A stretch of 64,000 nucleotides of DNA from Promethearchaeota archaeon (GTDB lineage Archaea; Asgardarchaeota; Lokiarchaeia; Sigyniarchaeales; SOKP01): the NCBI GenBank assembly GCA_019057865.1, contig JAHLWP010000019.1:1-64000 (forward strand), given 5' to 3'. Shown one piece after another: positions 1-64,000 of this stretch. Both the position numbers and the translations under genes were made by a program. Each line of letters begins with the position of its first letter. Position 1 is the first letter of the stretch. The notes beneath the pieces are model-generated. The model was not told where the DNA came from, did not search any database, and saw nothing but the letters and a program-made list of their open reading frames with translations.

Positions 1-110
1 AAAAGCAGATATCGAAAGATTTAAAACCCATCACTGGGTTTTGTAACTACCCAAATTAGATCTATTCTCTATATCTATCAACGCTAAAAAAAAAATAGGA
101 AATAGACCCA

Positions 111-797
111 AGTCAAACAATATGGCGCCCTGAGCCGATATTACTAAAAAACAAAGAAGACATCTTATTAACTACAGGAACGAAATATGTAAATAATCCT
201 ACATTAAGATTGCTAAGCGAATTGAATAAGGAAAATAAATCATTAGCAATTGTAGGAGTACCATGCATGATGCAAGCATTATTAAAATCAGAAATTTTTA
301 ACATAAATATACCTTCTTTAAATAATGTTAAATATAGGATTGGTATTTTTTGCATGGAATCCTTTTCTTATGAATCAATATTAAAGATCTGTGAATTATT
401 AAAAGTAAATATTAAAGATATTAGAAAAATGGATATTAACAAGGGAAAATTTTTTATTTACACTGCAAATGATGAATTTAATATACCCATTAAAGAAATT
501 TCTCATTTAGCCCGTCCAGATTGTGAAGTTTGTTATGATTTAACCTCTGAATCTGCTGATATTTCTATAGGATCTATAGGTTCTCCATCAGGCTGGAATA
601 CTGTAATAATTCGAACAGATAAAGGGAAAGAATTATATGATAGCTTAATTGCCAATAGTTTGATTGAATCAAAACCAATTGAAGATGTAAAACCTGGCTT
701 GTCGCTACTTCAAAAAGTAGCGGGGTCAAAAAAAAATAACTGCAAAAAACATGTTACTTCAAGATTAAACGAGAGCTTACGAACTCCTAATTACTAG
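111..797 (+). pseudogene. Coenzyme F420 hydrogenase/dehydrogenase beta subunit (FrhB/FdhB family), 5'-truncated
   Basis: Motifs GTKY, VGVPC, IGIFCMESF, CEVCYDLTSESADISIGSIGSPSGWNTVIIRT. The frame is open upstream of the called start (210) to ~100 (SQTIWRPEPILLK...), then in-frame stops and unrelated sequence. Confidence 0.8.
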
Positions 798-912
798 ATT
801 TTTTGCATAGGGTAAATCCCGTAAATTTCTATGTTCTTCATGGCTGCAACCATAAAATTAATATTAAATTTGACATTTAAAATTATATTATTCAAAAATT
901 TATCGATTTGAA

Positions 913-1407
913 ATGAGTTCATTATCACCGATAAGACCAAAAAACTTTAGAGAAAAAGTATTCTTTCGTAAACTTCGATCTCAAGTGGATGGTAACGCAA
1001 AAGTAGAATATGGGTTAACACAGATTAAAGGAGTTGGAAGAAGACTTGCTCAAGCATTAATTAGAGTAGCAGATATTAACCCTAATATGAGAATTGGAGC
1101 TCTTCCTGAAAAGGATCTTAACAGAATTGAAGAAATAATATTAAACCCTATCGAAAATGGAATTCCAAATTGGATGGTAAATCGAAAGAAAGATTTAAGA
1201 GATGGAACAGATAAACATGTAATCGGAAGTCAATTAGAAATCACAGTTAAAAGAGACATAGACAGAATGAAAAGGATGAAAAGCTATAAAGGAGTAAGAC
1301 ATCACTTAAAATTAAAAGTAAGAGGACAAAAAACTAAAAGCACTGGACGACACGGTTTAGTCGTTGGAGTTCTAAGAAGGAAAAAGAGATTTCAACAAAG
1401 AGATTAG
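913..1407 (+). CDS. rps13: 30S ribosomal protein S13 (uS13)
   Basis: GLTQIKGVGRR, IPNWMVNRKKD, SYKGVRH..LKVRGQKTKSTGR; first gene of the S13-S4-S11 cluster. Confidence 0.97.
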   Translation: MSSLSPIRPKNFREKVFFRKLRSQVDGNAKVEYGLTQIKGVGRRLAQALIRVADINPNMRIGALPEKDLNRIEEIILNPIENGIPNWMVNRKKDLRDGTDKHVIGSQLEITVKRDIDRMKRMKSYKGVRHHLKLKVRGQKTKSTGRHGLVVGVLRRKKRFQQRD

Positions 1408-1417
1408 GTGAAAAGTA

Positions 1418-1951
1418 ATGGGAGATCCAAGACGTCTGAAAAAAAAATATAAAAAGCCTAAACACCCTTTTCAAAAAGATAGAATGATGGAAGAGCTGGA
1501 ATTTCTGGGAAAATACGGACTTAGAAATAAAAGAGAATATTGGAAATTACGAACAACCCTTGGAAATTGGCGAAATATGGCTCGACAATCTCGAACATTA
1601 TCAAAAGAAAGAGCTTTAGAAGTACAACAAACTCTAATTCGTAAACTAGACCGATTAGGTGTTATTGGATCAGAAGCAAAATTTGAAGATGTCCTCCTCC
1701 TTACTGTAGAAGATGTTATTAAAAGAAGATTACAAACTCTAGTTTATGATAAAGGGCTTGCAAGTACAATCTATCAAGCACGACAATTTATTACTCATGG
1801 TCATATTCAAGTCGGTGGCAAAAAAATAAACGCACCTTCTTATCTCGTAAAAAGAGAGGAAGAAGATTTTATCGGATTTGCTCCAAATAGCCCCCTTTCG
1901 GAAGTAAAAACAAATACAAAAACAAAAATAAAAGCTAAAGAAAAAAGTTAA
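1418..1951 (+). CDS. rps4: 30S ribosomal protein S4 (uS4)
   Basis: MGDPR..., YGLRNKREYW, RRLQTLV, ARQFITHGHI, PSYLV; GGTGA SD-like motif upstream. Confidence 0.97.
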   Translation: MGDPRRLKKKYKKPKHPFQKDRMMEELEFLGKYGLRNKREYWKLRTTLGNWRNMARQSRTLSKERALEVQQTLIRKLDRLGVIGSEAKFEDVLLLTVEDVIKRRLQTLVYDKGLASTIYQARQFITHGHIQVGGKKINAPSYLVKREEEDFIGFAPNSPLSEVKTNTKTKIKAKEKS

Positions 1952-1964
1952 GTGAGCATAAAAA

Positions 1965-2363
1965 ATGAGTAGCAAAGAAAAAATGAAATGGGCACTTGTA
2001 CACATCTTTTCGAGTTATAATAATACGCTTGTTACAGCTACAGACCTTAGCGGAGCAGAAACCTTCGCAAAATGCTCTGGTGGTATGGTAGTAAAAGCTG
2101 ACCGAGATGAAAGCAACCCATATGCCGCTATGCAATGTGGATTCCGAGTCGCTAATGAGCTCAAAGATAAAGGTGTTAGAGGGATACATATCAAAGTAAG
2201 AGCCCCCGGAGGTAATAAATCGCAAACTCCCGGTCCCGGAGCTCAAGCCTGTATCCGCGCTCTCGCACGCTCCGGTCTACAAGTCGGAAGGATTGAAGAA
2301 GTTACCCCTAAATCGCACGACCACTGTAGAAGGAAGGGGGGCCATCGTGGTCGCCGTGTATAA
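1965..2363 (+). CDS. rps11: 30S ribosomal protein S11 (uS11)
   Basis: [45 protein letters not shown]-terminus. Confidence 0.97.
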
Positions 2364-2404
2364 AAATCTCTGAGGAGACTGCCTCTTTTAAAGAGTTAGC
2401 GAAT

Positions 2405-2854
2405 CTATTCATTTGAATTTGATCTTTCTTTATTAGGGAACCTTTTAGTAAATTTTTCTTTCTGTTCATAATACCAATTTATGTAATCATGTTGTCTTCT
2501 GTCTTCTTCGCTTCCATGGGAAGGATACCAGATAAGATCTTTTTCTTGACATTCAATACAATACCAAGTCTCATGGAGGGGTATATATACCATATCTCTA
2601 TCACTATGCGTGCATAGAGGGCACACACAAATAGATTTCCTTAATGCACTCCTAAGTTGGTGCTTTGTTCCTTCTAAAAAATATACTTCCTTCCGTTCTT
2701 CTGGGGTTAATTCAAGAATTGCTCCATATAAGCTTGAGTATGTACTTAGTATGTGGATTTCATCATAAACAGCTTTAATTATAATTTCTCTAAGGTTATT
2801 TCTTATCTTTTTCAGCCGTTCATTGTGTATAATGATTCTTCTTTCATCCTTCAT
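2405..2854 (-). CDS. Hypothetical protein with CxxC...CxxC zinc ribbon
   Basis: 149 aa ORF with CPLC and CIEC motifs. Confidence 0.6.
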   Translation of the reverse strand: MKDERRIIIHNERLKKIRNNLREIIIKAVYDEIHILSTYSSLYGAILELTPEERKEVYFLEGTKHQLRSALRKSICVCPLCTHSDRDMVYIPLHETWYCIECQEKDLIWYPSHGSEEDRRQHDYINWYYEQKEKFTKRFPNKERSNSNE

Positions 2855-2863
2855 GATTATAGT

Positions 2864-2959
2864 AAAGGTATGGAAAAAAAAATATATAAATAATGGGTCT
2901 TCGCTTATCTTTTAAAATTAAAGAAAAGGTATGGAAAAAAAAAAAAATTTAAATAATGG
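2864..2959 (+). repeat. ~33-bp imperfect direct repeat (aaaggtatgg-polyA-taaataatgg) x2
   Basis: Copies at ~2864-2896 and ~2926-2959. The second overlaps the stop of the 544 aa ORF and reads as a poly-T tract on the minus strand. Confidence 0.7.
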
Positions 2960-4583
2960 ATGAATAACCACTATTTAATAAATTGGGTGTTCCCATAAAG
3001 AGTCTATTTAAGATATATGTGTTTAAGATGGGGGCTGGTCGGTTTTTCTTAACCCACTCTTGCATCATAATTTTTATTTCTTGTTCAATATGACTCTCGG
3101 GAACGTTTTTGAAGAACCTATCGATTACATAGTTGTTTCCGTCTTCATCGGTGAAATATTTGTTAATGAAATTAGCTATCCCATATTCAATCAAAAAATT
3201 CCGCCGTTTAAGATACTCTTGCCAATTAACTTCCCAATCTTTTACGTTGCATTTATAGTATTGAGGACATTCTAGACTAAAATTTAATCTATGTTGAATT
3301 AAATCTAAAATTAAATCTGTTTTTCCTTCAAGGTTTTTATGATTAATATGCATAACAAGGGCTAATCTATTTACATCGATTGTCAGTTTATCATTAATAA
3401 AAATGTGATGTCTTTCAAATGTAAAGGATTCCATAATACTGGTTTTTTTAAAAGCTTCGGGTTCAATGGGATCAAGTTTTAGAACATCAAGACCTAAATC
3501 ACGGATGATAAGCATTACAACATGAAACTTTACAGTATTAAAAGCATACCAACTCGGATGATAAATTCTAGGTAAGGCAGGATATAGATTTCGTTGTTCT
3601 ATATACTTCCATACTTGCTCAAAAGTTTCTATATATTCTTCACTAGGTAATAGTGAAATCAATTCTTTTAATAGATGCATCATACCATCCCATGAATATT
3701 CCCAACCTTTATTCAGTCTTCCAAATGTGTCATATTTTAACATTTTTTGAGCATGTTTTAAGAGGACTGGACCTTTCTTAGCTTTGGATAAGGCGAACCA
3801 TATGTATAAGGTTAAATCATATTCAGGTTTAAAATAGGTAGTTCCTATATCATGTTTATCACTGATGTATTTCTCATCAAAGGGATTGCTAAATATAAAG
3901 TCTTCTATATATTCTATCACTTTACTTTTTATGTTATCCAATGATTGTTGATTGACTTTCTTGATATCTCTAGCTTTTTGAATAAAATCCTTTATAGTTA
4001 AAAAATGAATTTTGTACATAAAGCTGAAGAGTGTGGATTTTGTAAATCTACGGAATTCGAAATCACCTTTAATATGAGAATCTTTCAATGTTCTAGCTCT
4101 TTTAAAAAGAATCCTTGATAAATCAGTGTCGAAAATTCTAATATTGGGGAAATATCCTTTAATAATATCTTTTATATCATCAAAGAATTTTCTTTTAATG
4201 CTTTTTTCAACTGGGGATGAAGTAGAAGGCAAGTTTGCTTCATTAGGAAAAGCGATGTTATAGAGATTTTGAAATTTGTTTTCAATTGTATTCCAATAAT
4301 CGATTGATAGATCTTTGTATCTCTCTGATAGTCTAGTATAGAGGTCATCAAAAGTCTTTTTCACTGGGTAATGAGTTTTTAGCGTATCCTTTTTATCCTT
4401 AATCCAATTATAAGTAAAGCCAAGTTTTTTTGACAGTTCCATGTATGAGGGTCTTTCGAGAATGCGTTTTTGGAACAAGATTTCTTTTAGATGGTCTACG
4501 AGTTCTATGTAAGCGTTTCTAATATCGGGCAAATTTATTTGTTTGCTCATTTTATTATCAACGTTTTTATTTTTTTTTTCCAT
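2949..4583 (-). CDS. Large hypothetical protein with possible N-terminal HTH and C-terminal HNH-like motif
   Basis: 544 aa. SYMELSKKLGFTYNWI is HTH-like; FERHHIF...VNRLALVMHINH resembles an HNH beta-beta-alpha motif. Confidence 0.5.
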   Translation of the reverse strand: MEKKNKNVDNKMSKQINLPDIRNAYIELVDHLKEILFQKRILERPSYMELSKKLGFTYNWIKDKKDTLKTHYPVKKTFDDLYTRLSERYKDLSIDYWNTIENKFQNLYNIAFPNEANLPSTSSPVEKSIKRKFFDDIKDIIKGYFPNIRIFDTDLSRILFKRARTLKDSHIKGDFEFRRFTKSTLFSFMYKIHFLTIKDFIQKARDIKKVNQQSLDNIKSKVIEYIEDFIFSNPFDEKYISDKHDIGTTYFKPEYDLTLYIWFALSKAKKGPVLLKHAQKMLKYDTFGRLNKGWEYSWDGMMHLLKELISLLPSEEYIETFEQVWKYIEQRNLYPALPRIYHPSWYAFNTVKFHVVMLIIRDLGLDVLKLDPIEPEAFKKTSIMESFTFERHHIFINDKLTIDVNRLALVMHINHKNLEGKTDLILDLIQHRLNFSLECPQYYKCNVKDWEVNWQEYLKRRNFLIEYGIANFINKYFTDEDGNNYVIDRFFKNVPESHIEQEIKIMMQEWVKKNRPAPILNTYILNRLFMGTPNLLNSGYSSII

Positions 4584-4856
4584 CCTTTGGGTTTTATCAG
4601 TCGCTATAATCGCGCAGACTGATGGGTAAGATTACAATAACGCGCAATCTTATAAAATTAATATTAAAGTTTACTATATATATCTATCCCTCGAATAGAT
4701 TGTTTTGTAAAGTTTAAATACTATTAAACTAGTTCACATTTAATTAAACCTCATTTTTCGTGTACAACTTTTAAATTTAGAAATCTAAGGTTTCGCTCGT
4801 TTTTATTACATACAAGAAAAAGTGTAGTTTAAAAACTTTTAAACTAAAAAGTTATT

Positions 4857-5231
4857 GTGCTGTCAAAAAAGGAAATGAAGCAATTTTATCCTCATCTTAT
4901 CTCGCGGATACTGTTGTTTCTACGGCAACAGCGACATGTTAAAGGGGAGGTGCTTACAGAAGATCTTATTAAGAAGTTTAATAAATCGAAGAGTAGAATT
5001 TCTCAAGCTCTTTCTTTTTTAACAAGTAAAGGATATATTGAGAGATCTTACGTTCCAAATCTTAATAACCAAGGATCTCGTCATAAGATTTCCCTTACGC
5101 CAAGAGGTCTAGAGATTGCTGAAGCCATATTATTCGAAGGATTAGATCCCCTCGAGAAAAAGGTCATTGAAGCATTAAAAAACCGTTCTAATTATTTATA
5201 TAAAGATAAGGTGACTCCTACCAAAACATGA
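4857..5231 (+). CDS. Winged-helix (MarR-like) DNA-binding protein
   Basis: KSKSRISQALSFLTSKGYIER...ISLTPRG pattern. Confidence 0.75.
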   Translation: MLSKKEMKQFYPHLISRILLFLRQQRHVKGEVLTEDLIKKFNKSKSRISQALSFLTSKGYIERSYVPNLNNQGSRHKISLTPRGLEIAEAILFEGLDPLEKKVIEALKNRSNYLYKDKVTPTKT

Positions 5232-5410
5232 TAAAAACCAATATGGAAGCAAGCTATTGGCTATAATCCTATCCAAGGTGATTGGTAGGAGTCATGATTT
5301 AGGGTTAATTTTTCAAACTTGAATAGTTATTATATTCATACTATCTAAATAAAAAAAGTTGTATGAAAAGGTAAATTCAGAGTCTGATTTCAATGAAAAT
5401 TTCTTTGAAA
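5056..5410 (+). repeat. Repeat D copy 1 (~355 bp; wHTH 3' half + hairpin + downstream DNA)
   Basis: Aligns colinearly (offset 2632) with 7688-8042 at roughly 80% identity by eye. Contains a 13-bp inverted repeat TGACTCCTACCAA (5212-5224)/TTGGTAGGAGTCA (5282-5294). Confidence 0.9.
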
Positions 5411-5527
5411 AAAGTTAAAATTTAATTTCTTAACGTAGAATAGAAATTCAATCCAGACTCTTTGTTTAATAATAAGTTCTTAATAAATACATTTTAAAAG
5501 TTATATTTTTACAAGATTTAATAGACA

Positions 5528-6700
5528 ATGAAGGATCAAGTAACAAAACGCCAGCACTGGAATCCTAGAATGCATTTGAAGCATTTTGCAATAAATGGCA
5601 AAATCTATATATATGATAAAAAGACTATGAAAGCAAAGTTAATATCAATTGAAGATGCAGCGGTTGGAAAGTGGTTCTATGATATGGATAATCGCATCGA
5701 AAATATACTCAGCGAAATAGAAAGTAAAGTAGATAAAATCTTTTCAAAGATAATAAAAACCGATGACATTAACAACTTGACAATTGAAGAAAGGGAGAAT
5801 CTTAACAAGTTTATGGTGTTGCAAGATTACCGAACTCCGCATAGTAGAGATCAATATGTAATTATATATAAGGAGAGTCTAAAAGTATTTATTAATGCAA
5901 TGAAAGATGGTGAAATCGATGAAAAATTGATTCCAGACGGGAATCTTAAAGAATTGTTGAGGAATATGCCACCATCAAAGGAAAATTTCATTAAATTTTT
6001 ACAAGTGCTGAAAGATAATCCAAGATTTTTTGATGAATTCAATAAAGATAGCGCAATAAGAGTGACCAATATGGTTTTAAGAGGTTTTTTACCAAGTGGT
6101 ATTGAACTATTTTCTAAATTAAAACTCAGGTTGTTTAAAAATTCATCTACTATAGATTTTTATACTTCAGATCATCCCTTATGTAGATATAATCTTTATA
6201 TGATGGATTATTTTGGTCATATCACCAGCAGTGGTATAGGATATGATTCAAAAGGAATACAATTTTTTTATCCATTAACCCCAAAGTTATGTTTAGTGTT
6301 TGAAGATGCAGTGACTTATAATATGTATGAGGATGTGTCTATAGGAGACCACAAGTTCGTTGAATTTGTAAATGCAAGGCTTATCCAAAACTCAAAACAG
6401 TGGATTTATTCTCAAAATGATGATTTCATATTTCCAGATGAGTATCTTCAAGAGTATCCTCATTTTAAAAATGCAGATATTTTATTCGGTTTATGGAAAA
6501 TACCTGAAAACGATTTTGAAAGAGCTGTATGGGAACGTTTTTATGGGAAGGAAGCTAAAAGGAAATTAAAAAACTATTTGGATAATTTAATTCGAAATGG
6601 AGCTACAGAGCAAGAAATTGAGAAAATTCAAATAAAATATGATTTAGAATATAAGGAGGGATTAGAAAAGGGTATAAGAGACCAGAGTGAATTTATTTAA
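5528..6700 (+). CDS. DUF4238 domain protein
   Basis: N-terminal RQHWNP..LKHF and internal FYTSDHP, YPLTPKL motifs. Confidence 0.8.
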   Translation: MKDQVTKRQHWNPRMHLKHFAINGKIYIYDKKTMKAKLISIEDAAVGKWFYDMDNRIENILSEIESKVDKIFSKIIKTDDINNLTIEERENLNKFMVLQDYRTPHSRDQYVIIYKESLKVFINAMKDGEIDEKLIPDGNLKELLRNMPPSKENFIKFLQVLKDNPRFFDEFNKDSAIRVTNMVLRGFLPSGIELFSKLKLRLFKNSSTIDFYTSDHPLCRYNLYMMDYFGHITSSGIGYDSKGIQFFYPLTPKLCLVFEDAVTYNMYEDVSIGDHKFVEFVNARLIQNSKQWIYSQNDDFIFPDEYLQEYPHFKNADILFGLWKIPENDFERAVWERFYGKEAKRKLKNYLDNLIRNGATEQEIEKIQIKYDLEYKEGLEKGIRDQSEFI

Positions 6701-6925
6701 TTTCATGTTATTCAAGAAAAGAATTGATATTATTATTCTAGTAAAAACTACACTTAAAAAAAAAGTGTCCATTTTAGTGGTTGTGAAAGAGTGTAATATG
6801 ATCTAATGGGAAAACGAAGGAAGGAATAAAACTGACATGACTGATATTGATTATACAGCATTATAAATCAAAAGACGGATTAATTTAAATACAATTAGTT
6901 CCTTAATTTAAGAAACAAGATAATA

Positions 6926-7648
6926 ATGTATATCGAAATCACAATGAATGCTAAAGAAAAATTATTTATTAAACAAATAGAAGAAATAATAAAAATGTAC
7001 ACTAAATATGTCTCAAGTCTGAAAGACGGCTCACCTGTTCTAAAAAAAAAATCCTTTAAATACGTTAAAGGAGATATTTTATCTAATGTTTTAATCTCCA
7101 GAATTATGAATACTATTGTGAGAATTACAGGAAAAGAATCGGAATATTATAAACAGGCTATTGAAATATTAAATAATACTGAAATAAATCGTCCTTTAGA
7201 AAGATTGTATAGATTAATTTCGGTATTGGTAGGATTACATGAGGATTTAAAAGCAGGATATTTAAAATCCTTATCAGAATTAATTCATGCAGATGTTTTT
7301 TCAGATTATATTGAGATGGCTGAATATCTATTAGAAGAGGGATATAAAGACCCTGCAGCTGTAATAACAGGTAGTACATTAGAAGAACATTTAAGAAAGT
7401 CATGTATTAAGAATGGTATTGATATAGGGGTAATTGCAGGAGGAAAAACAAGACCAAAAAAAGCCGATACTCTAAATTCTGAATTAGCTAAACAAAATGT
7501 TTATTCCAAATTAGAACAAAAAAATGTTACTGCTTGGTTAGACCTCAGAAATAAAGCAGCACACGGACATTATAATGAATATGATGATAATCAAGTTAAA
7601 CAAATGATATCTGGAGTAAGAGATTTCATTTTAAGAAATCCTGCTTAA
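6926..7648 (+). CDS. HEPN/DUF4145-like protein
   Basis: AAVITGSTLEEHLR and RNKAAH (RxxxxH) motifs. Confidence 0.75.
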   Translation: MYIEITMNAKEKLFIKQIEEIIKMYTKYVSSLKDGSPVLKKKSFKYVKGDILSNVLISRIMNTIVRITGKESEYYKQAIEILNNTEINRPLERLYRLISVLVGLHEDLKAGYLKSLSELIHADVFSDYIEMAEYLLEEGYKDPAAVITGSTLEEHLRKSCIKNGIDIGVIAGGKTRPKKADTLNSELAKQNVYSKLEQKNVTAWLDLRNKAAHGHYNEYDDNQVKQMISGVRDFILRNPA

Positions 7649-7687
7649 AATTTTCAAGGAAATATTCCGATTCAACAAATGATGTCA

Positions 7688-8042
7688 CAAATCTTTATAA
7701 TCAGAGATCTCGTCATAATATATCTCTTACTCTAAGGGGTTTAGAGATTGCTGAAGTTATTCTATCGGAGGGATTAGATCCACTCGAGAAAAAGGTCATT
7801 GAAGCGTTAAAAATCCGTTCTAACTATTCATTTAAAAATAGGGTGACTCCTACCACAATATGATAAAGACCAATAAGATGGCAACCTATTGGCTGTAATT
7901 CTATCCTAGGTGATTGATAGGAGTCATGATTTAGGAGTTTTTTTTTAAACTTGAATTGTTATTATATCCATTCTATTTAAATAAAAAAAGTTGTAAGAAA
8001 AGGTAAATTCATTGTCTGATTCCAAAGAAAATTCCATTGAAA
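7688..8042 (+). repeat. Repeat D copy 2, containing a 5'-truncated wHTH gene remnant (7688-7863)
   Basis: Translates as NLYNQRSRHNISLTLRGLEIAEVILSEGLDPLEKKVIEALK..., paralogous to the C-terminus of 4857-5231. The hairpin arms are retained at ~7844-7926. Confidence 0.9.
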
Positions 8043-8389
8043 TAAATAAGATGATCTATAGAAATTAAAACATACCATACTTGCTTGCGATTTCTAGAGG
8101 AGGAGTTTAAGTTTATAGTGAAAACAACGATATCTAGAGAAAAATGCTTGAATCTTTGCATTTTATTAGTCATTTTGCTAATAGTAAATATAAGTATTGA
8201 TATTTTTTTTGGAGAAGAGTTTTTAAAAATTCGAAAAAGATTTAATTCAAAAATTTGATAAATCAAAATAGGAGAATAGACTAAGAATTTAATAAATTTG
8301 TTAATTCTCTAATATATAGTGTAGAAGTTTTAAAGAAAGTTATATGTTTATGATACCACTTTTAAATTACTGAGTTCGAGGTAATCTTA

Positions 8390-10696
8390 GTGAAAAGGAC
8401 TTCAAAAATTAAATCAAAACCGAGTAGTTCCATTCGGAAAGGTTTTAAATATCAAGATTTGCAAGCTCTTCGTTTAACATTAGAATTATATATTGAAAAT
8501 ATAGATTTCGAGCTACTTATGGAAGAGGATAATCAAGGTAATCTTGATGATATTCAGATTTTTAGAGATAATAAATTATTAGCATATCAAGTAAAACTTG
8601 CAACTACAAAACACGCATCTTATAAAATAATTGATTTTATTGATCCAAAAGATAAAAACAAGAAAAGAATCCATATCAAAAAATTTGCAAATGGTTGGAG
8701 AGATTTAAAAAAAAAATACCCAAAAAAAGATATTAGAATTATACTCTTATCTAATCACTCTGAGGGCGATGATCTTTTAGATATCATTAAACAAGGTCAA
8801 TTTCAACAAGAATTCATAGAAAATAAGAAATATAAAGATGTTAAAATAATCCGTAAAAATTTAAAAGAGCAAACATCATTAGAGGAGGAAGAATTTAAAG
8901 ATTTCTTAAGTCATTTTCATTTCCAATTAAAAGATAAAAATTTAAATGATTTAGAAGTATATATTAAAGAAAATCTACTTTTTACACGATTGAACATTAA
9001 GAATAAAGCGATATTTGACACTTTAAGAAGAAAGTTTGAAGACTATGCAATTCAAAAAAGAAAGGCTATTAATGCTGAGTTTTATAAGAGTATTTTAGGA
9101 CCATTAGAATCAAAGTTTTATAGAAATTTCCCAGATATATTGAAAGAATGTATCTTTAATGAAAATGATAAGGATTTCAGACGAATCATGCAAATTTATG
9201 TACCTCCTGAAGGTTTAAACATAGCCTTTGAAAAATTAAAAGCTCATAGATTTTTAATGATTACTGGTCCTCCTCATATAGGAAAAACATCAACATTATA
9301 TAAGTTAGCCTATGATATAAAACAATCTCATGAAGATATTAAGTTGATCCTTGAGGTTGATGATCAATCAGAAGCAATCTTAAAACTAATAAGCATCTAT
9401 ATAAAAAACTCAATAATATTATTTGATGATATTTTTGGAAAATTAGATTTTGAAAAAAAAAGGAGAGCAGAAAATTTTGAGAAAATTCTTAAACTGACAC
9501 AAAATCCAAATAATAATTTTGTTATCTGTACTTCTCGTGTAGAGCATCTCTCAAAAGCAAAAATTGAGACTGAAAGTTACTTTGATCCTGAATATGAATT
9601 TAAGATGAAACAAGAAGGAGTGTATAGTGATGATGCTCTAAATCAAATTTTAGATAATCATCTGAGATATTATTTACATGAAGGTACAGTTTCTGAGAGA
9701 GAAATAAATATCATCAAAAAAAACCAAATAAATGTTATAAAGAGTCTTAGATTTCCTCATAATTATCAGTTTTTAATTGAGAAAAATTTGAAAAATGTAA
9801 TTTCTGGGAAAATAGATATGATTAAAGCCATTGAGTGCTCAAAACACATCAAAAAAGCAGTAAAGAGATGGTTTTTAAAAATAGAGAATAATGAAATTAA
9901 ACATTTTATATTAACAATTGCGATTTTTCAAAATTTAGAAGAAGGAGTATTAGAACAAATCCACAAAGGGTTTATCAATCTTCTAAGAGAACATCATAGA
10001 ATTGATATTATCTACAGACCTCTTAGACTTTTAATGAAAAAAGCTGAAATATCTGAGTACATCCACTATAAAAGCAATATGATAACATTTATCCATCCGA
10101 GTTATTATGAAGGGATTATGGAATTATTATTAGAGGAAGGTTATATCATAGATTATTGCTCCATCATAAATATAATATTAAAGCAAGTCTATGAGACTCA
10201 ATGCATAACTATAAATAAATTCATAAATATCCTTAGTAGCATTGGTAGTATAGCTCCTAATATATCCATACCTTTTTTAACTAAATTAATTAGCATATCT
10301 GATTTAGAGGTTTTAGCACTCGTCGAAGCAGCTTTTTATAGAATCGGAATACACCACCCTGATGCAATTCTTTCAGTAATAGATGAATATATGAGCAATA
10401 TGAATGAACTAATAAGAAAAGTTATTATTCTGACTCTTTTAGATTTAGGCCGTAGATATCCAAATATAATTCTGCAGTTTTTAGGAAAGAAAATGAGCAG
10501 TAAAGATGAAACTACTTTAAATAATATTATAGAGGTCTTTCGAAAAATGATTGTAGTGGATCTAATTTCAGAAAAAAATAATATTGGAGTTTTTCCATTC
10601 CTAAATAAGAAAATATTCAGCGAAGATGAACACATAAGAAAAGTAATTGGAATTATTATAGGATATATTGGATTAATGATTCCAGAAGATCCTTAA
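8390..10696 (+). CDS. Avs-like protein: N-terminal PD-(D/E)xK (Cap4-like) nuclease + nSTAND3-type NTPase + HEAT-like repeats, C-terminally truncated
   Basis: GFKYQD...LDDI...YQVK nuclease signature; Walker A GPPHIGKTS; Walker B LFDDIFG; helical repeats that end abruptly. Confidence 0.75.
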   Translation: MKRTSKIKSKPSSSIRKGFKYQDLQALRLTLELYIENIDFELLMEEDNQGNLDDIQIFRDNKLLAYQVKLATTKHASYKIIDFIDPKDKNKKRIHIKKFANGWRDLKKKYPKKDIRIILLSNHSEGDDLLDIIKQGQFQQEFIENKKYKDVKIIRKNLKEQTSLEEEEFKDFLSHFHFQLKDKNLNDLEVYIKENLLFTRLNIKNKAIFDTLRRKFEDYAIQKRKAINAEFYKSILGPLESKFYRNFPDILKECIFNENDKDFRRIMQIYVPPEGLNIAFEKLKAHRFLMITGPPHIGKTSTLYKLAYDIKQSHEDIKLILEVDDQSEAILKLISIYIKNSIILFDDIFGKLDFEKKRRAENFEKILKLTQNPNNNFVICTSRVEHLSKAKIETESYFDPEYEFKMKQEGVYSDDALNQILDNHLRYYLHEGTVSEREINIIKKNQINVIKSLRFPHNYQFLIEKNLKNVISGKIDMIKAIECSKHIKKAVKRWFLKIENNEIKHFILTIAIFQNLEEGVLEQIHKGFINLLREHHRIDIIYRPLRLLMKKAEISEYIHYKSNMITFIHPSYYEGIMELLLEEGYIIDYCSIINIILKQVYETQCITINKFINILSSIGSIAPNISIPFLTKLISISDLEVLALVEAAFYRIGIHHPDAILSVIDEYMSNMNELIRKVIILTLLDLGRRYPNIILQFLGKKMSSKDETTLNNIIEVFRKMIVVDLISEKNNIGVFPFLNKKIFSEDEHIRKVIGIIIGYIGLMIPEDP

Positions 10697-10826
10697 ATGC
10701 CCTAAATGTAGTTTTAAATATCCGAAATTTGATCTTGGTCTTGGAGGGAGCTTAGCATTAGGAACATTAATAGGCTTAGGTATCGCAGGATTAATTTATT
10801 TATTGACAAAAGATGAAAATAAATAG
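10689..10826 (+). pseudogene. 3' remnant of a small Zn-ribbon + transmembrane protein
   Basis: An alternative frame reads ILKCPKCSFKYPKFDLGLGGSLALGTLIGLGIAGLIYLLTKDENK*; no start of its own. Confidence 0.6.
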
Positions 10827-10843
10827 CAATCAGAGAAAGAGGT

Positions 10844-11644
10844 GTGATTTTTTTGAGAGAAATATGTCATAAAGGATTAGCTAAATTGGTTGGAGCTTAT
10901 GGGTCAGTTCCAATGAATAATGAAGATCTGTTTGAATTAATAAAAGCATCAATAGAACCAGATCTGGAAAAGAGAAAGAATATCGAGAAAAATCTACAAA
11001 ATATTCCCAAAGTAGTACCAATTCTATTCGAAACGTTAGTTGAACATACTATAGGAGCGAAGGAGAACGCAATCTTAAATTTGAGGAAAGCTAAAAATGC
11101 TTATCTCAAAGATGATTCATCTTGGATTAGTTTTTTAGGACAGACATTCCATTACATTACAGATTGGGGAACACCATATCACGCTCCTCTCTCAGTGGCA
11201 AATCCAGTCATCCCAAATACCATTTTTTGGACATTAATTATGGGATTATTAGGAATAATTGTTAATCGAAAGAAAGGTTCAAAAAAAATGTTAGAAAGTG
11301 CCATTAAATGGGGTTTGATTGGAGCTGGTACATCAGGTGGTTCTAGCTTAATTAAACTATATTTAGATCATGAGCTTTTTGAAGAACAATGTGATGAATA
11401 TTGGAATAGATATAAAAGTTCAATCAGTAGAAAATTCATATCTCAAAAAAAGGTTTTACACCTGCCAAGAAATTTTGAAGAAGCAATCATGTTATTTGAC
11501 GAGAAGATGAATAACTTGCGAACTATCTGCAATAATACATCTCCTGATTGGATTTTGTCTAGCGATGGGGATAATTTTGCTGATTATATGGTTCAGATTG
11601 CTGTCGTGATGGATTTCGCAATCCAAATCATTAAATATTATTGA
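10844..11644 (+). CDS. Zinc-dependent phospholipase C/S1-P1 nuclease-like protein with inserted hydrophobic segments
   Basis: LGQTFHYITDWGTPYHA and H..FE motifs; hydrophobic/Gly-rich segments between them. Confidence 0.65.
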   Translation: MIFLREICHKGLAKLVGAYGSVPMNNEDLFELIKASIEPDLEKRKNIEKNLQNIPKVVPILFETLVEHTIGAKENAILNLRKAKNAYLKDDSSWISFLGQTFHYITDWGTPYHAPLSVANPVIPNTIFWTLIMGLLGIIVNRKKGSKKMLESAIKWGLIGAGTSGGSSLIKLYLDHELFEEQCDEYWNRYKSSISRKFISQKKVLHLPRNFEEAIMLFDEKMNNLRTICNNTSPDWILSSDGDNFADYMVQIAVVMDFAIQIIKYY

Positions 11645-11647
11645 ATT

Positions 11648-11670
11648 TCCCTCACCCGCGGTGCCCTCCT
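11648..11670 (+). repeat. Site A copy 1
   Basis: tccctcacccgcggtgccctcct, 3 bp after the stop codon; flanked by tttccc...gggaaa. Confidence 0.75.
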
Positions 11671-11821
11671 CATTACTTGGGAAATAGTAAGATTAAAGAA
11701 AAGATTATAGAAAATCTTAAAGGATTCTTGGATGTAGGGTTTTGATTAGAAATGAATATAAATATTTATTCGATTTTAGATTAATTAATTATAAATAAGA
11801 TAAAATGAAAGGCTTGATCGA

Positions 11822-12757
11822 GTGTCAAATATTCCAGATTTAATTAAATCTATTAAAAATACGATAAATAGAAAAGACCAATTAATAAAAAATCTCCAGA
11901 AAGTTATTGAAATTGCAGAAAACTATGAGCACGACAATGCAATCAACTGGGTAAGTTGGGAACTAAATGGTTATGATGATAAAGAATCAATTCCTCATTA
12001 TAGAAAAATAAATATTTTTGTCCATAAACATAGTTCTCCCTTTATTGCAGAGAGAAAATATGAAAAAACAGAATATTTTTTAAAATCTATCAAGGAAGTA
12101 ATTGAAAATTCTAAAAAGTATTTATCAACTTATAATACTACGAATATATGGGGAACACCCAAAACTCATTATATTAAAAAATCTGAATTTTTAGAAATAA
12201 TCGAGGGAGTCAAGAGAAAAATTAAAGAATACATCTCAAAAATATTAAAAGACCCAGATGATATTGAAGCGGATTTTAGTTTTATAGTTGAACAGAGTTA
12301 TCAAGAATATCAAACGAAATTAAGACAAGAAAAATTTGATCTTTTACTTGGAAAATTAGATTTATATTTGAAAGATAAGAAAGAGAAAGAGACTTTTTCA
12401 AAAAACTTGAGCACATTATTAAAGTTTGAATATGATAGGAATTACAAATTCTGTATGATTTTAATGGGAGCAATTTTAGAATTTCTATTAGTCAGATATT
12501 GTAGAAATAATAACATACCATCTGAACCTTATAACAATCGGAAAGGTGATACATTTGCTAATTATATCGAAGCTGCTATTAAAAATGATATTTTTGGGGA
12601 AAAAATGAGGTGGGTAATTGTACAATCACATCTTAGAGACTTTAGAAATTATATTCATATCCTTAAGGAAATTCGGAGTATAGAAATCGATGAAAAATGG
12701 TATGAAACTATTAAACCAGTGTTTGAAGTTCTTTATAATAAGTTTAAAGCTTCTTAA
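11822..12757 (+). CDS. AbiTii-like N-terminal domain + C-terminal HEPN/DUF4145-like domain
   Basis: WVSWELNGY....IPHYRKI (AbiTii-like); ILMGAILE and RNYIH motifs. Confidence 0.7.
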   Translation: MSNIPDLIKSIKNTINRKDQLIKNLQKVIEIAENYEHDNAINWVSWELNGYDDKESIPHYRKINIFVHKHSSPFIAERKYEKTEYFLKSIKEVIENSKKYLSTYNTTNIWGTPKTHYIKKSEFLEIIEGVKRKIKEYISKILKDPDDIEADFSFIVEQSYQEYQTKLRQEKFDLLLGKLDLYLKDKKEKETFSKNLSTLLKFEYDRNYKFCMILMGAILEFLLVRYCRNNNIPSEPYNNRKGDTFANYIEAAIKNDIFGEKMRWVIVQSHLRDFRNYIHILKEIRSIEIDEKWYETIKPVFEVLYNKFKAS

Positions 12758-12822
12758 TAAAAATCTTGTAAAAAGTAAAAGAATAGATAATATTTTTTAC
12801 CAATTTCCCTAATAATTGGTGC

Positions 12823-13180
12823 CTCCCTCCCCCGTGGAGCCCCCTCCTAAAAAAGTGGGGTGGAACTGTTCTAGAATAGTGTTATTTATTCAAGCTCATT
12901 ATTAATTACTATTTTAATCATCAAGGATTTCCAGATTTTAATAATAATTGAAGTAGGATGGTATTTCAGCTGAAAAAACAATAATGCGTTATTAAATCAG
13001 CTTATAGATATTGTGAATAGCTTAAAAATTAATGCTAACCTAAAAAGGACATAAGAAAGACATAACAAATATAAGAATTAGAAATTGTACGTTAATTGGA
13101 TTACTTTTGGCAATAACTTTCAAATATTATTGATTAAGTAAAGAATAAGTTTTTTTAAATTTTAACGGTTATTTCACGAA
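12823..13180 (+). repeat. ~357-bp A-B unit copy 1 (site A at 12823-12848; site B at 13166-13180)
   Basis: Nearly identical to 22151-22508 and 52481-52836; no ORF of note. Confidence 0.95.
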
Positions 13181-13304
13181 TCCCCACAAAAGCTAATCTA
13201 ATAATTATTTTATCCTGAATCTTAATTGTCTAAGAGTCAATTTACTAAAAACTTAGCTCTTATCTTTCAATAAATAGACAATTTGAGTTTACCTTTTAGT
13301 TCAG

Positions 13305-13319
13305 TAACCGTTTCACGAA
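13305..13319 (+). repeat. Site B' (TAACCG-TTTCACGAA, inverted core)
   Basis: Same arm as site B with the 6-bp core reverse-complemented; 139 bp after site B. Confidence 0.7.
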
Positions 13320-13465
13320 ATACTCTCCTGTAAAAATCTTGACTTCATTAATTAGCTCAGATTCAAGTGATTGAACTAAACATCCTCAAATAAAATTTTC
13401 ATTACATATTATTAACTCATGATTGCATGTTAAGATATATATCTTAAAAGAAAATATAAATAAAC

Positions 13466-14152
13466 ATGGCAAAAATTAATGATATTCTGAAATATAAGAA
13501 AATTTTTTTTTTAACTATTATAATTTTGGTAGAAATAATTTTATTAGTTTTATTTACAATCCTATTCATTACAACTAACATAGAATTTTATAATCTTATA
13601 GTTGAATCATTAAGAAATTTTATAATATTAACCAGTGTAGTAACCGCTTTAACTATCCCATTTGTAATGAAAGATATTGAAGAAAAGAAACGAGAAGTGG
13701 AGTTAAGAGATCGAATAGAAACAGTTATCAATGAACTTAAAAATTATTTTGAAATTATTATCTCTTCTAAATTTGATGGACTGCCAAAGAAAAATCTATA
13801 CATTCCTCCTCAATTTCAATTTTTTAAATCCATTGCTAAAAAAGAACCTGAATTCTTAAAAAAACTCGGTATCGATATTTCAATTTATACGAGGACTTCA
13901 AAAATTGGAACTCAATATGAAGGAGGTACTTTAATAATCCTGAATATTTATAGATTACGTGGTGGGAATCAACCAACTCTTGTTTTCATACGCACAGATA
14001 GTAAATTTTCTGAGTTACTGGGTTCATATGAAAATCTTCTAAAAAAAATCATTGAAAACGCAGAAAATAATTTCTCCATAACATTAGATAAAAATTTATG
14101 CTTATTATCAGATAATCTTAAATCAGGTTATATGGAAGTAACCAAAAATTGA
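13466..14152 (+). CDS. Hypothetical membrane protein (2 N-terminal TM helices)
   Basis: Two long hydrophobic stretches followed by a charged coiled segment. Confidence 0.65.
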   Translation: MAKINDILKYKKIFFLTIIILVEIILLVLFTILFITTNIEFYNLIVESLRNFIILTSVVTALTIPFVMKDIEEKKREVELRDRIETVINELKNYFEIIISSKFDGLPKKNLYIPPQFQFFKSIAKKEPEFLKKLGIDISIYTRTSKIGTQYEGGTLIILNIYRLRGGNQPTLVFIRTDSKFSELLGSYENLLKKIIENAENNFSITLDKNLCLLSDNLKSGYMEVTKN

Positions 14153-14283
14153 ACTTTTTATAACATAATTGCCTTAAACTGTCATTTATTCAATACTGTA
14201 TATCAGGATGAAGAACTTTGGATATACTAGAATTCTATTTAATTATTAAGATTATTTTTTTTTTAATAAATCTGAATTAACTT

Positions 14284-14295
14284 CGGTTATTTCAC
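14284..14295 (+). repeat. Site B (CGGTTATTTCAC)
   Basis: 12-bp match to the site B consensus, intergenic. Confidence 0.65.
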
Positions 14296-14507
14296 ATACT
14301 TCAAAAATTAAAGATCATTTCTATTCTCAATCTAGCATTAAAATATGAAAAGGATGTCATCTGGTCATTATAATGGTCAAATATAGTAAAAACTTTCCGT
14401 ACATATAATTCTTTTATTGTATCAATGATAAATTTCAAGAAAAAACCGATGTTGTAATCCTCCAAAGTGATCAAATTTTGCCAAGTATACATCTTATATC
14501 TGCTTAA

Positions 14508-14723
14508 ATGGCTGAAGATAAAAAAAATAAATTTATTCATACTAATAGGAGACTATTATTTAAAAGAAAATTGGAGTATATTGAGATAGATGTTAATGAA
14601 TTTTTCCTCTTATTTGAAAAAATATTTCGTCTATTAAATACGCTTGACCTTTCAATAAAAATAATAGGAATTAAATTATTGTCTGATGGAAAAGATCCAT
14701 TCGATATGTATAGATATGATTAA
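14508..14723 (+). pseudogene. Probable gene remnant / small hypothetical protein
   Basis: 71 aa ORF with protein-like composition; no recognised motif. Confidence 0.3.
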
Positions 14724-14880
14724 AGAAAGTAAGATAGAAAGCAAGGAGAAAAACTAATTTTAATCTCTTTGTTTGAGCTTCCTTTCTTTTGAAAAATATA
14801 ATTTATAATTAGATAGAGTATTTCTAGCCAATTTTGAATCAGACCATAATTGGAGATAAATGAATTAGGCTCCCATATCT

Positions 14881-16095
14881 TTAATTTTTCTCCAAAAAAG
14901 CTATTAAATTTTCACCTAATCTAAACCCTATGCTATCTCCATAACCCAATAAAATCTCATTAAATATTTCTTGTAATAATCTTTGTTTACCTTCTTTACT
15001 ACTTAGTTCTTTAATAGTATAAATACGTTCAAAAGGTATAAAACTATTGTGTTGGAAATTAAATTTAGGTCTATTGTATATGAATTTTGGTTGAGGAGAA
15101 TATTTCCAATTCGAGATATTTAATACGCTAAAGATTATTTTTATTGCTCCAAGATACTTAAGTTTATTGAAAAACTTTGAGAGAAAGTACAAGAAACCTA
15201 GCACATAAGCTGACATAATTTGGACTGGTAATGTTTGGTTGTAGGGATCTTTTTTTAACCCATAACGCCAATCATAGAGAACCAATCCTTCCCTCTGGAT
15301 CAATATACTGCCAATCAAACTTGATGAGGATATATACTGAAGGCCTTCCCTAGTAACACTTAAATTATTAAAAATTTGAGTAGGAAAGGAATCAATAGGA
15401 GGTCCATTTTTTGTCTCTATTTCCAAATAATCTTTTAATTCTGAAATTTGCGGAATCTTAAATAATCCTCCTGTGTTAAGAAGGGGATAAGCTATAATTC
15501 TCATATTCAAATCACTTTTTACCTTTTGAGATGTTATATTTTGATCGAATTCTTTTTCTAGTTTTGTTAACTTATTAAATATTGCTTCTTCATCGACATG
15601 AGCTCTAGATTCCTCTAAATATTCAACTTTTGATTTTTCTTTTGAATATTGAGCCTTTAAGTAATTGGTAGGTTCCACTGTTTTAGCTTTTTCAATGATT
15701 CCTACCTCTTTTAATATTATTTCGGTTAATCGTACATATTCAATAGCAAATTCTGGTCTAATTCCTAATGTTATTGATTCTGACCTATGTTGAAATAAAT
15801 TCCTTTGATCATGCAGTTTTTTAATTCCTTTATCATATTGGGGGACATTAGGATAAAGGGGGCTTAAAATCTCTTTGTACAATTTCGGGAAATCAAAAGT
15901 TTTTTTATTTCCTTTACTTGAAATTGTTTGATATGTTAAGCTCTTTTCTTGAGCAATAAAAATACAGATCTTAGAAATCAAATTATCTACTAAATAATGA
16001 CTCAGTTCACTCAAGATTAGTTCATTCGATTTAGAAAATTCTAAAGCTAATTTATATAAATTAATGAATACTTCATATTCTGCTTTTCTATTCAT
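14881..16095 (-). CDS. Protein with N-terminal HEPN-like domain
   Basis: LHDQRNLFQH (RxxxxH); C-terminal domain not recognised. Confidence 0.6.
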   Translation of the reverse strand: MNRKAEYEVFINLYKLALEFSKSNELILSELSHYLVDNLISKICIFIAQEKSLTYQTISSKGNKKTFDFPKLYKEILSPLYPNVPQYDKGIKKLHDQRNLFQHRSESITLGIRPEFAIEYVRLTEIILKEVGIIEKAKTVEPTNYLKAQYSKEKSKVEYLEESRAHVDEEAIFNKLTKLEKEFDQNITSQKVKSDLNMRIIAYPLLNTGGLFKIPQISELKDYLEIETKNGPPIDSFPTQIFNNLSVTREGLQYISSSSLIGSILIQREGLVLYDWRYGLKKDPYNQTLPVQIMSAYVLGFLYFLSKFFNKLKYLGAIKIIFSVLNISNWKYSPQPKFIYNRPKFNFQHNSFIPFERIYTIKELSSKEGKQRLLQEIFNEILLGYGDSIGFRLGENLIAFLEKN

Positions 16096-16347
16096 GATAA
16101 TTTTAACTCTTCCAATGTTAAAATTGATGGACTTCTAAATTTCCCTTTAAAAATTATTATTTATACTAATGAATACATTGATATCGTCAAGACTATTAAT
16201 CTTAATTGTATTAGTATAGCCTGATTCGTGAAAGGGATTCTTGAATCCTATCGAAATAATTTTCATTTTTAATCAGTTATATTACTTTTTTGTCTTATTA
16301 TTCAATAAAACGAACAGAAATATATCTTTTTCCCTATTTTCTCCTAT

Positions 16348-16373
16348 CTCCCTCCCCCGTGGTGCCCCCTCCT
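16348..16373 (+). repeat. Site A copy 3
   Basis: ctccctcccccgtggtgccccctcct, exact consensus. Confidence 0.9.
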
Positions 16374-16603
16374 AAAAATTACGAAAAAAATTATTTGAAG
16401 GAACTAATTATTTCTGAACATATTTCTTCAGAAGTGTTATCTTTTATGTAATCTAAAAAACATTCAGGGTCTAGTTTTTGATAAGAAATTTTGAACACTT
16501 ATCACATTGATAATAAATGTGATCTTATTTAGTAACAATCGAATTTTAATTATTAAAGATCATAATAAGGGATCTAAAAAGGCAAAAATAAGCATATAGG
16601 AAT

Positions 16604-17176
16604 ATGAATATAATGAAAAAATTAAATAATGATAAGGTTGCAGTTATAGATATTGAAACAACAGGGAAAATACAAGAAAGTGATTTAATTCTTGAGATTG
16701 GAATTGTTGAATTAAGCTTACTAACTGGTGAAACTAAGATTCTTTTTAATTCATTAGTAAAGGAACCTAAATTTGGGGAAGAACATAGGGACACATGGAT
16801 TTTTGACAATTCAGATCTCAAATTTGAAAATATTGAAAATGCTCCACCATTTGAAAATTTAAAACAGAAAATAAGCGAAATTTTCAATCAATACCCAATA
16901 ACTGCATATAATAAAGCTTTCGATCTTGGTTTTTTAAAAGCTAGAGGGATTAATGTCCCCAAAGAATTACCATGTATAATGTTGACAGCACAAAATGTTT
17001 TAAAAATTCCATATAAATATGACAGCTCAAGATATAAAAAGCCTAATGTTCAAGAGTCTTGGGACTTTTTCTTCCCAAATAATGAATACACTGAAAAACA
17101 TAGAGCTGTAGATGATGCTAACCATGAAGCTAAAATTCTTTTTGAATTATACAAACGTGGACATTTTCTTATTTAA
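16604..17176 (+). CDS. DEDDh 3'-5' exonuclease (DnaQ-like)
   Basis: ExoI IDIETTG, ExoII AYNKAFD, ExoIII HRAVDDA. Confidence 0.9.
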   Translation: MNIMKKLNNDKVAVIDIETTGKIQESDLILEIGIVELSLLTGETKILFNSLVKEPKFGEEHRDTWIFDNSDLKFENIENAPPFENLKQKISEIFNQYPITAYNKAFDLGFLKARGINVPKELPCIMLTAQNVLKIPYKYDSSRYKKPNVQESWDFFFPNNEYTEKHRAVDDANHEAKILFELYKRGHFLI

Positions 17177-17314
17177 GATAAAAAGAAAAAATATTTTATT
17201 ATATTTATAATCCTCAACATGTTCTACTCTCATTTTCTGTGTAAACTCGATTATAGTTTTCATAATGCTTTTTTCTATTGTCATTCAGAATAAAAATAGT
17301 CATAATTTTTTTTT

Positions 17315-17340
17315 CTCTCTCCCCCATGGTGCCCTCTCCT
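17315..17340 (+). repeat. Site A copy 4
   Basis: ctctctcccccatggtgccctctcct (3 mismatches to consensus). Confidence 0.85.
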
Positions 17341-17595
17341 AGAAAAGTAGGAAAAATTAATTCAAATTTTATTTCGGATAAGATGGAAAGTCAGTGATTA
17401 TGATAAGTGCTCATTTAGGATATGAAAATCTTTTAATAAATCAATAGTCGTTAACAGAAATTTTGTTTCTTAATAAAATTTGAATATCTTGCTTTTAAAT
17501 TTCACCGCTAAAGAGAAAATTAGATTCAAATCAATCAGAATTACTTAATTCAAATATTTTTTCAAAATTGTCGACCAATGGCTCGGGTAAAGTTT

Positions 17596-17982
17596 TTACG
17601 TTGCCAATTTCACTTTTCCATAGTAAGTTTTCCAATTTTCTTCATTTAATAATTCTACATCTTTGACTTTTCTTAAACTATATTTAAAAAATTTCCTTCT
17701 TAAACAGAGAACTAGGATATTACTATTAAGAGCTGTCTTTATCTCATCAAAAACCCCTTTTCCAATATGATTCTTAAGCTCTGAAACAACTAATATATCA
17801 GAATTTTTGACAGCTCTAAAATATGGTTCCATTTTTGTAGTATCATCCCATATAATATCTGTATTTGGATTAAATATCGAAGAAAATTTCTTTCTGAGGA
17901 ATCTTAACTCTTTTTTTTCTCTTTTAGTATTATAAATTAATATACTATGGGCATAATATACGTTGACCATTATTCTTCTCAT
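17596..17982 (-). CDS. Nucleoside 2-deoxyribosyltransferase-like protein
   Basis: VYYAHS, IFNP, SDILVV, IGKGVFDEI..A motifs of the NDT-like fold. Confidence 0.65.
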   Translation of the reverse strand: MRRIMVNVYYAHSILIYNTKREKKELRFLRKKFSSIFNPNTDIIWDDTTKMEPYFRAVKNSDILVVSELKNHIGKGVFDEIKTALNSNILVLCLRRKFFKYSLRKVKDVELLNEENWKTYYGKVKLAT

Positions 17983-18068
17983 TCAATACCAATTTTTCAA
18001 TAGAATTTCTAAAACTCATTGGAGCTATTTCAAGAATTGTATATGATCTTTATAAAAAAAATTCAATT

Positions 18069-18236
18069 AATTCTGAAAATAAACCTTATTTTGAATTTTT
18101 AGAAGCTTGTGGAAAAGAGATAAGAAATTATCTTGAAGAACACCCAGACTTTAAAAATATATATCAAGGTTCGGATATTGTAAATGCGCTCGAAGAATTA
18201 TATAATGTTCTAAAAAAGAGTCTTATTGAGGAATAG
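18069..18236 (+). pseudogene. 3' gene remnant
   Basis: Open frame NSENKPYFEFLEACGKEIRNYLEEHPDFK...LIEE* without a start. Confidence 0.45.
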
Positions 18237-18333
18237 TAAATATCTAGAAATTAAACATTTAGGATTCTACACTAAATGATGCTAAGTCAAAATATATTAA
18301 TACACAAAAACATCGAAATTTAGTTCAAACTAT

Positions 18334-18359
18334 CTCCCTCCCCCGTGGTGCCCCCTCCT
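18334..18359 (+). repeat. Site A copy 5
   Basis: ctccctcccccgtggtgccccctcct, exact consensus. Confidence 0.9.
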
Positions 18360-18538
18360 GGAAAAGTAGATAAGGAAAAGATGTAAAGGTACGGATTATT
18401 TATTTCCCTTTGAATTCTTCGTAATCAATAATATTAAATAATAGGATTAATCACTAATTCTATTTACTCTTTAACAATAAAGTAGAAAAATAATATGAGG
18501 ATTTAAAGAACTAATGAAGATAAGTAGGTTAGATTCTC

Positions 18539-19411
18539 ATGTCTTTAGGTGTTAAATTAAAGAGTATTTCAGAATATTATCAGCAACAAATTACATTGGT
18601 AATGGATGTATTGTTTTCAACATATTATATTTTAAAAAATGAATATATTAAAATTAGAGATCTTTTAAGTAGCGAGGATTATCAAAAGAGATATACGGAA
18701 TACTTAAAAATAATAGATCAACTTGAAAAGAGTGCTGAGGGAACTGGGATATATTTATCTGAGCAACACCAAGATATGTTAGAGAAACACCGCGAAATGA
18801 GATTGAATATCCCGAAATCAGAACACTTAATGAATATGACTCTTGTTTATCTCATGGCTCTTTTTGAAGGTTTTAATAAAAACTTGTTTCTAACTTTGCT
18901 AATGAATAGGCCTGAACAAATGAAGAATAGAAAAAAATCAATTAATTATGAAAGATTATTAGAATTTAATTCTCTTGAAGATTTACATAAACATTTAGCA
19001 GAAAAAATTACAAATGAATTAGGATACAAGGATATTGATGAGTTTAATAATTTTTTATCAGAGCAGTATAAAATAGATTTAAATAATAAGTTTAAAAATT
19101 GGGAAGCTCTAAGAGACAATTATTATAGGAGAAATATCATAGTTCATAATAATGGTCGTATTTCTGAATTATGCATTAAAAAGTTAAATATATCACCAGA
19201 CCTTTTAAATAGTAAGCCTATTATGAATATTGATTACTTAGCTGAAGCTTCTAATAACATTAAAACCTATATGGATTTCATTTTCACATCTATTAAGGAA
19301 AAGTTCAAATTAAACACATCAGTAAGAAGATTTGCACCATTTCCTCCTAATTTTAATAAGCCAATGGTAGTCAAAAGGGGAAAAGATGAAATTTTCAATA
19401 ATGAGAAATAG
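18539..19411 (+). CDS. HEPN domain protein (RiboL-PSP-HEPN-like)
   Basis: LVYLMALFEGF and RRNIIVHNNG motifs. Confidence 0.75.
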   Translation: MSLGVKLKSISEYYQQQITLVMDVLFSTYYILKNEYIKIRDLLSSEDYQKRYTEYLKIIDQLEKSAEGTGIYLSEQHQDMLEKHREMRLNIPKSEHLMNMTLVYLMALFEGFNKNLFLTLLMNRPEQMKNRKKSINYERLLEFNSLEDLHKHLAEKITNELGYKDIDEFNNFLSEQYKIDLNNKFKNWEALRDNYYRRNIIVHNNGRISELCIKKLNISPDLLNSKPIMNIDYLAEASNNIKTYMDFIFTSIKEKFKLNTSVRRFAPFPPNFNKPMVVKRGKDEIFNNEK

Positions 19412-19651
19412 AATGCGAAATTAAATACATAACCGACCATCTGCTTCAAGCTATTGATTTGAATTTAATTCTAAATAATATGAATATTCAAAGAGATAAA
19501 TATTTTCAAATATCCATAAATAGTCTCAAATATCCATAGTAAATTGAAATCCTACTGATTTATTCTAGCTGTTATATATCTTTAAATAAATAGCAAATAA
19601 TAAATAAAATTGAACCCCATTAAGAATATAGATATTAACTGGTGAGATCGT

Positions 19652-22105
19652 ATTTCAGCTGAAATTATTTTATTTTATATTGATATTCTTGGGTATGAAG
19701 AAAGATACGAGGAATTGGGAGAGATTATTGGTAAAAAACCTGAATTTATTAGGACTGAGAACTTAGAAATTATTAAGGATAAACTTAATGAGTTGGAAGA
19801 TATTTATGAATTTCAACGAATTGGTGATTCAGAAAAAGGAGATGATTTTTTATTAGCTTTTGAACTAAAGGAAAATTCAAATCCAATAGATATAATATTT
19901 GAGTTTTTAATCGATTTATTAGAACATGAGACGGGCTACATTAAGGAGGAATATAAAAAAATCCCATTGGAAATTGCTTTTGGATTGGTCCAAATCGAAA
20001 AGCCATTGAGGGAAGTAAAAAAACCGCTCTCTACTCTTTCAGGTATAATTTCCCTTCTTAAAGAAAATCTCCCAAAAAGGTTTAGGGATTGGTTAAAAGC
20101 ATCTAGCAAAAATCGGTTGAAAGACACATTTATTGTCTTTACAAATGATGTATTCAAGAAATTACATCCCCATGATCAAATTTTATGCCATGAAATTCTA
20201 ACAACACCACACCCATTTTATTCTATTGATCTCCTAAACGCTATTGAATTAGGACAAAAAAAGAAATTTTTAACGATTTTAGGTTATAAGGATAATGAAA
20301 TAATAAGAAATATTGATTGGGTGTATGAACCACCATTTAATTTTTCTGAGATAAAAGAAAAATTACAAAATGAAAATGTAATAGTATTATCTGGAATACC
20401 CGAATATGGGAAAACATTTACCGCTATTAGACTATTATGGGAATTTTACATAGAAGGTTTCGAACCCAAGATAATCAGTCATAAAGAATCACCAAATCGC
20501 TTAGAAGGATTCCTCGAGGAGTTAAAACCCAATATGATTATCTATTTTGAAGATCCCTGGGGTCAGTACTTTTACGATAGAAATAAATTGTTAGAGAGAG
20601 AAATCAGATCGATTATATCTTCATTTCAAGAATATGAAAATCTTTATGTTATAATAACCTCAAGAGAGGATATATTTACAAATTTTAAAGAACACAGTAG
20701 TCCTTTTATGGATTATGAACCTTTATCAACGTCTTTGAATTTAAGTGAAACATGTTATGATATTAAAAAAAGGATTATAATTTTAAACAGATATGGTGAA
20801 TTATTCCAATGTGAATGGTTCAAAAATTCAAAAACAAAAAAAAAACTTGAGTTAGCTATGGAAAGTTCAAATTATCTATTAACTCCATTAAGTATTAAAA
20901 TATTTAGTATTCTAACCAGAAATGAAGCGGAATTGGATGAATTAATTAACGAAATGAAGAAGTGTTCTAAGGAAGTACTAAATATTTTTATTAAAAATTT
21001 CGAGGAGATGGAAAGAACCCATAAAATCTTTCTTGCTTTACTCTTCATTTGTGAGTATCTAAAGCTTGATAAATTTAGAGAGCTTTTTTTTGCAGTAATA
21101 GAATCATTGGATATTGAAAAAGAAGCAATTTTCGAAAATATACTGAATAAATTTGAAAAAAATAAAATATTAATAAAAGAATCGGACAATATCGGGTTCT
21201 CACATCCATTATATGTTGAATGTCTGGGAGAGGCAATTTTTCATGGCTCTTCAACTTTTAATGATATCTTTAAAAATGTTATTAATGAATTCTATGAAAA
21301 AGAAATTGCTAGTGAATGCTTTGCCTATATCTTAGCTCGATATCCTCAAGAATTTGAGGAAGATTTTTCTTTAAGTGTTATTGAGAATATGTTTGAAAAA
21401 AAACAATTACCATGGAGCGCAATTTCTTATTTAGATAACAATTTTGATAAATTTACAAAAGAAAACCAAACCAAAATGCTCAATAGGATGTTTAAGGAAA
21501 AACATTATTTTCCTTTAGGCTTATATGTAGTTGGGAACCATTATAATCAAATCCCCCCTAATATTCTTGAATTATGCTTACAGGGTTCAAAAAATGAGGA
21601 TAATTATTTTGATGTTTTCGATTTTCTTAAAAGGAATTATTATAAGTTTGATGATCAATTTAGAGATGCCTTAATACTAAGTTTATCTAAATTTGAGTCA
21701 AATGCAACGACATTAGTCGATTTTTTATTAAAACTCTAACGTACAAATTATAAAAATGAAAAAACTAAATATAGTGAGATAGTTTTTAAATTTTTTGAAA
21801 CTTCAGATGAATACTTCAAGCAAATCTCATATTTATTCTTGAAGTATTTACAATATATAAATACAATTGATAGGGATAAATTTTTTGCACTAATTAAGAC
21901 TCGACCACATATTTTAAGAGAAATTTTAATACATATTTATGATCACTTTGATTTATTTAATAAGGCTGATGTCATCGTTTTTCTGGGAGTAATGACTGAA
22001 TTACAAGATGAAACTATTAATGAAATTATAACACATATTTATGAGAGTAATCAAGATAAAATGAACGGGGCTCATAAAGATTATCTGTTGTCAAAAATTA
22101 GATGA
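19652..22105 (+). pseudogene. Class III nucleotidyl cyclase-like domain + nSTAND3-type NTPase + helical repeats, split by one in-frame TAA (21737-21739)
   Basis: Frame extends 5' of 19715 to an ATT after GGTGA, giving ...IILFYIDILGY...EKGDDFLLAF. Walker A GIPEYGKT; Walker B YFEDPWG. ORFs 19715-21739 and 21839-22105 share a frame that is open between them. Confidence 0.65.
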
Positions 22106-22150
22106 AATTTTGTAATCAAAAAAATTTTTCAATACCTTGAATTCTACTGT

Positions 22151-22508
22151 TTCCTCTCCCTGTGGTGCCCCCTCCTAAAAAAGTGGGGTGGAACTGTTCT
22201 AGAATAGTGTTATTTATTCAAGCTCATTATTAATTACTATTTTAATCATCAAGGATTTCCAGATTTTAATAATAATTGAAGTAGGATGGTATTTCAGCTG
22301 AAAAAACAATAATGCGTTATTAAATCAGCTTATAGATATTGTGAATAGCTTAAAAATTAATGCTAACCTAAAAAGGACATAAGAAAGACATAACAAATAT
22401 AAGAATTAGAAATTGTATGTTAATCGGATTACTTTTAGCAATAACTTTCAAATATTATTGATTAAGTAAAGAATAAGTTTTTTCAAATTTTAACGGTTAT
22501 TTCACGAA
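22151..22508 (+). repeat. ~357-bp A-B unit copy 2 (site A 22151-22176; site B 22494-22508)
   Basis: Differs from copy 1 by only a handful of substitutions. Confidence 0.95.
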
Positions 22509-22629
22509 GCCTATGGAATCAGAATGTTTTTCCTATTTTCTTCAGAAGTTTGACGCCATTTTGCAGATAATTAATTCGAAAAAATTGTTTTTAACAAAAT
22601 AAAATTACATCTTATTAGATTTAATTGGA

Positions 22630-22643
22630 TAACCGTTTCACGA
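22630..22643 (+). repeat. Site B' (TAACCG-TTTCACGA)
   Basis: 136 bp after site B, echoing the 13166/13305 pair. Confidence 0.7.
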
Positions 22644-22822
22644 TCTAATCATAATAATTTAATACATCAGGTCCTACTAAAAAATTTTTAACAAGAAAAA
22701 ATAAGACTAGAAATTAATTAAATTCTATTCGATAAATTAAAGTAATTTTGTCGCCATTTATTCTTGTTTCATTATGTTTTATCCAAATAATTAAATTATA
22801 TAAATACAAATAGTAAATAAAA

Positions 22823-24619
22823 ATGACAACGGTTGCATTACTATATCAAGAAGACATTAAAAAGTTGTTAGGAAAACTCTTGTATGGTTATATTAATTTT
22901 TTAACTAATGTTGATGAGCATAAGTCGAAGTTTTTTCATGGGAAAGATTTTTTTGTTAATCGATATAGTTTCGATGTCAAAAACAAGATAATTTCTAACC
23001 AAATATGGGTAAAAGAAAAAGTATTTGGCAGAGATCATATTATCATTTCTTTATCAAATCAATCAAAGGATATCTTGAAAAAAATGGCCTCTTTAGCGAT
23101 AACAAAATTAGCACATAAAAAAGTTCTATTTTTCAATGGAAATCGTAGTTTAAATCCTCAGTTAGAAGAATTTTCTAAAATGGTATCGAGTGAGGATACA
23201 TTTGTTTATTGTATAATTTTTGGAAGTCCTGACCCAACTGATTTTCAGGATGTTGAAAACTTTATTCAGAATTATTTCTTTAAAGCCTCAATAAAAATTA
23301 AAGAATTTTTTAATGCTGAAGACATCGAATATTGCTTTAGGAAAATTGCATATAGAAGATTTGAACGTTCCTCTGCTTCAGTTTATCATAAAATTCAATG
23401 GGAAAAAAGAATGGGTGAACAAAAAAATAAAATTGCTTCTTTAAAACCAAAATTAGAAAAAGAAATACAAGAATTTTTCAATTCGGATGATTTCATGAAA
23501 TTTCAGATCGATTACTTATTTAGTTCTATTATAAATTTCATTTTAGAAGATTCCTACTATGAAGGTGGAACTAGGACTGTAGAATTAGAGAATGAAGATA
23601 CTCATATTTGCAAGTTTCCAGATGGAAGTATTGTAGAAATAGATCAATATGATAATATTCACCTTCATAGAGAAGAAAAGGGTATGTGGGGTTTTCTAGG
23701 AACAATTTCAAATTTACTAGATAATCGAGATATAATAAGTTGGATAGAAAAATTACCAACTCATTTAGCTTCTATTTTATGGCTAAGCTTCGTAGAGATA
23801 GACATTAGATTGAAGTGCAAATATTTAATTAATTTTTTTGAAGGTTTTACGCAATTTAGTACAACAATAATGCTAAGTAGTTTTTATCTCGAACATTATT
23901 TTAAATATAGAAATTGGATTGATAAAGAAGTAGGGAAAAGGGCATGGTTTAAAAAACCCACATTTGGTTCTTGGTTTGAATATTATAAAAGGTGTACAAA
24001 AACAATTAGATCTCTATTAAATTCAAAGAAAGATGGTAAAGAATTTTTAGAATTATCAAAAATATCAGAACTCTTTTGGAAAATAATTACTCATAAAGGA
24101 ATTATTCCATTATTGGAAGATGCTCTGGGAATAAGGAATAATATAGCCCATAAAGGCGAACTTCCTGATTCATTCTATGAAAAGAGTTTAAGCACTTTAG
24201 AATTTAATTTAAAGCAGTTGTGGTCATATCATGAAGATGCTTATAAAACAGTTGAACTTATTAAACCAGAGGTAATAAAACCACACAAAAAAGCTAATAC
24301 TGTTTTCCATAATACAAAATATAGAATAATAATGGGAGTTGGAATACCATTTAGACAAAAAGAAATTAATTTAAAAGAATCTCTGGCAGTTAATCGTTTT
24401 TATCTACTAGATACGGAAGATATAACACAAGTTAGAGAAACCGCCTTAGAACTTCTTCCCTTATTTACTATTGATGATAAAGATCATTGTTATTACTTTG
24501 ATCGATTTGAAAATAAAAAAGCTTCTTGGAAGACCTATCAAATTATCCAAGAAGAAATACCAAAATTTGAGTATTTGAACAAGGATTTAGAACTCATTTT
24601 TTCTCATTTCGAATTATGA
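22823..24619 (+). CDS. Hypothetical protein with HEPN-like motif
   Basis: 598 aa; KPTFGSW and IRNNIAH (RxxxxH). Confidence 0.6.
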   Translation: MTTVALLYQEDIKKLLGKLLYGYINFLTNVDEHKSKFFHGKDFFVNRYSFDVKNKIISNQIWVKEKVFGRDHIIISLSNQSKDILKKMASLAITKLAHKKVLFFNGNRSLNPQLEEFSKMVSSEDTFVYCIIFGSPDPTDFQDVENFIQNYFFKASIKIKEFFNAEDIEYCFRKIAYRRFERSSASVYHKIQWEKRMGEQKNKIASLKPKLEKEIQEFFNSDDFMKFQIDYLFSSIINFILEDSYYEGGTRTVELENEDTHICKFPDGSIVEIDQYDNIHLHREEKGMWGFLGTISNLLDNRDIISWIEKLPTHLASILWLSFVEIDIRLKCKYLINFFEGFTQFSTTIMLSSFYLEHYFKYRNWIDKEVGKRAWFKKPTFGSWFEYYKRCTKTIRSLLNSKKDGKEFLELSKISELFWKIITHKGIIPLLEDALGIRNNIAHKGELPDSFYEKSLSTLEFNLKQLWSYHEDAYKTVELIKPEVIKPHKKANTVFHNTKYRIIMGVGIPFRQKEINLKESLAVNRFYLLDTEDITQVRETALELLPLFTIDDKDHCYYFDRFENKKASWKTYQIIQEEIPKFEYLNKDLELIFSHFEL

Positions 24620-24665
24620 CAAAAATTTGATTCTTTTTTCAAATTATCAGGTTCTTAATATAGTT

Positions 24666-24680
24666 CGGTTATTTCCCGAA
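24666..24680 (+). repeat. Site B (CGGTTATTTCCCGAA)
   Basis: 14/15 match, between convergent genes. Confidence 0.75.
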
Positions 24681-24724
24681 AATTTTTCAGATTATGTGTA
24701 AAATAACTTAATAAAGAAAAGCAC

Positions 24725-26437
24725 CTATCTCCAATGATCTTCAATATATTTATAAGTTTCTTCACTGTCTAAAAATCGTGTGCTGTTTCCAAAGCGAATA
24801 TAGAATTCTTTTTTATCTGGGGATTTAAAGAAAACGGGATTCGGAGAATTTTTAACGGTTATTACACAAACCTCAACATCATTTAAATTTTCAAATCTAA
24901 TTTTAATATAATTCGCAAACTCTTTCCCAATATATTTAGAAATTAAATCTATTATTAATAATTGGAAACCATCTAAATTTTTCTTTTTTAAGGTGGATAA
25001 ATCTTTTTCAATACTTATTATCTCGCCATCATCATTAACGCCAATTAATAAAATTCCCCCTTTTGAATTCAAAAAGCTAGCTATTGTTTTAACTATCACC
25101 ATTTCTAATTCCTTATTCATTTTATCTTGATAATAATCCCATCTAATACTAGCTTTGAACTCCAGAACATTAGATTCACCTTTCCTTATTAATTTTTGAA
25201 CTGATTCTTTTTTTTCTTCCACTATTTTTTCCTTTGGAATTAAGTTCGAGATATATCTATTGATTCCAACTTCACTATTAATCTCTATATCCAAATTATT
25301 CCAAAGCTTTAATAAATCCTCTAGGTTTTTTTTTATTCTTGCTTTCTCCGATTCTTGCATATCTGAATAATGATTTTTAAATTTCTCTTCCATTTCTGGT
25401 TTAATTGTGATTGAATTATTCTCAATCTGAAAAAAGCTTTTTTTTTTAAACCACTCATATGCTTTAAAGTATTGACCTATATTTTCAATAAAAAATGGTC
25501 TGTTTGAATCAAGAAGCTTAGCATAATTATCATTTTCTACAAGAAACTTTAGTTTATCATCTTTATATTCAAATAAAGGAAGTCTATTCTTTTCGCAGCT
25601 CAATTGGCTTTTTATGATTTCATATTTTTCATTAAGAATTTTTATAAAATCATAGTTTTCTAGCAATTTTTTTAATTCTTCAAAGACTTTCTTTATAATC
25701 AATATATTATCGCTTCGATAACATGTGTTTGCGTTAAAATCATGAGAATAAATTATGCTAAAATATTTCTTATTATAAGAAAGTAATTTATAAATCTCCT
25801 TATAATCTATATAATTGATACAGTAATTAATGAATGCTTTATCTACTTGTGCTCTCATTAGAATTTTTCTTAAATCCTCCTTATTAGGATAATATTTTGT
25901 TGTATCAAGTTTGTAATATATATTATAAGATAATTTTCTAACAATTTCTCTAAATAAGGCTAGAAGAATTAGGTGATTAAAAGTGTGTGTGTTTTGAATC
26001 AACTGTGTATAAATTTCCTTTGTATCAAATTTTAAATTTTCAATTGTCTTATTGGACAGTTCAGTGATTTCTGGTTTTAATTCATAATATTCTGATGTAA
26101 AATCTAAATCTTCTGAATCAACACATTTTCTTTTTACAGAGTAGTGTTTTCTTTGGGAAGACTTACCATAGGTAAGACTTTTGGATTTTAACTTTATATA
26201 ATCTTTAAAAGTTTCTTCAAATTCTTTGAGTTTTAGAACAATTTGTTCTTTTGTGTTTTGAGTTAGTCTTATTAAGTTATTAACTATATTTTCTTTACTT
26301 AATGGAAACAAGAAGAATCTACCAAATTTTCCATTATTTATTTTATTTCCGACATTTAATAACCCTATAAGAGGTAAGAGATCTTTTTTCACCCATTCAA
26401 AGTCTGACTTTTCTAATAATTTTTTTAGTTTTTTCAA
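24725..26437 (-). CDS. Protein with C-terminal AlbA_2/Schlafen domain
   Basis: GESNVLEFKAS, IASFLNSKGGILLIGVNDDG, FYIRFGNST. Confidence 0.85.
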   Translation of the reverse strand: MKKLKKLLEKSDFEWVKKDLLPLIGLLNVGNKINNGKFGRFFLFPLSKENIVNNLIRLTQNTKEQIVLKLKEFEETFKDYIKLKSKSLTYGKSSQRKHYSVKRKCVDSEDLDFTSEYYELKPEITELSNKTIENLKFDTKEIYTQLIQNTHTFNHLILLALFREIVRKLSYNIYYKLDTTKYYPNKEDLRKILMRAQVDKAFINYCINYIDYKEIYKLLSYNKKYFSIIYSHDFNANTCYRSDNILIIKKVFEELKKLLENYDFIKILNEKYEIIKSQLSCEKNRLPLFEYKDDKLKFLVENDNYAKLLDSNRPFFIENIGQYFKAYEWFKKKSFFQIENNSITIKPEMEEKFKNHYSDMQESEKARIKKNLEDLLKLWNNLDIEINSEVGINRYISNLIPKEKIVEEKKESVQKLIRKGESNVLEFKASIRWDYYQDKMNKELEMVIVKTIASFLNSKGGILLIGVNDDGEIISIEKDLSTLKKKNLDGFQLLIIDLISKYIGKEFANYIKIRFENLNDVEVCVITVKNSPNPVFFKSPDKKEFYIRFGNSTRFLDSEETYKYIEDHWR

Positions 26438-26645
26438 ATTTAATCATTGAGTCATTTCAAGAATACTAAATAAATAATCATGTTTATTTATTTAAATTTC
26501 ATGAATAAGAAAAGAAGAAAATAAATTTTTTTTAAAGCATTTTCTTACTTATTAATATTAATAGGTTCTCTTTTCTATTCTCTAAATCACTATTGATTCA
26601 AATCCAAAACCTAATATAAAAAATATAAGAGATTAAATAAATCAA

Positions 26646-26660
26646 CGGTTATTTCACGAA
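26646..26660 (+). repeat. Site B (CGGTTATTTCACGAA)
   Basis: Exact 15-bp match, intergenic. Confidence 0.85.
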
Positions 26661-26767
26661 ATTTATTTAAGAGCTTAAACTTCATACTAAAATACACGAA
26701 TATTAGAAAAATATAAATTAAAATCAAATAAAATATTAATTATTAAAAGATTGAAGGTTGATTTAAA

Positions 26768-27166
26768 ATTACTCGATATTGGATGTTTATTATTAATCAA
26801 GAAAATTGGGAAGTTGTTAAGAAGACAAACATTATTGGTTCAAATAATAGAAATAAAGTTGATTTAATTAATAAGGATGATTTGATAATTGTTTATGCAA
26901 TAAGACCATTAAGTTCAATTTTGGGTTCCTTTAGAGTTATATCTAAGACGATCGAAAAAAAGGTGAATTTTTCAGGAGGGTCATTCCCTTATCAACTAAA
27001 GATGGATCCGATTGAAATTTTAAATGAACCTATTGATATCAAATCTATTGTGGATAAATTAGAATTCATAAAAAGAAAGGATAAATGGAATACTTATTTA
27101 TTTGGGGTTAAAGGGATTCGAGAATTATCGAAAAAAGATTATGATACAATTATTAATTTCTTTTAA
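26768..27166 (+). CDS. EVE domain protein (PUA-like, modified-base reader)
   Basis: With an ATT start: TRYWMFIINQENW...DDLIIVY...GSFRVIS...FPYQL...GIRELSKKDY. Confidence 0.8.
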   Translation: MTRYWMFIINQENWEVVKKTNIIGSNNRNKVDLINKDDLIIVYAIRPLSSILGSFRVISKTIEKKVNFSGGSFPYQLKMDPIEILNEPIDIKSIVDKLEFIKRKDKWNTYLFGVKGIRELSKKDYDTIINFF

Positions 27167-27200
27167 CAAATTAAAAAAAAAATACCTTTTTCGTTGAATA

Positions 27201-30200
27201 TTAATATTTTATTACTTTATTAATTGCTAATAATCGTAATTCTTGCCAAGGACGTAAATTTTCTTTTATCCCGTTGTCAATATTGGGTTTAAAATTCCTT
27301 TTTATTAGGTCCTCAAGTTGATTATCAAATTGATTAAGATCATCCATTATTTTCTCAAATTTTTTAATTGAGCGTTTTGTTTTTATATCAGTTTTTTCAC
27401 CTTTAGAGATCAAAATATCCTGAAACTTTGTTAATAATTTATTGTTATAATCAATTTCAGGACGTAAATAATTAAAGCGTATTTTTGAGGCTGTATCTTC
27501 TGTTAGTTTTAAATAATATAGATAACATCTAAAATTTTTAGAAGGACTTGATATATGCCATATAGGAGGACGCTTTTCAAATTGGATAATATGATGCTTG
27601 AAAAAGTCAATTTCTAACCATTTTTCTAAAGTTTTTCCAAGAATTTCTTGCATTTCATTTTTAAATGACTCAATATGTTCTTCTCCGACTAAACTCTCAA
27701 GTTCTTGTAATATTCTCAATTCGATATGATTTGCTCCCGTACTTTTACTAAGTGGAATAATTCCATCGTCATCAATTTCTAATAATTTTAGAATAATTTC
27801 AGTTAAAAAATCCTCAACTGAATTTTTAGCAAAATTATCTGGAATAATAATATTTTCTTTTCGAATCTTAGCTATAGAAATAGGATTAATCCGAAACTTA
27901 AGAGAAATTTCTTCATATGGCGAAAGATCTTCAAAGGTTTTACCTGACTGTATTGCTTCAATTAACTGTTGTAATTCATTATCAGTCAACGCTACATTAT
28001 CAAGGGTCTTAATAAAATCTTTAATTTCCTTTTCAAATAAGTTAGAGTGCTCTATATAATCTTTAATTAAAGGAAATCTTCCAACTCTAGGATCTATTTG
28101 ATTTATAATATCTTTTTGAGTTTCAGATGTAATTTCATATAATTCAAGGATTTTATTATCTAAATATATCTCGTAAATTAATTTTTGGATATGTATTTCT
28201 TCCAATTCATTAAAAAATAATTTTAAAACGTTTTGTAATGATGAATTTGAATGTTTTTTTATAGAATAAGATATTCCTGTATGTTTGAATTCTCTATCAG
28301 TTAATACAAATTGATATGTCCATTTTTGAATCTTAATACATTTTTTGGTAATTGTAATAATAATTTTCTCTTCATCCTTTTTAGGAATATATATAGGAAG
28401 CCTATTTAAATCACCAACTTGTGTATTTATACTAGGATTTAATTGGCTTAAGATATATTCTCCTAATGATGAATTTAAATAAGCTAACAAATAAAAGAGG
28501 TTTTGATTACCAAATATACAAGATCCACCAACTTCGAATATGTATCCAGGAGGCAAATATCTTCCACAAAAATAGTATCCAATGAAAGAATAAGAAATTC
28601 CTTCTTTAAAGTAAAATTTACGATTTTGAGGTCTTGAACCTGGGTAGGCTTGTATTTCTTCTCCATCATTTTCCCAATTAACATAAGTTTTTTGAAATCC
28701 AAACCAACGAATTTTACCTCCTCCTTTATTGATCGGGAACCATTTTGATCCTATCTTATTAGGATCGATTTCCCATTTATATCTGATGAATCTCTCATTA
28801 TTTCCTGTCTGTAAACCTACTTTTGGAACAGCTATTGATCGTTTATCTTTGTCAGAAGGATTTAAGGGAGAAAATTTATCAAAAAGTTCCAATATTGCTT
28901 TTGGCAAATCAAATAAGAAAGGATTTTGTTCAATTTTTATAAAGGATTTTATATCTGTGACTCTATGCTCATATGATTTAATTATAGGTAATAAATCATT
29001 CCATAATTCTTTAGACTCTTTTGCGTCAATATAGATTGTAGTACCTTTAGCTTCTTTTTTTGCTAGAAAAATAGATGTTCTAAAGCGTGCTCTACCTAAT
29101 TCGCTAAACGCATACATTCCTAATTTAACAAAACAATTAATTTTGCTTCTCTCGATTATCATATTACGAAATGTTTGAAAATTTTTTAAAAAAGTTAAAG
29201 CATGAGGAATTACTATACCTAAATATCCACCTTTCTTTAGTAATTCAAGAGCTCGCTGAATGAAACAAGCGGAAGTGTCATAATAATTATTTCCATAATA
29301 ATTTTTCAAAGCTTCCTTATAATTTTTATTCATCCTACGACTATTAATGTAAGGGGGATTCATCAAAATTATATCATATCGATTTCTAAATACCTCTAAA
29401 AAATTTATACCTCGCATTCCATCGCGGGCGAACAATAATTCATTAGAATTTTGCTTTTCTAATGCATTGTTTATTATTTCATTAAAAGTGTCAAGTAGTA
29501 CATCTTTCCATTGTTCCCATTTTGTGTCATATCCATCAATAAATTGAGTAATTCCTGTACTACGAGATTGTATAAAATGTTCAATTTCTCTTTCAATTGG
29601 TAAAAGACTGCCTAATGCTGAAATTTTTCTCATTCCCTGCCAAATAGATTCTACAAGTTCTTTTTCTTCTTCAATTCTCATTTTCATTCTTTTCTTCAAA
29701 TCTTCAAAAAGTTCTTTATTTTGGAAGATAATATCTGTACTGTATAAATTTAATTTTGAGATTGTTAAAGAGGGATTAATTTCTTTTGCTTTGAGAAAAA
29801 GAGATAAAGATGCTAACTGAACCGCACGTCTGTCAATATCTACACCATAAAGATTATTCTCTAAGATAATACGAGGAATCTCATTTTGAGGTATTTTTCC
29901 CTCCTCTAAATATAATTCATATAAGAGATTAAAAGCATAAAGTAAAAAGTGCCCTGAACCACAAGCAGGATCCAAGATTTTTATATCTTTAATTTCCATT
30001 TTCTCAAAATCATTCATTTCTTCTGATTGTGGTAAGAGATAGCCCCATTTTTTCAATGCTTCTGAATCAGGATGATGAACCCTCCACCAATTTCCAAGCG
30101 CATTTTGAGTAATGAATTCTACAATATAATGATCAGTATATAATTGTGAATATGGTATGATGTCATAATCCTCCAATTTGTTACTTGCAGAAATATTTAA

Positions 30201-30860
30201 TCGTTCGAATATTGCTTGCTTTCCTTCCTCATCAAAATATTGATAGACCCACCCTAAAAAATCGTCTTTTTTATATGTTTCATAATCAAGGGAATTATTT
30301 ATTAGGTTAATGACATCTTGGAGAATATTATATCTTGGAAGGATTAGCCCCGGAACATACTCTGGTTCAAAAACAAAACCTAATTCATTATTTAGTTTAT
30401 TTAGTGCTTTTTTAAGACTTGCAACAAGTCCACCATCTCTATCACGAGCTATTTCGGGTTCTTCTACTCTAAAATCTCTTAACCATTTAGAAAGGTTCCC
30501 ATATTCTGGACGTGTTGTAATGATTTCAGTAATTTCATCGTTTTTATCAAGGATTAATCCTCTCAACTCCATGCATTTAATTCCAATTAGACGATTAATC
30601 CATACAAAAACACTTTCCCTTAAGAATTGATTGAATCTAATTGAGTGATCCGGACTGATATATCTTAAACGATTGATAAAGGCAACAATTTTCTCACGTT
30701 TAATTTTTTCCTCTTGATTTAGGTGCTTAATTTTCGCTTCTTCGAGAAACTCATTTCTAGTAATCCCTAATCTTAATAATCTTGCTTCAATCTCCTTAAA
30801 TAATAGCTTTTCTATGTCTGAAGATAATTTTTTAATATTCTTTCTCATTTTTTGTTCCAA
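27201..30860 (-). CDS. pglX: BREX adenine methyltransferase PglX/BrxX, copy 2
   Basis: GWVYQY, QLYT, LDPACGSGHFL, NPPY, KGGG..RW.G, RPPIWH, DNGIKEN; within the BREX operon. Confidence 0.9.
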   Translation of the reverse strand: MEQKMRKNIKKLSSDIEKLLFKEIEARLLRLGITRNEFLEEAKIKHLNQEEKIKREKIVAFINRLRYISPDHSIRFNQFLRESVFVWINRLIGIKCMELRGLILDKNDEITEIITTRPEYGNLSKWLRDFRVEEPEIARDRDGGLVASLKKALNKLNNELGFVFEPEYVPGLILPRYNILQDVINLINNSLDYETYKKDDFLGWVYQYFDEEGKQAIFERLNISASNKLEDYDIIPYSQLYTDHYIVEFITQNALGNWWRVHHPDSEALKKWGYLLPQSEEMNDFEKMEIKDIKILDPACGSGHFLLYAFNLLYELYLEEGKIPQNEIPRIILENNLYGVDIDRRAVQLASLSLFLKAKEINPSLTISKLNLYSTDIIFQNKELFEDLKKRMKMRIEEEKELVESIWQGMRKISALGSLLPIEREIEHFIQSRSTGITQFIDGYDTKWEQWKDVLLDTFNEIINNALEKQNSNELLFARDGMRGINFLEVFRNRYDIILMNPPYINSRRMNKNYKEALKNYYGNNYYDTSACFIQRALELLKKGGYLGIVIPHALTFLKNFQTFRNMIIERSKINCFVKLGMYAFSELGRARFRTSIFLAKKEAKGTTIYIDAKESKELWNDLLPIIKSYEHRVTDIKSFIKIEQNPFLFDLPKAILELFDKFSPLNPSDKDKRSIAVPKVGLQTGNNERFIRYKWEIDPNKIGSKWFPINKGGGKIRWFGFQKTYVNWENDGEEIQAYPGSRPQNRKFYFKEGISYSFIGYYFCGRYLPPGYIFEVGGSCIFGNQNLFYLLAYLNSSLGEYILSQLNPSINTQVGDLNRLPIYIPKKDEEKIIITITKKCIKIQKWTYQFVLTDREFKHTGISYSIKKHSNSSLQNVLKLFFNELEEIHIQKLIYEIYLDNKILELYEITSETQKDIINQIDPRVGRFPLIKDYIEHSNLFEKEIKDFIKTLDNVALTDNELQQLIEAIQSGKTFEDLSPYEEISLKFRINPISIAKIRKENIIIPDNFAKNSVEDFLTEIILKLLEIDDDGIIPLSKSTGANHIELRILQELESLVGEEHIESFKNEMQEILGKTLEKWLEIDFFKHHIIQFEKRPPIWHISSPSKNFRCYLYYLKLTEDTASKIRFNYLRPEIDYNNKLLTKFQDILISKGEKTDIKTKRSIKKFEKIMDDLNQFDNQLEDLIKRNFKPNIDNGIKENLRPWQELRLLAINKVIKY

Positions 30861-30911
30861 TTTGAACCCTCTTAAATGGAATCATTCATTATAATCTTGA
30901 CTAAAATAAAC

Positions 30912-33900
30912 TTATTTTGCTTTTTTGTAAGTTATAACTTTATTGATTGCTAAGAGTTGTAAATCCTGCCATGGCCGTAAATTTACCTTAATCCCATCGT
31001 CAATATCAGGGTTATAATTCATACTGATTAATTTTTCAAGGGTTCCTTCAAATTTTTTGAGATCTTCCAAGATGTTTTCAAGTTTTTCTAATTCTTTTTT
31101 AGTTGTTTTGTCTAAATCACCCTCTTGAGTATTTAGTGAGTCTTGAAGGGCCTTTATTAATCTTTTATGATATTCGATTTCTGGACGCAAATAATTAAAT
31201 TTAATTTTTGATACTGTGTCTTCTGTTAATTTTAAATAATATAAAAAACATCCAAAATTATGAGCTGGACTTGATATATGCCATATAGGGGGGCGTCTTT
31301 CAAATTGAACAATGTGACGCTTGAAAAAGTCATTATCAAACCACTTTGATATGCTCTTCCCAATAATCGCTTGTAAATCTTTTTTAAAATCATTAAATCG
31401 GGTTTCTCCTACTAATAATTCAAGATTTTGTAGAATTATTGATTCAAGAGATCTATAACCAGTATTTTTACTTAAAGGGATAATTCCGTCTTTATCACCT
31501 TTTAAAACTTTTAAAATTAATTCAGTTAGAAAATCTTCAACTAATACTTGAATAGATTTTTTTGGAATTATATTATTTTCTCGTCTTATTATTGCAATTG
31601 AAAGAGGGTTAATCATGAATTCCTGTGAAATGTCCTCTAATGGTTTGCCAGACTTTAGATTTTTTACAATTTCTTCTAAATCACTGCTATTAATCGAAAT
31701 ACTTGATAATTCTTCAATATATTCTCTTAAATTTTGTTTTAGAGAATAATTAATTGAGATTTTCCCTTTAATTAACGGAAATCTTCCTATTCGAGGCTCA
31801 CTTAGATTGAATATTAAGCTTTGAGTCTTTGACGAGACACCATAAATCTCAAAGATCTTTTTATCTATTAAAGCTTCATAAAGATATACCTGGAGTAAAT
31901 TTAGTTCAATTTTATCATAAAAAAATGTGATAATATCTAATAAATTTTCAGAATTCTTCCTTTTTAAAGTTAAATAGATAGCTGTATGCTTGAATTCTTG
32001 ATCTGTAGCAACAAATTGATAAGCCCATTTTTGAAGAGCAACACATTTTTTTGACATTTTTGATAGTGTATTTCGATTGTTTTCATCCGGAATATAGATT
32101 GGAAGTCTATATAAGTCACTAATATTAGTAACAATACTTGGATTTAGTTGTTGTAATATGAATTCTCCTAATGTAGAATTTAAATAAGCTAATAAAAAAA
32201 AAAGGTTTTCTTTACTAAAAATGCACGATCCATTTGTTTCAAAAATATAGCCAGGTGGTAAATATCTTGCGCAGAAATAATATCCTAAAGTTGAATATGT
32301 AATTGCTTCTTTAAAATAGAAATTTTCATTTCTAATATTCGAACCTGGAAAATCTTTAAGTTCTTTTCCATTACTTTCCCAATTAATAAAGGTTTTTTGA
32401 TACCCATACCATCGTATTTTTCCTCCACCTTTATTTAGAGGATACCATCTTATCCCTATCTTAGATGGATCTATTTCCCATTTAAAACGAAAAAATCTAT
32501 CATTATTACCAGTGTCTAATCCCTTTCTTGGAGTTGCTATATCTAATAATGGAGGATATTTTTCAAAAAATCTTAAAATTTCTTGGGGTAAATCAAATAA
32601 GAATGGTACACGCTCAATTTTCTTAAAGATTTCTGGATTAACTTCAGTAACTTGATCTTTTTTAATTAATGCAATTGATTTACTTTCAGGATCAGTAAAA
32701 TTTGCTACATTAACATATTTAGTTATTCCAATACTATTTTTTTTAATAACCATTATCGAGGCTTTAAATCGTTCACCACTAATTTCACTAAAACAATTTG
32801 AACCTAAAGAAACATAAATTTTTAAAAAATTATTATCTAAAACTTGATCACGTACAGTCCTAAAATTTTTTAAAAATCCTATGGTACTTGGGAATATTGC
32901 GCCCAATATACCATTTTTTTTTAATAATTCAAAAGCTCGCTGAATAAAACTAGCAGAAGTATCAAAATAATTAGGACCGTAATAATTTTTTAAAGCTTGT
33001 TTATAATTACTATTCATTCTGCGACTATTAATATAAGGTGGATTCATAAGGATAAAATCATATCGATTTCTAAACACATCTAAAAAATTCACACTCCGCA
33101 TTCCATCGCGAGCGAATAATATTTCATTTGGATCTTGGTTTTTTAGAGCATCGTTTATTATATCTTTAAAAATACTAATAAGTGTATCTTTCCATTGCTC
33201 CCATCTAGTATCATATCCATCAATAAATTGAGTTATTCCTGCCTTACGAGATCTGATGAAGTGTTCAATTTCTCGTTCAATAGGTAATAAACTCCCTAGC
33301 GAAGAAATTTTTCTCATTCCCTGCCAAATAGATTCTACAAGTTCTTTTTCTTCTTCACTTCGCCCTTTTATTCTTTTCTTTAAATCTTCGAAAAGTTCTA
33401 TATTTTGGAAGATGATATCTGTACTATATAAATTTAATCCAGAAATTGTTAAAGAGGGATTTATCTCTTTTGCTTTCAGATAAAGAGAAAGAGACGCTAA
33501 TTGAACAGCCCGCCTGTCAATATCTACACTATAAAGATTATTCTCTAAGATAAAGCGAGGGATATCATTTTGAGGAATTTTACCCTCCTCTAAATATAAT
33601 TCAAATAAGAGATTAAAAGCATAGAGTAAAAAGTGCCCTGAACCGCACGCAGGATCCAATATTTTTATATCTTTTAGTTCTAATTCTTCAGATTCATTCT
33701 CAACTATTGATCCTGGTAAAAGGTACTCCCATTGTTCCAGTGCTTTTGATTCAGGATGTTGAGCCCTCCACCAAGTTCCAAGCGCATTTTGAGTGATAAA
33801 TTCTACAATATAATGATCAGTATATAATTGGGTGTAAGGTATAATATCATAATCTTCCAATTTATTCCTTGCAGATATATTTAAGCGATTATATATTGCT

Positions 33901-34544
33901 TGCTTTCCCTCTTCGTCAAAATATTGGTAAACCCAACCTAAAAAATCATCCTCTTTATAAACCTTATAATCCAATGAATTGTTTATAAGTTTAATTACAT
34001 CTATTAATATACTATATCTAGGAAAAACTAATCCTGGTTCGTAGTGAGGGTCAAAAACAAATCCTAATTCAGAATTTAGTTTGTCCAATGCTTTTTTAAG
34101 ACTTGCTATAAAACCTCCATCTTTATCACGGGATCTTTCAGGTTCCTCAACCCGAAAATCTCTTAACCATTTAGAAAGATTCCCATATTCTGGACGTGTT
34201 GTAATGATTTCAGTAATTTCATCGTTTTTATCAAGGATTAATCCTCTCAACTCCATGCATTTAATTCCAATTAGACGATTAATCCATACAAAAACACTTT
34301 CCCTTAAGAATTGATTGAATCTAATTGAGTGATCCGGACTAATATATCTTAAACGATTGATAAATGCACCAATTTTCTCACGCTTAATTTTTTCCTCTTG
34401 ATTTAGGTGCTTAATTTCAGAATCTTCAAGGAATTTCTTTCGAGTAATGCCTAATCTTAATAATCTAGTTTCAATTTCTTTAAATAATAGTTTTTCTATA
34501 TCAGATGATAATTTTTTTATTTTATTCCTTGTTTGTTGTTCCAG
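30912..34544 (-). CDS. pglX: BREX adenine methyltransferase PglX/BrxX, copy 1 (CTG start)
   Basis: Same motifs as copy 2. The frame extends 96 codons upstream of 34256 to CTG (LEQQTRNKIKKLSSDIEK...), matching the N-terminus of copy 2, with GAGGT upstream. Confidence 0.9.
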   Translation of the reverse strand: MEQQTRNKIKKLSSDIEKLLFKEIETRLLRLGITRKKFLEDSEIKHLNQEEKIKREKIGAFINRLRYISPDHSIRFNQFLRESVFVWINRLIGIKCMELRGLILDKNDEITEIITTRPEYGNLSKWLRDFRVEEPERSRDKDGGFIASLKKALDKLNSELGFVFDPHYEPGLVFPRYSILIDVIKLINNSLDYKVYKEDDFLGWVYQYFDEEGKQAIYNRLNISARNKLEDYDIIPYTQLYTDHYIVEFITQNALGTWWRAQHPESKALEQWEYLLPGSIVENESEELELKDIKILDPACGSGHFLLYAFNLLFELYLEEGKIPQNDIPRFILENNLYSVDIDRRAVQLASLSLYLKAKEINPSLTISGLNLYSTDIIFQNIELFEDLKKRIKGRSEEEKELVESIWQGMRKISSLGSLLPIEREIEHFIRSRKAGITQFIDGYDTRWEQWKDTLISIFKDIINDALKNQDPNEILFARDGMRSVNFLDVFRNRYDFILMNPPYINSRRMNSNYKQALKNYYGPNYFDTSASFIQRAFELLKKNGILGAIFPSTIGFLKNFRTVRDQVLDNNFLKIYVSLGSNCFSEISGERFKASIMVIKKNSIGITKYVNVANFTDPESKSIALIKKDQVTEVNPEIFKKIERVPFLFDLPQEILRFFEKYPPLLDIATPRKGLDTGNNDRFFRFKWEIDPSKIGIRWYPLNKGGGKIRWYGYQKTFINWESNGKELKDFPGSNIRNENFYFKEAITYSTLGYYFCARYLPPGYIFETNGSCIFSKENLFFLLAYLNSTLGEFILQQLNPSIVTNISDLYRLPIYIPDENNRNTLSKMSKKCVALQKWAYQFVATDQEFKHTAIYLTLKRKNSENLLDIITFFYDKIELNLLQVYLYEALIDKKIFEIYGVSSKTQSLIFNLSEPRIGRFPLIKGKISINYSLKQNLREYIEELSSISINSSDLEEIVKNLKSGKPLEDISQEFMINPLSIAIIRRENNIIPKKSIQVLVEDFLTELILKVLKGDKDGIIPLSKNTGYRSLESIILQNLELLVGETRFNDFKKDLQAIIGKSISKWFDNDFFKRHIVQFERRPPIWHISSPAHNFGCFLYYLKLTEDTVSKIKFNYLRPEIEYHKRLIKALQDSLNTQEGDLDKTTKKELEKLENILEDLKKFEGTLEKLISMNYNPDIDDGIKVNLRPWQDLQLLAINKVITYKKAK

Positions 34545-34565
34545 AGAAATAACCTCATAATTTAT

Positions 34566-36617
34566 TTATTCAATTCCTAATGCTCTATAAGCACCATTTA
34601 TAGGATCGGAATAAAATATGATATTAATTTTATCTAAAATGTCGCTTGGAATATTAACTATATCACTTTTATTAATGGAAGGTAACAATACAAATTTGGC
34701 TCCGCTATCTAAAGCCAATTGTAGTTTTTCTATTAAAGAATTGACTTTAAGTAAACCTCCATGAATCGTCATTTCACCTAATATGACTAATTGTTTATTG
34801 ACTGGTTTTTCTAATAGATTAGATAATATTGATACAAAGAAAGCAACACCAGTTTCGGTTCCATCTTTAGATTGCATTAAATTTACAATTTGGATGTGTA
34901 AATCGTAATCTTTAAAATTTTTCTCAATCATTAACTTATTAATATTCGCTTTAGTGAAATCAAAGGCAGTTTGTATCGCATCCTTCATAGCTGAAGAGGG
35001 TGCTCCCGTTGTTTTTTTATTTCCTGAACCTTTCATACTTTGTACTTCAATTCTAAAAAGGCAATAGCGTTTTTCTTCGCGATCCGTTCCTATTGTAAAA
35101 ATTGTACCAGGTGGATAAATTTTGTCAGGGATTAAAAGGTCACTAATTTGCTCTGGGACTTCTACAAACTTTTCTTCATTAGTGTCTATATCAACATAAG
35201 AAAAATTTACTGCCCAATACTCCATCCCCCCCATTTTTTTAAGTTGTTCCTTCACTCTTCTACGCATTTCTAAAGCAAATATTAAATATTCTTCGACATC
35301 GGATTTTGAAAAATTTCCGTCTGGATGCAATATCTTTAAAAGTCCAGAAACTGTTTTTTTAACAGCTTTAGAATCTCTTTGATTTAGATGGGATCCTATT
35401 AAAAAATAATTTTCAATTATATCTGTATAATTCAATTTTCTAAATTCTCTTAATAATTCAGAAAAATAATCTACAACAAATCCATAATGAAAGCTAAAAA
35501 ATTCAGGTTGCATCTTAGGAATTTCCCATCCTGGAAAGTAAAAATGAATTCTATCAAGTAAAGCCATATCCTGCATCTCAATAGGTAAAGGACTAAATAA
35601 ATGTGACATTTTCAAGATGTTTTTAACATCCTCATTTATATTTCCTATAAATACTAAAGATGCATTCGCGGTTATTTCTTCTTTTCCTCTCGAGAAACTT
35701 CCTGATTCCATATAATCTTTTAAAATTTGAAGAGTATCAACATTCTTAAACGCTAATCCCGCGATTTCATCAAAAGCAACAGTGTCCCATAACCCAACCA
35801 ATCCAATCTTTCCAGTAGACAAATTCATAAAAAGATTAGCAACGGTTGTTTTACCTCCAGAGATAAGAATTGAAAAAGGGCTAATTTCTCTATAAACAAA
35901 ACTCTTGCCTGTGCTTCTATATCCCAATTCAATTAAATTGAAATTATTTTCTACTAACGGAATTAAACGTGAGATTAAAAGTAGCTTTTGTCGTAAAGGA
36001 AAGTCATTCTCTATTGGTTCTATCCCAATACTTCGAAGAATGATGTTTAGCCATTCATCCCTAGTAAAAAAATTTCTCTTTTTTCTAATTTCCTCTAGAT
36101 CAATTGAAGCGGATTGAATAGGCTTAATCTTTTTAATAAAAAATGGACGATTTGCTCCTTTATGAAAAACTTCTTCATCATAACCCATTTCGATAATTGC
36201 CCAAATTCCCCCTTCAAGCATTTTTTCAAATTTTTTAACTTCCTTTTCTTCAATATTTATATATTTCAAATTTAAAATCGTGACTTCTGCCCAATATTTA
36301 TTTTCTGTTTCAACCAAACGGACTTTAACCTTATCAATTATATTATGAGATGACCTTTCTTTTATGTAAGATTTTATTTTTTCACTTTCGTCTGGACGGA
36401 AATAGTGTTCACTTAAAATATCTTTTACATATTTTTCTCCCTCTTCAATGATTTCAGGATCTGTTGATGAGCAATATTTCCCGATAAGATATTCTAATAC
36501 ATAAACAGGAACATTAATTCCACTTTTCATCTTACGAACTAAATCTTTTCGAACAACCTTTCCAGCGAAATTTTCAAATAATTTCTTATCAAGCTCATCC
36601 AATTTCGTTCGTTTCAA
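34566..36617 (-). CDS. brxL: BREX Lon-like AAA+ protein BrxL
   Basis: VVRKDL, VPVYVLEYL, ELGYRSTGKS, FDEIA, KDYMESGSFSRG; Lon-like C-terminal domain. Confidence 0.93.
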   Translation of the reverse strand: MKRTKLDELDKKLFENFAGKVVRKDLVRKMKSGINVPVYVLEYLIGKYCSSTDPEIIEEGEKYVKDILSEHYFRPDESEKIKSYIKERSSHNIIDKVKVRLVETENKYWAEVTILNLKYINIEEKEVKKFEKMLEGGIWAIIEMGYDEEVFHKGANRPFFIKKIKPIQSASIDLEEIRKKRNFFTRDEWLNIILRSIGIEPIENDFPLRQKLLLISRLIPLVENNFNLIELGYRSTGKSFVYREISPFSILISGGKTTVANLFMNLSTGKIGLVGLWDTVAFDEIAGLAFKNVDTLQILKDYMESGSFSRGKEEITANASLVFIGNINEDVKNILKMSHLFSPLPIEMQDMALLDRIHFYFPGWEIPKMQPEFFSFHYGFVVDYFSELLREFRKLNYTDIIENYFLIGSHLNQRDSKAVKKTVSGLLKILHPDGNFSKSDVEEYLIFALEMRRRVKEQLKKMGGMEYWAVNFSYVDIDTNEEKFVEVPEQISDLLIPDKIYPPGTIFTIGTDREEKRYCLFRIEVQSMKGSGNKKTTGAPSSAMKDAIQTAFDFTKANINKLMIEKNFKDYDLHIQIVNLMQSKDGTETGVAFFVSILSNLLEKPVNKQLVILGEMTIHGGLLKVNSLIEKLQLALDSGAKFVLLPSINKSDIVNIPSDILDKINIIFYSDPINGAYRALGIE

Positions 36618-36635
36618 CCTAAAGCACCATTACTA

Positions 36636-39113
36636 TTATAGATCTTCCATTAAATGAATATTTAATTTAACATTAATCCAATCGAGTATTTCTAATGTAT
36701 CAACATCTTGAACTTTTAGAGAGATTTCAGATCCTTTAGGGATATCTATTGACAATAATCTTAATTGGACTTCACCATCTTGTTCTACCAGATATTCAGG
36801 TTCTGTTGAGATTATTTTACCTTCATACTCACAAAAAACCTTAACATTTCTAATTTCAGGAGTTATTGTTTTAGGAAATTGTTTTTTCAGTTGAACTTTA
36901 AAAATTCGATTATTTATAGCATCGAATGGAGAAATTTTCACATTAATTTTTCTTTCGACTTTTGGTTTTACTTTTATTTTAATAAAAGGAATAATAATTT
37001 CTTGAATTGAAATTCCACCATGTAAAAAATTATAAGCTCCTTGAGATATAAAACAATTAATACCATTTGGAGTAATTAATCTTAATTGAGAGTTTTTTAT
37101 AATAAATTGATTATATCTGCCATTATTGGGAAATTTACTTCCCATTGCATATCTTGGCTTTTTTATTAAAGTTGACAAATCTGAAATATCTACTTTAAGA
37201 TGATCTTTTAATTTCTCTGGGAGCAACAAAAAACCGTGATCTGTTAATATATAGACATTTTCAAATTCTGCATCTATAATTTTTCTAATACTTTTAGCAA
37301 TATCCAATAATATTAAAGAAAACTTATTAAAAGCAATACTCTGGCTATCCGTTCCAGTACTATCAATATCAGTATGAAAAACTATTAAAGAATCTTTATA
37401 ATTTTTATTTATATCTCTTACTCTCATCTTTAATATATCCTTAATCCAGGCAAAAGATTCTATTTTGAATTTTGTCTTTATGAATTTTTCTCGATTCATT
37501 TTGATAGATAAATCATTATTAGATTCAGTCTCGAAAATCTTAAGCTTTTCATCTTTTACATTTATCTTAATTTTCGAGGGATTAAGCATGTAAGTCATCC
37601 CTATCTTTGTAATGCTTGGAATTTCAGTATAATATGGAATTATCTCCGTTTCGAAATCATCTTTAAAAATATTTAAAAGTTCCATTCCTAACTCATATCT
37701 TAAAGCATCTATAACAATAATAGCTTTCTTTTCACTTTTTTTAAATATTTTAGAAAATTGATTAATAGAATTTAAAGGTTTAAGATTCAATTCTTTTAGT
37801 TCTTCGAAAAAGCTAGTAAACTTTAAATTTATTTTTCTTAAAAATTCAAAATAATATTCCATTATTAGATCAAAAATTATTTCTATTTTTTCAGGATTCT
37901 TTATATATGGTGATGATTGAATTTTCCGATAATTTGAATCAATCTCCCAATAGTTTTCAATGTACTTCTCTATGACTTCATTAAAAAGATTAAAATCTTC
38001 GATTTCTTTCAAAGCTTGATTTATTTGTAGACATAATTTGGCACAATTGAATAATATTTCCCATTCTGGAATCTCATTCTCTTTAACCCAAATACTTTTA
38101 GACTTACTATTTAAAAAGTCTAAATTTTCAAGAAGAAATTTAAGTTTTTCGTCTTTAGTTCTAATTATTGATAATTCTTTATTGAATTTATCAAAAACTA
38201 ACTTATCCATTTGTGGAAATATAACTTTAATTAGTTTGTTGAAATCTTTTTCTATTACATATTTTTTTACAATGTTGGTAAGAGCATATTTTTTTTCAAC
38301 ATTGAATATCAAATTAATAACTAAATCTTTGTTTTCAGTATGTTTTAACATACTTTCCAAAGTAGAAATACAATTTTTAAATTTATTTTCATGAGGAAGG
38401 TGATCTTTTAATGGAAAATCATTAGGTTGTTCTAATTCTATAAATAATTGAATAAAAAGTAAATGTGATAAAAAACTAAGTGGAAATTCTTCACTTTTTT
38501 CGATAACTTTATCAAATCCGAAATCAAATTTCAATTTATCTAAAAATTGTTCCATTTTATTCTCTCTTTCTAACAGATTTATTTCAGTTTCTGGATTTTT
38601 TAAAATTTCAATTAAAATCTTTTCAAAATCTTCAAAAAATAAATCCGCTGGACTTGTTATTCCAAATTTTTTTTCCCAGAAATCTTCAGTTGCTTTTAAA
38701 GATTCATTAGCTAATGCTACTATACCCTTCTTGATTTTATTTCTCTTCTCTTTTTCTTTTGGAAAATTTACACCAATAACATTCTCAAGAAAATTAAAAA
38801 GATCTTCCTTATAGATCCATCCTAAATAGTGATATTCTTCGAGAATTTTGTCCCCTTTAAGATCAATATTAAAATAGATAATTTTTTTTTCTTGTTCTGA
38901 ATATTCAGGTTTCATTTCTAATAAATATTTAACTTTAAAAAGACTTCTCTCTTCTTCAGTAGAAATTATTTTAAACTCATTTTTCAATTTTTTTACAAAA
39001 TTTACCCATTCTTTATTAGGATCAAACCATAAAATCAAATTATAATTAGAACGATTGAAATAGTCATTAAACTCTTTTTTTAATTGAGATATAATTTTAT
39101 TCAAGTTTTTCAC
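36636..39113 (-). CDS. pglZ: BREX PglZ/BrxZ alkaline phosphatase-fold protein
   Basis: LWFDP, IDALRYE, PSIT..GM, TDHGF, HGGIS.QE. Confidence 0.92.
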   Translation of the reverse strand: MKNLNKIISQLKKEFNDYFNRSNYNLILWFDPNKEWVNFVKKLKNEFKIISTEEERSLFKVKYLLEMKPEYSEQEKKIIYFNIDLKGDKILEEYHYLGWIYKEDLFNFLENVIGVNFPKEKEKRNKIKKGIVALANESLKATEDFWEKKFGITSPADLFFEDFEKILIEILKNPETEINLLERENKMEQFLDKLKFDFGFDKVIEKSEEFPLSFLSHLLFIQLFIELEQPNDFPLKDHLPHENKFKNCISTLESMLKHTENKDLVINLIFNVEKKYALTNIVKKYVIEKDFNKLIKVIFPQMDKLVFDKFNKELSIIRTKDEKLKFLLENLDFLNSKSKSIWVKENEIPEWEILFNCAKLCLQINQALKEIEDFNLFNEVIEKYIENYWEIDSNYRKIQSSPYIKNPEKIEIIFDLIMEYYFEFLRKINLKFTSFFEELKELNLKPLNSINQFSKIFKKSEKKAIIVIDALRYELGMELLNIFKDDFETEIIPYYTEIPSITKIGMTYMLNPSKIKINVKDEKLKIFETESNNDLSIKMNREKFIKTKFKIESFAWIKDILKMRVRDINKNYKDSLIVFHTDIDSTGTDSQSIAFNKFSLILLDIAKSIRKIIDAEFENVYILTDHGFLLLPEKLKDHLKVDISDLSTLIKKPRYAMGSKFPNNGRYNQFIIKNSQLRLITPNGINCFISQGAYNFLHGGISIQEIIIPFIKIKVKPKVERKINVKISPFDAINNRIFKVQLKKQFPKTITPEIRNVKVFCEYEGKIISTEPEYLVEQDGEVQLRLLSIDIPKGSEISLKVQDVDTLEILDWINVKLNIHLMEDL

Positions 39114-39115
39114 TC

Positions 39116-42100
39116 CTATTTCAAATGAATTTGATCGTATTTTTTTAATAATTCCTCTAATTTACTTCTTATTTTTTCAATCAAATTTTCGATATCATCA
39201 TTTGACTTTATTGTCTTCTTTTTAATTACAGATTGTATCCTTAAATCTATAACATTAGGACCAATAGGAGTTTTTGGACTTAATTGTTTTATTAATTTTG
39301 TTCTCTCTCTATCTAAGGCTAAAATATGATTATCCATTTTACTTAATTCTGTCTTACAATTTTCACATATATAGGATTCCTGATCCCATTTAAATTTTTT
39401 ACAAAATTGCTCACTATAACTCTTGAATGTTTCTGGTTTTATTTGATCTTTTAAATCCTCTGATTCTTTTAGTTCTTCAATCAGTTCTGTATATTCTTCG
39501 AATCTTTTTTCATGCATTTTCTGATATATATCTTTATAAATGCTAATGAGTGAATTATAAGATTTATTGACATCTCCCCATTTTTCAATAGTTTCAGCAT
39601 TATTATTAATTAAATTGATTTCTTCATGAAAAGTTTCATATTCATTAATTAAATTAGAATCAATATCAAATGATCGTATTTCAAGTTTAGGACTGATTTT
39701 TAAGATTTTATCAAACATTACTATTTTGTCCTGATTGATAAAATCTTTTACTTTTTCATAATAATTTTTATTTTCTTTTATCTCTTCTGAGTTATCTAAA
39801 AAATATCTAACTACTTTAGATGGTTTTACAAATACTTTTACTTCTTCGTAGAATTCTGGAATTCTACCAAATTTTTCCTTAATTTTTATTTTACTGCTTT
39901 TTAAATGGGCTTTAGTTATATTATAATCCTGGCTAAAAGATTTTAATGAACTTGCAATGTTTATCGAAAGATCATTAATCGTATCCATTGATTCGATAGT
40001 AAAGATGATTTTTAAGTCTTGAAGGCATTTTCTTCTGTCTCTTAATTCTATAACTTCCTCTTCTTCATATCTTATAAGTAGTTTTTTAAATTTGTTCATA
40101 TCAAAGAAAAAACCTTCTACAGCTTTTACTTTAGAATCATAATATATTTTACCGTCTTTCTCTATAGAGATAATTCCTGCTCGAAATAAAGAAGATATAA
40201 TAAATCTGACGAGAATAGGATTCCATCCATACTCAATCTTCTGGAAATGCTCAATTACTTCCTTTCCTGGTAATATATTAGAAATTTCTAATTGATATTT
40301 AATATATGTAAGAATCTCATCTATTATTTGGTTATATAAGTTAATGTTATTATCTGTGTCGAATAAATCTAATTCTTCTTCAACTTCATGCAAATTTTTA
40401 ATTCTAGGATTTAGGATCTTTTTAATAGAAGTCTGATCAACTTTATAAGCAGCAATCTTATATTTAGTATAAATTTTAAATAATATTTCTAATATATTCT
40501 TAGAAAAAATATTATTTAAATCTGAAGAAGAATCACCCGTAAGATCAATTAAATCTCCATCGTGAACAATTTTTCCATTTCTAAGTGAAGATTTTAACTG
40601 AGTTTCAATATTATTCCTTAATTTTTGTGCAATTATACTTTTTTCTTTCAGTATTTGCTCTTCTTCCAGACTAATATTGGAAAGTCTACGTTCTTTGATC
40701 ACTTTGTCAATTCTTATTAATTTATCGATATCTTTTTCAAAATTTTGATTTTCCGAAGATAACCAGTAAATAGAATAAGGATTTGAGTAACTTTCTTGGA
40801 GTGCTTTATCAGTTGTTATATCATCAAGTTCTAAACTTAAGGGTGAAAAAAAGTGAATTGAGACCTCTCCTTTTTTACTTTTTAAATTTTCATCAGAATA
40901 AGTGGTTAAATAGAATTCATTAATAGCCTCATGTCTTAATTTATTGAATGGAGAGATAATTTCATTTAAAAATTCAACTGTTGTTTGTCTTTTTTCTAAA
41001 GTCTTTACTATAACTTCTCCAACTCTTGTTTCAAATTGCTTTTTCACACCTGTAATATATTTATAATTATTATCTTCCTCAATTATGTACTTTTCGTCAA
41101 TTAATTCTTTTAGAACAGCCTTGATTTGTGATTTTTGACTATTAAAATCTGAATCGATATATTTGTTAAACATTTTCGTAATATTTTCAGATGTGAGAGG
41201 GATCCACTCTAATCTGCTGAGAAGATATATTATTTTTAATATTTTTGATATTTCAATAGATTCAACTAGTCTTCCTTTTAACTGCCCAATTTCAGTTTTA
41301 ATATTTGGTGGAAGATCAACCTCAATCTGATCATATATCTCATCCATAGTAACCAACCGTCCGATTTTTTCATTTTCTATATTCGTTTTCTTAGGATTAA
41401 ATACACCATGAGTAACTCCGATCATTGATCTTTCTGCTGTAAATTTATGAGTCTTCCCGTTTAAAGGTTTTAATGCTAGAAAAATTGACTGAGTTATTTG
41501 AATTTGATAAGGCAAAAATGGATAATAACTAATAAATAAATCCTCATTTAATTTTTTTAATGGTCGATTTGTTCCTTCGATTATTGATAGATTTGTTAAT
41601 TTTCCTTTAAATTTCGAGTAAGTTTCTTTTAATTCTTCTTTACTTTGTTCTTTTTTTTTCAAAATTCGCTTTTCAATAACTTCTTCGAGATTTTCAGAGG
41701 TTAAATGTAATCTTGCATCAAAACGAGCTTTAAGTCGCTTATATTCGGCTTCTTTTTTCTTTACACTACTAATAATTTCACTTAAAGATGCTTGAGCAGT
41801 AACTACAACCCAGATACGCCCACTCGCTATTCTACCAAATTCTTCAACCATAGATTGTAAATCTAATAGTTTTTTATCGCTACTACCAATAAATTGTCCA
41901 ACTTCATCAACAATAAATACGAGATTATGTATTTTACTGCTATCTTCTTCTGATTTCTTAACCAGAAATTCATTTAATTCTTTTGCAATATCAGAAATTG
42001 TAGGGTTTGATAATTTTCTTATTTTTTCAATTTCCTTTTTTGCATCATCAATGGAACTAAATTTTCCAGGAAAAATTTCATATAAAGCTTCTCCAATCGA

Positions 42101-42724
42101 TCTCTCAATAAGCAATTTCATATTTCTAAATTCTTCCCAAGGCTGACCTTGTATTTTTTGGATAGTTTCTTTAAATTCTTCAAATTTTCCTTTTTGTATT
42201 AGATCTTTTTCAAGTTTAGCAATAAAAATATCTGAACTAAATCCCTGACTTATTAAAAATTGCTTATAAAAAATGATTGGCATCTCATCCTCTCTTACTT
42301 GACCCGCTTCTGCACCTATTTGGAACATAATTATATTGTTTTTAGAGAAGTTCCTAATCTGATGTAAATAGCCTTTAATCTCATTTTCTTTTGGGGTTCC
42401 TGCTAAAATTCCATTGAATCGGTCAATAGCTTCAATATCGTTTATATTTCTATTAGATAAAAGAATACCACAAATTTTTGCAAAATGTGATTTTCCAGAT
42501 CCAAAGTCACCTGAAATCCATACACCTACATTATCTGATTTCATTTGAAAACTATTAGTAAACGCTTCAAAATAATCAATAATTAATGATTCTAACATAT
42601 CAGTCAAGATATATTCATCTATCTCTTGAAGAATGTATCTATCATCTGATACCTTAATAACTGATTGAATTTTTCTATCTATATCGTAATAAAAAATATC
42701 TTTAACTTTTGTAATAAACCTCAC
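39116..42724 (-). CDS. brxC: BREX P-loop ATPase BrxC
   Basis: DIDRKIQSVIKV, WISGDFGSGKSHF, VDEVGQF, YPFLPYQ. Confidence 0.93.
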   Translation of the reverse strand: MRFITKVKDIFYYDIDRKIQSVIKVSDDRYILQEIDEYILTDMLESLIIDYFEAFTNSFQMKSDNVGVWISGDFGSGKSHFAKICGILLSNRNINDIEAIDRFNGILAGTPKENEIKGYLHQIRNFSKNNIIMFQIGAEAGQVREDEMPIIFYKQFLISQGFSSDIFIAKLEKDLIQKGKFEEFKETIQKIQGQPWEEFRNMKLLIERSIGEALYEIFPGKFSSIDDAKKEIEKIRKLSNPTISDIAKELNEFLVKKSEEDSSKIHNLVFIVDEVGQFIGSSDKKLLDLQSMVEEFGRIASGRIWVVVTAQASLSEIISSVKKKEAEYKRLKARFDARLHLTSENLEEVIEKRILKKKEQSKEELKETYSKFKGKLTNLSIIEGTNRPLKKLNEDLFISYYPFLPYQIQITQSIFLALKPLNGKTHKFTAERSMIGVTHGVFNPKKTNIENEKIGRLVTMDEIYDQIEVDLPPNIKTEIGQLKGRLVESIEISKILKIIYLLSRLEWIPLTSENITKMFNKYIDSDFNSQKSQIKAVLKELIDEKYIIEEDNNYKYITGVKKQFETRVGEVIVKTLEKRQTTVEFLNEIISPFNKLRHEAINEFYLTTYSDENLKSKKGEVSIHFFSPLSLELDDITTDKALQESYSNPYSIYWLSSENQNFEKDIDKLIRIDKVIKERRLSNISLEEEQILKEKSIIAQKLRNNIETQLKSSLRNGKIVHDGDLIDLTGDSSSDLNNIFSKNILEILFKIYTKYKIAAYKVDQTSIKKILNPRIKNLHEVEEELDLFDTDNNINLYNQIIDEILTYIKYQLEISNILPGKEVIEHFQKIEYGWNPILVRFIISSLFRAGIISIEKDGKIYYDSKVKAVEGFFFDMNKFKKLLIRYEEEEVIELRDRRKCLQDLKIIFTIESMDTINDLSINIASSLKSFSQDYNITKAHLKSSKIKIKEKFGRIPEFYEEVKVFVKPSKVVRYFLDNSEEIKENKNYYEKVKDFINQDKIVMFDKILKISPKLEIRSFDIDSNLINEYETFHEEINLINNNAETIEKWGDVNKSYNSLISIYKDIYQKMHEKRFEEYTELIEELKESEDLKDQIKPETFKSYSEQFCKKFKWDQESYICENCKTELSKMDNHILALDRERTKLIKQLSPKTPIGPNVIDLRIQSVIKKKTIKSNDDIENLIEKIRSKLEELLKKYDQIHLK

Positions 42725-43281
42725 CCTATTGGATATGTTCTATATGTTGAATCACTTGAATATTTTCCAAAAAATAAAATCTCTTCTTCATCTGTTGCAT
42801 AATCTTTAATATATTTCCCTGGGTAAAAAAAAACTGTAGGAATCTCAATATAGTTTAATAATTTATCAACAATGTCAGAAGTTCTATAAAATGGAATTAT
42901 TGAACCAATTCTTGTAATAAATAACACCTCAATTTTGTCTTTAATCCGATTTAATATATATTCTTTGATTTTTTGATTGTAAATTTGAGAGATTCCTCTA
43001 ATAAATTCATCCAGGTCATTTTTTTCTTTTTCAAAAACATCCTCTAAAGAATTATATTCTGCTAGAATATCAAAAATAAACGTGTTTAGGGGAATTTCTA
43101 ATACTTTAATATTTTTAGATTTTAAGAAACCAGATAATTCCTTAACCTTTCTTCTGCATTCCATTTCTTCATAAGGATCATATACAAATAAAATAAATGG
43201 AGCACCAATTTGTATATGGAAGGTGTCTCTATCATTTAGGAGCATATTTTCCAAATATTTAAATTTCTCTTGTAAGTTCAT
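42721..43281 (-). CDS. brxB: BREX BrxB (DUF1788)
   Basis: PFILFVYDP.EE, PFYR, VFFYPG.Y; overlaps neighbouring genes. Confidence 0.85.
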   Translation of the reverse strand: MNLQEKFKYLENMLLNDRDTFHIQIGAPFILFVYDPYEEMECRRKVKELSGFLKSKNIKVLEIPLNTFIFDILAEYNSLEDVFEKEKNDLDEFIRGISQIYNQKIKEYILNRIKDKIEVLFITRIGSIIPFYRTSDIVDKLLNYIEIPTVFFYPGKYIKDYATDEEEILFFGKYSSDSTYRTYPIG

Positions 43282-44029
43282 TTATAATATCCTCTAAATT
43301 TTTATTTTCATACAATTCTTCGAATGAATCATATGTTGTATTTAAATCTAGTAAACTTTTTCTAATACAAATGTTGATTAAATCAATTATCTCATTCTTA
43401 TCTAAAATAAATAATTTAAAATCTTCATGATCTAACACTTTTTCAAGCAATTTCAGTTGTTTCTTTAAGGAAAATATTAAAAATAATATTGCTTCTATTG
43501 GAATTTCAGGTTTATTTAAAATCTTTAGTTTGGAACCATTTAAAAATTGAAAATCTTTCATAATAGACAAATAATGCCTTGCTAATCTAATATTTGTAGT
43601 AACTGACCATTTCAGTATTTCTGGATGTTCTTTTTCATTCTTTTTAAAAAATTCTTGTATGTTTTTAGTATTTATTACCTGTAAATTCGAAATCATCATA
43701 TTATATAATAATTTAACTGTGATATCATAGACTAATTCATCAGCTTTAGCTAATTTATAAAAAATTAAATAATTTTTAGCGGAATTAGAAACATTGGCAG
43801 AATTGAGAAAATTTGTTAAGTTCATATCAATTCTGGGATTTGAAAAAAAACGTTTACTTAAACTTCTAAAAACTGCTTGCCTAGTACTTAATGATCTAAT
43901 TGAAAGTATATTATCATTAATTATGGAAGATTTAATCTCATCTATAGTTGTATCTTTGTTAATCAATTTGAAGATTCTTTTTGTTTCATCAATAAGAGAC
44001 CTAGCTCTGTTTATATCAGTTTTATACAT
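43259..44029 (-). CDS. brxA: BREX BrxA (DUF1819)
   Basis: NILSIRS..TR, WS.TT..RL; first gene of the operon. Confidence 0.8.
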   Translation of the reverse strand: MYKTDINRARSLIDETKRIFKLINKDTTIDEIKSSIINDNILSIRSLSTRQAVFRSLSKRFFSNPRIDMNLTNFLNSANVSNSAKNYLIFYKLAKADELVYDITVKLLYNMMISNLQVINTKNIQEFFKKNEKEHPEILKWSVTTNIRLARHYLSIMKDFQFLNGSKLKILNKPEIPIEAILFLIFSLKKQLKLLEKVLDHEDFKLFILDKNEIIDLINICIRKSLLDLNTTYDSFEELYENKNLEDIINELTREI

Positions 44030-44318
44030 TAGATTAAAGATTTTTAATTTTTATAGTAATAAATAACTTAATTTTTGAAATTTGCGAAAATTTATCTCTA
44101 CAATTAATTAATCTCTAAAATACTATAAAAGATTTTAGTATTAATCAATTTCTAATAAATACAAAACTTAAAATTCATCATTAAAGCGGCTAATAATTAT
44201 GAATTTGAAAAGGTAATTTCCTTATGAAATTAATATTGAGAGTTATACATATTTCAAAGTAGATTTACAAAAATTCTTCTTATTAAAAGAACTTGATTTC
44301 GAAATAAAATTACTGGAT

Positions 44319-44546
44319 TTGAAATATAAAATAACAAAGCGTATTTTCATAGAAAAACCTAGCTTTGAATCGAAAGAGAAATTATTTAATACAATACAAT
44401 CGCTATTAGCAAAAATGAATTATAGTTTTAGGATTCTGGATGAAACTCTTCTCGGATTTGGGTCATCATATCATCATAAATCCACAATGAAATTTGATTC
44501 CCGTCAATTATATAAAAAGGACGGCACTTACCCTACATTTTTTTAA
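44319..44546 (+). CDS. Small hypothetical protein
   Basis: 75 aa ORF only. Confidence 0.3.
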   Translation: MKYKITKRIFIEKPSFESKEKLFNTIQSLLAKMNYSFRILDETLLGFGSSYHHKSTMKFDSRQLYKKDGTYPTFF

Positions 44547-44712
44547 ATTACTTTCCTTATTCTGCGGTTATCTATAGTTGACTAATATTCCCTATATAGG
44601 TTGATAAAAATTCATAAATCCGAATCGAAAATTGATTCTAATAGTTTGTATAAAAGTATGGTACTTCGCCAGATATAATAAATAAGCGAAGTTTTAATGG
44701 TATACATATGTT

Positions 44713-44825
44713 TATATTTTTCAGTTTTTTCCTTAGGAAATCAATCTTGACACATATACATATTTATACCTAAAATAAAAGTCGGTCTATTCAAGATACG
44801 TAGAGGAAAGAGCTCACGGCATAAT
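44713..44825 (+). repeat. Repeat C copy 1 (~113 bp)
   Basis: ttaggaaatcaat...atttatacctaaaata.aagtcggtctattcaagatacgta.aggaaa shared with 56627-56740. Confidence 0.85.
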
Positions 44826-44861
44826 TTCTTAAGCAAAATAAAAAGTTATCAAGATATCCTT

Positions 44862-45286
44862 TTATTCTAAAACCCCCCAATTGTCCACAAACTGTTTCCA
44901 GTTTCCACCAACTTCATTATTTTTTGTTAGGTAAATTAAGATTCTTCTTTTTTCATTTTCCATTATAGGGATTTCCGTTTTCCGAATTATTAGATAAATG
45001 TTAATTCCATGTAAATAACAAATTACGAAGTCACATTTTTCCATTTCATTTTTCGATACAAAAAAGTTAATCCTATTTTTAGTTTCTCTGGTTTTTTCAT
45101 AAGGATCTCTTGTTTTAACTTCAATATTTCGATGAACTCTTCCATTATTTTTACTAATATAGAGATCATATCCTGTCGAAAAATTCAAATGAACTTCCCA
45201 ACCTCTTTTTAGAAGTTCATAACCAACGATTTTTTCCCAATTTCCCCCAAAATAGATGAGGCTTTTTTTCTTAAATTTTCCTCCAT
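44862..45286 (-). pseudogene. PD-(D/E)xK endonuclease (Hjc-like), frameshifted near 45236
   Basis: AGGAGG + ATG at 45286: MEENLRKKASSILGEIG / (E)KIVGYELLKRGWEV...GYDL...IEVKTR; one base missing at GGG-AAAAAA. Confidence 0.7.
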
Positions 45287-45401
45287 TTTTAACTCCTCCT
45301 TTTTTCTAATTATAATAAATTGACTAAAATATATAAAAAAGGAGAATTAATATTTTAGTAGTCAAGTTTTTTTTTTGATATGAGTTTCTTTAAAGGAATT
45401 C

Positions 45402-46295
45402 CTATTTATTCTGGGTCCATACATTCAAAACTCGTTTAGAATATGAATTATAACCAATTTTTAAGTATATAGCACCATCATAACGGGTTGTTAAACACTT
45501 CCTCTTTTTATTCTGATTTTGGATATACCACCCTTTTGTATGTGAATTGTATATATCTGTTATAGAAGTCTCTCGAACACTCCCATCAGAAATTATTGTT
45601 AACTTTGGATTAAAGAACTTAAATATATTCTCAAAATATCCACTTCTTCTTCCATGATGAGATGCCAAAAATATATCAGTTTCTTTTAAATCATTTCTAA
45701 AATATTGGTTGTTCAATAAATACTTCCAAGAAGCGGTTCCATTATCGCCTGAAAGGAGTACTTTATAACCAGCATATAATATAAAAGTAGTGAGACTATG
45801 TTCATTCTCTTTATAAGATAATTCTACGGACGGTTTAGGTGCATATATTTTAATTTCTAGCCCTCCAGAATAACTGAGCAAAAAAGGATTATAACTATTC
45901 GAGATTGAAGGGCTGTAATTTTCAATTAAATAAAGATATTTCTTATAGATACTTTTTTTATATGGATCTACCTCAATATTGATCTTATTTTGGATTTCCC
46001 TTTCAGTTATGCTATTCGGGTAGGAGATAGTATTTACTTTAAATAAATTTAAGTTTAGAATATCTTCAACATGGTCAAGATGAGGATGAGTTAGTATTAG
46101 ATGATCAATGGAATAAACTTGACGCGTTCTTTTAATATGCTCAAGTGGACTAAAATTTATTGACCATTCTGAGTAGTCCCCTACACCTAAATCCTGAATA
46201 ATGGTTTTACGATTTGGAGTTTTTATGAATATGGCATTTCCATGTTGAACATCCCAAAATGTAATATCTAAAGAATTTTTATTTCTAGTGGGCAT
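45402..46295 (-). CDS. MBL-fold metallo-hydrolase (ComEC/Rec2-like)
   Basis: DVQHGNA, THPHLDH, LSGD, SHHG. Confidence 0.88.
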   Translation of the reverse strand: MPTRNKNSLDITFWDVQHGNAIFIKTPNRKTIIQDLGVGDYSEWSINFSPLEHIKRTRQVYSIDHLILTHPHLDHVEDILNLNLFKVNTISYPNSITEREIQNKINIEVDPYKKSIYKKYLYLIENYSPSISNSYNPFLLSYSGGLEIKIYAPKPSVELSYKENEHSLTTFILYAGYKVLLSGDNGTASWKYLLNNQYFRNDLKETDIFLASHHGRRSGYFENIFKFFNPKLTIISDGSVRETSITDIYNSHTKGWYIQNQNKKRKCLTTRYDGAIYLKIGYNSYSKRVLNVWTQNK

Positions 46296-46413
46296 AATTT
46301 TAAATCAATAAATTTTTATCTTTTAAGATTCAAAAAGAAATTTTAATATTTATACTTTGAGTTTTACTTTTTCTTTAAAAGTAAATACATTTTTTATTTT
46401 TAAAAGTTAAACA

Positions 46414-46806
46414 TTGAGTTTAAATATTTCAGTTTTATACTTAATATATAGGAAAATGAATAATGATCCAAATATTAATTTAGAATTGCTAATTGAGAAT
46501 TCAAAAAAAATTAATTCTAAAACATTTAACATAACAAGATGTATTCTTTTAACACTTTTAGGTTATTATAGAGATGGACTTCAATTCAGAGAATTAAAAT
46601 CGTTTTTAGATATCTCAGATGGCAAATTACAATCTAATCTTGATTTTCTATTGGAAATGGGATATATAAAAAAAATTAAAACAGATCTGGATCAAAGAAG
46701 TATACAAATCTATATGATTGAAGAATCTGGAAATTCAGAATTGCATAAAATAATAGAATGGGTAAGTATTTTAAAAAGTATGGAGAAAGCAAAAAATGAC
46801 AAATGA
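46414..46806 (+). CDS. Winged-helix transcriptional regulator
   Basis: R..LL.LL, FRELKSFLDISDGKLQSNL..L...GYI; ATG at 46456 may be the true start. Confidence 0.75.
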   Translation: MSLNISVLYLIYRKMNNDPNINLELLIENSKKINSKTFNITRCILLTLLGYYRDGLQFRELKSFLDISDGKLQSNLDFLLEMGYIKKIKTDLDQRSIQIYMIEESGNSELHKIIEWVSILKSMEKAKNDK

Positions 46807-47296
46807 TTTTGAAAAATTAATATCTATTTTGAGTTATTTAAATATCAAATTAAGAGATCCCACTTTTGATAATCACTTTGTAGATAGAGTGATTATCCAG
46901 AAAATAGCTTTTATATCAAAATCTCTTGGTATAAAATTAAATTATAATTTTAATCTTTATAAAAAGGGTCCATATTGCCCAGAATTGACTAATGAGTATT
47001 ATGAGAATCCTAATGCTATAATTAATTTGGAAACAACAGCTAATCTTTCAAAAGAAGAAAAGCAAGTATTAGATAAAATAAAAAATGTTATTTTTTCTCA
47101 TGCATTATATAGAGCCCATAAAATAGATTTGTTACAAGCAATATCAACAATATTATTCTTTATCGAAGATACGTCAAGAATATCTGAGGATGATTTAATT
47201 TTTAAAACAAAAATGGAAAAACCATATTTAACTGATAGAATTATAAGAATTGCTTTAAATTTAGTTAGAAAATTAAAAGAATCGTTTAGCATTTAA
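46796..47296 (+). CDS. SocA/YwgA-like (Panacea-related) protein
   Basis: R..IQKIAF, YNFNLYKKGPYCPEL motif. Confidence 0.6.
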   Translation: MTNDFEKLISILSYLNIKLRDPTFDNHFVDRVIIQKIAFISKSLGIKLNYNFNLYKKGPYCPELTNEYYENPNAIINLETTANLSKEEKQVLDKIKNVIFSHALYRAHKIDLLQAISTILFFIEDTSRISEDDLIFKTKMEKPYLTDRIIRIALNLVRKLKESFSI

Positions 47297-47311
47297 TCTT
47301 GGTGATCTATC

Positions 47312-48178
47312 ATAAAATTTTCTGAAAGACATGGTTTTAAAAAGATAAAAGAAAAGATTCAGATTGATTTTATAGATCAAGATTTAAAAAATAGTCTCTG
47401 GAATGCGTTTTTAATGGTTTATTATGATAGTAAACGCATTGGTTCAGAAAGACATTACTCAGAATCTTTTATGATGTTTGCAAAAAAAATATGGGTAGAT
47501 TTCTTCAAAAATCAGTTAGATAGTTTAAGTTCTGGTTATCAAGGATTTTATAAACAAATAAAGAGTTATTACGATAAAGCTAATTGGTTGGAAGTTTATG
47601 ATTTAATTGAATTTATAGCCCAGAATCACCCATATGAAGATTTGAACAAAATTTTTATTGAATTATGTAATAAATATCTTAAAAGAGAGTTATCTGCTTA
47701 CAGATTTGTTGGAAATTTAATTACACCAATAACTAATGAGCAAGAGATCGCAGAAATTGAAGAGGTTTTGAAATATAACGAAATTTTTAGACCTGTAAAG
47801 AGACATATCAAAACAGCTTTAGATTTATTTTCAATTAGAGAATCTCCTGACTATAAAAATTCAATTAAAGAATCTATAAGCGCCGTCGAAGCAATTTGTA
47901 AATTAATTACTCAAAATAAAAAAGCAACATTAGGAGATGCGCTAAAAATTATTGAAAGAGAGGGAAAGATTGAATTGCATCCTGCATTGAAGTCCGCATT
48001 TGTTAAATTATACGGATATACTAGCAATGCCGATGGTATAAGGCATGGTTCAGGATTAATGGATGATCCTAACTTAGATTTTGAAGATGCTAAATTTATG
48101 CTGGTTTCATGCTCCTCTTTCATAAATTACTTAAAAGAAAAGATAAATAAAGCTAAGATAAAAATTCAAAAATTATAA
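47312..48178 (+). CDS. AbiJ N-terminal domain (NTD4-like) + HEPN-like C-terminal protein
   Basis: With an ATA start after GGTGA: KFSERHG...IQ...LKNSLWN; WLEVYDLIE; NSIKESISAVE; LYGYTS..DGIRH. Confidence 0.78.
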   Translation: MKFSERHGFKKIKEKIQIDFIDQDLKNSLWNAFLMVYYDSKRIGSERHYSESFMMFAKKIWVDFFKNQLDSLSSGYQGFYKQIKSYYDKANWLEVYDLIEFIAQNHPYEDLNKIFIELCNKYLKRELSAYRFVGNLITPITNEQEIAEIEEVLKYNEIFRPVKRHIKTALDLFSIRESPDYKNSIKESISAVEAICKLITQNKKATLGDALKIIEREGKIELHPALKSAFVKLYGYTSNADGIRHGSGLMDDPNLDFEDAKFMLVSCSSFINYLKEKINKAKIKIQKL

Positions 48179-48256
48179 ATTAAAAAGTAATTATAAAACT
48201 TATTATCTAAAATTTTTTTTTAAAAATCTTAATTTTATACTTTTTCTCTCTCTTAC

Positions 48257-48280
48257 CTCCCTCCCCCGTGGTGCCCTGCT
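48257..48280 (+). repeat. Site A copy 7
   Basis: ctccctcccccgtggtgccctgct; tcccccg pairs with downstream cggggga. Confidence 0.88.
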
Positions 48281-48377
48281 AATTCCTCGGGGGAAAAATT
48301 TTGTTTTAATAAACCAATTTTTTTTAAATTTCACTTAGTCCAAAATGTAATATACATAGATAATTAATATATTTAGT

Positions 48378-49511
48378 ATGAGACAAAAAACTTTATTTAT
48401 ATTTGGAGCTGGAGCTTCTAAGGCTGATAGAGCACCCTTACAAAACGAACTTTTTTCTGGAATATTTAAATTGTTAGAAGGAGTTAAAAATTATCAAGAT
48501 ATTCAATTGAATCAAGCTTTCATTCAAGAACTAAAGGATTTCTTATATAAATTATATCCGATTAATGAAGAACCTAAAAATAACATTATTTATCCTACCT
48601 TTGAAGAAGTAATGGGATTGATTCATTTTGCAATCATAAGAGACGAGAGTTTTATGGGTGTTCATTATAAAAATTTAAGCGGATATTTAGATTCATTAAT
48701 TACTCTTATTGCTAATATTTTAGATAAGAAATTAAAAAAAGCACCTGGAATAAATAAAAAGTTCATAATGTATCTATATGAATCCTTTAAAAGAAAACAA
48801 AAGAGTATTGATGATAATGAAGTTATAAATGAATTCATAAATCAAAATCTCTTTCTTAATGTAAATTACGACATACTTCTCGATAGTGCACTGTATAAAC
48901 TTGTTAAGAAATTTAAAAAGGGTGTAGATTATTGCGAGGAAATTCATAATCCTTACCCTCAGAAAAAAAAAATAAGATTGTTTAAACCTCACGGGTCATT
49001 AAATTGGTTACTGTGTAAATCTTGTGGTAAATTTATATTAGGGGGCGAGAGAAAAATTGCAATGAGTTATTATAACCCAATTTCTACTAATTCCGATCCT
49101 AATATTCAATGTGATTTCTGCGAGACCATTTTATCACCTCTTATTGTACCTCCTTCATTCTTTAAAGAATTACATAATAAATTAATACGAAATGTATTAA
49201 TAAATTTGGAAAATCATCTTAAAGAAGTGGAAAATTTGGTTTTCATCGGATATTCGTTTCCAGAAGCCGACCTCCATTTAAAATATCTCTTTAAAAAAGC
49301 ACAGTTATTAGGAGGATTCAGGAAAATATTACTAATTAATAAAAAAGACAAAGATAAAAAAAAAGAAGATAAACCTTACTATTATAATGTTAAGAGATCA
49401 TTTCCAGGAGTGGATTTAATAGATTTAACTTATGAAATTCCTCTTCCTAATGGTTTAGAAGAAGATTCTATTGAAGCTATTGTAGAAAAAATTTCTGAAA
49501 AATTATTTTAA
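48378..49511 (+). CDS. SIR2-family protein (putative NADase) with Zn ribbon
   Basis: FGAGAS, NVNYD, KPHGSLNW, CKSC/CDFC, IVPP, FIGYSFPEAD. Confidence 0.88.
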   Translation: MRQKTLFIFGAGASKADRAPLQNELFSGIFKLLEGVKNYQDIQLNQAFIQELKDFLYKLYPINEEPKNNIIYPTFEEVMGLIHFAIIRDESFMGVHYKNLSGYLDSLITLIANILDKKLKKAPGINKKFIMYLYESFKRKQKSIDDNEVINEFINQNLFLNVNYDILLDSALYKLVKKFKKGVDYCEEIHNPYPQKKKIRLFKPHGSLNWLLCKSCGKFILGGERKIAMSYYNPISTNSDPNIQCDFCETILSPLIVPPSFFKELHNKLIRNVLINLENHLKEVENLVFIGYSFPEADLHLKYLFKKAQLLGGFRKILLINKKDKDKKKEDKPYYYNVKRSFPGVDLIDLTYEIPLPNGLEEDSIEAIVEKISEKLF

Positions 49512-49529
49512 TTTTTCTCTCTCTGGTGT

Positions 49530-49552
49530 CTTCCTCCCCCGTGGTGCCTCCT
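49530..49552 (+). repeat. Site A copy 8
   Basis: cttcctcccccgtggtgcctcct, ~20 bp after the SIR2 stop. Confidence 0.85.
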
Positions 49553-49698
49553 AATTATTTGGGGTAAAATTATGTTGAATTTTTAGAAATTTAATTTACT
49601 CCAAAAAATTAATATGATTAGGATTAACAATTAGTTATTTAAGAGGTTGAAAATAAGTATATAGACTAATGAAATAATAAATAATATAGTAAAAAAAT

Positions 49699-50637
49699 AT
49701 GACAGAATTTGAAAATGAATTAAAAGTTGTTAAACAAATCTATCAACATTCTCTAAGCCACATTATAGATGATAATAAAGCAAATAAAGTTATTTATATT
49801 CTAAATCTCCATTGGTGTGTTGAAGATATTATCAGATTGGCGACTAAGGGATGGTCTAGCATTAAATATAACGATACATTTAATAAAATCTTGGATAAAT
49901 TTAATAGAAAAAATCCAATGGACCCTAAAATAATAAATAAAGTTTTAAAATTAAATGATATAAGAAATGGAGTATATCATAAAAATATTCTTCCAGATTT
50001 TTCAGAGATAAAAGCACTCCTCCCGTTTGTTAAAAAATTTATTGAATGGATAAGTAAAAGTATTTTTAATTATAGTCTAAATCTTGATTTAAAATTAGAA
50101 CCTGATTTAATCTTATCCTTTAAATCTGAGGCTATAATTAACACTATTGCTCTAAATCAACTGAAAAAGAGTAGAAAATATAAAAATTATTATGCTGTTC
50201 AATTATATCTACATAACATTGGATTTTCTCCTTACACATCAATCGATATTAAATTAAATTCTTTAAAGTATAAAGAGATAAATTATAATTATATAGAAAG
50301 AATAGAATCTAAGATACAACCAGAACCCTCAATGGAGAAGAATGCTTACACATATTCGACTTCTCAGATAGAAGCTCTTAATAATATTCTGATTGGAATA
50401 AGAGAAAAGTATGTCAAAAGAGCTTTAAATAAAAAATCCATAAGAATTAATAGAAAAAAGAAAATGGTAATTTTTCGAAATATTGAAAAAGTTAAGCATA
50501 ATGATTTTAAGAGACTTGATCGATTTATGATTTATATCCCAAAGATTTTCTTGAATGATGATATAGTATTAAATTACACAATGAATTTTGACCAACTAGG
50601 AGGATACGAACCTCAAATTTTACATATAATTAATTAG
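49699..50637 (+). CDS. Protein with N-terminal HEPN-like domain
   Basis: LHWCVE and LNDIRNGVYH motifs. Confidence 0.6.
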   Translation: MTEFENELKVVKQIYQHSLSHIIDDNKANKVIYILNLHWCVEDIIRLATKGWSSIKYNDTFNKILDKFNRKNPMDPKIINKVLKLNDIRNGVYHKNILPDFSEIKALLPFVKKFIEWISKSIFNYSLNLDLKLEPDLILSFKSEAIINTIALNQLKKSRKYKNYYAVQLYLHNIGFSPYTSIDIKLNSLKYKEINYNYIERIESKIQPEPSMEKNAYTYSTSQIEALNNILIGIREKYVKRALNKKSIRINRKKKMVIFRNIEKVKHNDFKRLDRFMIYIPKIFLNDDIVLNYTMNFDQLGGYEPQILHIIN

Positions 50638-50720
50638 TATTACATAATAAAATTTTGAATTTATTTAACAATTCAACGGAACGGATTAACATATATTTTT
50701 TCCCCATTTACCCCGATAAT

Positions 50721-50747
50721 TGGTGTCCCGCCATGGTGCCCTCTCCT
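50721..50747 (+). repeat. Site A copy 9 (degenerate)
   Basis: tggtgtcccgccatggtgccctctcct; preceded by ataattggtg as in copy 2 and followed by aagtagg as in copy 4. Confidence 0.75.
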
Positions 50748-50946
50748 TAAGAAGTAGGTGTAGAACGATATCAAGTTAGAGAATATTAAAAATTATTAAG
50801 ATATTTTTTTAATTAACTGTTTTTCCAGATTTTTTGAATGATATATTAAATATGGTATTGTATCAATGATATAATAAAAAAAGAAAGTTATTATACAATA
50901 TGAATATCTCATTAAAATTAAATAATATAGTTTCGTAATTTTCCAT

Positions 50947-52359
50947 ATGGAAAGCTTGCTAAAATGTATTGAAGAGGACATTCAATACATATTAAACCAC
51001 CCAAAAATAAAAGAAATCAATTATTATTTGAAAAAAAATACCACTATACATATTGAATATAGTCTTCTCTTCGATATTTTAGACGAATTGAAAAAAGAGA
51101 AGAAACAAACGGTTCTAATTGAAGAACGAATGGATTTATTAGTGAATACTCTAAAAGATTTTGATATAGAAATTGACTTGTTAAATAATATATCCATTAT
51201 TTGGGAAAATTCGATAAAAACTGGTCCTCTAAATTTGCAACTTCTATTCAACTTATATAGTTATCTTGTTGAAGAATCTATTCAAAAAAAACTCTTAATT
51301 CAAGAAGTATTAGAACTATCTTTGGAACAATTGAAATCTAGTATTCAAAACAATATTATATCTGTAGATATCTATATTGAACTAAAAGGTATTTCTTTAG
51401 AAAATGAAGAATTCAAAATTGATGATAATATTGAAATTTTAAAACCTCAACAATTTATTACTTTCAAAAAAGAAGGATTTGAAACGGATTTTCTTTCTAT
51501 TGAACCTTTATTAAGATATAAAACCAAAGACAAAATTTATTTTAATAAAAAAACAGGACCAAGGCATATTAACAGCTTCTATCGTAAGGTAACCCCATCT
51601 TTGATCAATGATTGGCGTTTAAAAGAAACTTTAATAAATGAATTCATTTTTAGCCTTTATCTTAACGGATATTCATTTTCATATAAGAAATTGGTTTCTT
51701 TACCTCCTTGGTGGTTAAGAAATATGAGCAAGTCTAAAAAGATTACTGTATCTTACTTAGGGTCTGGTTTTTCATTAAAAAAACCTGAGAATGAACAAAG
51801 AGTAGCGATTAATTATGATGATATGATTCATAAAGAGGATATAAAAATCATCAGAGAATTACACAATTTAATTAAGAGATCGCAAATTCTTAGGAAAAAA
51901 TCATTTTCTTTATTAATTCACAGATATTTTCAAATGTTTGAATATGAAAGCTTCCAAGATATGATTCTTAATGAATTTATTATATTAGAATCAATTTATA
52001 CTTCTGGCAATAAAAGTGAAATTATATTTAGACTTTCACTGAATATCGCTTTTTTTCTTGAAGAATCAATTGAAAAATTCAAAGATACATTTCAATTTAT
52101 TAATGATGTATATTCTATCAGAAGTAAAATTATTCACGGAGATAAATGGAAAAACCTCCTTAATAAAAATAAAATAAAAAAGCATTTTGAAGAATCAAAT
52201 AATGAAATCATAGCAAGAAACATTTATATAGAATTAAAAAAAATCATTGATAAAACCTTTATTAAAATTATGCACTGGGAGATTGAAAACCAAAAAAGTT
52301 TTTTTGAAAGTGCTCATGGTTTATTTTTTCTTGAAAATTGTAATTTTCTTAAAAAGTGA
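50947..52359 (+). CDS. ApeA-like HEPN domain protein
   Basis: IILESIY...EI.FRLSL..A, YSIRSKIIHG. Confidence 0.75.
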   Translation: MESLLKCIEEDIQYILNHPKIKEINYYLKKNTTIHIEYSLLFDILDELKKEKKQTVLIEERMDLLVNTLKDFDIEIDLLNNISIIWENSIKTGPLNLQLLFNLYSYLVEESIQKKLLIQEVLELSLEQLKSSIQNNIISVDIYIELKGISLENEEFKIDDNIEILKPQQFITFKKEGFETDFLSIEPLLRYKTKDKIYFNKKTGPRHINSFYRKVTPSLINDWRLKETLINEFIFSLYLNGYSFSYKKLVSLPPWWLRNMSKSKKITVSYLGSGFSLKKPENEQRVAINYDDMIHKEDIKIIRELHNLIKRSQILRKKSFSLLIHRYFQMFEYESFQDMILNEFIILESIYTSGNKSEIIFRLSLNIAFFLEESIEKFKDTFQFINDVYSIRSKIIHGDKWKNLLNKNKIKKHFEESNNEIIARNIYIELKKIIDKTFIKIMHWEIENQKSFFESAHGLFFLENCNFLKK

Positions 52360-52480
52360 AGACAAAATATTATATTAGAATTTACCCAATTCAATTTTAT
52401 ATTTACTTAATTACATTTAATTTTCCTATTTTATAGAAAAAAATCATATCTCACCCTTCTAATTCTTTTTTTACTATTAT

Positions 52481-52836
52481 CTCCCTCCCCCGTGTTGCCC
52501 CCTCCTAAAAAAGTGGGGTGGAACTGTTCTAGAATAGTGGTATTTATTCACGCTCATTATTAATTACTATTTTAATCATCAAGGATTTCCAGATTTTAAT
52601 AATAATTGAAGTAGGATGGTATTTCAGCTGAAAAAACAATAATGCGTTATTAAATCAGCTTATAGATATTGTGAATAGCTTAAAAATTAATGCTAACCTA
52701 AAAAGGACATAAGAAAGACATAACAAATATAAGAATTAGAAATTGTACGTTAATTGGATTACTTTTGGCAATAACTTTCAAATATTATTGATTAAGTAAA
52801 GAATAAGTTTTTTTAAATTTTAACGGTTATTTCACG
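52481..52836 (+). repeat. ~357-bp A-B unit copy 3 (site A 52481-52506; site B 52824-52836)
   Basis: Nearly identical to copies 1 and 2. Confidence 0.95.
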
Positions 52837-52855
52837 CTTTTAATCCCTTTAATTT

Positions 52856-55800
52856 TTACTTTTTCAAAAAAGCATCCAAGGACCTTTTTGATATTGTTTT
52901 AGATATTTGCTTAAAAAGTTCTAAGATCAAATCATCAAGTTCGTTTAATTCTAACTCGATCTCTTTTTTTATTTTGCTTCTTATATGTCCAATATGAGAA
53001 CCAGTAATTAATTTTCCCTCATATTTTTCCAATACTTCAGGCAAAATTTTCAAAACTTTGCTGGATAATATTTTACCTTTTGAACTTAATTTTAAATGTA
53101 ATGAATTTAATTTATTAAATTTAGGGATAGGAATCTCCAGAACTTTTTTGTGGATATCTCGAGGCCCCCATTTTCCTTGTGATTGCATAGGTTTTATGAT
53201 ATTATCAATAATATTTGAGTTTAAAATTGCACATAGGTAATATGCTTCATCTTTATTATCGGTTTCATAATGATAACATTTAGTATCTATAATAATTCCT
53301 TGCAATTTAAATTCAAAATTATCACTTTTCATTGTAAGTATTTCTGAATCTTTTACATCAACAACACAGGAAATTAAATATGTGGCAGATGTAGGGTATA
53401 AAACTTTAAATTTTTTATTTGGATCTTGTGTTTCTAAAAGTTTATGATAATTAATTCTTTTATAAATATCCATACTTTCAGCCTTTTCTCCTCTTTTTTC
53501 ATTCCATATTTTTTCGCAATTCTCGAACCATTTACTTAATTTTGAAAATCCTTCTCTTTTTGCTTCTAAAGAATTGATCATTTGATATTGGTCATCTTTA
53601 TTTAAAATAGGTAAAATAACTAAACATGGCTTTAAAAACCCAAATGGAACCATTTCAGTACTAGTAATAACCCCATATAAAAATTTTGATTCTATATTAT
53701 CATGTAATTTAATATCTTTATAATCTGGTTTAGCCATCTTTATAGCTCTTCTAGAAGTTTGTACTAACGGTTTTGTATGATCCATTCCCAATTGCGATTC
53801 TGTAATATCAACGAAAAATAAACTTCTGGGAACAATCGAAGCTCCTTGATGAAATTCATTATAATATTTACTTTTAGTTTTAGAGAGTTCGTGAATAATA
53901 TTTTCCATATTTTTTTCAAATTCATCCAACCAACTTCTTTGACCTAATTGATAAAATTGAAATTGAGTCTTTTTAAATTCGAGATGTTTTTGGGCAATTT
54001 TTAAAGTTATATTTTTTCTCGGCAATTTTCCACTGATTATTGTTCCATCGAGAGGAAATTTATGATCTCCATTTTTTTGTCCAAAAATTATGCAAGAAGA
54101 TATGTTAAATAAAGGATCTACATCTTTCAAGTCAAAAATTTTATAATAGTCAACATCAACTTCTTTTTTAAAATCTTGTTTCCTGAAAATATGATGTTGA
54201 TCACCACTCATAATACCTCTTGGCATTACAAATGAGATTAAACCTTGCTTTTTAAGATAATATTGAGCAGTTCTTATGTAGAATAAAGTTGCAAGTTCCA
54301 TGTGTGTTGTTAATTTAGCCTCTTTTGAGAGTTTATATTCATCAGTTATCATACTCTTTAGCACTTCTTGATATTCAAGATTTCCAATATACCTATAGGA
54401 AAGCCAAGGAGGATTCCCAATGATAAAATCGAATTTCTTCTGAAGTAATGGAGCAAAAGAATTTTTTATAATCCTAGTCCATATTGCATTTAATTTCTTT
54501 TTCTCTAATTCAAAAATTTGAGTATATAATCTCTTAAGTATACGTTCCTCATCATCATTAAATTTAAATTTCTGAAGCCTTTTTACAAAAATATCTGGTT
54601 TTTGTTCAGAAGAAATAGATTCTTCTATAATAGTTAAAATGCTTCCTAAATACTCTCTTTCTACTATTGATGTGGGTAGAATAAATTCACCATATCCAGT
54701 ATACAATTTATAAACATCTCCTTCAATAGTACCCTCCCTTTCTGTAAAAATTGAATCTGCTAAAAAAACAGGAATTTCAATATTAGACTTACGATATCTT
54801 AAATAATCAGCAATTCCTAAAAGATATGTTGTTCTTGCTGTTAGAACTGCTAGAGGATTTAAATCAAAACCAACTATGTTTTTAGTTATAGAATCTAACG
54901 CTTCAGCTATGATAGTATCGGTATAATTGTCAGCAACATATTCCTTAATTTTTGCAATTATACTTACTAAAAAAGTTCCACTACCACATGCTGGATCTAA
55001 AAATCTTAATTTTAATGGATTATCAGAATTCTTTTCTGATTTACCTAATTTAAATTCTTGCTCGTTTATTATTAATTCAGCGACCCAATCTGGAGTATAA
55101 TATTCACCTAAATTATGTCTAACTTCCTGTGGGACAAGATCCTCATACAAGTCTTTAAAAATGTCTCTTATTTCATCAGGTTCTAATTCAACTGTTCCAG
55201 GTTCATAATTAGAAATACCATCTATTATTTCAACCATTGCTTTAGCTATTTCTGAATCCCATTCATATAGATACCAATCAAAGAAATCTGCCTCTAAAAA
55301 GTTTGTTATACCTATTTGATAAAAGATTCCTCCCTTTTCTAAATCTATTAACTCTTGTTTAAGATTATCTATATTTTCTAAATAAGAAGTCTTAAGTCTA
55401 TTTAAATACGACCATAATAAGGAATCACCAAAAAGAGTTGCTATTTCAGCTGCTAGGCATTTCATCAAGATAGCATAATAAGAATGAAGAACAAAAAAAA
55501 ATTTATCTTCATCAATTTTATATTTAAAATGGTAATTTTTTTCAATTCCTTTGAGTTTTTCCGTTGAATAAGAACAAACTCGAGTAAACAACCTTTTCCA
55601 TTCATCAAAAAGCATTTTTGTCCTTTCAGATTTTGGATTATCAACCTTTTTATAAAAAACATCCAATACATTACCTGCAATTATACTTCCAGGACCAAAA
55701 TCTTTGGTTAAAAATTCTGCACTTAATTTCTTCCTCTGAAGCCCTCTAATCGCTTCAATTAATTTAAAAATTGAGAATTTATCTATTTTATCAGGTCCAT

Positions 55801-56203
55801 TTACTTCCCATTTGTCTATTATCGCTCGATATTTAATAAAAATTATTTGAATCCCATCAATAGCAATACCAAAATATCTTCCGTATAATTCTTTTTTTTG
55901 CGCCTTATCTTTGATATAACCTTGAATTTGTTTTACGGTTTTTTTTATATTTTCATGTTTTTCAAAATGTTTGGGTCTCTTATAGTCAATAATCACTTTT
56001 CCATATAGGGCATCAGGTCTTACACCTGTACTAAGCGTAAGTTCATATTGAGCCCATTTAATATTAAACTTTTTGTAAATATGTTCCCTAAATAAAGTTT
56101 CTATGCGAATTTTAATATCTTCTTCGGATTTTGATTCACTTGATGCTATAGATATCTCTTCAAGTAAAAAATTAATATCAATTTCTTGTTTGGTTTCATA
56201 CAT
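52856..56203 (-). CDS. Type IIG-like fused restriction endonuclease/N6-adenine methyltransferase
   Basis: N-terminal RPDALY...IDYKRP; LGEYYTPDW, LDPACGSGTFL, IGNPPW; C-terminal TRD-like region. Confidence 0.85.
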   Translation of the reverse strand: MYETKQEIDINFLLEEISIASSESKSEEDIKIRIETLFREHIYKKFNIKWAQYELTLSTGVRPDALYGKVIIDYKRPKHFEKHENIKKTVKQIQGYIKDKAQKKELYGRYFGIAIDGIQIIFIKYRAIIDKWEVNGPDKIDKFSIFKLIEAIRGLQRKKLSAEFLTKDFGPGSIIAGNVLDVFYKKVDNPKSERTKMLFDEWKRLFTRVCSYSTEKLKGIEKNYHFKYKIDEDKFFFVLHSYYAILMKCLAAEIATLFGDSLLWSYLNRLKTSYLENIDNLKQELIDLEKGGIFYQIGITNFLEADFFDWYLYEWDSEIAKAMVEIIDGISNYEPGTVELEPDEIRDIFKDLYEDLVPQEVRHNLGEYYTPDWVAELIINEQEFKLGKSEKNSDNPLKLRFLDPACGSGTFLVSIIAKIKEYVADNYTDTIIAEALDSITKNIVGFDLNPLAVLTARTTYLLGIADYLRYRKSNIEIPVFLADSIFTEREGTIEGDVYKLYTGYGEFILPTSIVEREYLGSILTIIEESISSEQKPDIFVKRLQKFKFNDDEERILKRLYTQIFELEKKKLNAIWTRIIKNSFAPLLQKKFDFIIGNPPWLSYRYIGNLEYQEVLKSMITDEYKLSKEAKLTTHMELATLFYIRTAQYYLKKQGLISFVMPRGIMSGDQHHIFRKQDFKKEVDVDYYKIFDLKDVDPLFNISSCIIFGQKNGDHKFPLDGTIISGKLPRKNITLKIAQKHLEFKKTQFQFYQLGQRSWLDEFEKNMENIIHELSKTKSKYYNEFHQGASIVPRSLFFVDITESQLGMDHTKPLVQTSRRAIKMAKPDYKDIKLHDNIESKFLYGVITSTEMVPFGFLKPCLVILPILNKDDQYQMINSLEAKREGFSKLSKWFENCEKIWNEKRGEKAESMDIYKRINYHKLLETQDPNKKFKVLYPTSATYLISCVVDVKDSEILTMKSDNFEFKLQGIIIDTKCYHYETDNKDEAYYLCAILNSNIIDNIIKPMQSQGKWGPRDIHKKVLEIPIPKFNKLNSLHLKLSSKGKILSSKVLKILPEVLEKYEGKLITGSHIGHIRSKIKKEIELELNELDDLILELFKQISKTISKRSLDAFLKK

Positions 56204-56302
56204 TTTTGTGGATTTTAGTTTAGTCTTATGAGTTAATAATCGGTTAATCTGAATTTATATCTTTTGGTATAAATAATTTTATCTAAAAATATAAGAGATA
56301 AA

Positions 56303-56551
56303 ATGCAGAAAAAAATAGATGATTTCATTCTCAATAACTCCGACAAAAAGTATGAATTATTGATGCCTTTAGAAGATGATTGCCCCCTTTTAAATAAACA
56401 CCGATTCAATATTATAAATTATTATACCAGAAAAAACAATAATAAAAAACATCTAGTTGATTGGAGAATCTGCATAAATTGTGAACATTTTGTAGGGCAG
56501 GCAAAGATACATAAAGGCTGGCCAAAAATTGCATGTTCATTAAAAGAATAA
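56303..56551 (+). CDS. Small Cys-rich hypothetical protein
   Basis: 82 aa with C, CINC and C residues. Confidence 0.5.
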   Translation: MQKKIDDFILNNSDKKYELLMPLEDDCPLLNKHRFNIINYYTRKNNNKKHLVDWRICINCEHFVGQAKIHKGWPKIACSLKE

Positions 56552-56626
56552 CAATTCTTTAAAAATCCAAGTGTGTTGTTATTTTATATTTAAAATTATA
56601 CTATAGATCTTTTTCTAATAGATATA

Positions 56627-56740
56627 TATATTCTTTCAGTATTTTCATTAGGAAATCAATATTGATACAAATACAGATTTATACCTAAAATATAAGTCGG
56701 TCTATTCAAGATACGTATAGGAAAAAGTTCATGGCATTAT
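56627..56740 (+). repeat. Repeat C copy 2 (weaker partial echo at ~56804-56860)
   Basis: Aligns with 44713-44825. Confidence 0.85.
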
Positions 56741-56986
56741 CTTTTTCAAATTTCAAAAAAATCTATAGCTTTACCGATATAAATACTAAGTATAAATAGT
56801 AGGAATATTGATAGATATACATATTTATACCGAAACAATATTCAATCTATTCAAAATATGCATAATTTTTCTCAAATTCCGATAAATAACTTTAGACCTC
56901 CGTGTATACCTAAAAAAATAGAAATATGTGAACTTTGTTCTCAATAAGTGCAGAGCCCATTATGTTTCAATATTTTCATTTGGAAA

Positions 56987-58320
56987 TTAAATAATATTAT
57001 TATAAGCTAAAATAAGTAGAATAAAACATTCAATAAATTCTGTATCATTAAAAATCCCTAATTTCTGTACCTCTCCAATAATAGAATTTTCAAATGCAAA
57101 AATGATGTTTGAATTAGTATTATGTATATCTGTTAAAAATTCTGACAACTTTTCTCCTTGTTCTACTAAAGAAATTGCTATACCTGGCTTTTCCCCTTCA
57201 TCAATAAAAATGTTTTTCATTATCTTCTTAATATTTTCTTTAATTAATTCAATAGATAATGGATAATTGAAAGCATTAAGCAAAATAACCTCGTTTTCGT
57301 GTTTTTGCATTAATTCATTTAATTTGTTTAATTTTTCTTTAATGGATGAAGGAATCCGATCCCAAATAGCATTAAATAGGGGTGATAATTTATCTTTGTC
57401 TTTAAATATATCTAATACTCTTGCTGGTAAATATAGTGAAAGACTTTGATTGGATTCTCCAATGGGTTCAAGATATCTTAGATCTTTGAGAGAAATTGAA
57501 TCTATATAGTCTACTCTTTTATATAATGTTCTAGTAATCAATCGGTTGAATAAATTTGCTGCATTGGGTGATAATTGAATCATAATTTCAAGAAAGTGCA
57601 AAAAATCACGATCTTCCATCAATTTAAAATGGAAAAAAACTTGCTTTAAAACTTCTTCAAGCTCTTCATCTGGAACTATATTTTTAAGCTCTTCAACTGT
57701 TATATCTAAAATTGCCTTTAGTGTTGTTTCAGCAATTCTTAGAGTTCTATGATATGAAATTCTGGAATAATTAAATTCTCTGCCCACATACATTTGTAAA
57801 ATCGACGTTAACATCCTTTTATTAAAAACTAACTGATTTTTAAAGGTATTACCCTCCTTTTTTATATTTCTTATCAAATAACCTTGAATAATTCTGTGAA
57901 TATCTATATTTCCAAAAGGAGTTCCAGTAAAGTATGCTTCTCTCAGAATATAATCCATTTTATCTACATCAATTGGTCCGTTTATTAAATGCCCAATGTC
58001 ATGGTTGTTAATCCTTAAACCTTCTATTAAAGTAGCAACATTATCTATCTTTATTTTTTCATCTTCAAAGCTATTAATAATTTTAAAGATTTTTTTAAAA
58101 TAATTATTAGGATTTAAATCTAATCCATGAAATTCTTTTAATTCTATAAAAATATCCTTCCCAAGGATTATATTTGCGGTCCTTGCTTCGTGTTTTGGTA
58201 GGATTTTAATTATATTGGGAAAAATGGGCAATAATTTACTTTTAATATCACCAAAAATATTTTCTCCGATATGAGAAAAAGGATAATGCCCTATATCATG
58301 TAACAATGCAGCAATAATAT
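56987..58320 (-). pseudogene. HD-domain phosphohydrolase (dNTPase/SAMHD1-like family), 5'-truncated
   Basis: AALLHDIGH.PFSH..E and IDVDKMDY are present. The upstream QRL/R..HS motifs are absent and the 5' sequence is antisense to a HEPN remnant. Confidence 0.75.
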
Positions 58321-58784
58321 TAGTAGTTACAGCATTAGAGGTGTATATGGAATCAGTTTTTAGAATAGCAGCAACTAAGTTTGAATTAAGCAAACTTAAT
58401 TCAAAAGACTTAGAAAAATTCTGTAATACCTTTCGTCTAAAAATAAGTAAATCAGATATACTATTGCAGGATATATTAGTAGATAGAATTGACTTTCAAA
58501 ATGGTAGGAATTGTAAAATAGCTTTTAAATTAATAGGCATAGATTTACCTGGAATTGATAATACTTTGTGGCAAAGTATCTTCGATGTAAAAAAAAAGGA
58601 AGCATTATGAATTTAAGGCATAGAATTGTTCATACTGGACAAAAAGTAATGTTATCTTACGAATTTACATTCGAGGAGGTTAAAAAAAAAAATAATTGAC
58701 TTGATATCTTATGTATCAAGATTGGAAAACTTAAAAAATAGTTTAAATCTACAAGAGAGAACTATAGTTACTATTTTTGATTAA
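58302..58784 (+). pseudogene. HEPN domain gene, 5'-truncated, with two poly-A frameshifts
   Basis: VVTALEVYMES...FQN...GIDL...W / GSIMNLRHRIVHTG / IIDLISYVSRLE...*; frameshifts at A9 (58589-58597) and A11 (58682-58692). Confidence 0.7.
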
Positions 58785-58785
58785 A

Positions 58786-59028
58786 TTATTCACTTTTCTT
58801 CTTATTCGCAAAAATTTCATATAAATTTCTACAAACTTTCTTAGCATTTCTTCTTGATATTTCGTTCATAGGCCAAGGGGTCTTTTCAGTTCGCTTATAA
58901 CTTGTCCCATCTTTTTTATTAACAGTAAAAATTTTAATTGATTTTCCCATTATGAATTGTTTTGCTTTCTCAGTATATTTTAACTCGCATTGTTTTAGAA
59001 ATTCCTTTTTGATTATTCTTTCCATCAT
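58786..59028 (-). CDS. Small basic hypothetical protein
   Basis: 80 aa ORF only. Confidence 0.4.
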   Translation of the reverse strand: MMERIIKKEFLKQCELKYTEKAKQFIMGKSIKIFTVNKKDGTSYKRTEKTPWPMNEISRRNAKKVCRNLYEIFANKKKSE

Positions 59029-59092
59029 TAAATGAATTCTACTTTTAAGTATTTAAATTTCTAGGAGTATGTAATTAGTAAAAAAAAGATCT

Positions 59093-60368
59093 TCACATAA
59101 AAAATCGATATTGTTTAGGTAAATTTTGAATTTTTCTTGCTCTTGCTTCTTCTAGGATTATTCCGACTCTGTGTGATACTTTCAATGTTATATGATATTT
59201 ACTACAAAATTCAGCATTATTCCAATCTAATTTGGAGAAAGCCATAATTTCAGTTAATAACTGATCATAAGTGGAATCACATTCAAATAATTTAATAGAG
59301 AGAGGCGTAGGCACATGAGCACCAACATATGTATTTAAGGCAGGAACAAACCCAGAAGTATAAAGCAAATGCTCATTATTTGAGATTGATATAACTGTCC
59401 CTCTTACAACTGGATATTGTTCATCTGTATAAAATCTAACACCTTTTTGAAATAGAAACAAAGTTTCGATTAGGGATATCTTTCGTTGCTTCCATAAAAC
59501 CTCTCAATTCTTCTTTTTGAAATTCAGTAGATTTATGAATAACAATCCTTTGAGGATCTTGCCCCATATGATTATTATATTCGTTTATGATTTCTTCCAT
59601 TAATGCTTGGGCTTGAATTTCATCAAGATGAGGATTTCTATCTTGGTTGAAGTTCCATGGAAATGGTTGTCCACGCAAAACATAACTACGGCCTGTATGC
59701 ATAAAAATCTGTGCCATGCTAACTCCCATTAATCCCCCTTGAGCAATATTGTCGGGATAAAAGTCTATTCCAGCATAACAAGTTCCAAGATATAAATCTA
59801 TAACTTTCCAAGGAATTCCTGTGGCCTTATAATAAAGTCCAACTGAAAAATTCCATGCAACCATTGATGGATCTTGTGTTTCTCCTTCTTCCTGAATCCA
59901 AGTCCTTTCGGTAACTAATTGAGTGGGTGTTCTATATTTCAAACCTATAGTTTTAATAATGTTGTGAAAATCAAGATCTCCACCACTCATTTGAGCTGCT
60001 AAAATGGATTTATCACTAAAAGTTCTTTTAACAAATTTAACTATATGTGTTTTCTTACCATGCTTTTGAAAATGGCTCAATTCCTCTTTTAACACGGCTA
60101 ATAAGATTATATGTGATGGTGGCTCTCTAACAATCATAGCTTTTAATTTATTCTCAAAAAGGTTAATAAATTCTTGCCCCATTTCAATTCGGGAGGGTTT
60201 ATTAAGGCAATTTTTAAACTCTTTTCTGGTAATAATATCTTCCCAAGTATTTGATAATATTATTTTACAATTAATCTTTGAAATTTGATAATAATAAATT
60301 AGGTAAAGTTTAATTTGATAATAAATTAGGTAAAGTTTAATTTTTATTGAAGGATGATTAAGAATCAT
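59093..60368 (-). pseudogene. Short prokaryotic Argonaute (MID-PIWI), frameshifted and 5'-damaged
   Basis: DFHNIIK, PTQLV, QD...AWNFSVGLYYKATGIPWK, CYAGIDFY, RIVIHKS / YPVVRGT, LYTSG, KLDWN, RFFM* terminus; frameshift at ~59445. Confidence 0.88.
60291..60343 (+). repeat. 27-bp tandem duplication
   Basis: ataataaattaggtaaagtttaattt(g) x2, at the 5' edge of the pAgo relic. Confidence 0.85.
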
Positions 60369-60514
60369 GCACTAATGAATTCATCCATTTGAATTAATAT
60401 TTTTTCAATTTGAGTTTTAATTTCTTTATTCAACTTTTCAAATTGAGGCATTTCAATCAAATTTTTGATAATTAAAAACCAATTTCTAACTTTAGTTTCA
60501 ATTTCTTCAAACAT
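60365..60514 (-). CDS. 49-aa hypothetical helical peptide
   Basis: MFEEIETKVRNWFLIIKNL...FISA*; stop overlaps the next ATG (ATGA). Confidence 0.3.
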   Translation of the reverse strand: MFEEIETKVRNWFLIIKNLIEMPQFEKLNKEIKTQIEKILIQMDEFISA

Positions 60515-60617
60515 TTTACTTTTGAATAAAAATGAGTTTATAATTATTATTAATCTAAATATTTAATTTACGATCTTTTTAGAAATTGAAATGGAATAAA
60601 TTACCCGTGTTATACTA

Positions 60618-61547
60618 TTATTTATTCAGGAATTTATCAATTTTTAACTGGTTTTTAATTTCTTTAATTCTCATTTTAGCTAAATTAACAAATTCTTGAG
60701 ATATTTCATATCCAACATAATGCCTATTAAGTTCTATTGCTGCAAGTGCTGTTGTGCCACTCCCCATAAATGGATCTAAAATTATATCCCCCTTATATGT
60801 GTAAAATTCAATTAATCGACGAGGAAGCTCTATAGGAAAAGGTGCTGGATGGCCAATTTTTTTAGCAGAAACAGCAGGGAAAGTCCAGATTGATTTTGAC
60901 CATTCAACAAAATCCGACTTCTCAATAGTATTCATTTTTTCACATTTTTCAAGTTTATTTGTAATTTTTGAGAAGATTAAAATATATTCATGCACGTCTC
61001 TGAGACATGGATTACTAGCTGAAGCAAATGATCCCCAAGCAGTTGATACTCCTGCTGAGGCACTTTTATTCCAAATAATCTCGCCCCGCATATGAAAACC
61101 AATTTTATGCATTATATCAATTATATATGCATGGAGGGGAATGTATGGTTTTCTGCCAACGTTTGCGATATTTATTGCAGCTCTGCCACCAAGTACAAGA
61201 ACTCTCCATGTCTCTTCAAAAACTTCTTTAAGTAGAATTAAATATTCTTTAAGAGTTAAATCGTCATCATAATCTTTTGTAACATTATATGGCGGAGAAG
61301 TAATCATAAGATGAACAGAATTATCTGGTAAAAGATTCATCTTTTTACTGTCTCCCTGAATTATATGATTCAAAACATTTGATGGTATTGATTTGGATTT
61401 ATCAATGTATTTGACTTTTCGAGGTTTAGGAAAATTTTGGTATAGTTTAGAATTATAGAATTGAGATGAATCGTGGCTTTCACGTTTAGAAACACCAAAT
61501 GAGCTAGTTTTGCTCCCTTTCTGTGAAGAATTGTTTTCATTTGCCAT
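60618..61547 (-). CDS. Site-specific DNA methyltransferase, beta class (N4-C/N6-A; SPPY suggests m4C)
   Basis: ITSPPYN precedes HPAPFP and DPFMGSGTT. Confidence 0.92.
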   Translation of the reverse strand: MANENNSSQKGSKTSSFGVSKRESHDSSQFYNSKLYQNFPKPRKVKYIDKSKSIPSNVLNHIIQGDSKKMNLLPDNSVHLMITSPPYNVTKDYDDDLTLKEYLILLKEVFEETWRVLVLGGRAAINIANVGRKPYIPLHAYIIDIMHKIGFHMRGEIIWNKSASAGVSTAWGSFASASNPCLRDVHEYILIFSKITNKLEKCEKMNTIEKSDFVEWSKSIWTFPAVSAKKIGHPAPFPIELPRRLIEFYTYKGDIILDPFMGSGTTALAAIELNRHYVGYEISQEFVNLAKMRIKEIKNQLKIDKFLNK

Positions 61548-61583
61548 TATTATTATATTACCATGAAAACTATATAAAATTCA

Positions 61584-64000: not shown

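Follow-up and report, generated by a model that had tools for sequence, protein, structure and literature searches.

Organization of the locus

The window (the whole 64,000-nt stretch of DNA analyzed, from a Promethearchaeota archaeon) harbors ten copies of a GC-rich sequence, site A, with genes between successive copies (Table 1). All ten are intergenic, lie on the + strand and are embedded in DNA of 25-29% GC. None is expected by chance, and the number, strand, positions and AT-rich setting given in the preliminary description are confirmed. Five copies match the 26-mer with at most 3 mismatches (0 expected from 100 shuffles), and with a weight matrix derived from 127 instances the ten copies reach 18-72 bits. 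An 18-nt internal period (GGTGCC...GGAGCC) is visible in the second copy, as first described. No RNA genes were found in the window by Rfam and tRNA scans.

Table 1. Copies of site A and the units between them (window coordinates).
Feature	Position	Strand	Remarks
Site A copy 1	11648..11673	+	left arm degenerate, right half type 2; 18.9 bits
Unit 1, AbiTii-domain gene 11822-12757	11674..12822	+	Pfam
Site A copy 2	12823..12848	+	GTGGAG core variant; 67.8 bits; closes run 1; left end of 360-nt element
ORF-less element after copy 2	12849..13181	+	sharp end in promoter-like block ...TTTTTTTAAATTTTAACGGTTATTTCACGAA
Site A copy 3	16348..16373	+	exact consensus; upstream gene 14881-16095 on - strand
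DEDDh (RNase_T) exonuclease unit, gene 16604-17176	16374..17314	+	Pfam
Site A copy 4	17315..17340	+	3 mismatches; 58.8 bits
Unit with one reversed gene (17596-17982, 128 aa)	17341..18333	-	
Site A copy 5	18334..18359	+	exact consensus; 72.1 bits
Two-gene unit: RiboL-PSP HEPN 18539-19411, nSTAND3 NTPase 19715-21739	18360..22150	+	Pfam
Site A copy 6	22151..22176	+	left arm degenerate, right half exact; 46.3 bits
Site A copy 7	48257..48282	+	left arm and core exact; right half type 2
SIR2-like unit, gene 48378-49511	48283..49529	+	Pfam
Site A copy 8	49530..49555	+	right half type 2
Unit with 312-aa gene 49699-50637	49556..50720	+	no Pfam/PADLOC match
Site A copy 9	50721..50746	+	left arm degenerate, right half kept; 17.9 bits
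Unit with 470-aa gene 50947-52359	50747..52480	+	no Pfam/PADLOC match
Site A copy 10	52481..52506	+	GTGTTG core variant; 70.4 bits

Runs 2 and 3 close with the copies at 22151 and 52481, each followed by a 360-nt element (22177-22509 and 52507-52839); a repeat of about 360 nt begins with these two sites and with that at 12823. What the three elements have in common, at 97-99% identity, is the right site half together with a further 350 nt; the left site halves differ (at 5 of 16 positions in the copy at 22151). Eight copies, not nine as once counted, follow the stop of a + strand ORF by 3-140 nt (the copy at 11648 starts 3 nt past the stop of ORF 10844-11644), and the copies at 16348 and 18334 have upstream genes on the - strand. 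Among the original gene calls, Pfam backs AbiTii, DEDDh, SIR2, RiboL-PSP HEPN with nSTAND3, and AbiJ; the genes read as HEPN (49699-50637) and ApeA-like (50947-52359) have no match in Pfam or PADLOC. An 88-aa ORF follows the nSTAND3 gene within its unit.

Sequence and structure of site A

The conserved block spans about 40 nt, TTAY-CTCCCTCCCCC-GTGGTG-CCCCCTCCT-RAAAAAGTAGG, with an arm and spacer layout of 11-6-9/11. In sets of 58 to 152 distinct instances, drawn from more than 30 species, over 90% invariance holds at positions -6 to +19, and conservation is gone beyond -10 or +30. The symmetry is that of a mirror repeat, whose arms match in 8 to 11 positions; dyad symmetry is absent, as the arms agree in 1 position of 11 when read as an inverted repeat.

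Site A is conserved in sequence, not in structure. Several copies had been thought to fold; when the ten are folded as single-stranded DNA, only the copy at 48257 beats its shuffles and forms a significant hairpin (z = -3.6), and the other nine have z between -1.05 and +1.5. For the two consensus copies the minimum free energy is 0 to -0.6 kcal/mol. R''/R' box pairs spanning the site are absent from every copy, and the earlier statement that these are not attC sites stands.

Hybrid sites make up 37 of the 152 instances: left arm and core are kept, and the right half is swapped abruptly just after GTGGTGCC. The "type 2" right half, as in copy 1, is CTCCTCATTACTTGGG. Left arms decay by point changes only. 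Neighboring sites often differ in their core (GTGATG/GTGGTG in G076:C155, GTGTTG/ATGGTG in the window). A rule by which the type 2 half marks the first site of a run is true of each run in the window and fails in other arrays.

Distribution and cargo

A weight-matrix scan of the whole genome (4.26 Mb, both strands) returns the ten window copies, one copy on the - strand of a second contig with defense genes (C56:13550) and nothing else. The genome-wide spread that would mark a REP-like or terminator motif is thus not seen: there are only 11 sites, all in two defense contigs. Elsewhere, site A, which is confined to variable islands, occurs only in marine-sediment contigs and in a single family of low-GC Promethearchaeota (Loki-type) MAGs. 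Of the 54 genomes of the genus, 32 have its core, and one other genus holds 15 copies within 43 kb. Core matches in a neighboring family (G039, G041, G043, G045) were rejected as chance; the five matches checked in G039 and G041 all lie in 54-64% GC DNA and are therefore attributed to chance. A viral or plasmid attP origin was likewise rejected, since two IMG/VR scans gave chance matches only, in high-GC contigs.

The copies are clustered, at several dispersed loci per genome, with spacings of 0.3-4 kb that enclose genes. Adjacent sites in the genus genomes are co-oriented in 27 pairs and opposed in 1; with every locus included, redundant ones among them, the count is 73 versus 2. The nearest upstream gene points the opposite way at 39 of 110 sites. 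The cargo is of a kind typical for cassette arrays and includes PIN and ParE toxins, MazE, defense ATPases, HEPN, SIR2, LRR proteins and genes without known family, and many site-adjacent genes match no family. The original reading of the array as cassette capture is supported by these comparisons and those below, but its description as a stockpile of antiviral genes is too narrow, as toxin-antitoxin, LRR and other genes are also carried across relatives.

Gain, loss and exchange at the site

Homology between species begins and ends at site A, and entire site-to-site units reappear in unrelated contexts. The ends of blast alignments (HSPs) lie within 40 nt of a site in 77 of 526 uncensored cases (1.5% expected). 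A vapBC unit common to four species has genes about 88% identical, unrelated flanks and a left site with at most 1 change. The HEPN part of the two-gene unit is 86% identical in isolate 33X4, which belongs to another genus, and about 93% identical in a contig of run X6, behind other neighbors.

Two pairs contrast empty with occupied arrangements. In 33X4, a single site links the left flank of the copy at 16348 to the right flank of that at 18334; at this place the window has 1,986 nt comprising two units and three sites, and the DEDDh and reversed-gene units are missing from this single-site arrangement of 33X4. In the other pair, G068:C66 has one site and BC3 has two, 337 nt apart.

Comparison at the strain level, which rests on assembled contigs, gives similar breakpoints. 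From 16345 to 22111 the strain of run X3 shows 99% identity, and it diverges exactly left of the site. In the source sample, a lower-depth contig joins 11646 to 12825 site to site, without the AbiTii unit. Contig joints at sites with less than 31 nt on one side are regarded as repeated-site artefacts and are therefore left out of the counts. Gene gain and loss in related genomes, anticipated at the motif in the preliminary description, thus occurs exactly there.

Searches for a recombinase and for mobile elements

A cognate recombinase turned up neither in the window nor elsewhere in the genome, nor beside the arrays of relatives, in keeping with the earlier remark that none is encoded in the window, where no tyrosine recombinase was detected. 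PF00589 has no match on the window contig (C34) or on C56. Searches by phmmer with five tyrosine-recombinase seeds returned nothing in the window or elsewhere on C34, nor in the first 20 kb of C56 or the 60 kb of 33X4 around its array, and the 25 commonest Pfam families among 150 non-redundant site-adjacent proteins include no recombinase family. Neither C34 nor C56 is among the 30 top-ranked shared-end pairs that could link them to a recombinase contig. A XerA-like enzyme is the sole PF00589 match in most site-bearing genomes, including the single-contig genome G006, and XerA is the only recombinase common to site-bearing genomes.

An ORF of the window, ORF544 (2949-4583, - strand), was considered as a hidden recombinase and rejected, with no match in Pfam, PADLOC, PDB or Atlas. 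It shows an HNH-like motif by eye only, and its relatives occur at just two other arrays.

The source genome, G000, is 99.7% complete and has no match to PF01797, PF07282 or PF01548; genes for Y1, TnpB, IS110, rve and serine recombinases are absent from it. Its DDE genes are two only, of IS4 type and away from the sites. A search for Y2 transposases gave no match, nor did its control match. An origin of site A as a MITE or IS end, raised at the outset, was rejected: the site occurs singly with no inverted partner, and no transposase family is enriched beside it. The same holds for an IS200/IS605 or IS110 derivative, as G000 has no TnpA (Y1), TnpB or DEDD transposase and the sites lack hairpins. 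The CRISPR repeat of G000 (C22, C70) is unrelated, and a regular spacing of 25-50 nt is absent.

Site A as a probable cassette junction

Because homology breaks at the site, units recur and two clean pairs of empty and occupied arrangements are found, site A is read here as the junction, or crossover site, of a gene-cassette recombination system, with a probability of roughly 0.6. One- or few-gene units with their own promoters would enter and leave variable islands via a conserved double-stranded site some 40 nt long, with exchange probably taking place directly 3' of GTGGTGCC. In the proposed mechanism, a circular unit with one site would insert into a resident site by conservative site-specific recombination, leaving the unit between two co-oriented sites. 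Successive insertions would build co-oriented arrays, and recombination between sites would remove or transfer units. The enzyme responsible would act in trans and not be encoded beside the arrays. Candidates are an unrecognised recombinase, an enzyme belonging to some transient mobile element and, with lower probability, the XerA of the host.

A broader proposal is more doubtful, and somewhat less likely than not: that Loki-type Asgard archaea possess an integron-independent cassette platform in which self-expressed defense, toxin and LRR units enter and leave at a C-rich, mirror-symmetric and unstructured double-strand site of 40 nt, driven by a recombinase of an unrecognised family or by XerA re-targeted by a further factor. 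Such a platform would work across genera, with the site as a common currency for immunity genes.

Against the cassette-junction reading count the failure to find a cognate recombinase and the lack of dyad symmetry in the site, since the core sites of tyrosine and serine recombinases usually have such symmetry. Nor was any circular form seen among the assembled contigs, a material that would not reveal circles. An element conserved for another reason and serving as an anchor for homologous recombination would also end homology there.

Alternative explanations

There is a lesser but appreciable chance that site A is kept for another function, as an insulator or bidirectional terminator, a boundary bound by protein or an H-DNA, i-motif or G-quadruplex tract, and that the shuffling merely follows from template switching or homologous recombination where identical copies of 26-40 nt meet. 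Gene 3' ends adjoin the site on both sides, 3-60 nt away, and gene starts lie at least 67 nt from it; its right side has an A6 run (T6 for convergent transcripts) and its left side a G-poor, pyrimidine-rich tract. The mirror repeat, the G-tracts on the opposite strand (GG/GGGGG/GGGGG/GGG) and the lack of a detected recombinase also fit. However, outside the two contigs no part of the genome has the site, all housekeeping operons included, and about 40% of the genus is without it; this restriction to two contigs and to part of the genus argues that it is not a general terminator or boundary. Co-orientation also holds whatever the orientation of the genes, and the abrupt swap of right halves and the units between duplicated sites fit site-specific exchange better than homology over 26 nt.

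One site facing two sites around an insert is also the signature of a target-site duplication, and arrays growing in a single orientation are compatible with it. Site A could then be a long duplication made by a transposase or casposase-like integrase with a stagger of 26-40 nt, as in the duplication of a CRISPR repeat when a spacer is acquired, and the free unit would be site-less. This is improbable: adjacent sites often differ in core variant, hybrid right halves are common, the units have no terminal inverted repeats, and the transposase complement of G000 is as sparse as described above.

The sites might also be att scars of tandem accretion whose integrases were lost, an explanation that retains only a slight probability. 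Two candidates for a surviving autonomous member were examined, and both were rejected as the cognate enzyme of site A. The first is a 1.75-kb element encoding a NikA-like protein and a tyrosine recombinase, 7 of whose 10 copies lie within 6 kb of a site A and which has a homologue in G000 on C79; it has its own sharp TGAATTG ends at both sides, unrelated to site A, and occurs in 8 of the 54 genus genomes, versus 32 with sites. The second is an integrase of C82 type; it co-occurs with site A once, at a distance of 1.1 kb in metagenome contig L090, and such genes are never on site-bearing contigs of the genus. Moreover, site A matches no tRNA or conserved gene end. The best alignment to 30 tRNAs predicted by ARAGORN, a set that may miss intron-bearing tRNAs, equals background, and the GC-rich 3' end of rps11, which lies at the island border, reaches a score of 9, where the GC-rich background has a mean of 7.6 and a maximum of 13.

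Significance

Integrons are, to our knowledge, the only machinery for stockpiling and shuffling single genes that is well understood, and in bacteria they were recently shown to bank anti-phage genes. Asgard archaea are the archaeal lineage closest to eukaryotes. If the cassette-junction reading is true, a second cassette-based immune library exists in the Asgard lineage, such libraries have arisen more than once, and a recombinase awaits recognition. The 40-nt site would also be a tag for harvesting new defense and toxin genes from Asgard metagenomes, and the system would explain variable defense islands in slow-growing sediment archaea with very few transposases. No published description of a site A cassette system was found.

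Comparison with known systems

In cis-mobilisable elements (CIMEs) beside ICEs and in the tycheposon arrays of Prochlorococcus islands, a single attachment sequence, which is the 3' end of a tRNA or of another conserved gene, is directly repeated between the units. Many of these units lack an integrase of their own, yet integrase-bearing autonomous members exist. Site A islands likewise consist of successive units parted by direct repeats, many without integrase. They differ in that the site corresponds to the end of no tRNA or other gene, and an autonomous member was not found.

With dif/pdif modules and Xer-exploiting elements (IMEX), site A units have in common that short modules lie between sites of 26-28 bp and that a dedicated recombinase is missing from their vicinity; a host Xer would therefore act in trans. 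The site A spacing of 11-6-9/11 fits dif-type sites, which are imperfect inverted repeats with two 11-bp arms around a 6-bp spacer (PMC2958812). In contrast to these, the arms of site A match as inverted repeats at a single position in 11, and its copies are co-oriented (27 versus 1). The pdif sites of Acinetobacter plasmids alternate in orientation.

Among the closest known systems are integrons, above all sedentary chromosomal integrons and CALINs, which are attC clusters without an integrase. The attC site of integrons is a 55-140-nt imperfect inverted repeat with R and L boxes (R''-L''...L'-R', RYYYAAC...GTTRRRY) that folds as a single-strand hairpin. One end of an integron array carries attI, Pc and intI, the gene of a tyrosine recombinase with an IntI-specific insertion. 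CALINs have no intI, and a missing intI alone therefore does not exclude a CALIN. Site A, in contrast, is about 40 nt long, unstructured, mirror-symmetric and one sequence across genera; no IntI, attI or Pc was found with its arrays. Each unit brings 67 nt or more of DNA upstream of its gene and, apparently, its own promoter, both gene orientations are common, and several dispersed loci occur per genome. That site A is a divergent attC of a classical integron or CALIN is hardly credible: integrons with attC sites are reported from Asgard MAGs (Ghaly et al., 2022, PMC9668308) and the co-oriented, mostly one-gene units with toxin-antitoxin and defense cargo are in their favor, but nine of the ten copies fold no better than shuffles, R''/R' pairs and IntI are lacking, and sequence rather than structure is conserved at dispersed loci. 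The likeness lies elsewhere: in one site recurring between co-oriented units, in arrays mostly without an adjacent integrase, and in a gain, loss and cross-species sharing of units whose breakpoints fall at that site. The site A system is thus integron-like in outcome and is not an integron.

Site A in the window and its genome

The ten copies of site A lie where the preliminary description had placed them, all on the + strand, in a MAG of 4.26 Mb (87 contigs, 29% GC) of which the window is contig C34:1-64000. They form three runs (11648-12823, 16348-22151 and 48257-52481), each closed by a site A that continues into a 360-nt element: copies 12823, 22151 and 52481 double as the left end of this ORF-less repeat of about 360 nt (97-99% identity among copies). 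Five of the ten match the 26-mer CTCCCTCCCCCGTGGTGCCCCCTCCT within 3 mismatches, against an expectation of 0 from 100 dinucleotide-preserving shuffles, and all ten score 18-72 bits against a weight matrix derived from 127 later-gathered instances. Scanning both strands of the genome with this matrix yielded a single extra site, C56:13550(-), on a second defence contig, which bears out the restriction to defence islands. The claim that nine copies follow a + strand ORF holds for eight; 16348 and 18334 are preceded by - strand genes.

A logo of 58 distinct instances reveals a single, compact conserved block, TTAY-CTCCCTCCCCC-GTGGTG-CCCCCTCCT-RAAAAAGTAGG, preceded by a pyrimidine-rich, G-poor tract; farther away on either side, conservation stops. 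The C-rich arms are mirror images, with a mirror-repeat match at 8 to 11 positions and an inverted-repeat match at 1 of 11; this symmetry explains why reversing the pattern, as a control for the genome search, gave equally good matches. Folding as single-stranded DNA, earlier suggested for several copies, is found for 48257 (z = -3.6); the others fold no better than shuffles, and both exact-consensus copies are unstructured. The G-tracts on the complementary strand (GG, GGGGG, GGGGG, GGG) make formation of a triplex, i-motif or quadruplex conceivable.

Island surroundings

The defence island begins beside a ribosomal protein cluster (see table). It encodes DUF4238, several HEPN-type genes, Cap4-nuclease/nSTAND3, AbiTii, a DEDDh exonuclease, RiboL-PSP HEPN with nSTAND3, Schlafen/AlbA_2, EVE, a complete BREX system with two pglX genes, AbiJ, SIR2, three type IIG restriction-modification genes, an HD-domain protein and an N4/N6 methyltransferase. 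The BREX system (type 1) lies between the second and third site A runs, and its pglX genes are both full-length, with 74% DNA identity. Scans for tRNA and Rfam families found none in the window. C56 likewise carries defence genes: an AAA_15 ATPase, a DEDDh exonuclease, a NACHT-STAND protein and a type I restriction-modification system. In the related genome G012, the rps11 island border is 93% identical to the window and the content beyond differs; the same contig also holds the type I restriction-modification genes found on C56 (98% identity). Because border and genes share one contig there, C56 may be part of the island of C34.

Adjoining rps11 is a gene pair encoding ORF544 (no family match; ERHH...N...HINH, picked out by eye, may be an HNH-like motif) and a DUF2695-like zinc-ribbon protein. 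ORF544-type pairs immediately precede site A in two relatives (G077 and G026). A direct repeat of about 358 nt (85% identity), comprising the 3' half of a wHTH gene and downstream DNA, flanks the DUF4238 and HEPN genes; the orthologous place in G012 has a single copy, after which the islands diverge. The arrangement suggests an additional mechanism of insertion, of a different type, within the same island.

Table. Positions of features in the window, in its genome and in related genomes (L numbers, extracted loci)
Feature	Sequence	Position	Remark
rps13-rps4-rps11	C34 (window)	913-2363	start of contig
Defence island	C34	from ~2.4 kb to 70.7 kb	to contig end
Border match to G012	C34 (window)	1949-5222	G012 locus L040 (G012:C45:42000-61999)
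ORF544 and zinc-ribbon pair	C34 (window)	2405-4583 (-)	
~358-nt direct repeat	C34 (window)	5056-5413; 7688-8045	
BREX type 1	C34 (window)	27201-44029 (-)	
pglX genes	C34 (window)	27201-30860; 30912-34256	
ORF-less ~335-nt element	C34 (window)	12849-13181; 22177-22509; 52507-52839	each directly after site A
Same element, tail alone	C34 (window)	63708-63798	
Same element, elsewhere	C56 (L002)	13213-13300 (-)	
Same element, elsewhere	L040	13690-13952	
XerA-like gene	C87		
Tyrosine recombinases	C82, C79, C27		C27 below family cut-off
Tyrosine recombinase fragment	C82		
Homologue of 1.75-kb element	C79 (L048)	41198-42079 (L048 5172-6092)	contig end
1.75-kb element	L038	8-1719; 12453-14163	
1.75-kb element	L253	2317-4030	
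1.75-kb element	L254	4271-5983	
Site A array of isolate 33X4	G123:C78 (L238-L240)	60157-102845	tRNA-Gly ~9 kb upstream

Distribution and orientation

Among 61 relatives, the 26-mer (≤3 mismatches) occurs in 22 genomes of one genus only. A 13-nt core (≤1 mismatch) is found within this genus in 32 of 54 genomes, at 1-8 copies per genome; searching the whole class added further low-GC genera, again of that family. In a neighbouring family, five core matches from two genomes were examined; they lie in DNA of 54-64% GC and were put down to chance. When one genome was searched for each of 185,579 species, about 45 of 50 matches were Promethearchaeota/Promethearchaeia MAGs, one was labelled Hermodarchaeota and five were chance matches in high-GC bacteria. 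Among the 80 metagenome loci listed, 41 carry the full site on low-GC contigs, mostly from marine sediment; no true site A was found in IMG/VR viral contigs. Isolate 33X4, from another genus of the family, holds 15 co-oriented copies over 43 kb, and the window array is therefore not the largest.

Adjacent sites are almost always co-oriented (27 pairs against 1 opposed in genomes of the genus; 73 against 2 over all loci, some of them redundant). The nearest upstream genes share the orientation of the site in 71 cases and oppose it in 39; co-orientation of sites is not merely a consequence of gene orientation.

Evidence for exchange at site A

Gain and loss of genes in relatives with breakpoints at the site, expected for a cassette array, is borne out in several comparisons. 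In 33X4 one site links the homologue of the left flank of 16348 to the homologue of the right flank of 18334; in the window this place is taken up by 1,986 nt with three sites and two units (DEDDh and a 128-aa gene). Similarly, two sites 337 nt apart in MAG BC3 correspond to a single site in a contig of a relative (G068:C66), and the outer flanks match. Whole site-to-site units also reappear in other species beside unrelated neighbours. One such unit, a 76-aa ORF with a PIN-domain gene (read as a vapBC-type toxin-antitoxin pair), recurs at about 88% identity in four species. Upstream of the left site, none of the four resembles another, and the site itself differs by no more than one change. 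Two species have a perfect right site, a third has a degenerate one and the fourth lacks it; past that point the DNA is unrelated once more. A PIN_2 unit follows the same pattern. Over 140 cross-locus alignments, 77 of 526 uncensored blast ends lie no more than 40 nt from a site (1.5% expected), an excess that is supporting evidence only, since ends are not independent and loci were picked for holding sites.

The population data consist of assembled contigs only; two runs from the source sediment contain 99% of the window. A strain from a 2015 marine-sediment run is 99% identical over 16345-22111 and diverges exactly left of site 16348, and in run X6 one contig carries the HEPN unit after a site that is preceded by about 3 kb of different DNA. 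A contig from the source sample (depth ~20 vs ~250 for the main form) joins 11646 to 12825 and lacks the AbiTii unit; it aligns only piecewise to the upstream gene and is therefore more likely to stem from a co-occurring relative than to reflect a deletion within the same clone.

Hybrid sites allow the exchange point itself to be placed. Complete sites make up 115 of the 152 distinct instances; 11 others share a second kind of right half (CTCCTMATTACTYGGGGRAAAATTAT) and 26 have the right half abruptly replaced immediately past GTGGTGCC; left arms decay by point changes only. The three 360-nt elements of the window have GCCCCCTCCT and 350 nt in common (97-99% identity) and differ in their left halves. 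Together, these hybrid and shared right halves point to exchange immediately 3' of GTGGTGCC.

Recombination at site A that builds and edits cassette arrays is the best explanation (probability about 0.6), given the island restriction, conservation above coding level, co-orientation, duplication around units and single-breakpoint hybrids. The main rival, a less likely one, holds that site A is kept for another purpose (terminator, boundary, DNA structure) and is merely a short anchor for homologous recombination; against it stand the fixed position of the breakpoint and the absence of the site elsewhere in the genome and in about 40% of the genus.

Cargo and the 360-nt element

Among 150 non-redundant site-adjacent proteins, many have no Pfam match; the families found include LRR (11), PIN (4), ParE (3), AAA_15/AAA_21 (3) and MazE (2), and none of the 25 commonest is a recombinase or transposase family. 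Gene 3' ends lie 3-60 nt from the site on both sides and gene starts at least 67 nt off, so that units seem compact and equipped with their own promoters.

The ORF-less element of about 335 nt, which in every case comes after a site A, has a sharp end formed by a 91-nt block whose TATA-like box lies about 25 nt short of it (...TTTTTTTAAATTTTAACGGTTATTTCACGAA); the DNA beyond differs for every copy. A role simply as an active promoter does not fit the copy that faces the 3' end of a convergent gene; the element may represent an "empty" unit or another kind of junction.

Search for the enzyme

Transposition-like insertion with target duplication is an improbable account of the duplicated sites. 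The genome has two IS4-type DDE genes, located elsewhere, and no serine recombinase, Y1 transposase, TnpB, IS110 or rve gene was found in it. Still less probable is that the sites are att scars of decayed integrative elements.

As for an enzyme that would serve recombination at site A, PF00589 detects four full-length tyrosine recombinases in the genome, plus a broken copy, and no contig with site A carries any of them. In 33X4, no tyrosine recombinase was found in the 60 kb examined around the array. Across the genus, the XerA-like enzyme is the only one in most site-bearing genomes, including the single-contig genome G006. Only a single metagenome contig has an integrase of the C82 type near site A. 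A 1.75-kb element with genes for a NikA-like RHH protein and a tyrosine recombinase (82-94% identity among G026, G062, G016 and G061) lies less than 6 kb from site A in 7 of 10 copies, and a homologue with 45% amino-acid identity is present on C79. The element was rejected as the source of the cognate enzyme: it has sharp ends of its own, with TGAATTG at both, is confined to 8 of 54 genomes and is read as a separate element sharing the islands.

Comparison with known systems

No paper on site A or a comparable non-attC cassette system was found in the literature on Asgard archaea. Integrons with true attC sites have been published from Asgard MAGs (PMC9668308); a classical integron is very unlikely here, and no attC R-box pair spans any site A copy, in agreement with the preliminary description. 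XerA-type dif sites consist of 11-bp inverted repeats flanking a 6-bp spacer (PMC2958812); site A is alike in spacing but lacks the symmetry of dif.
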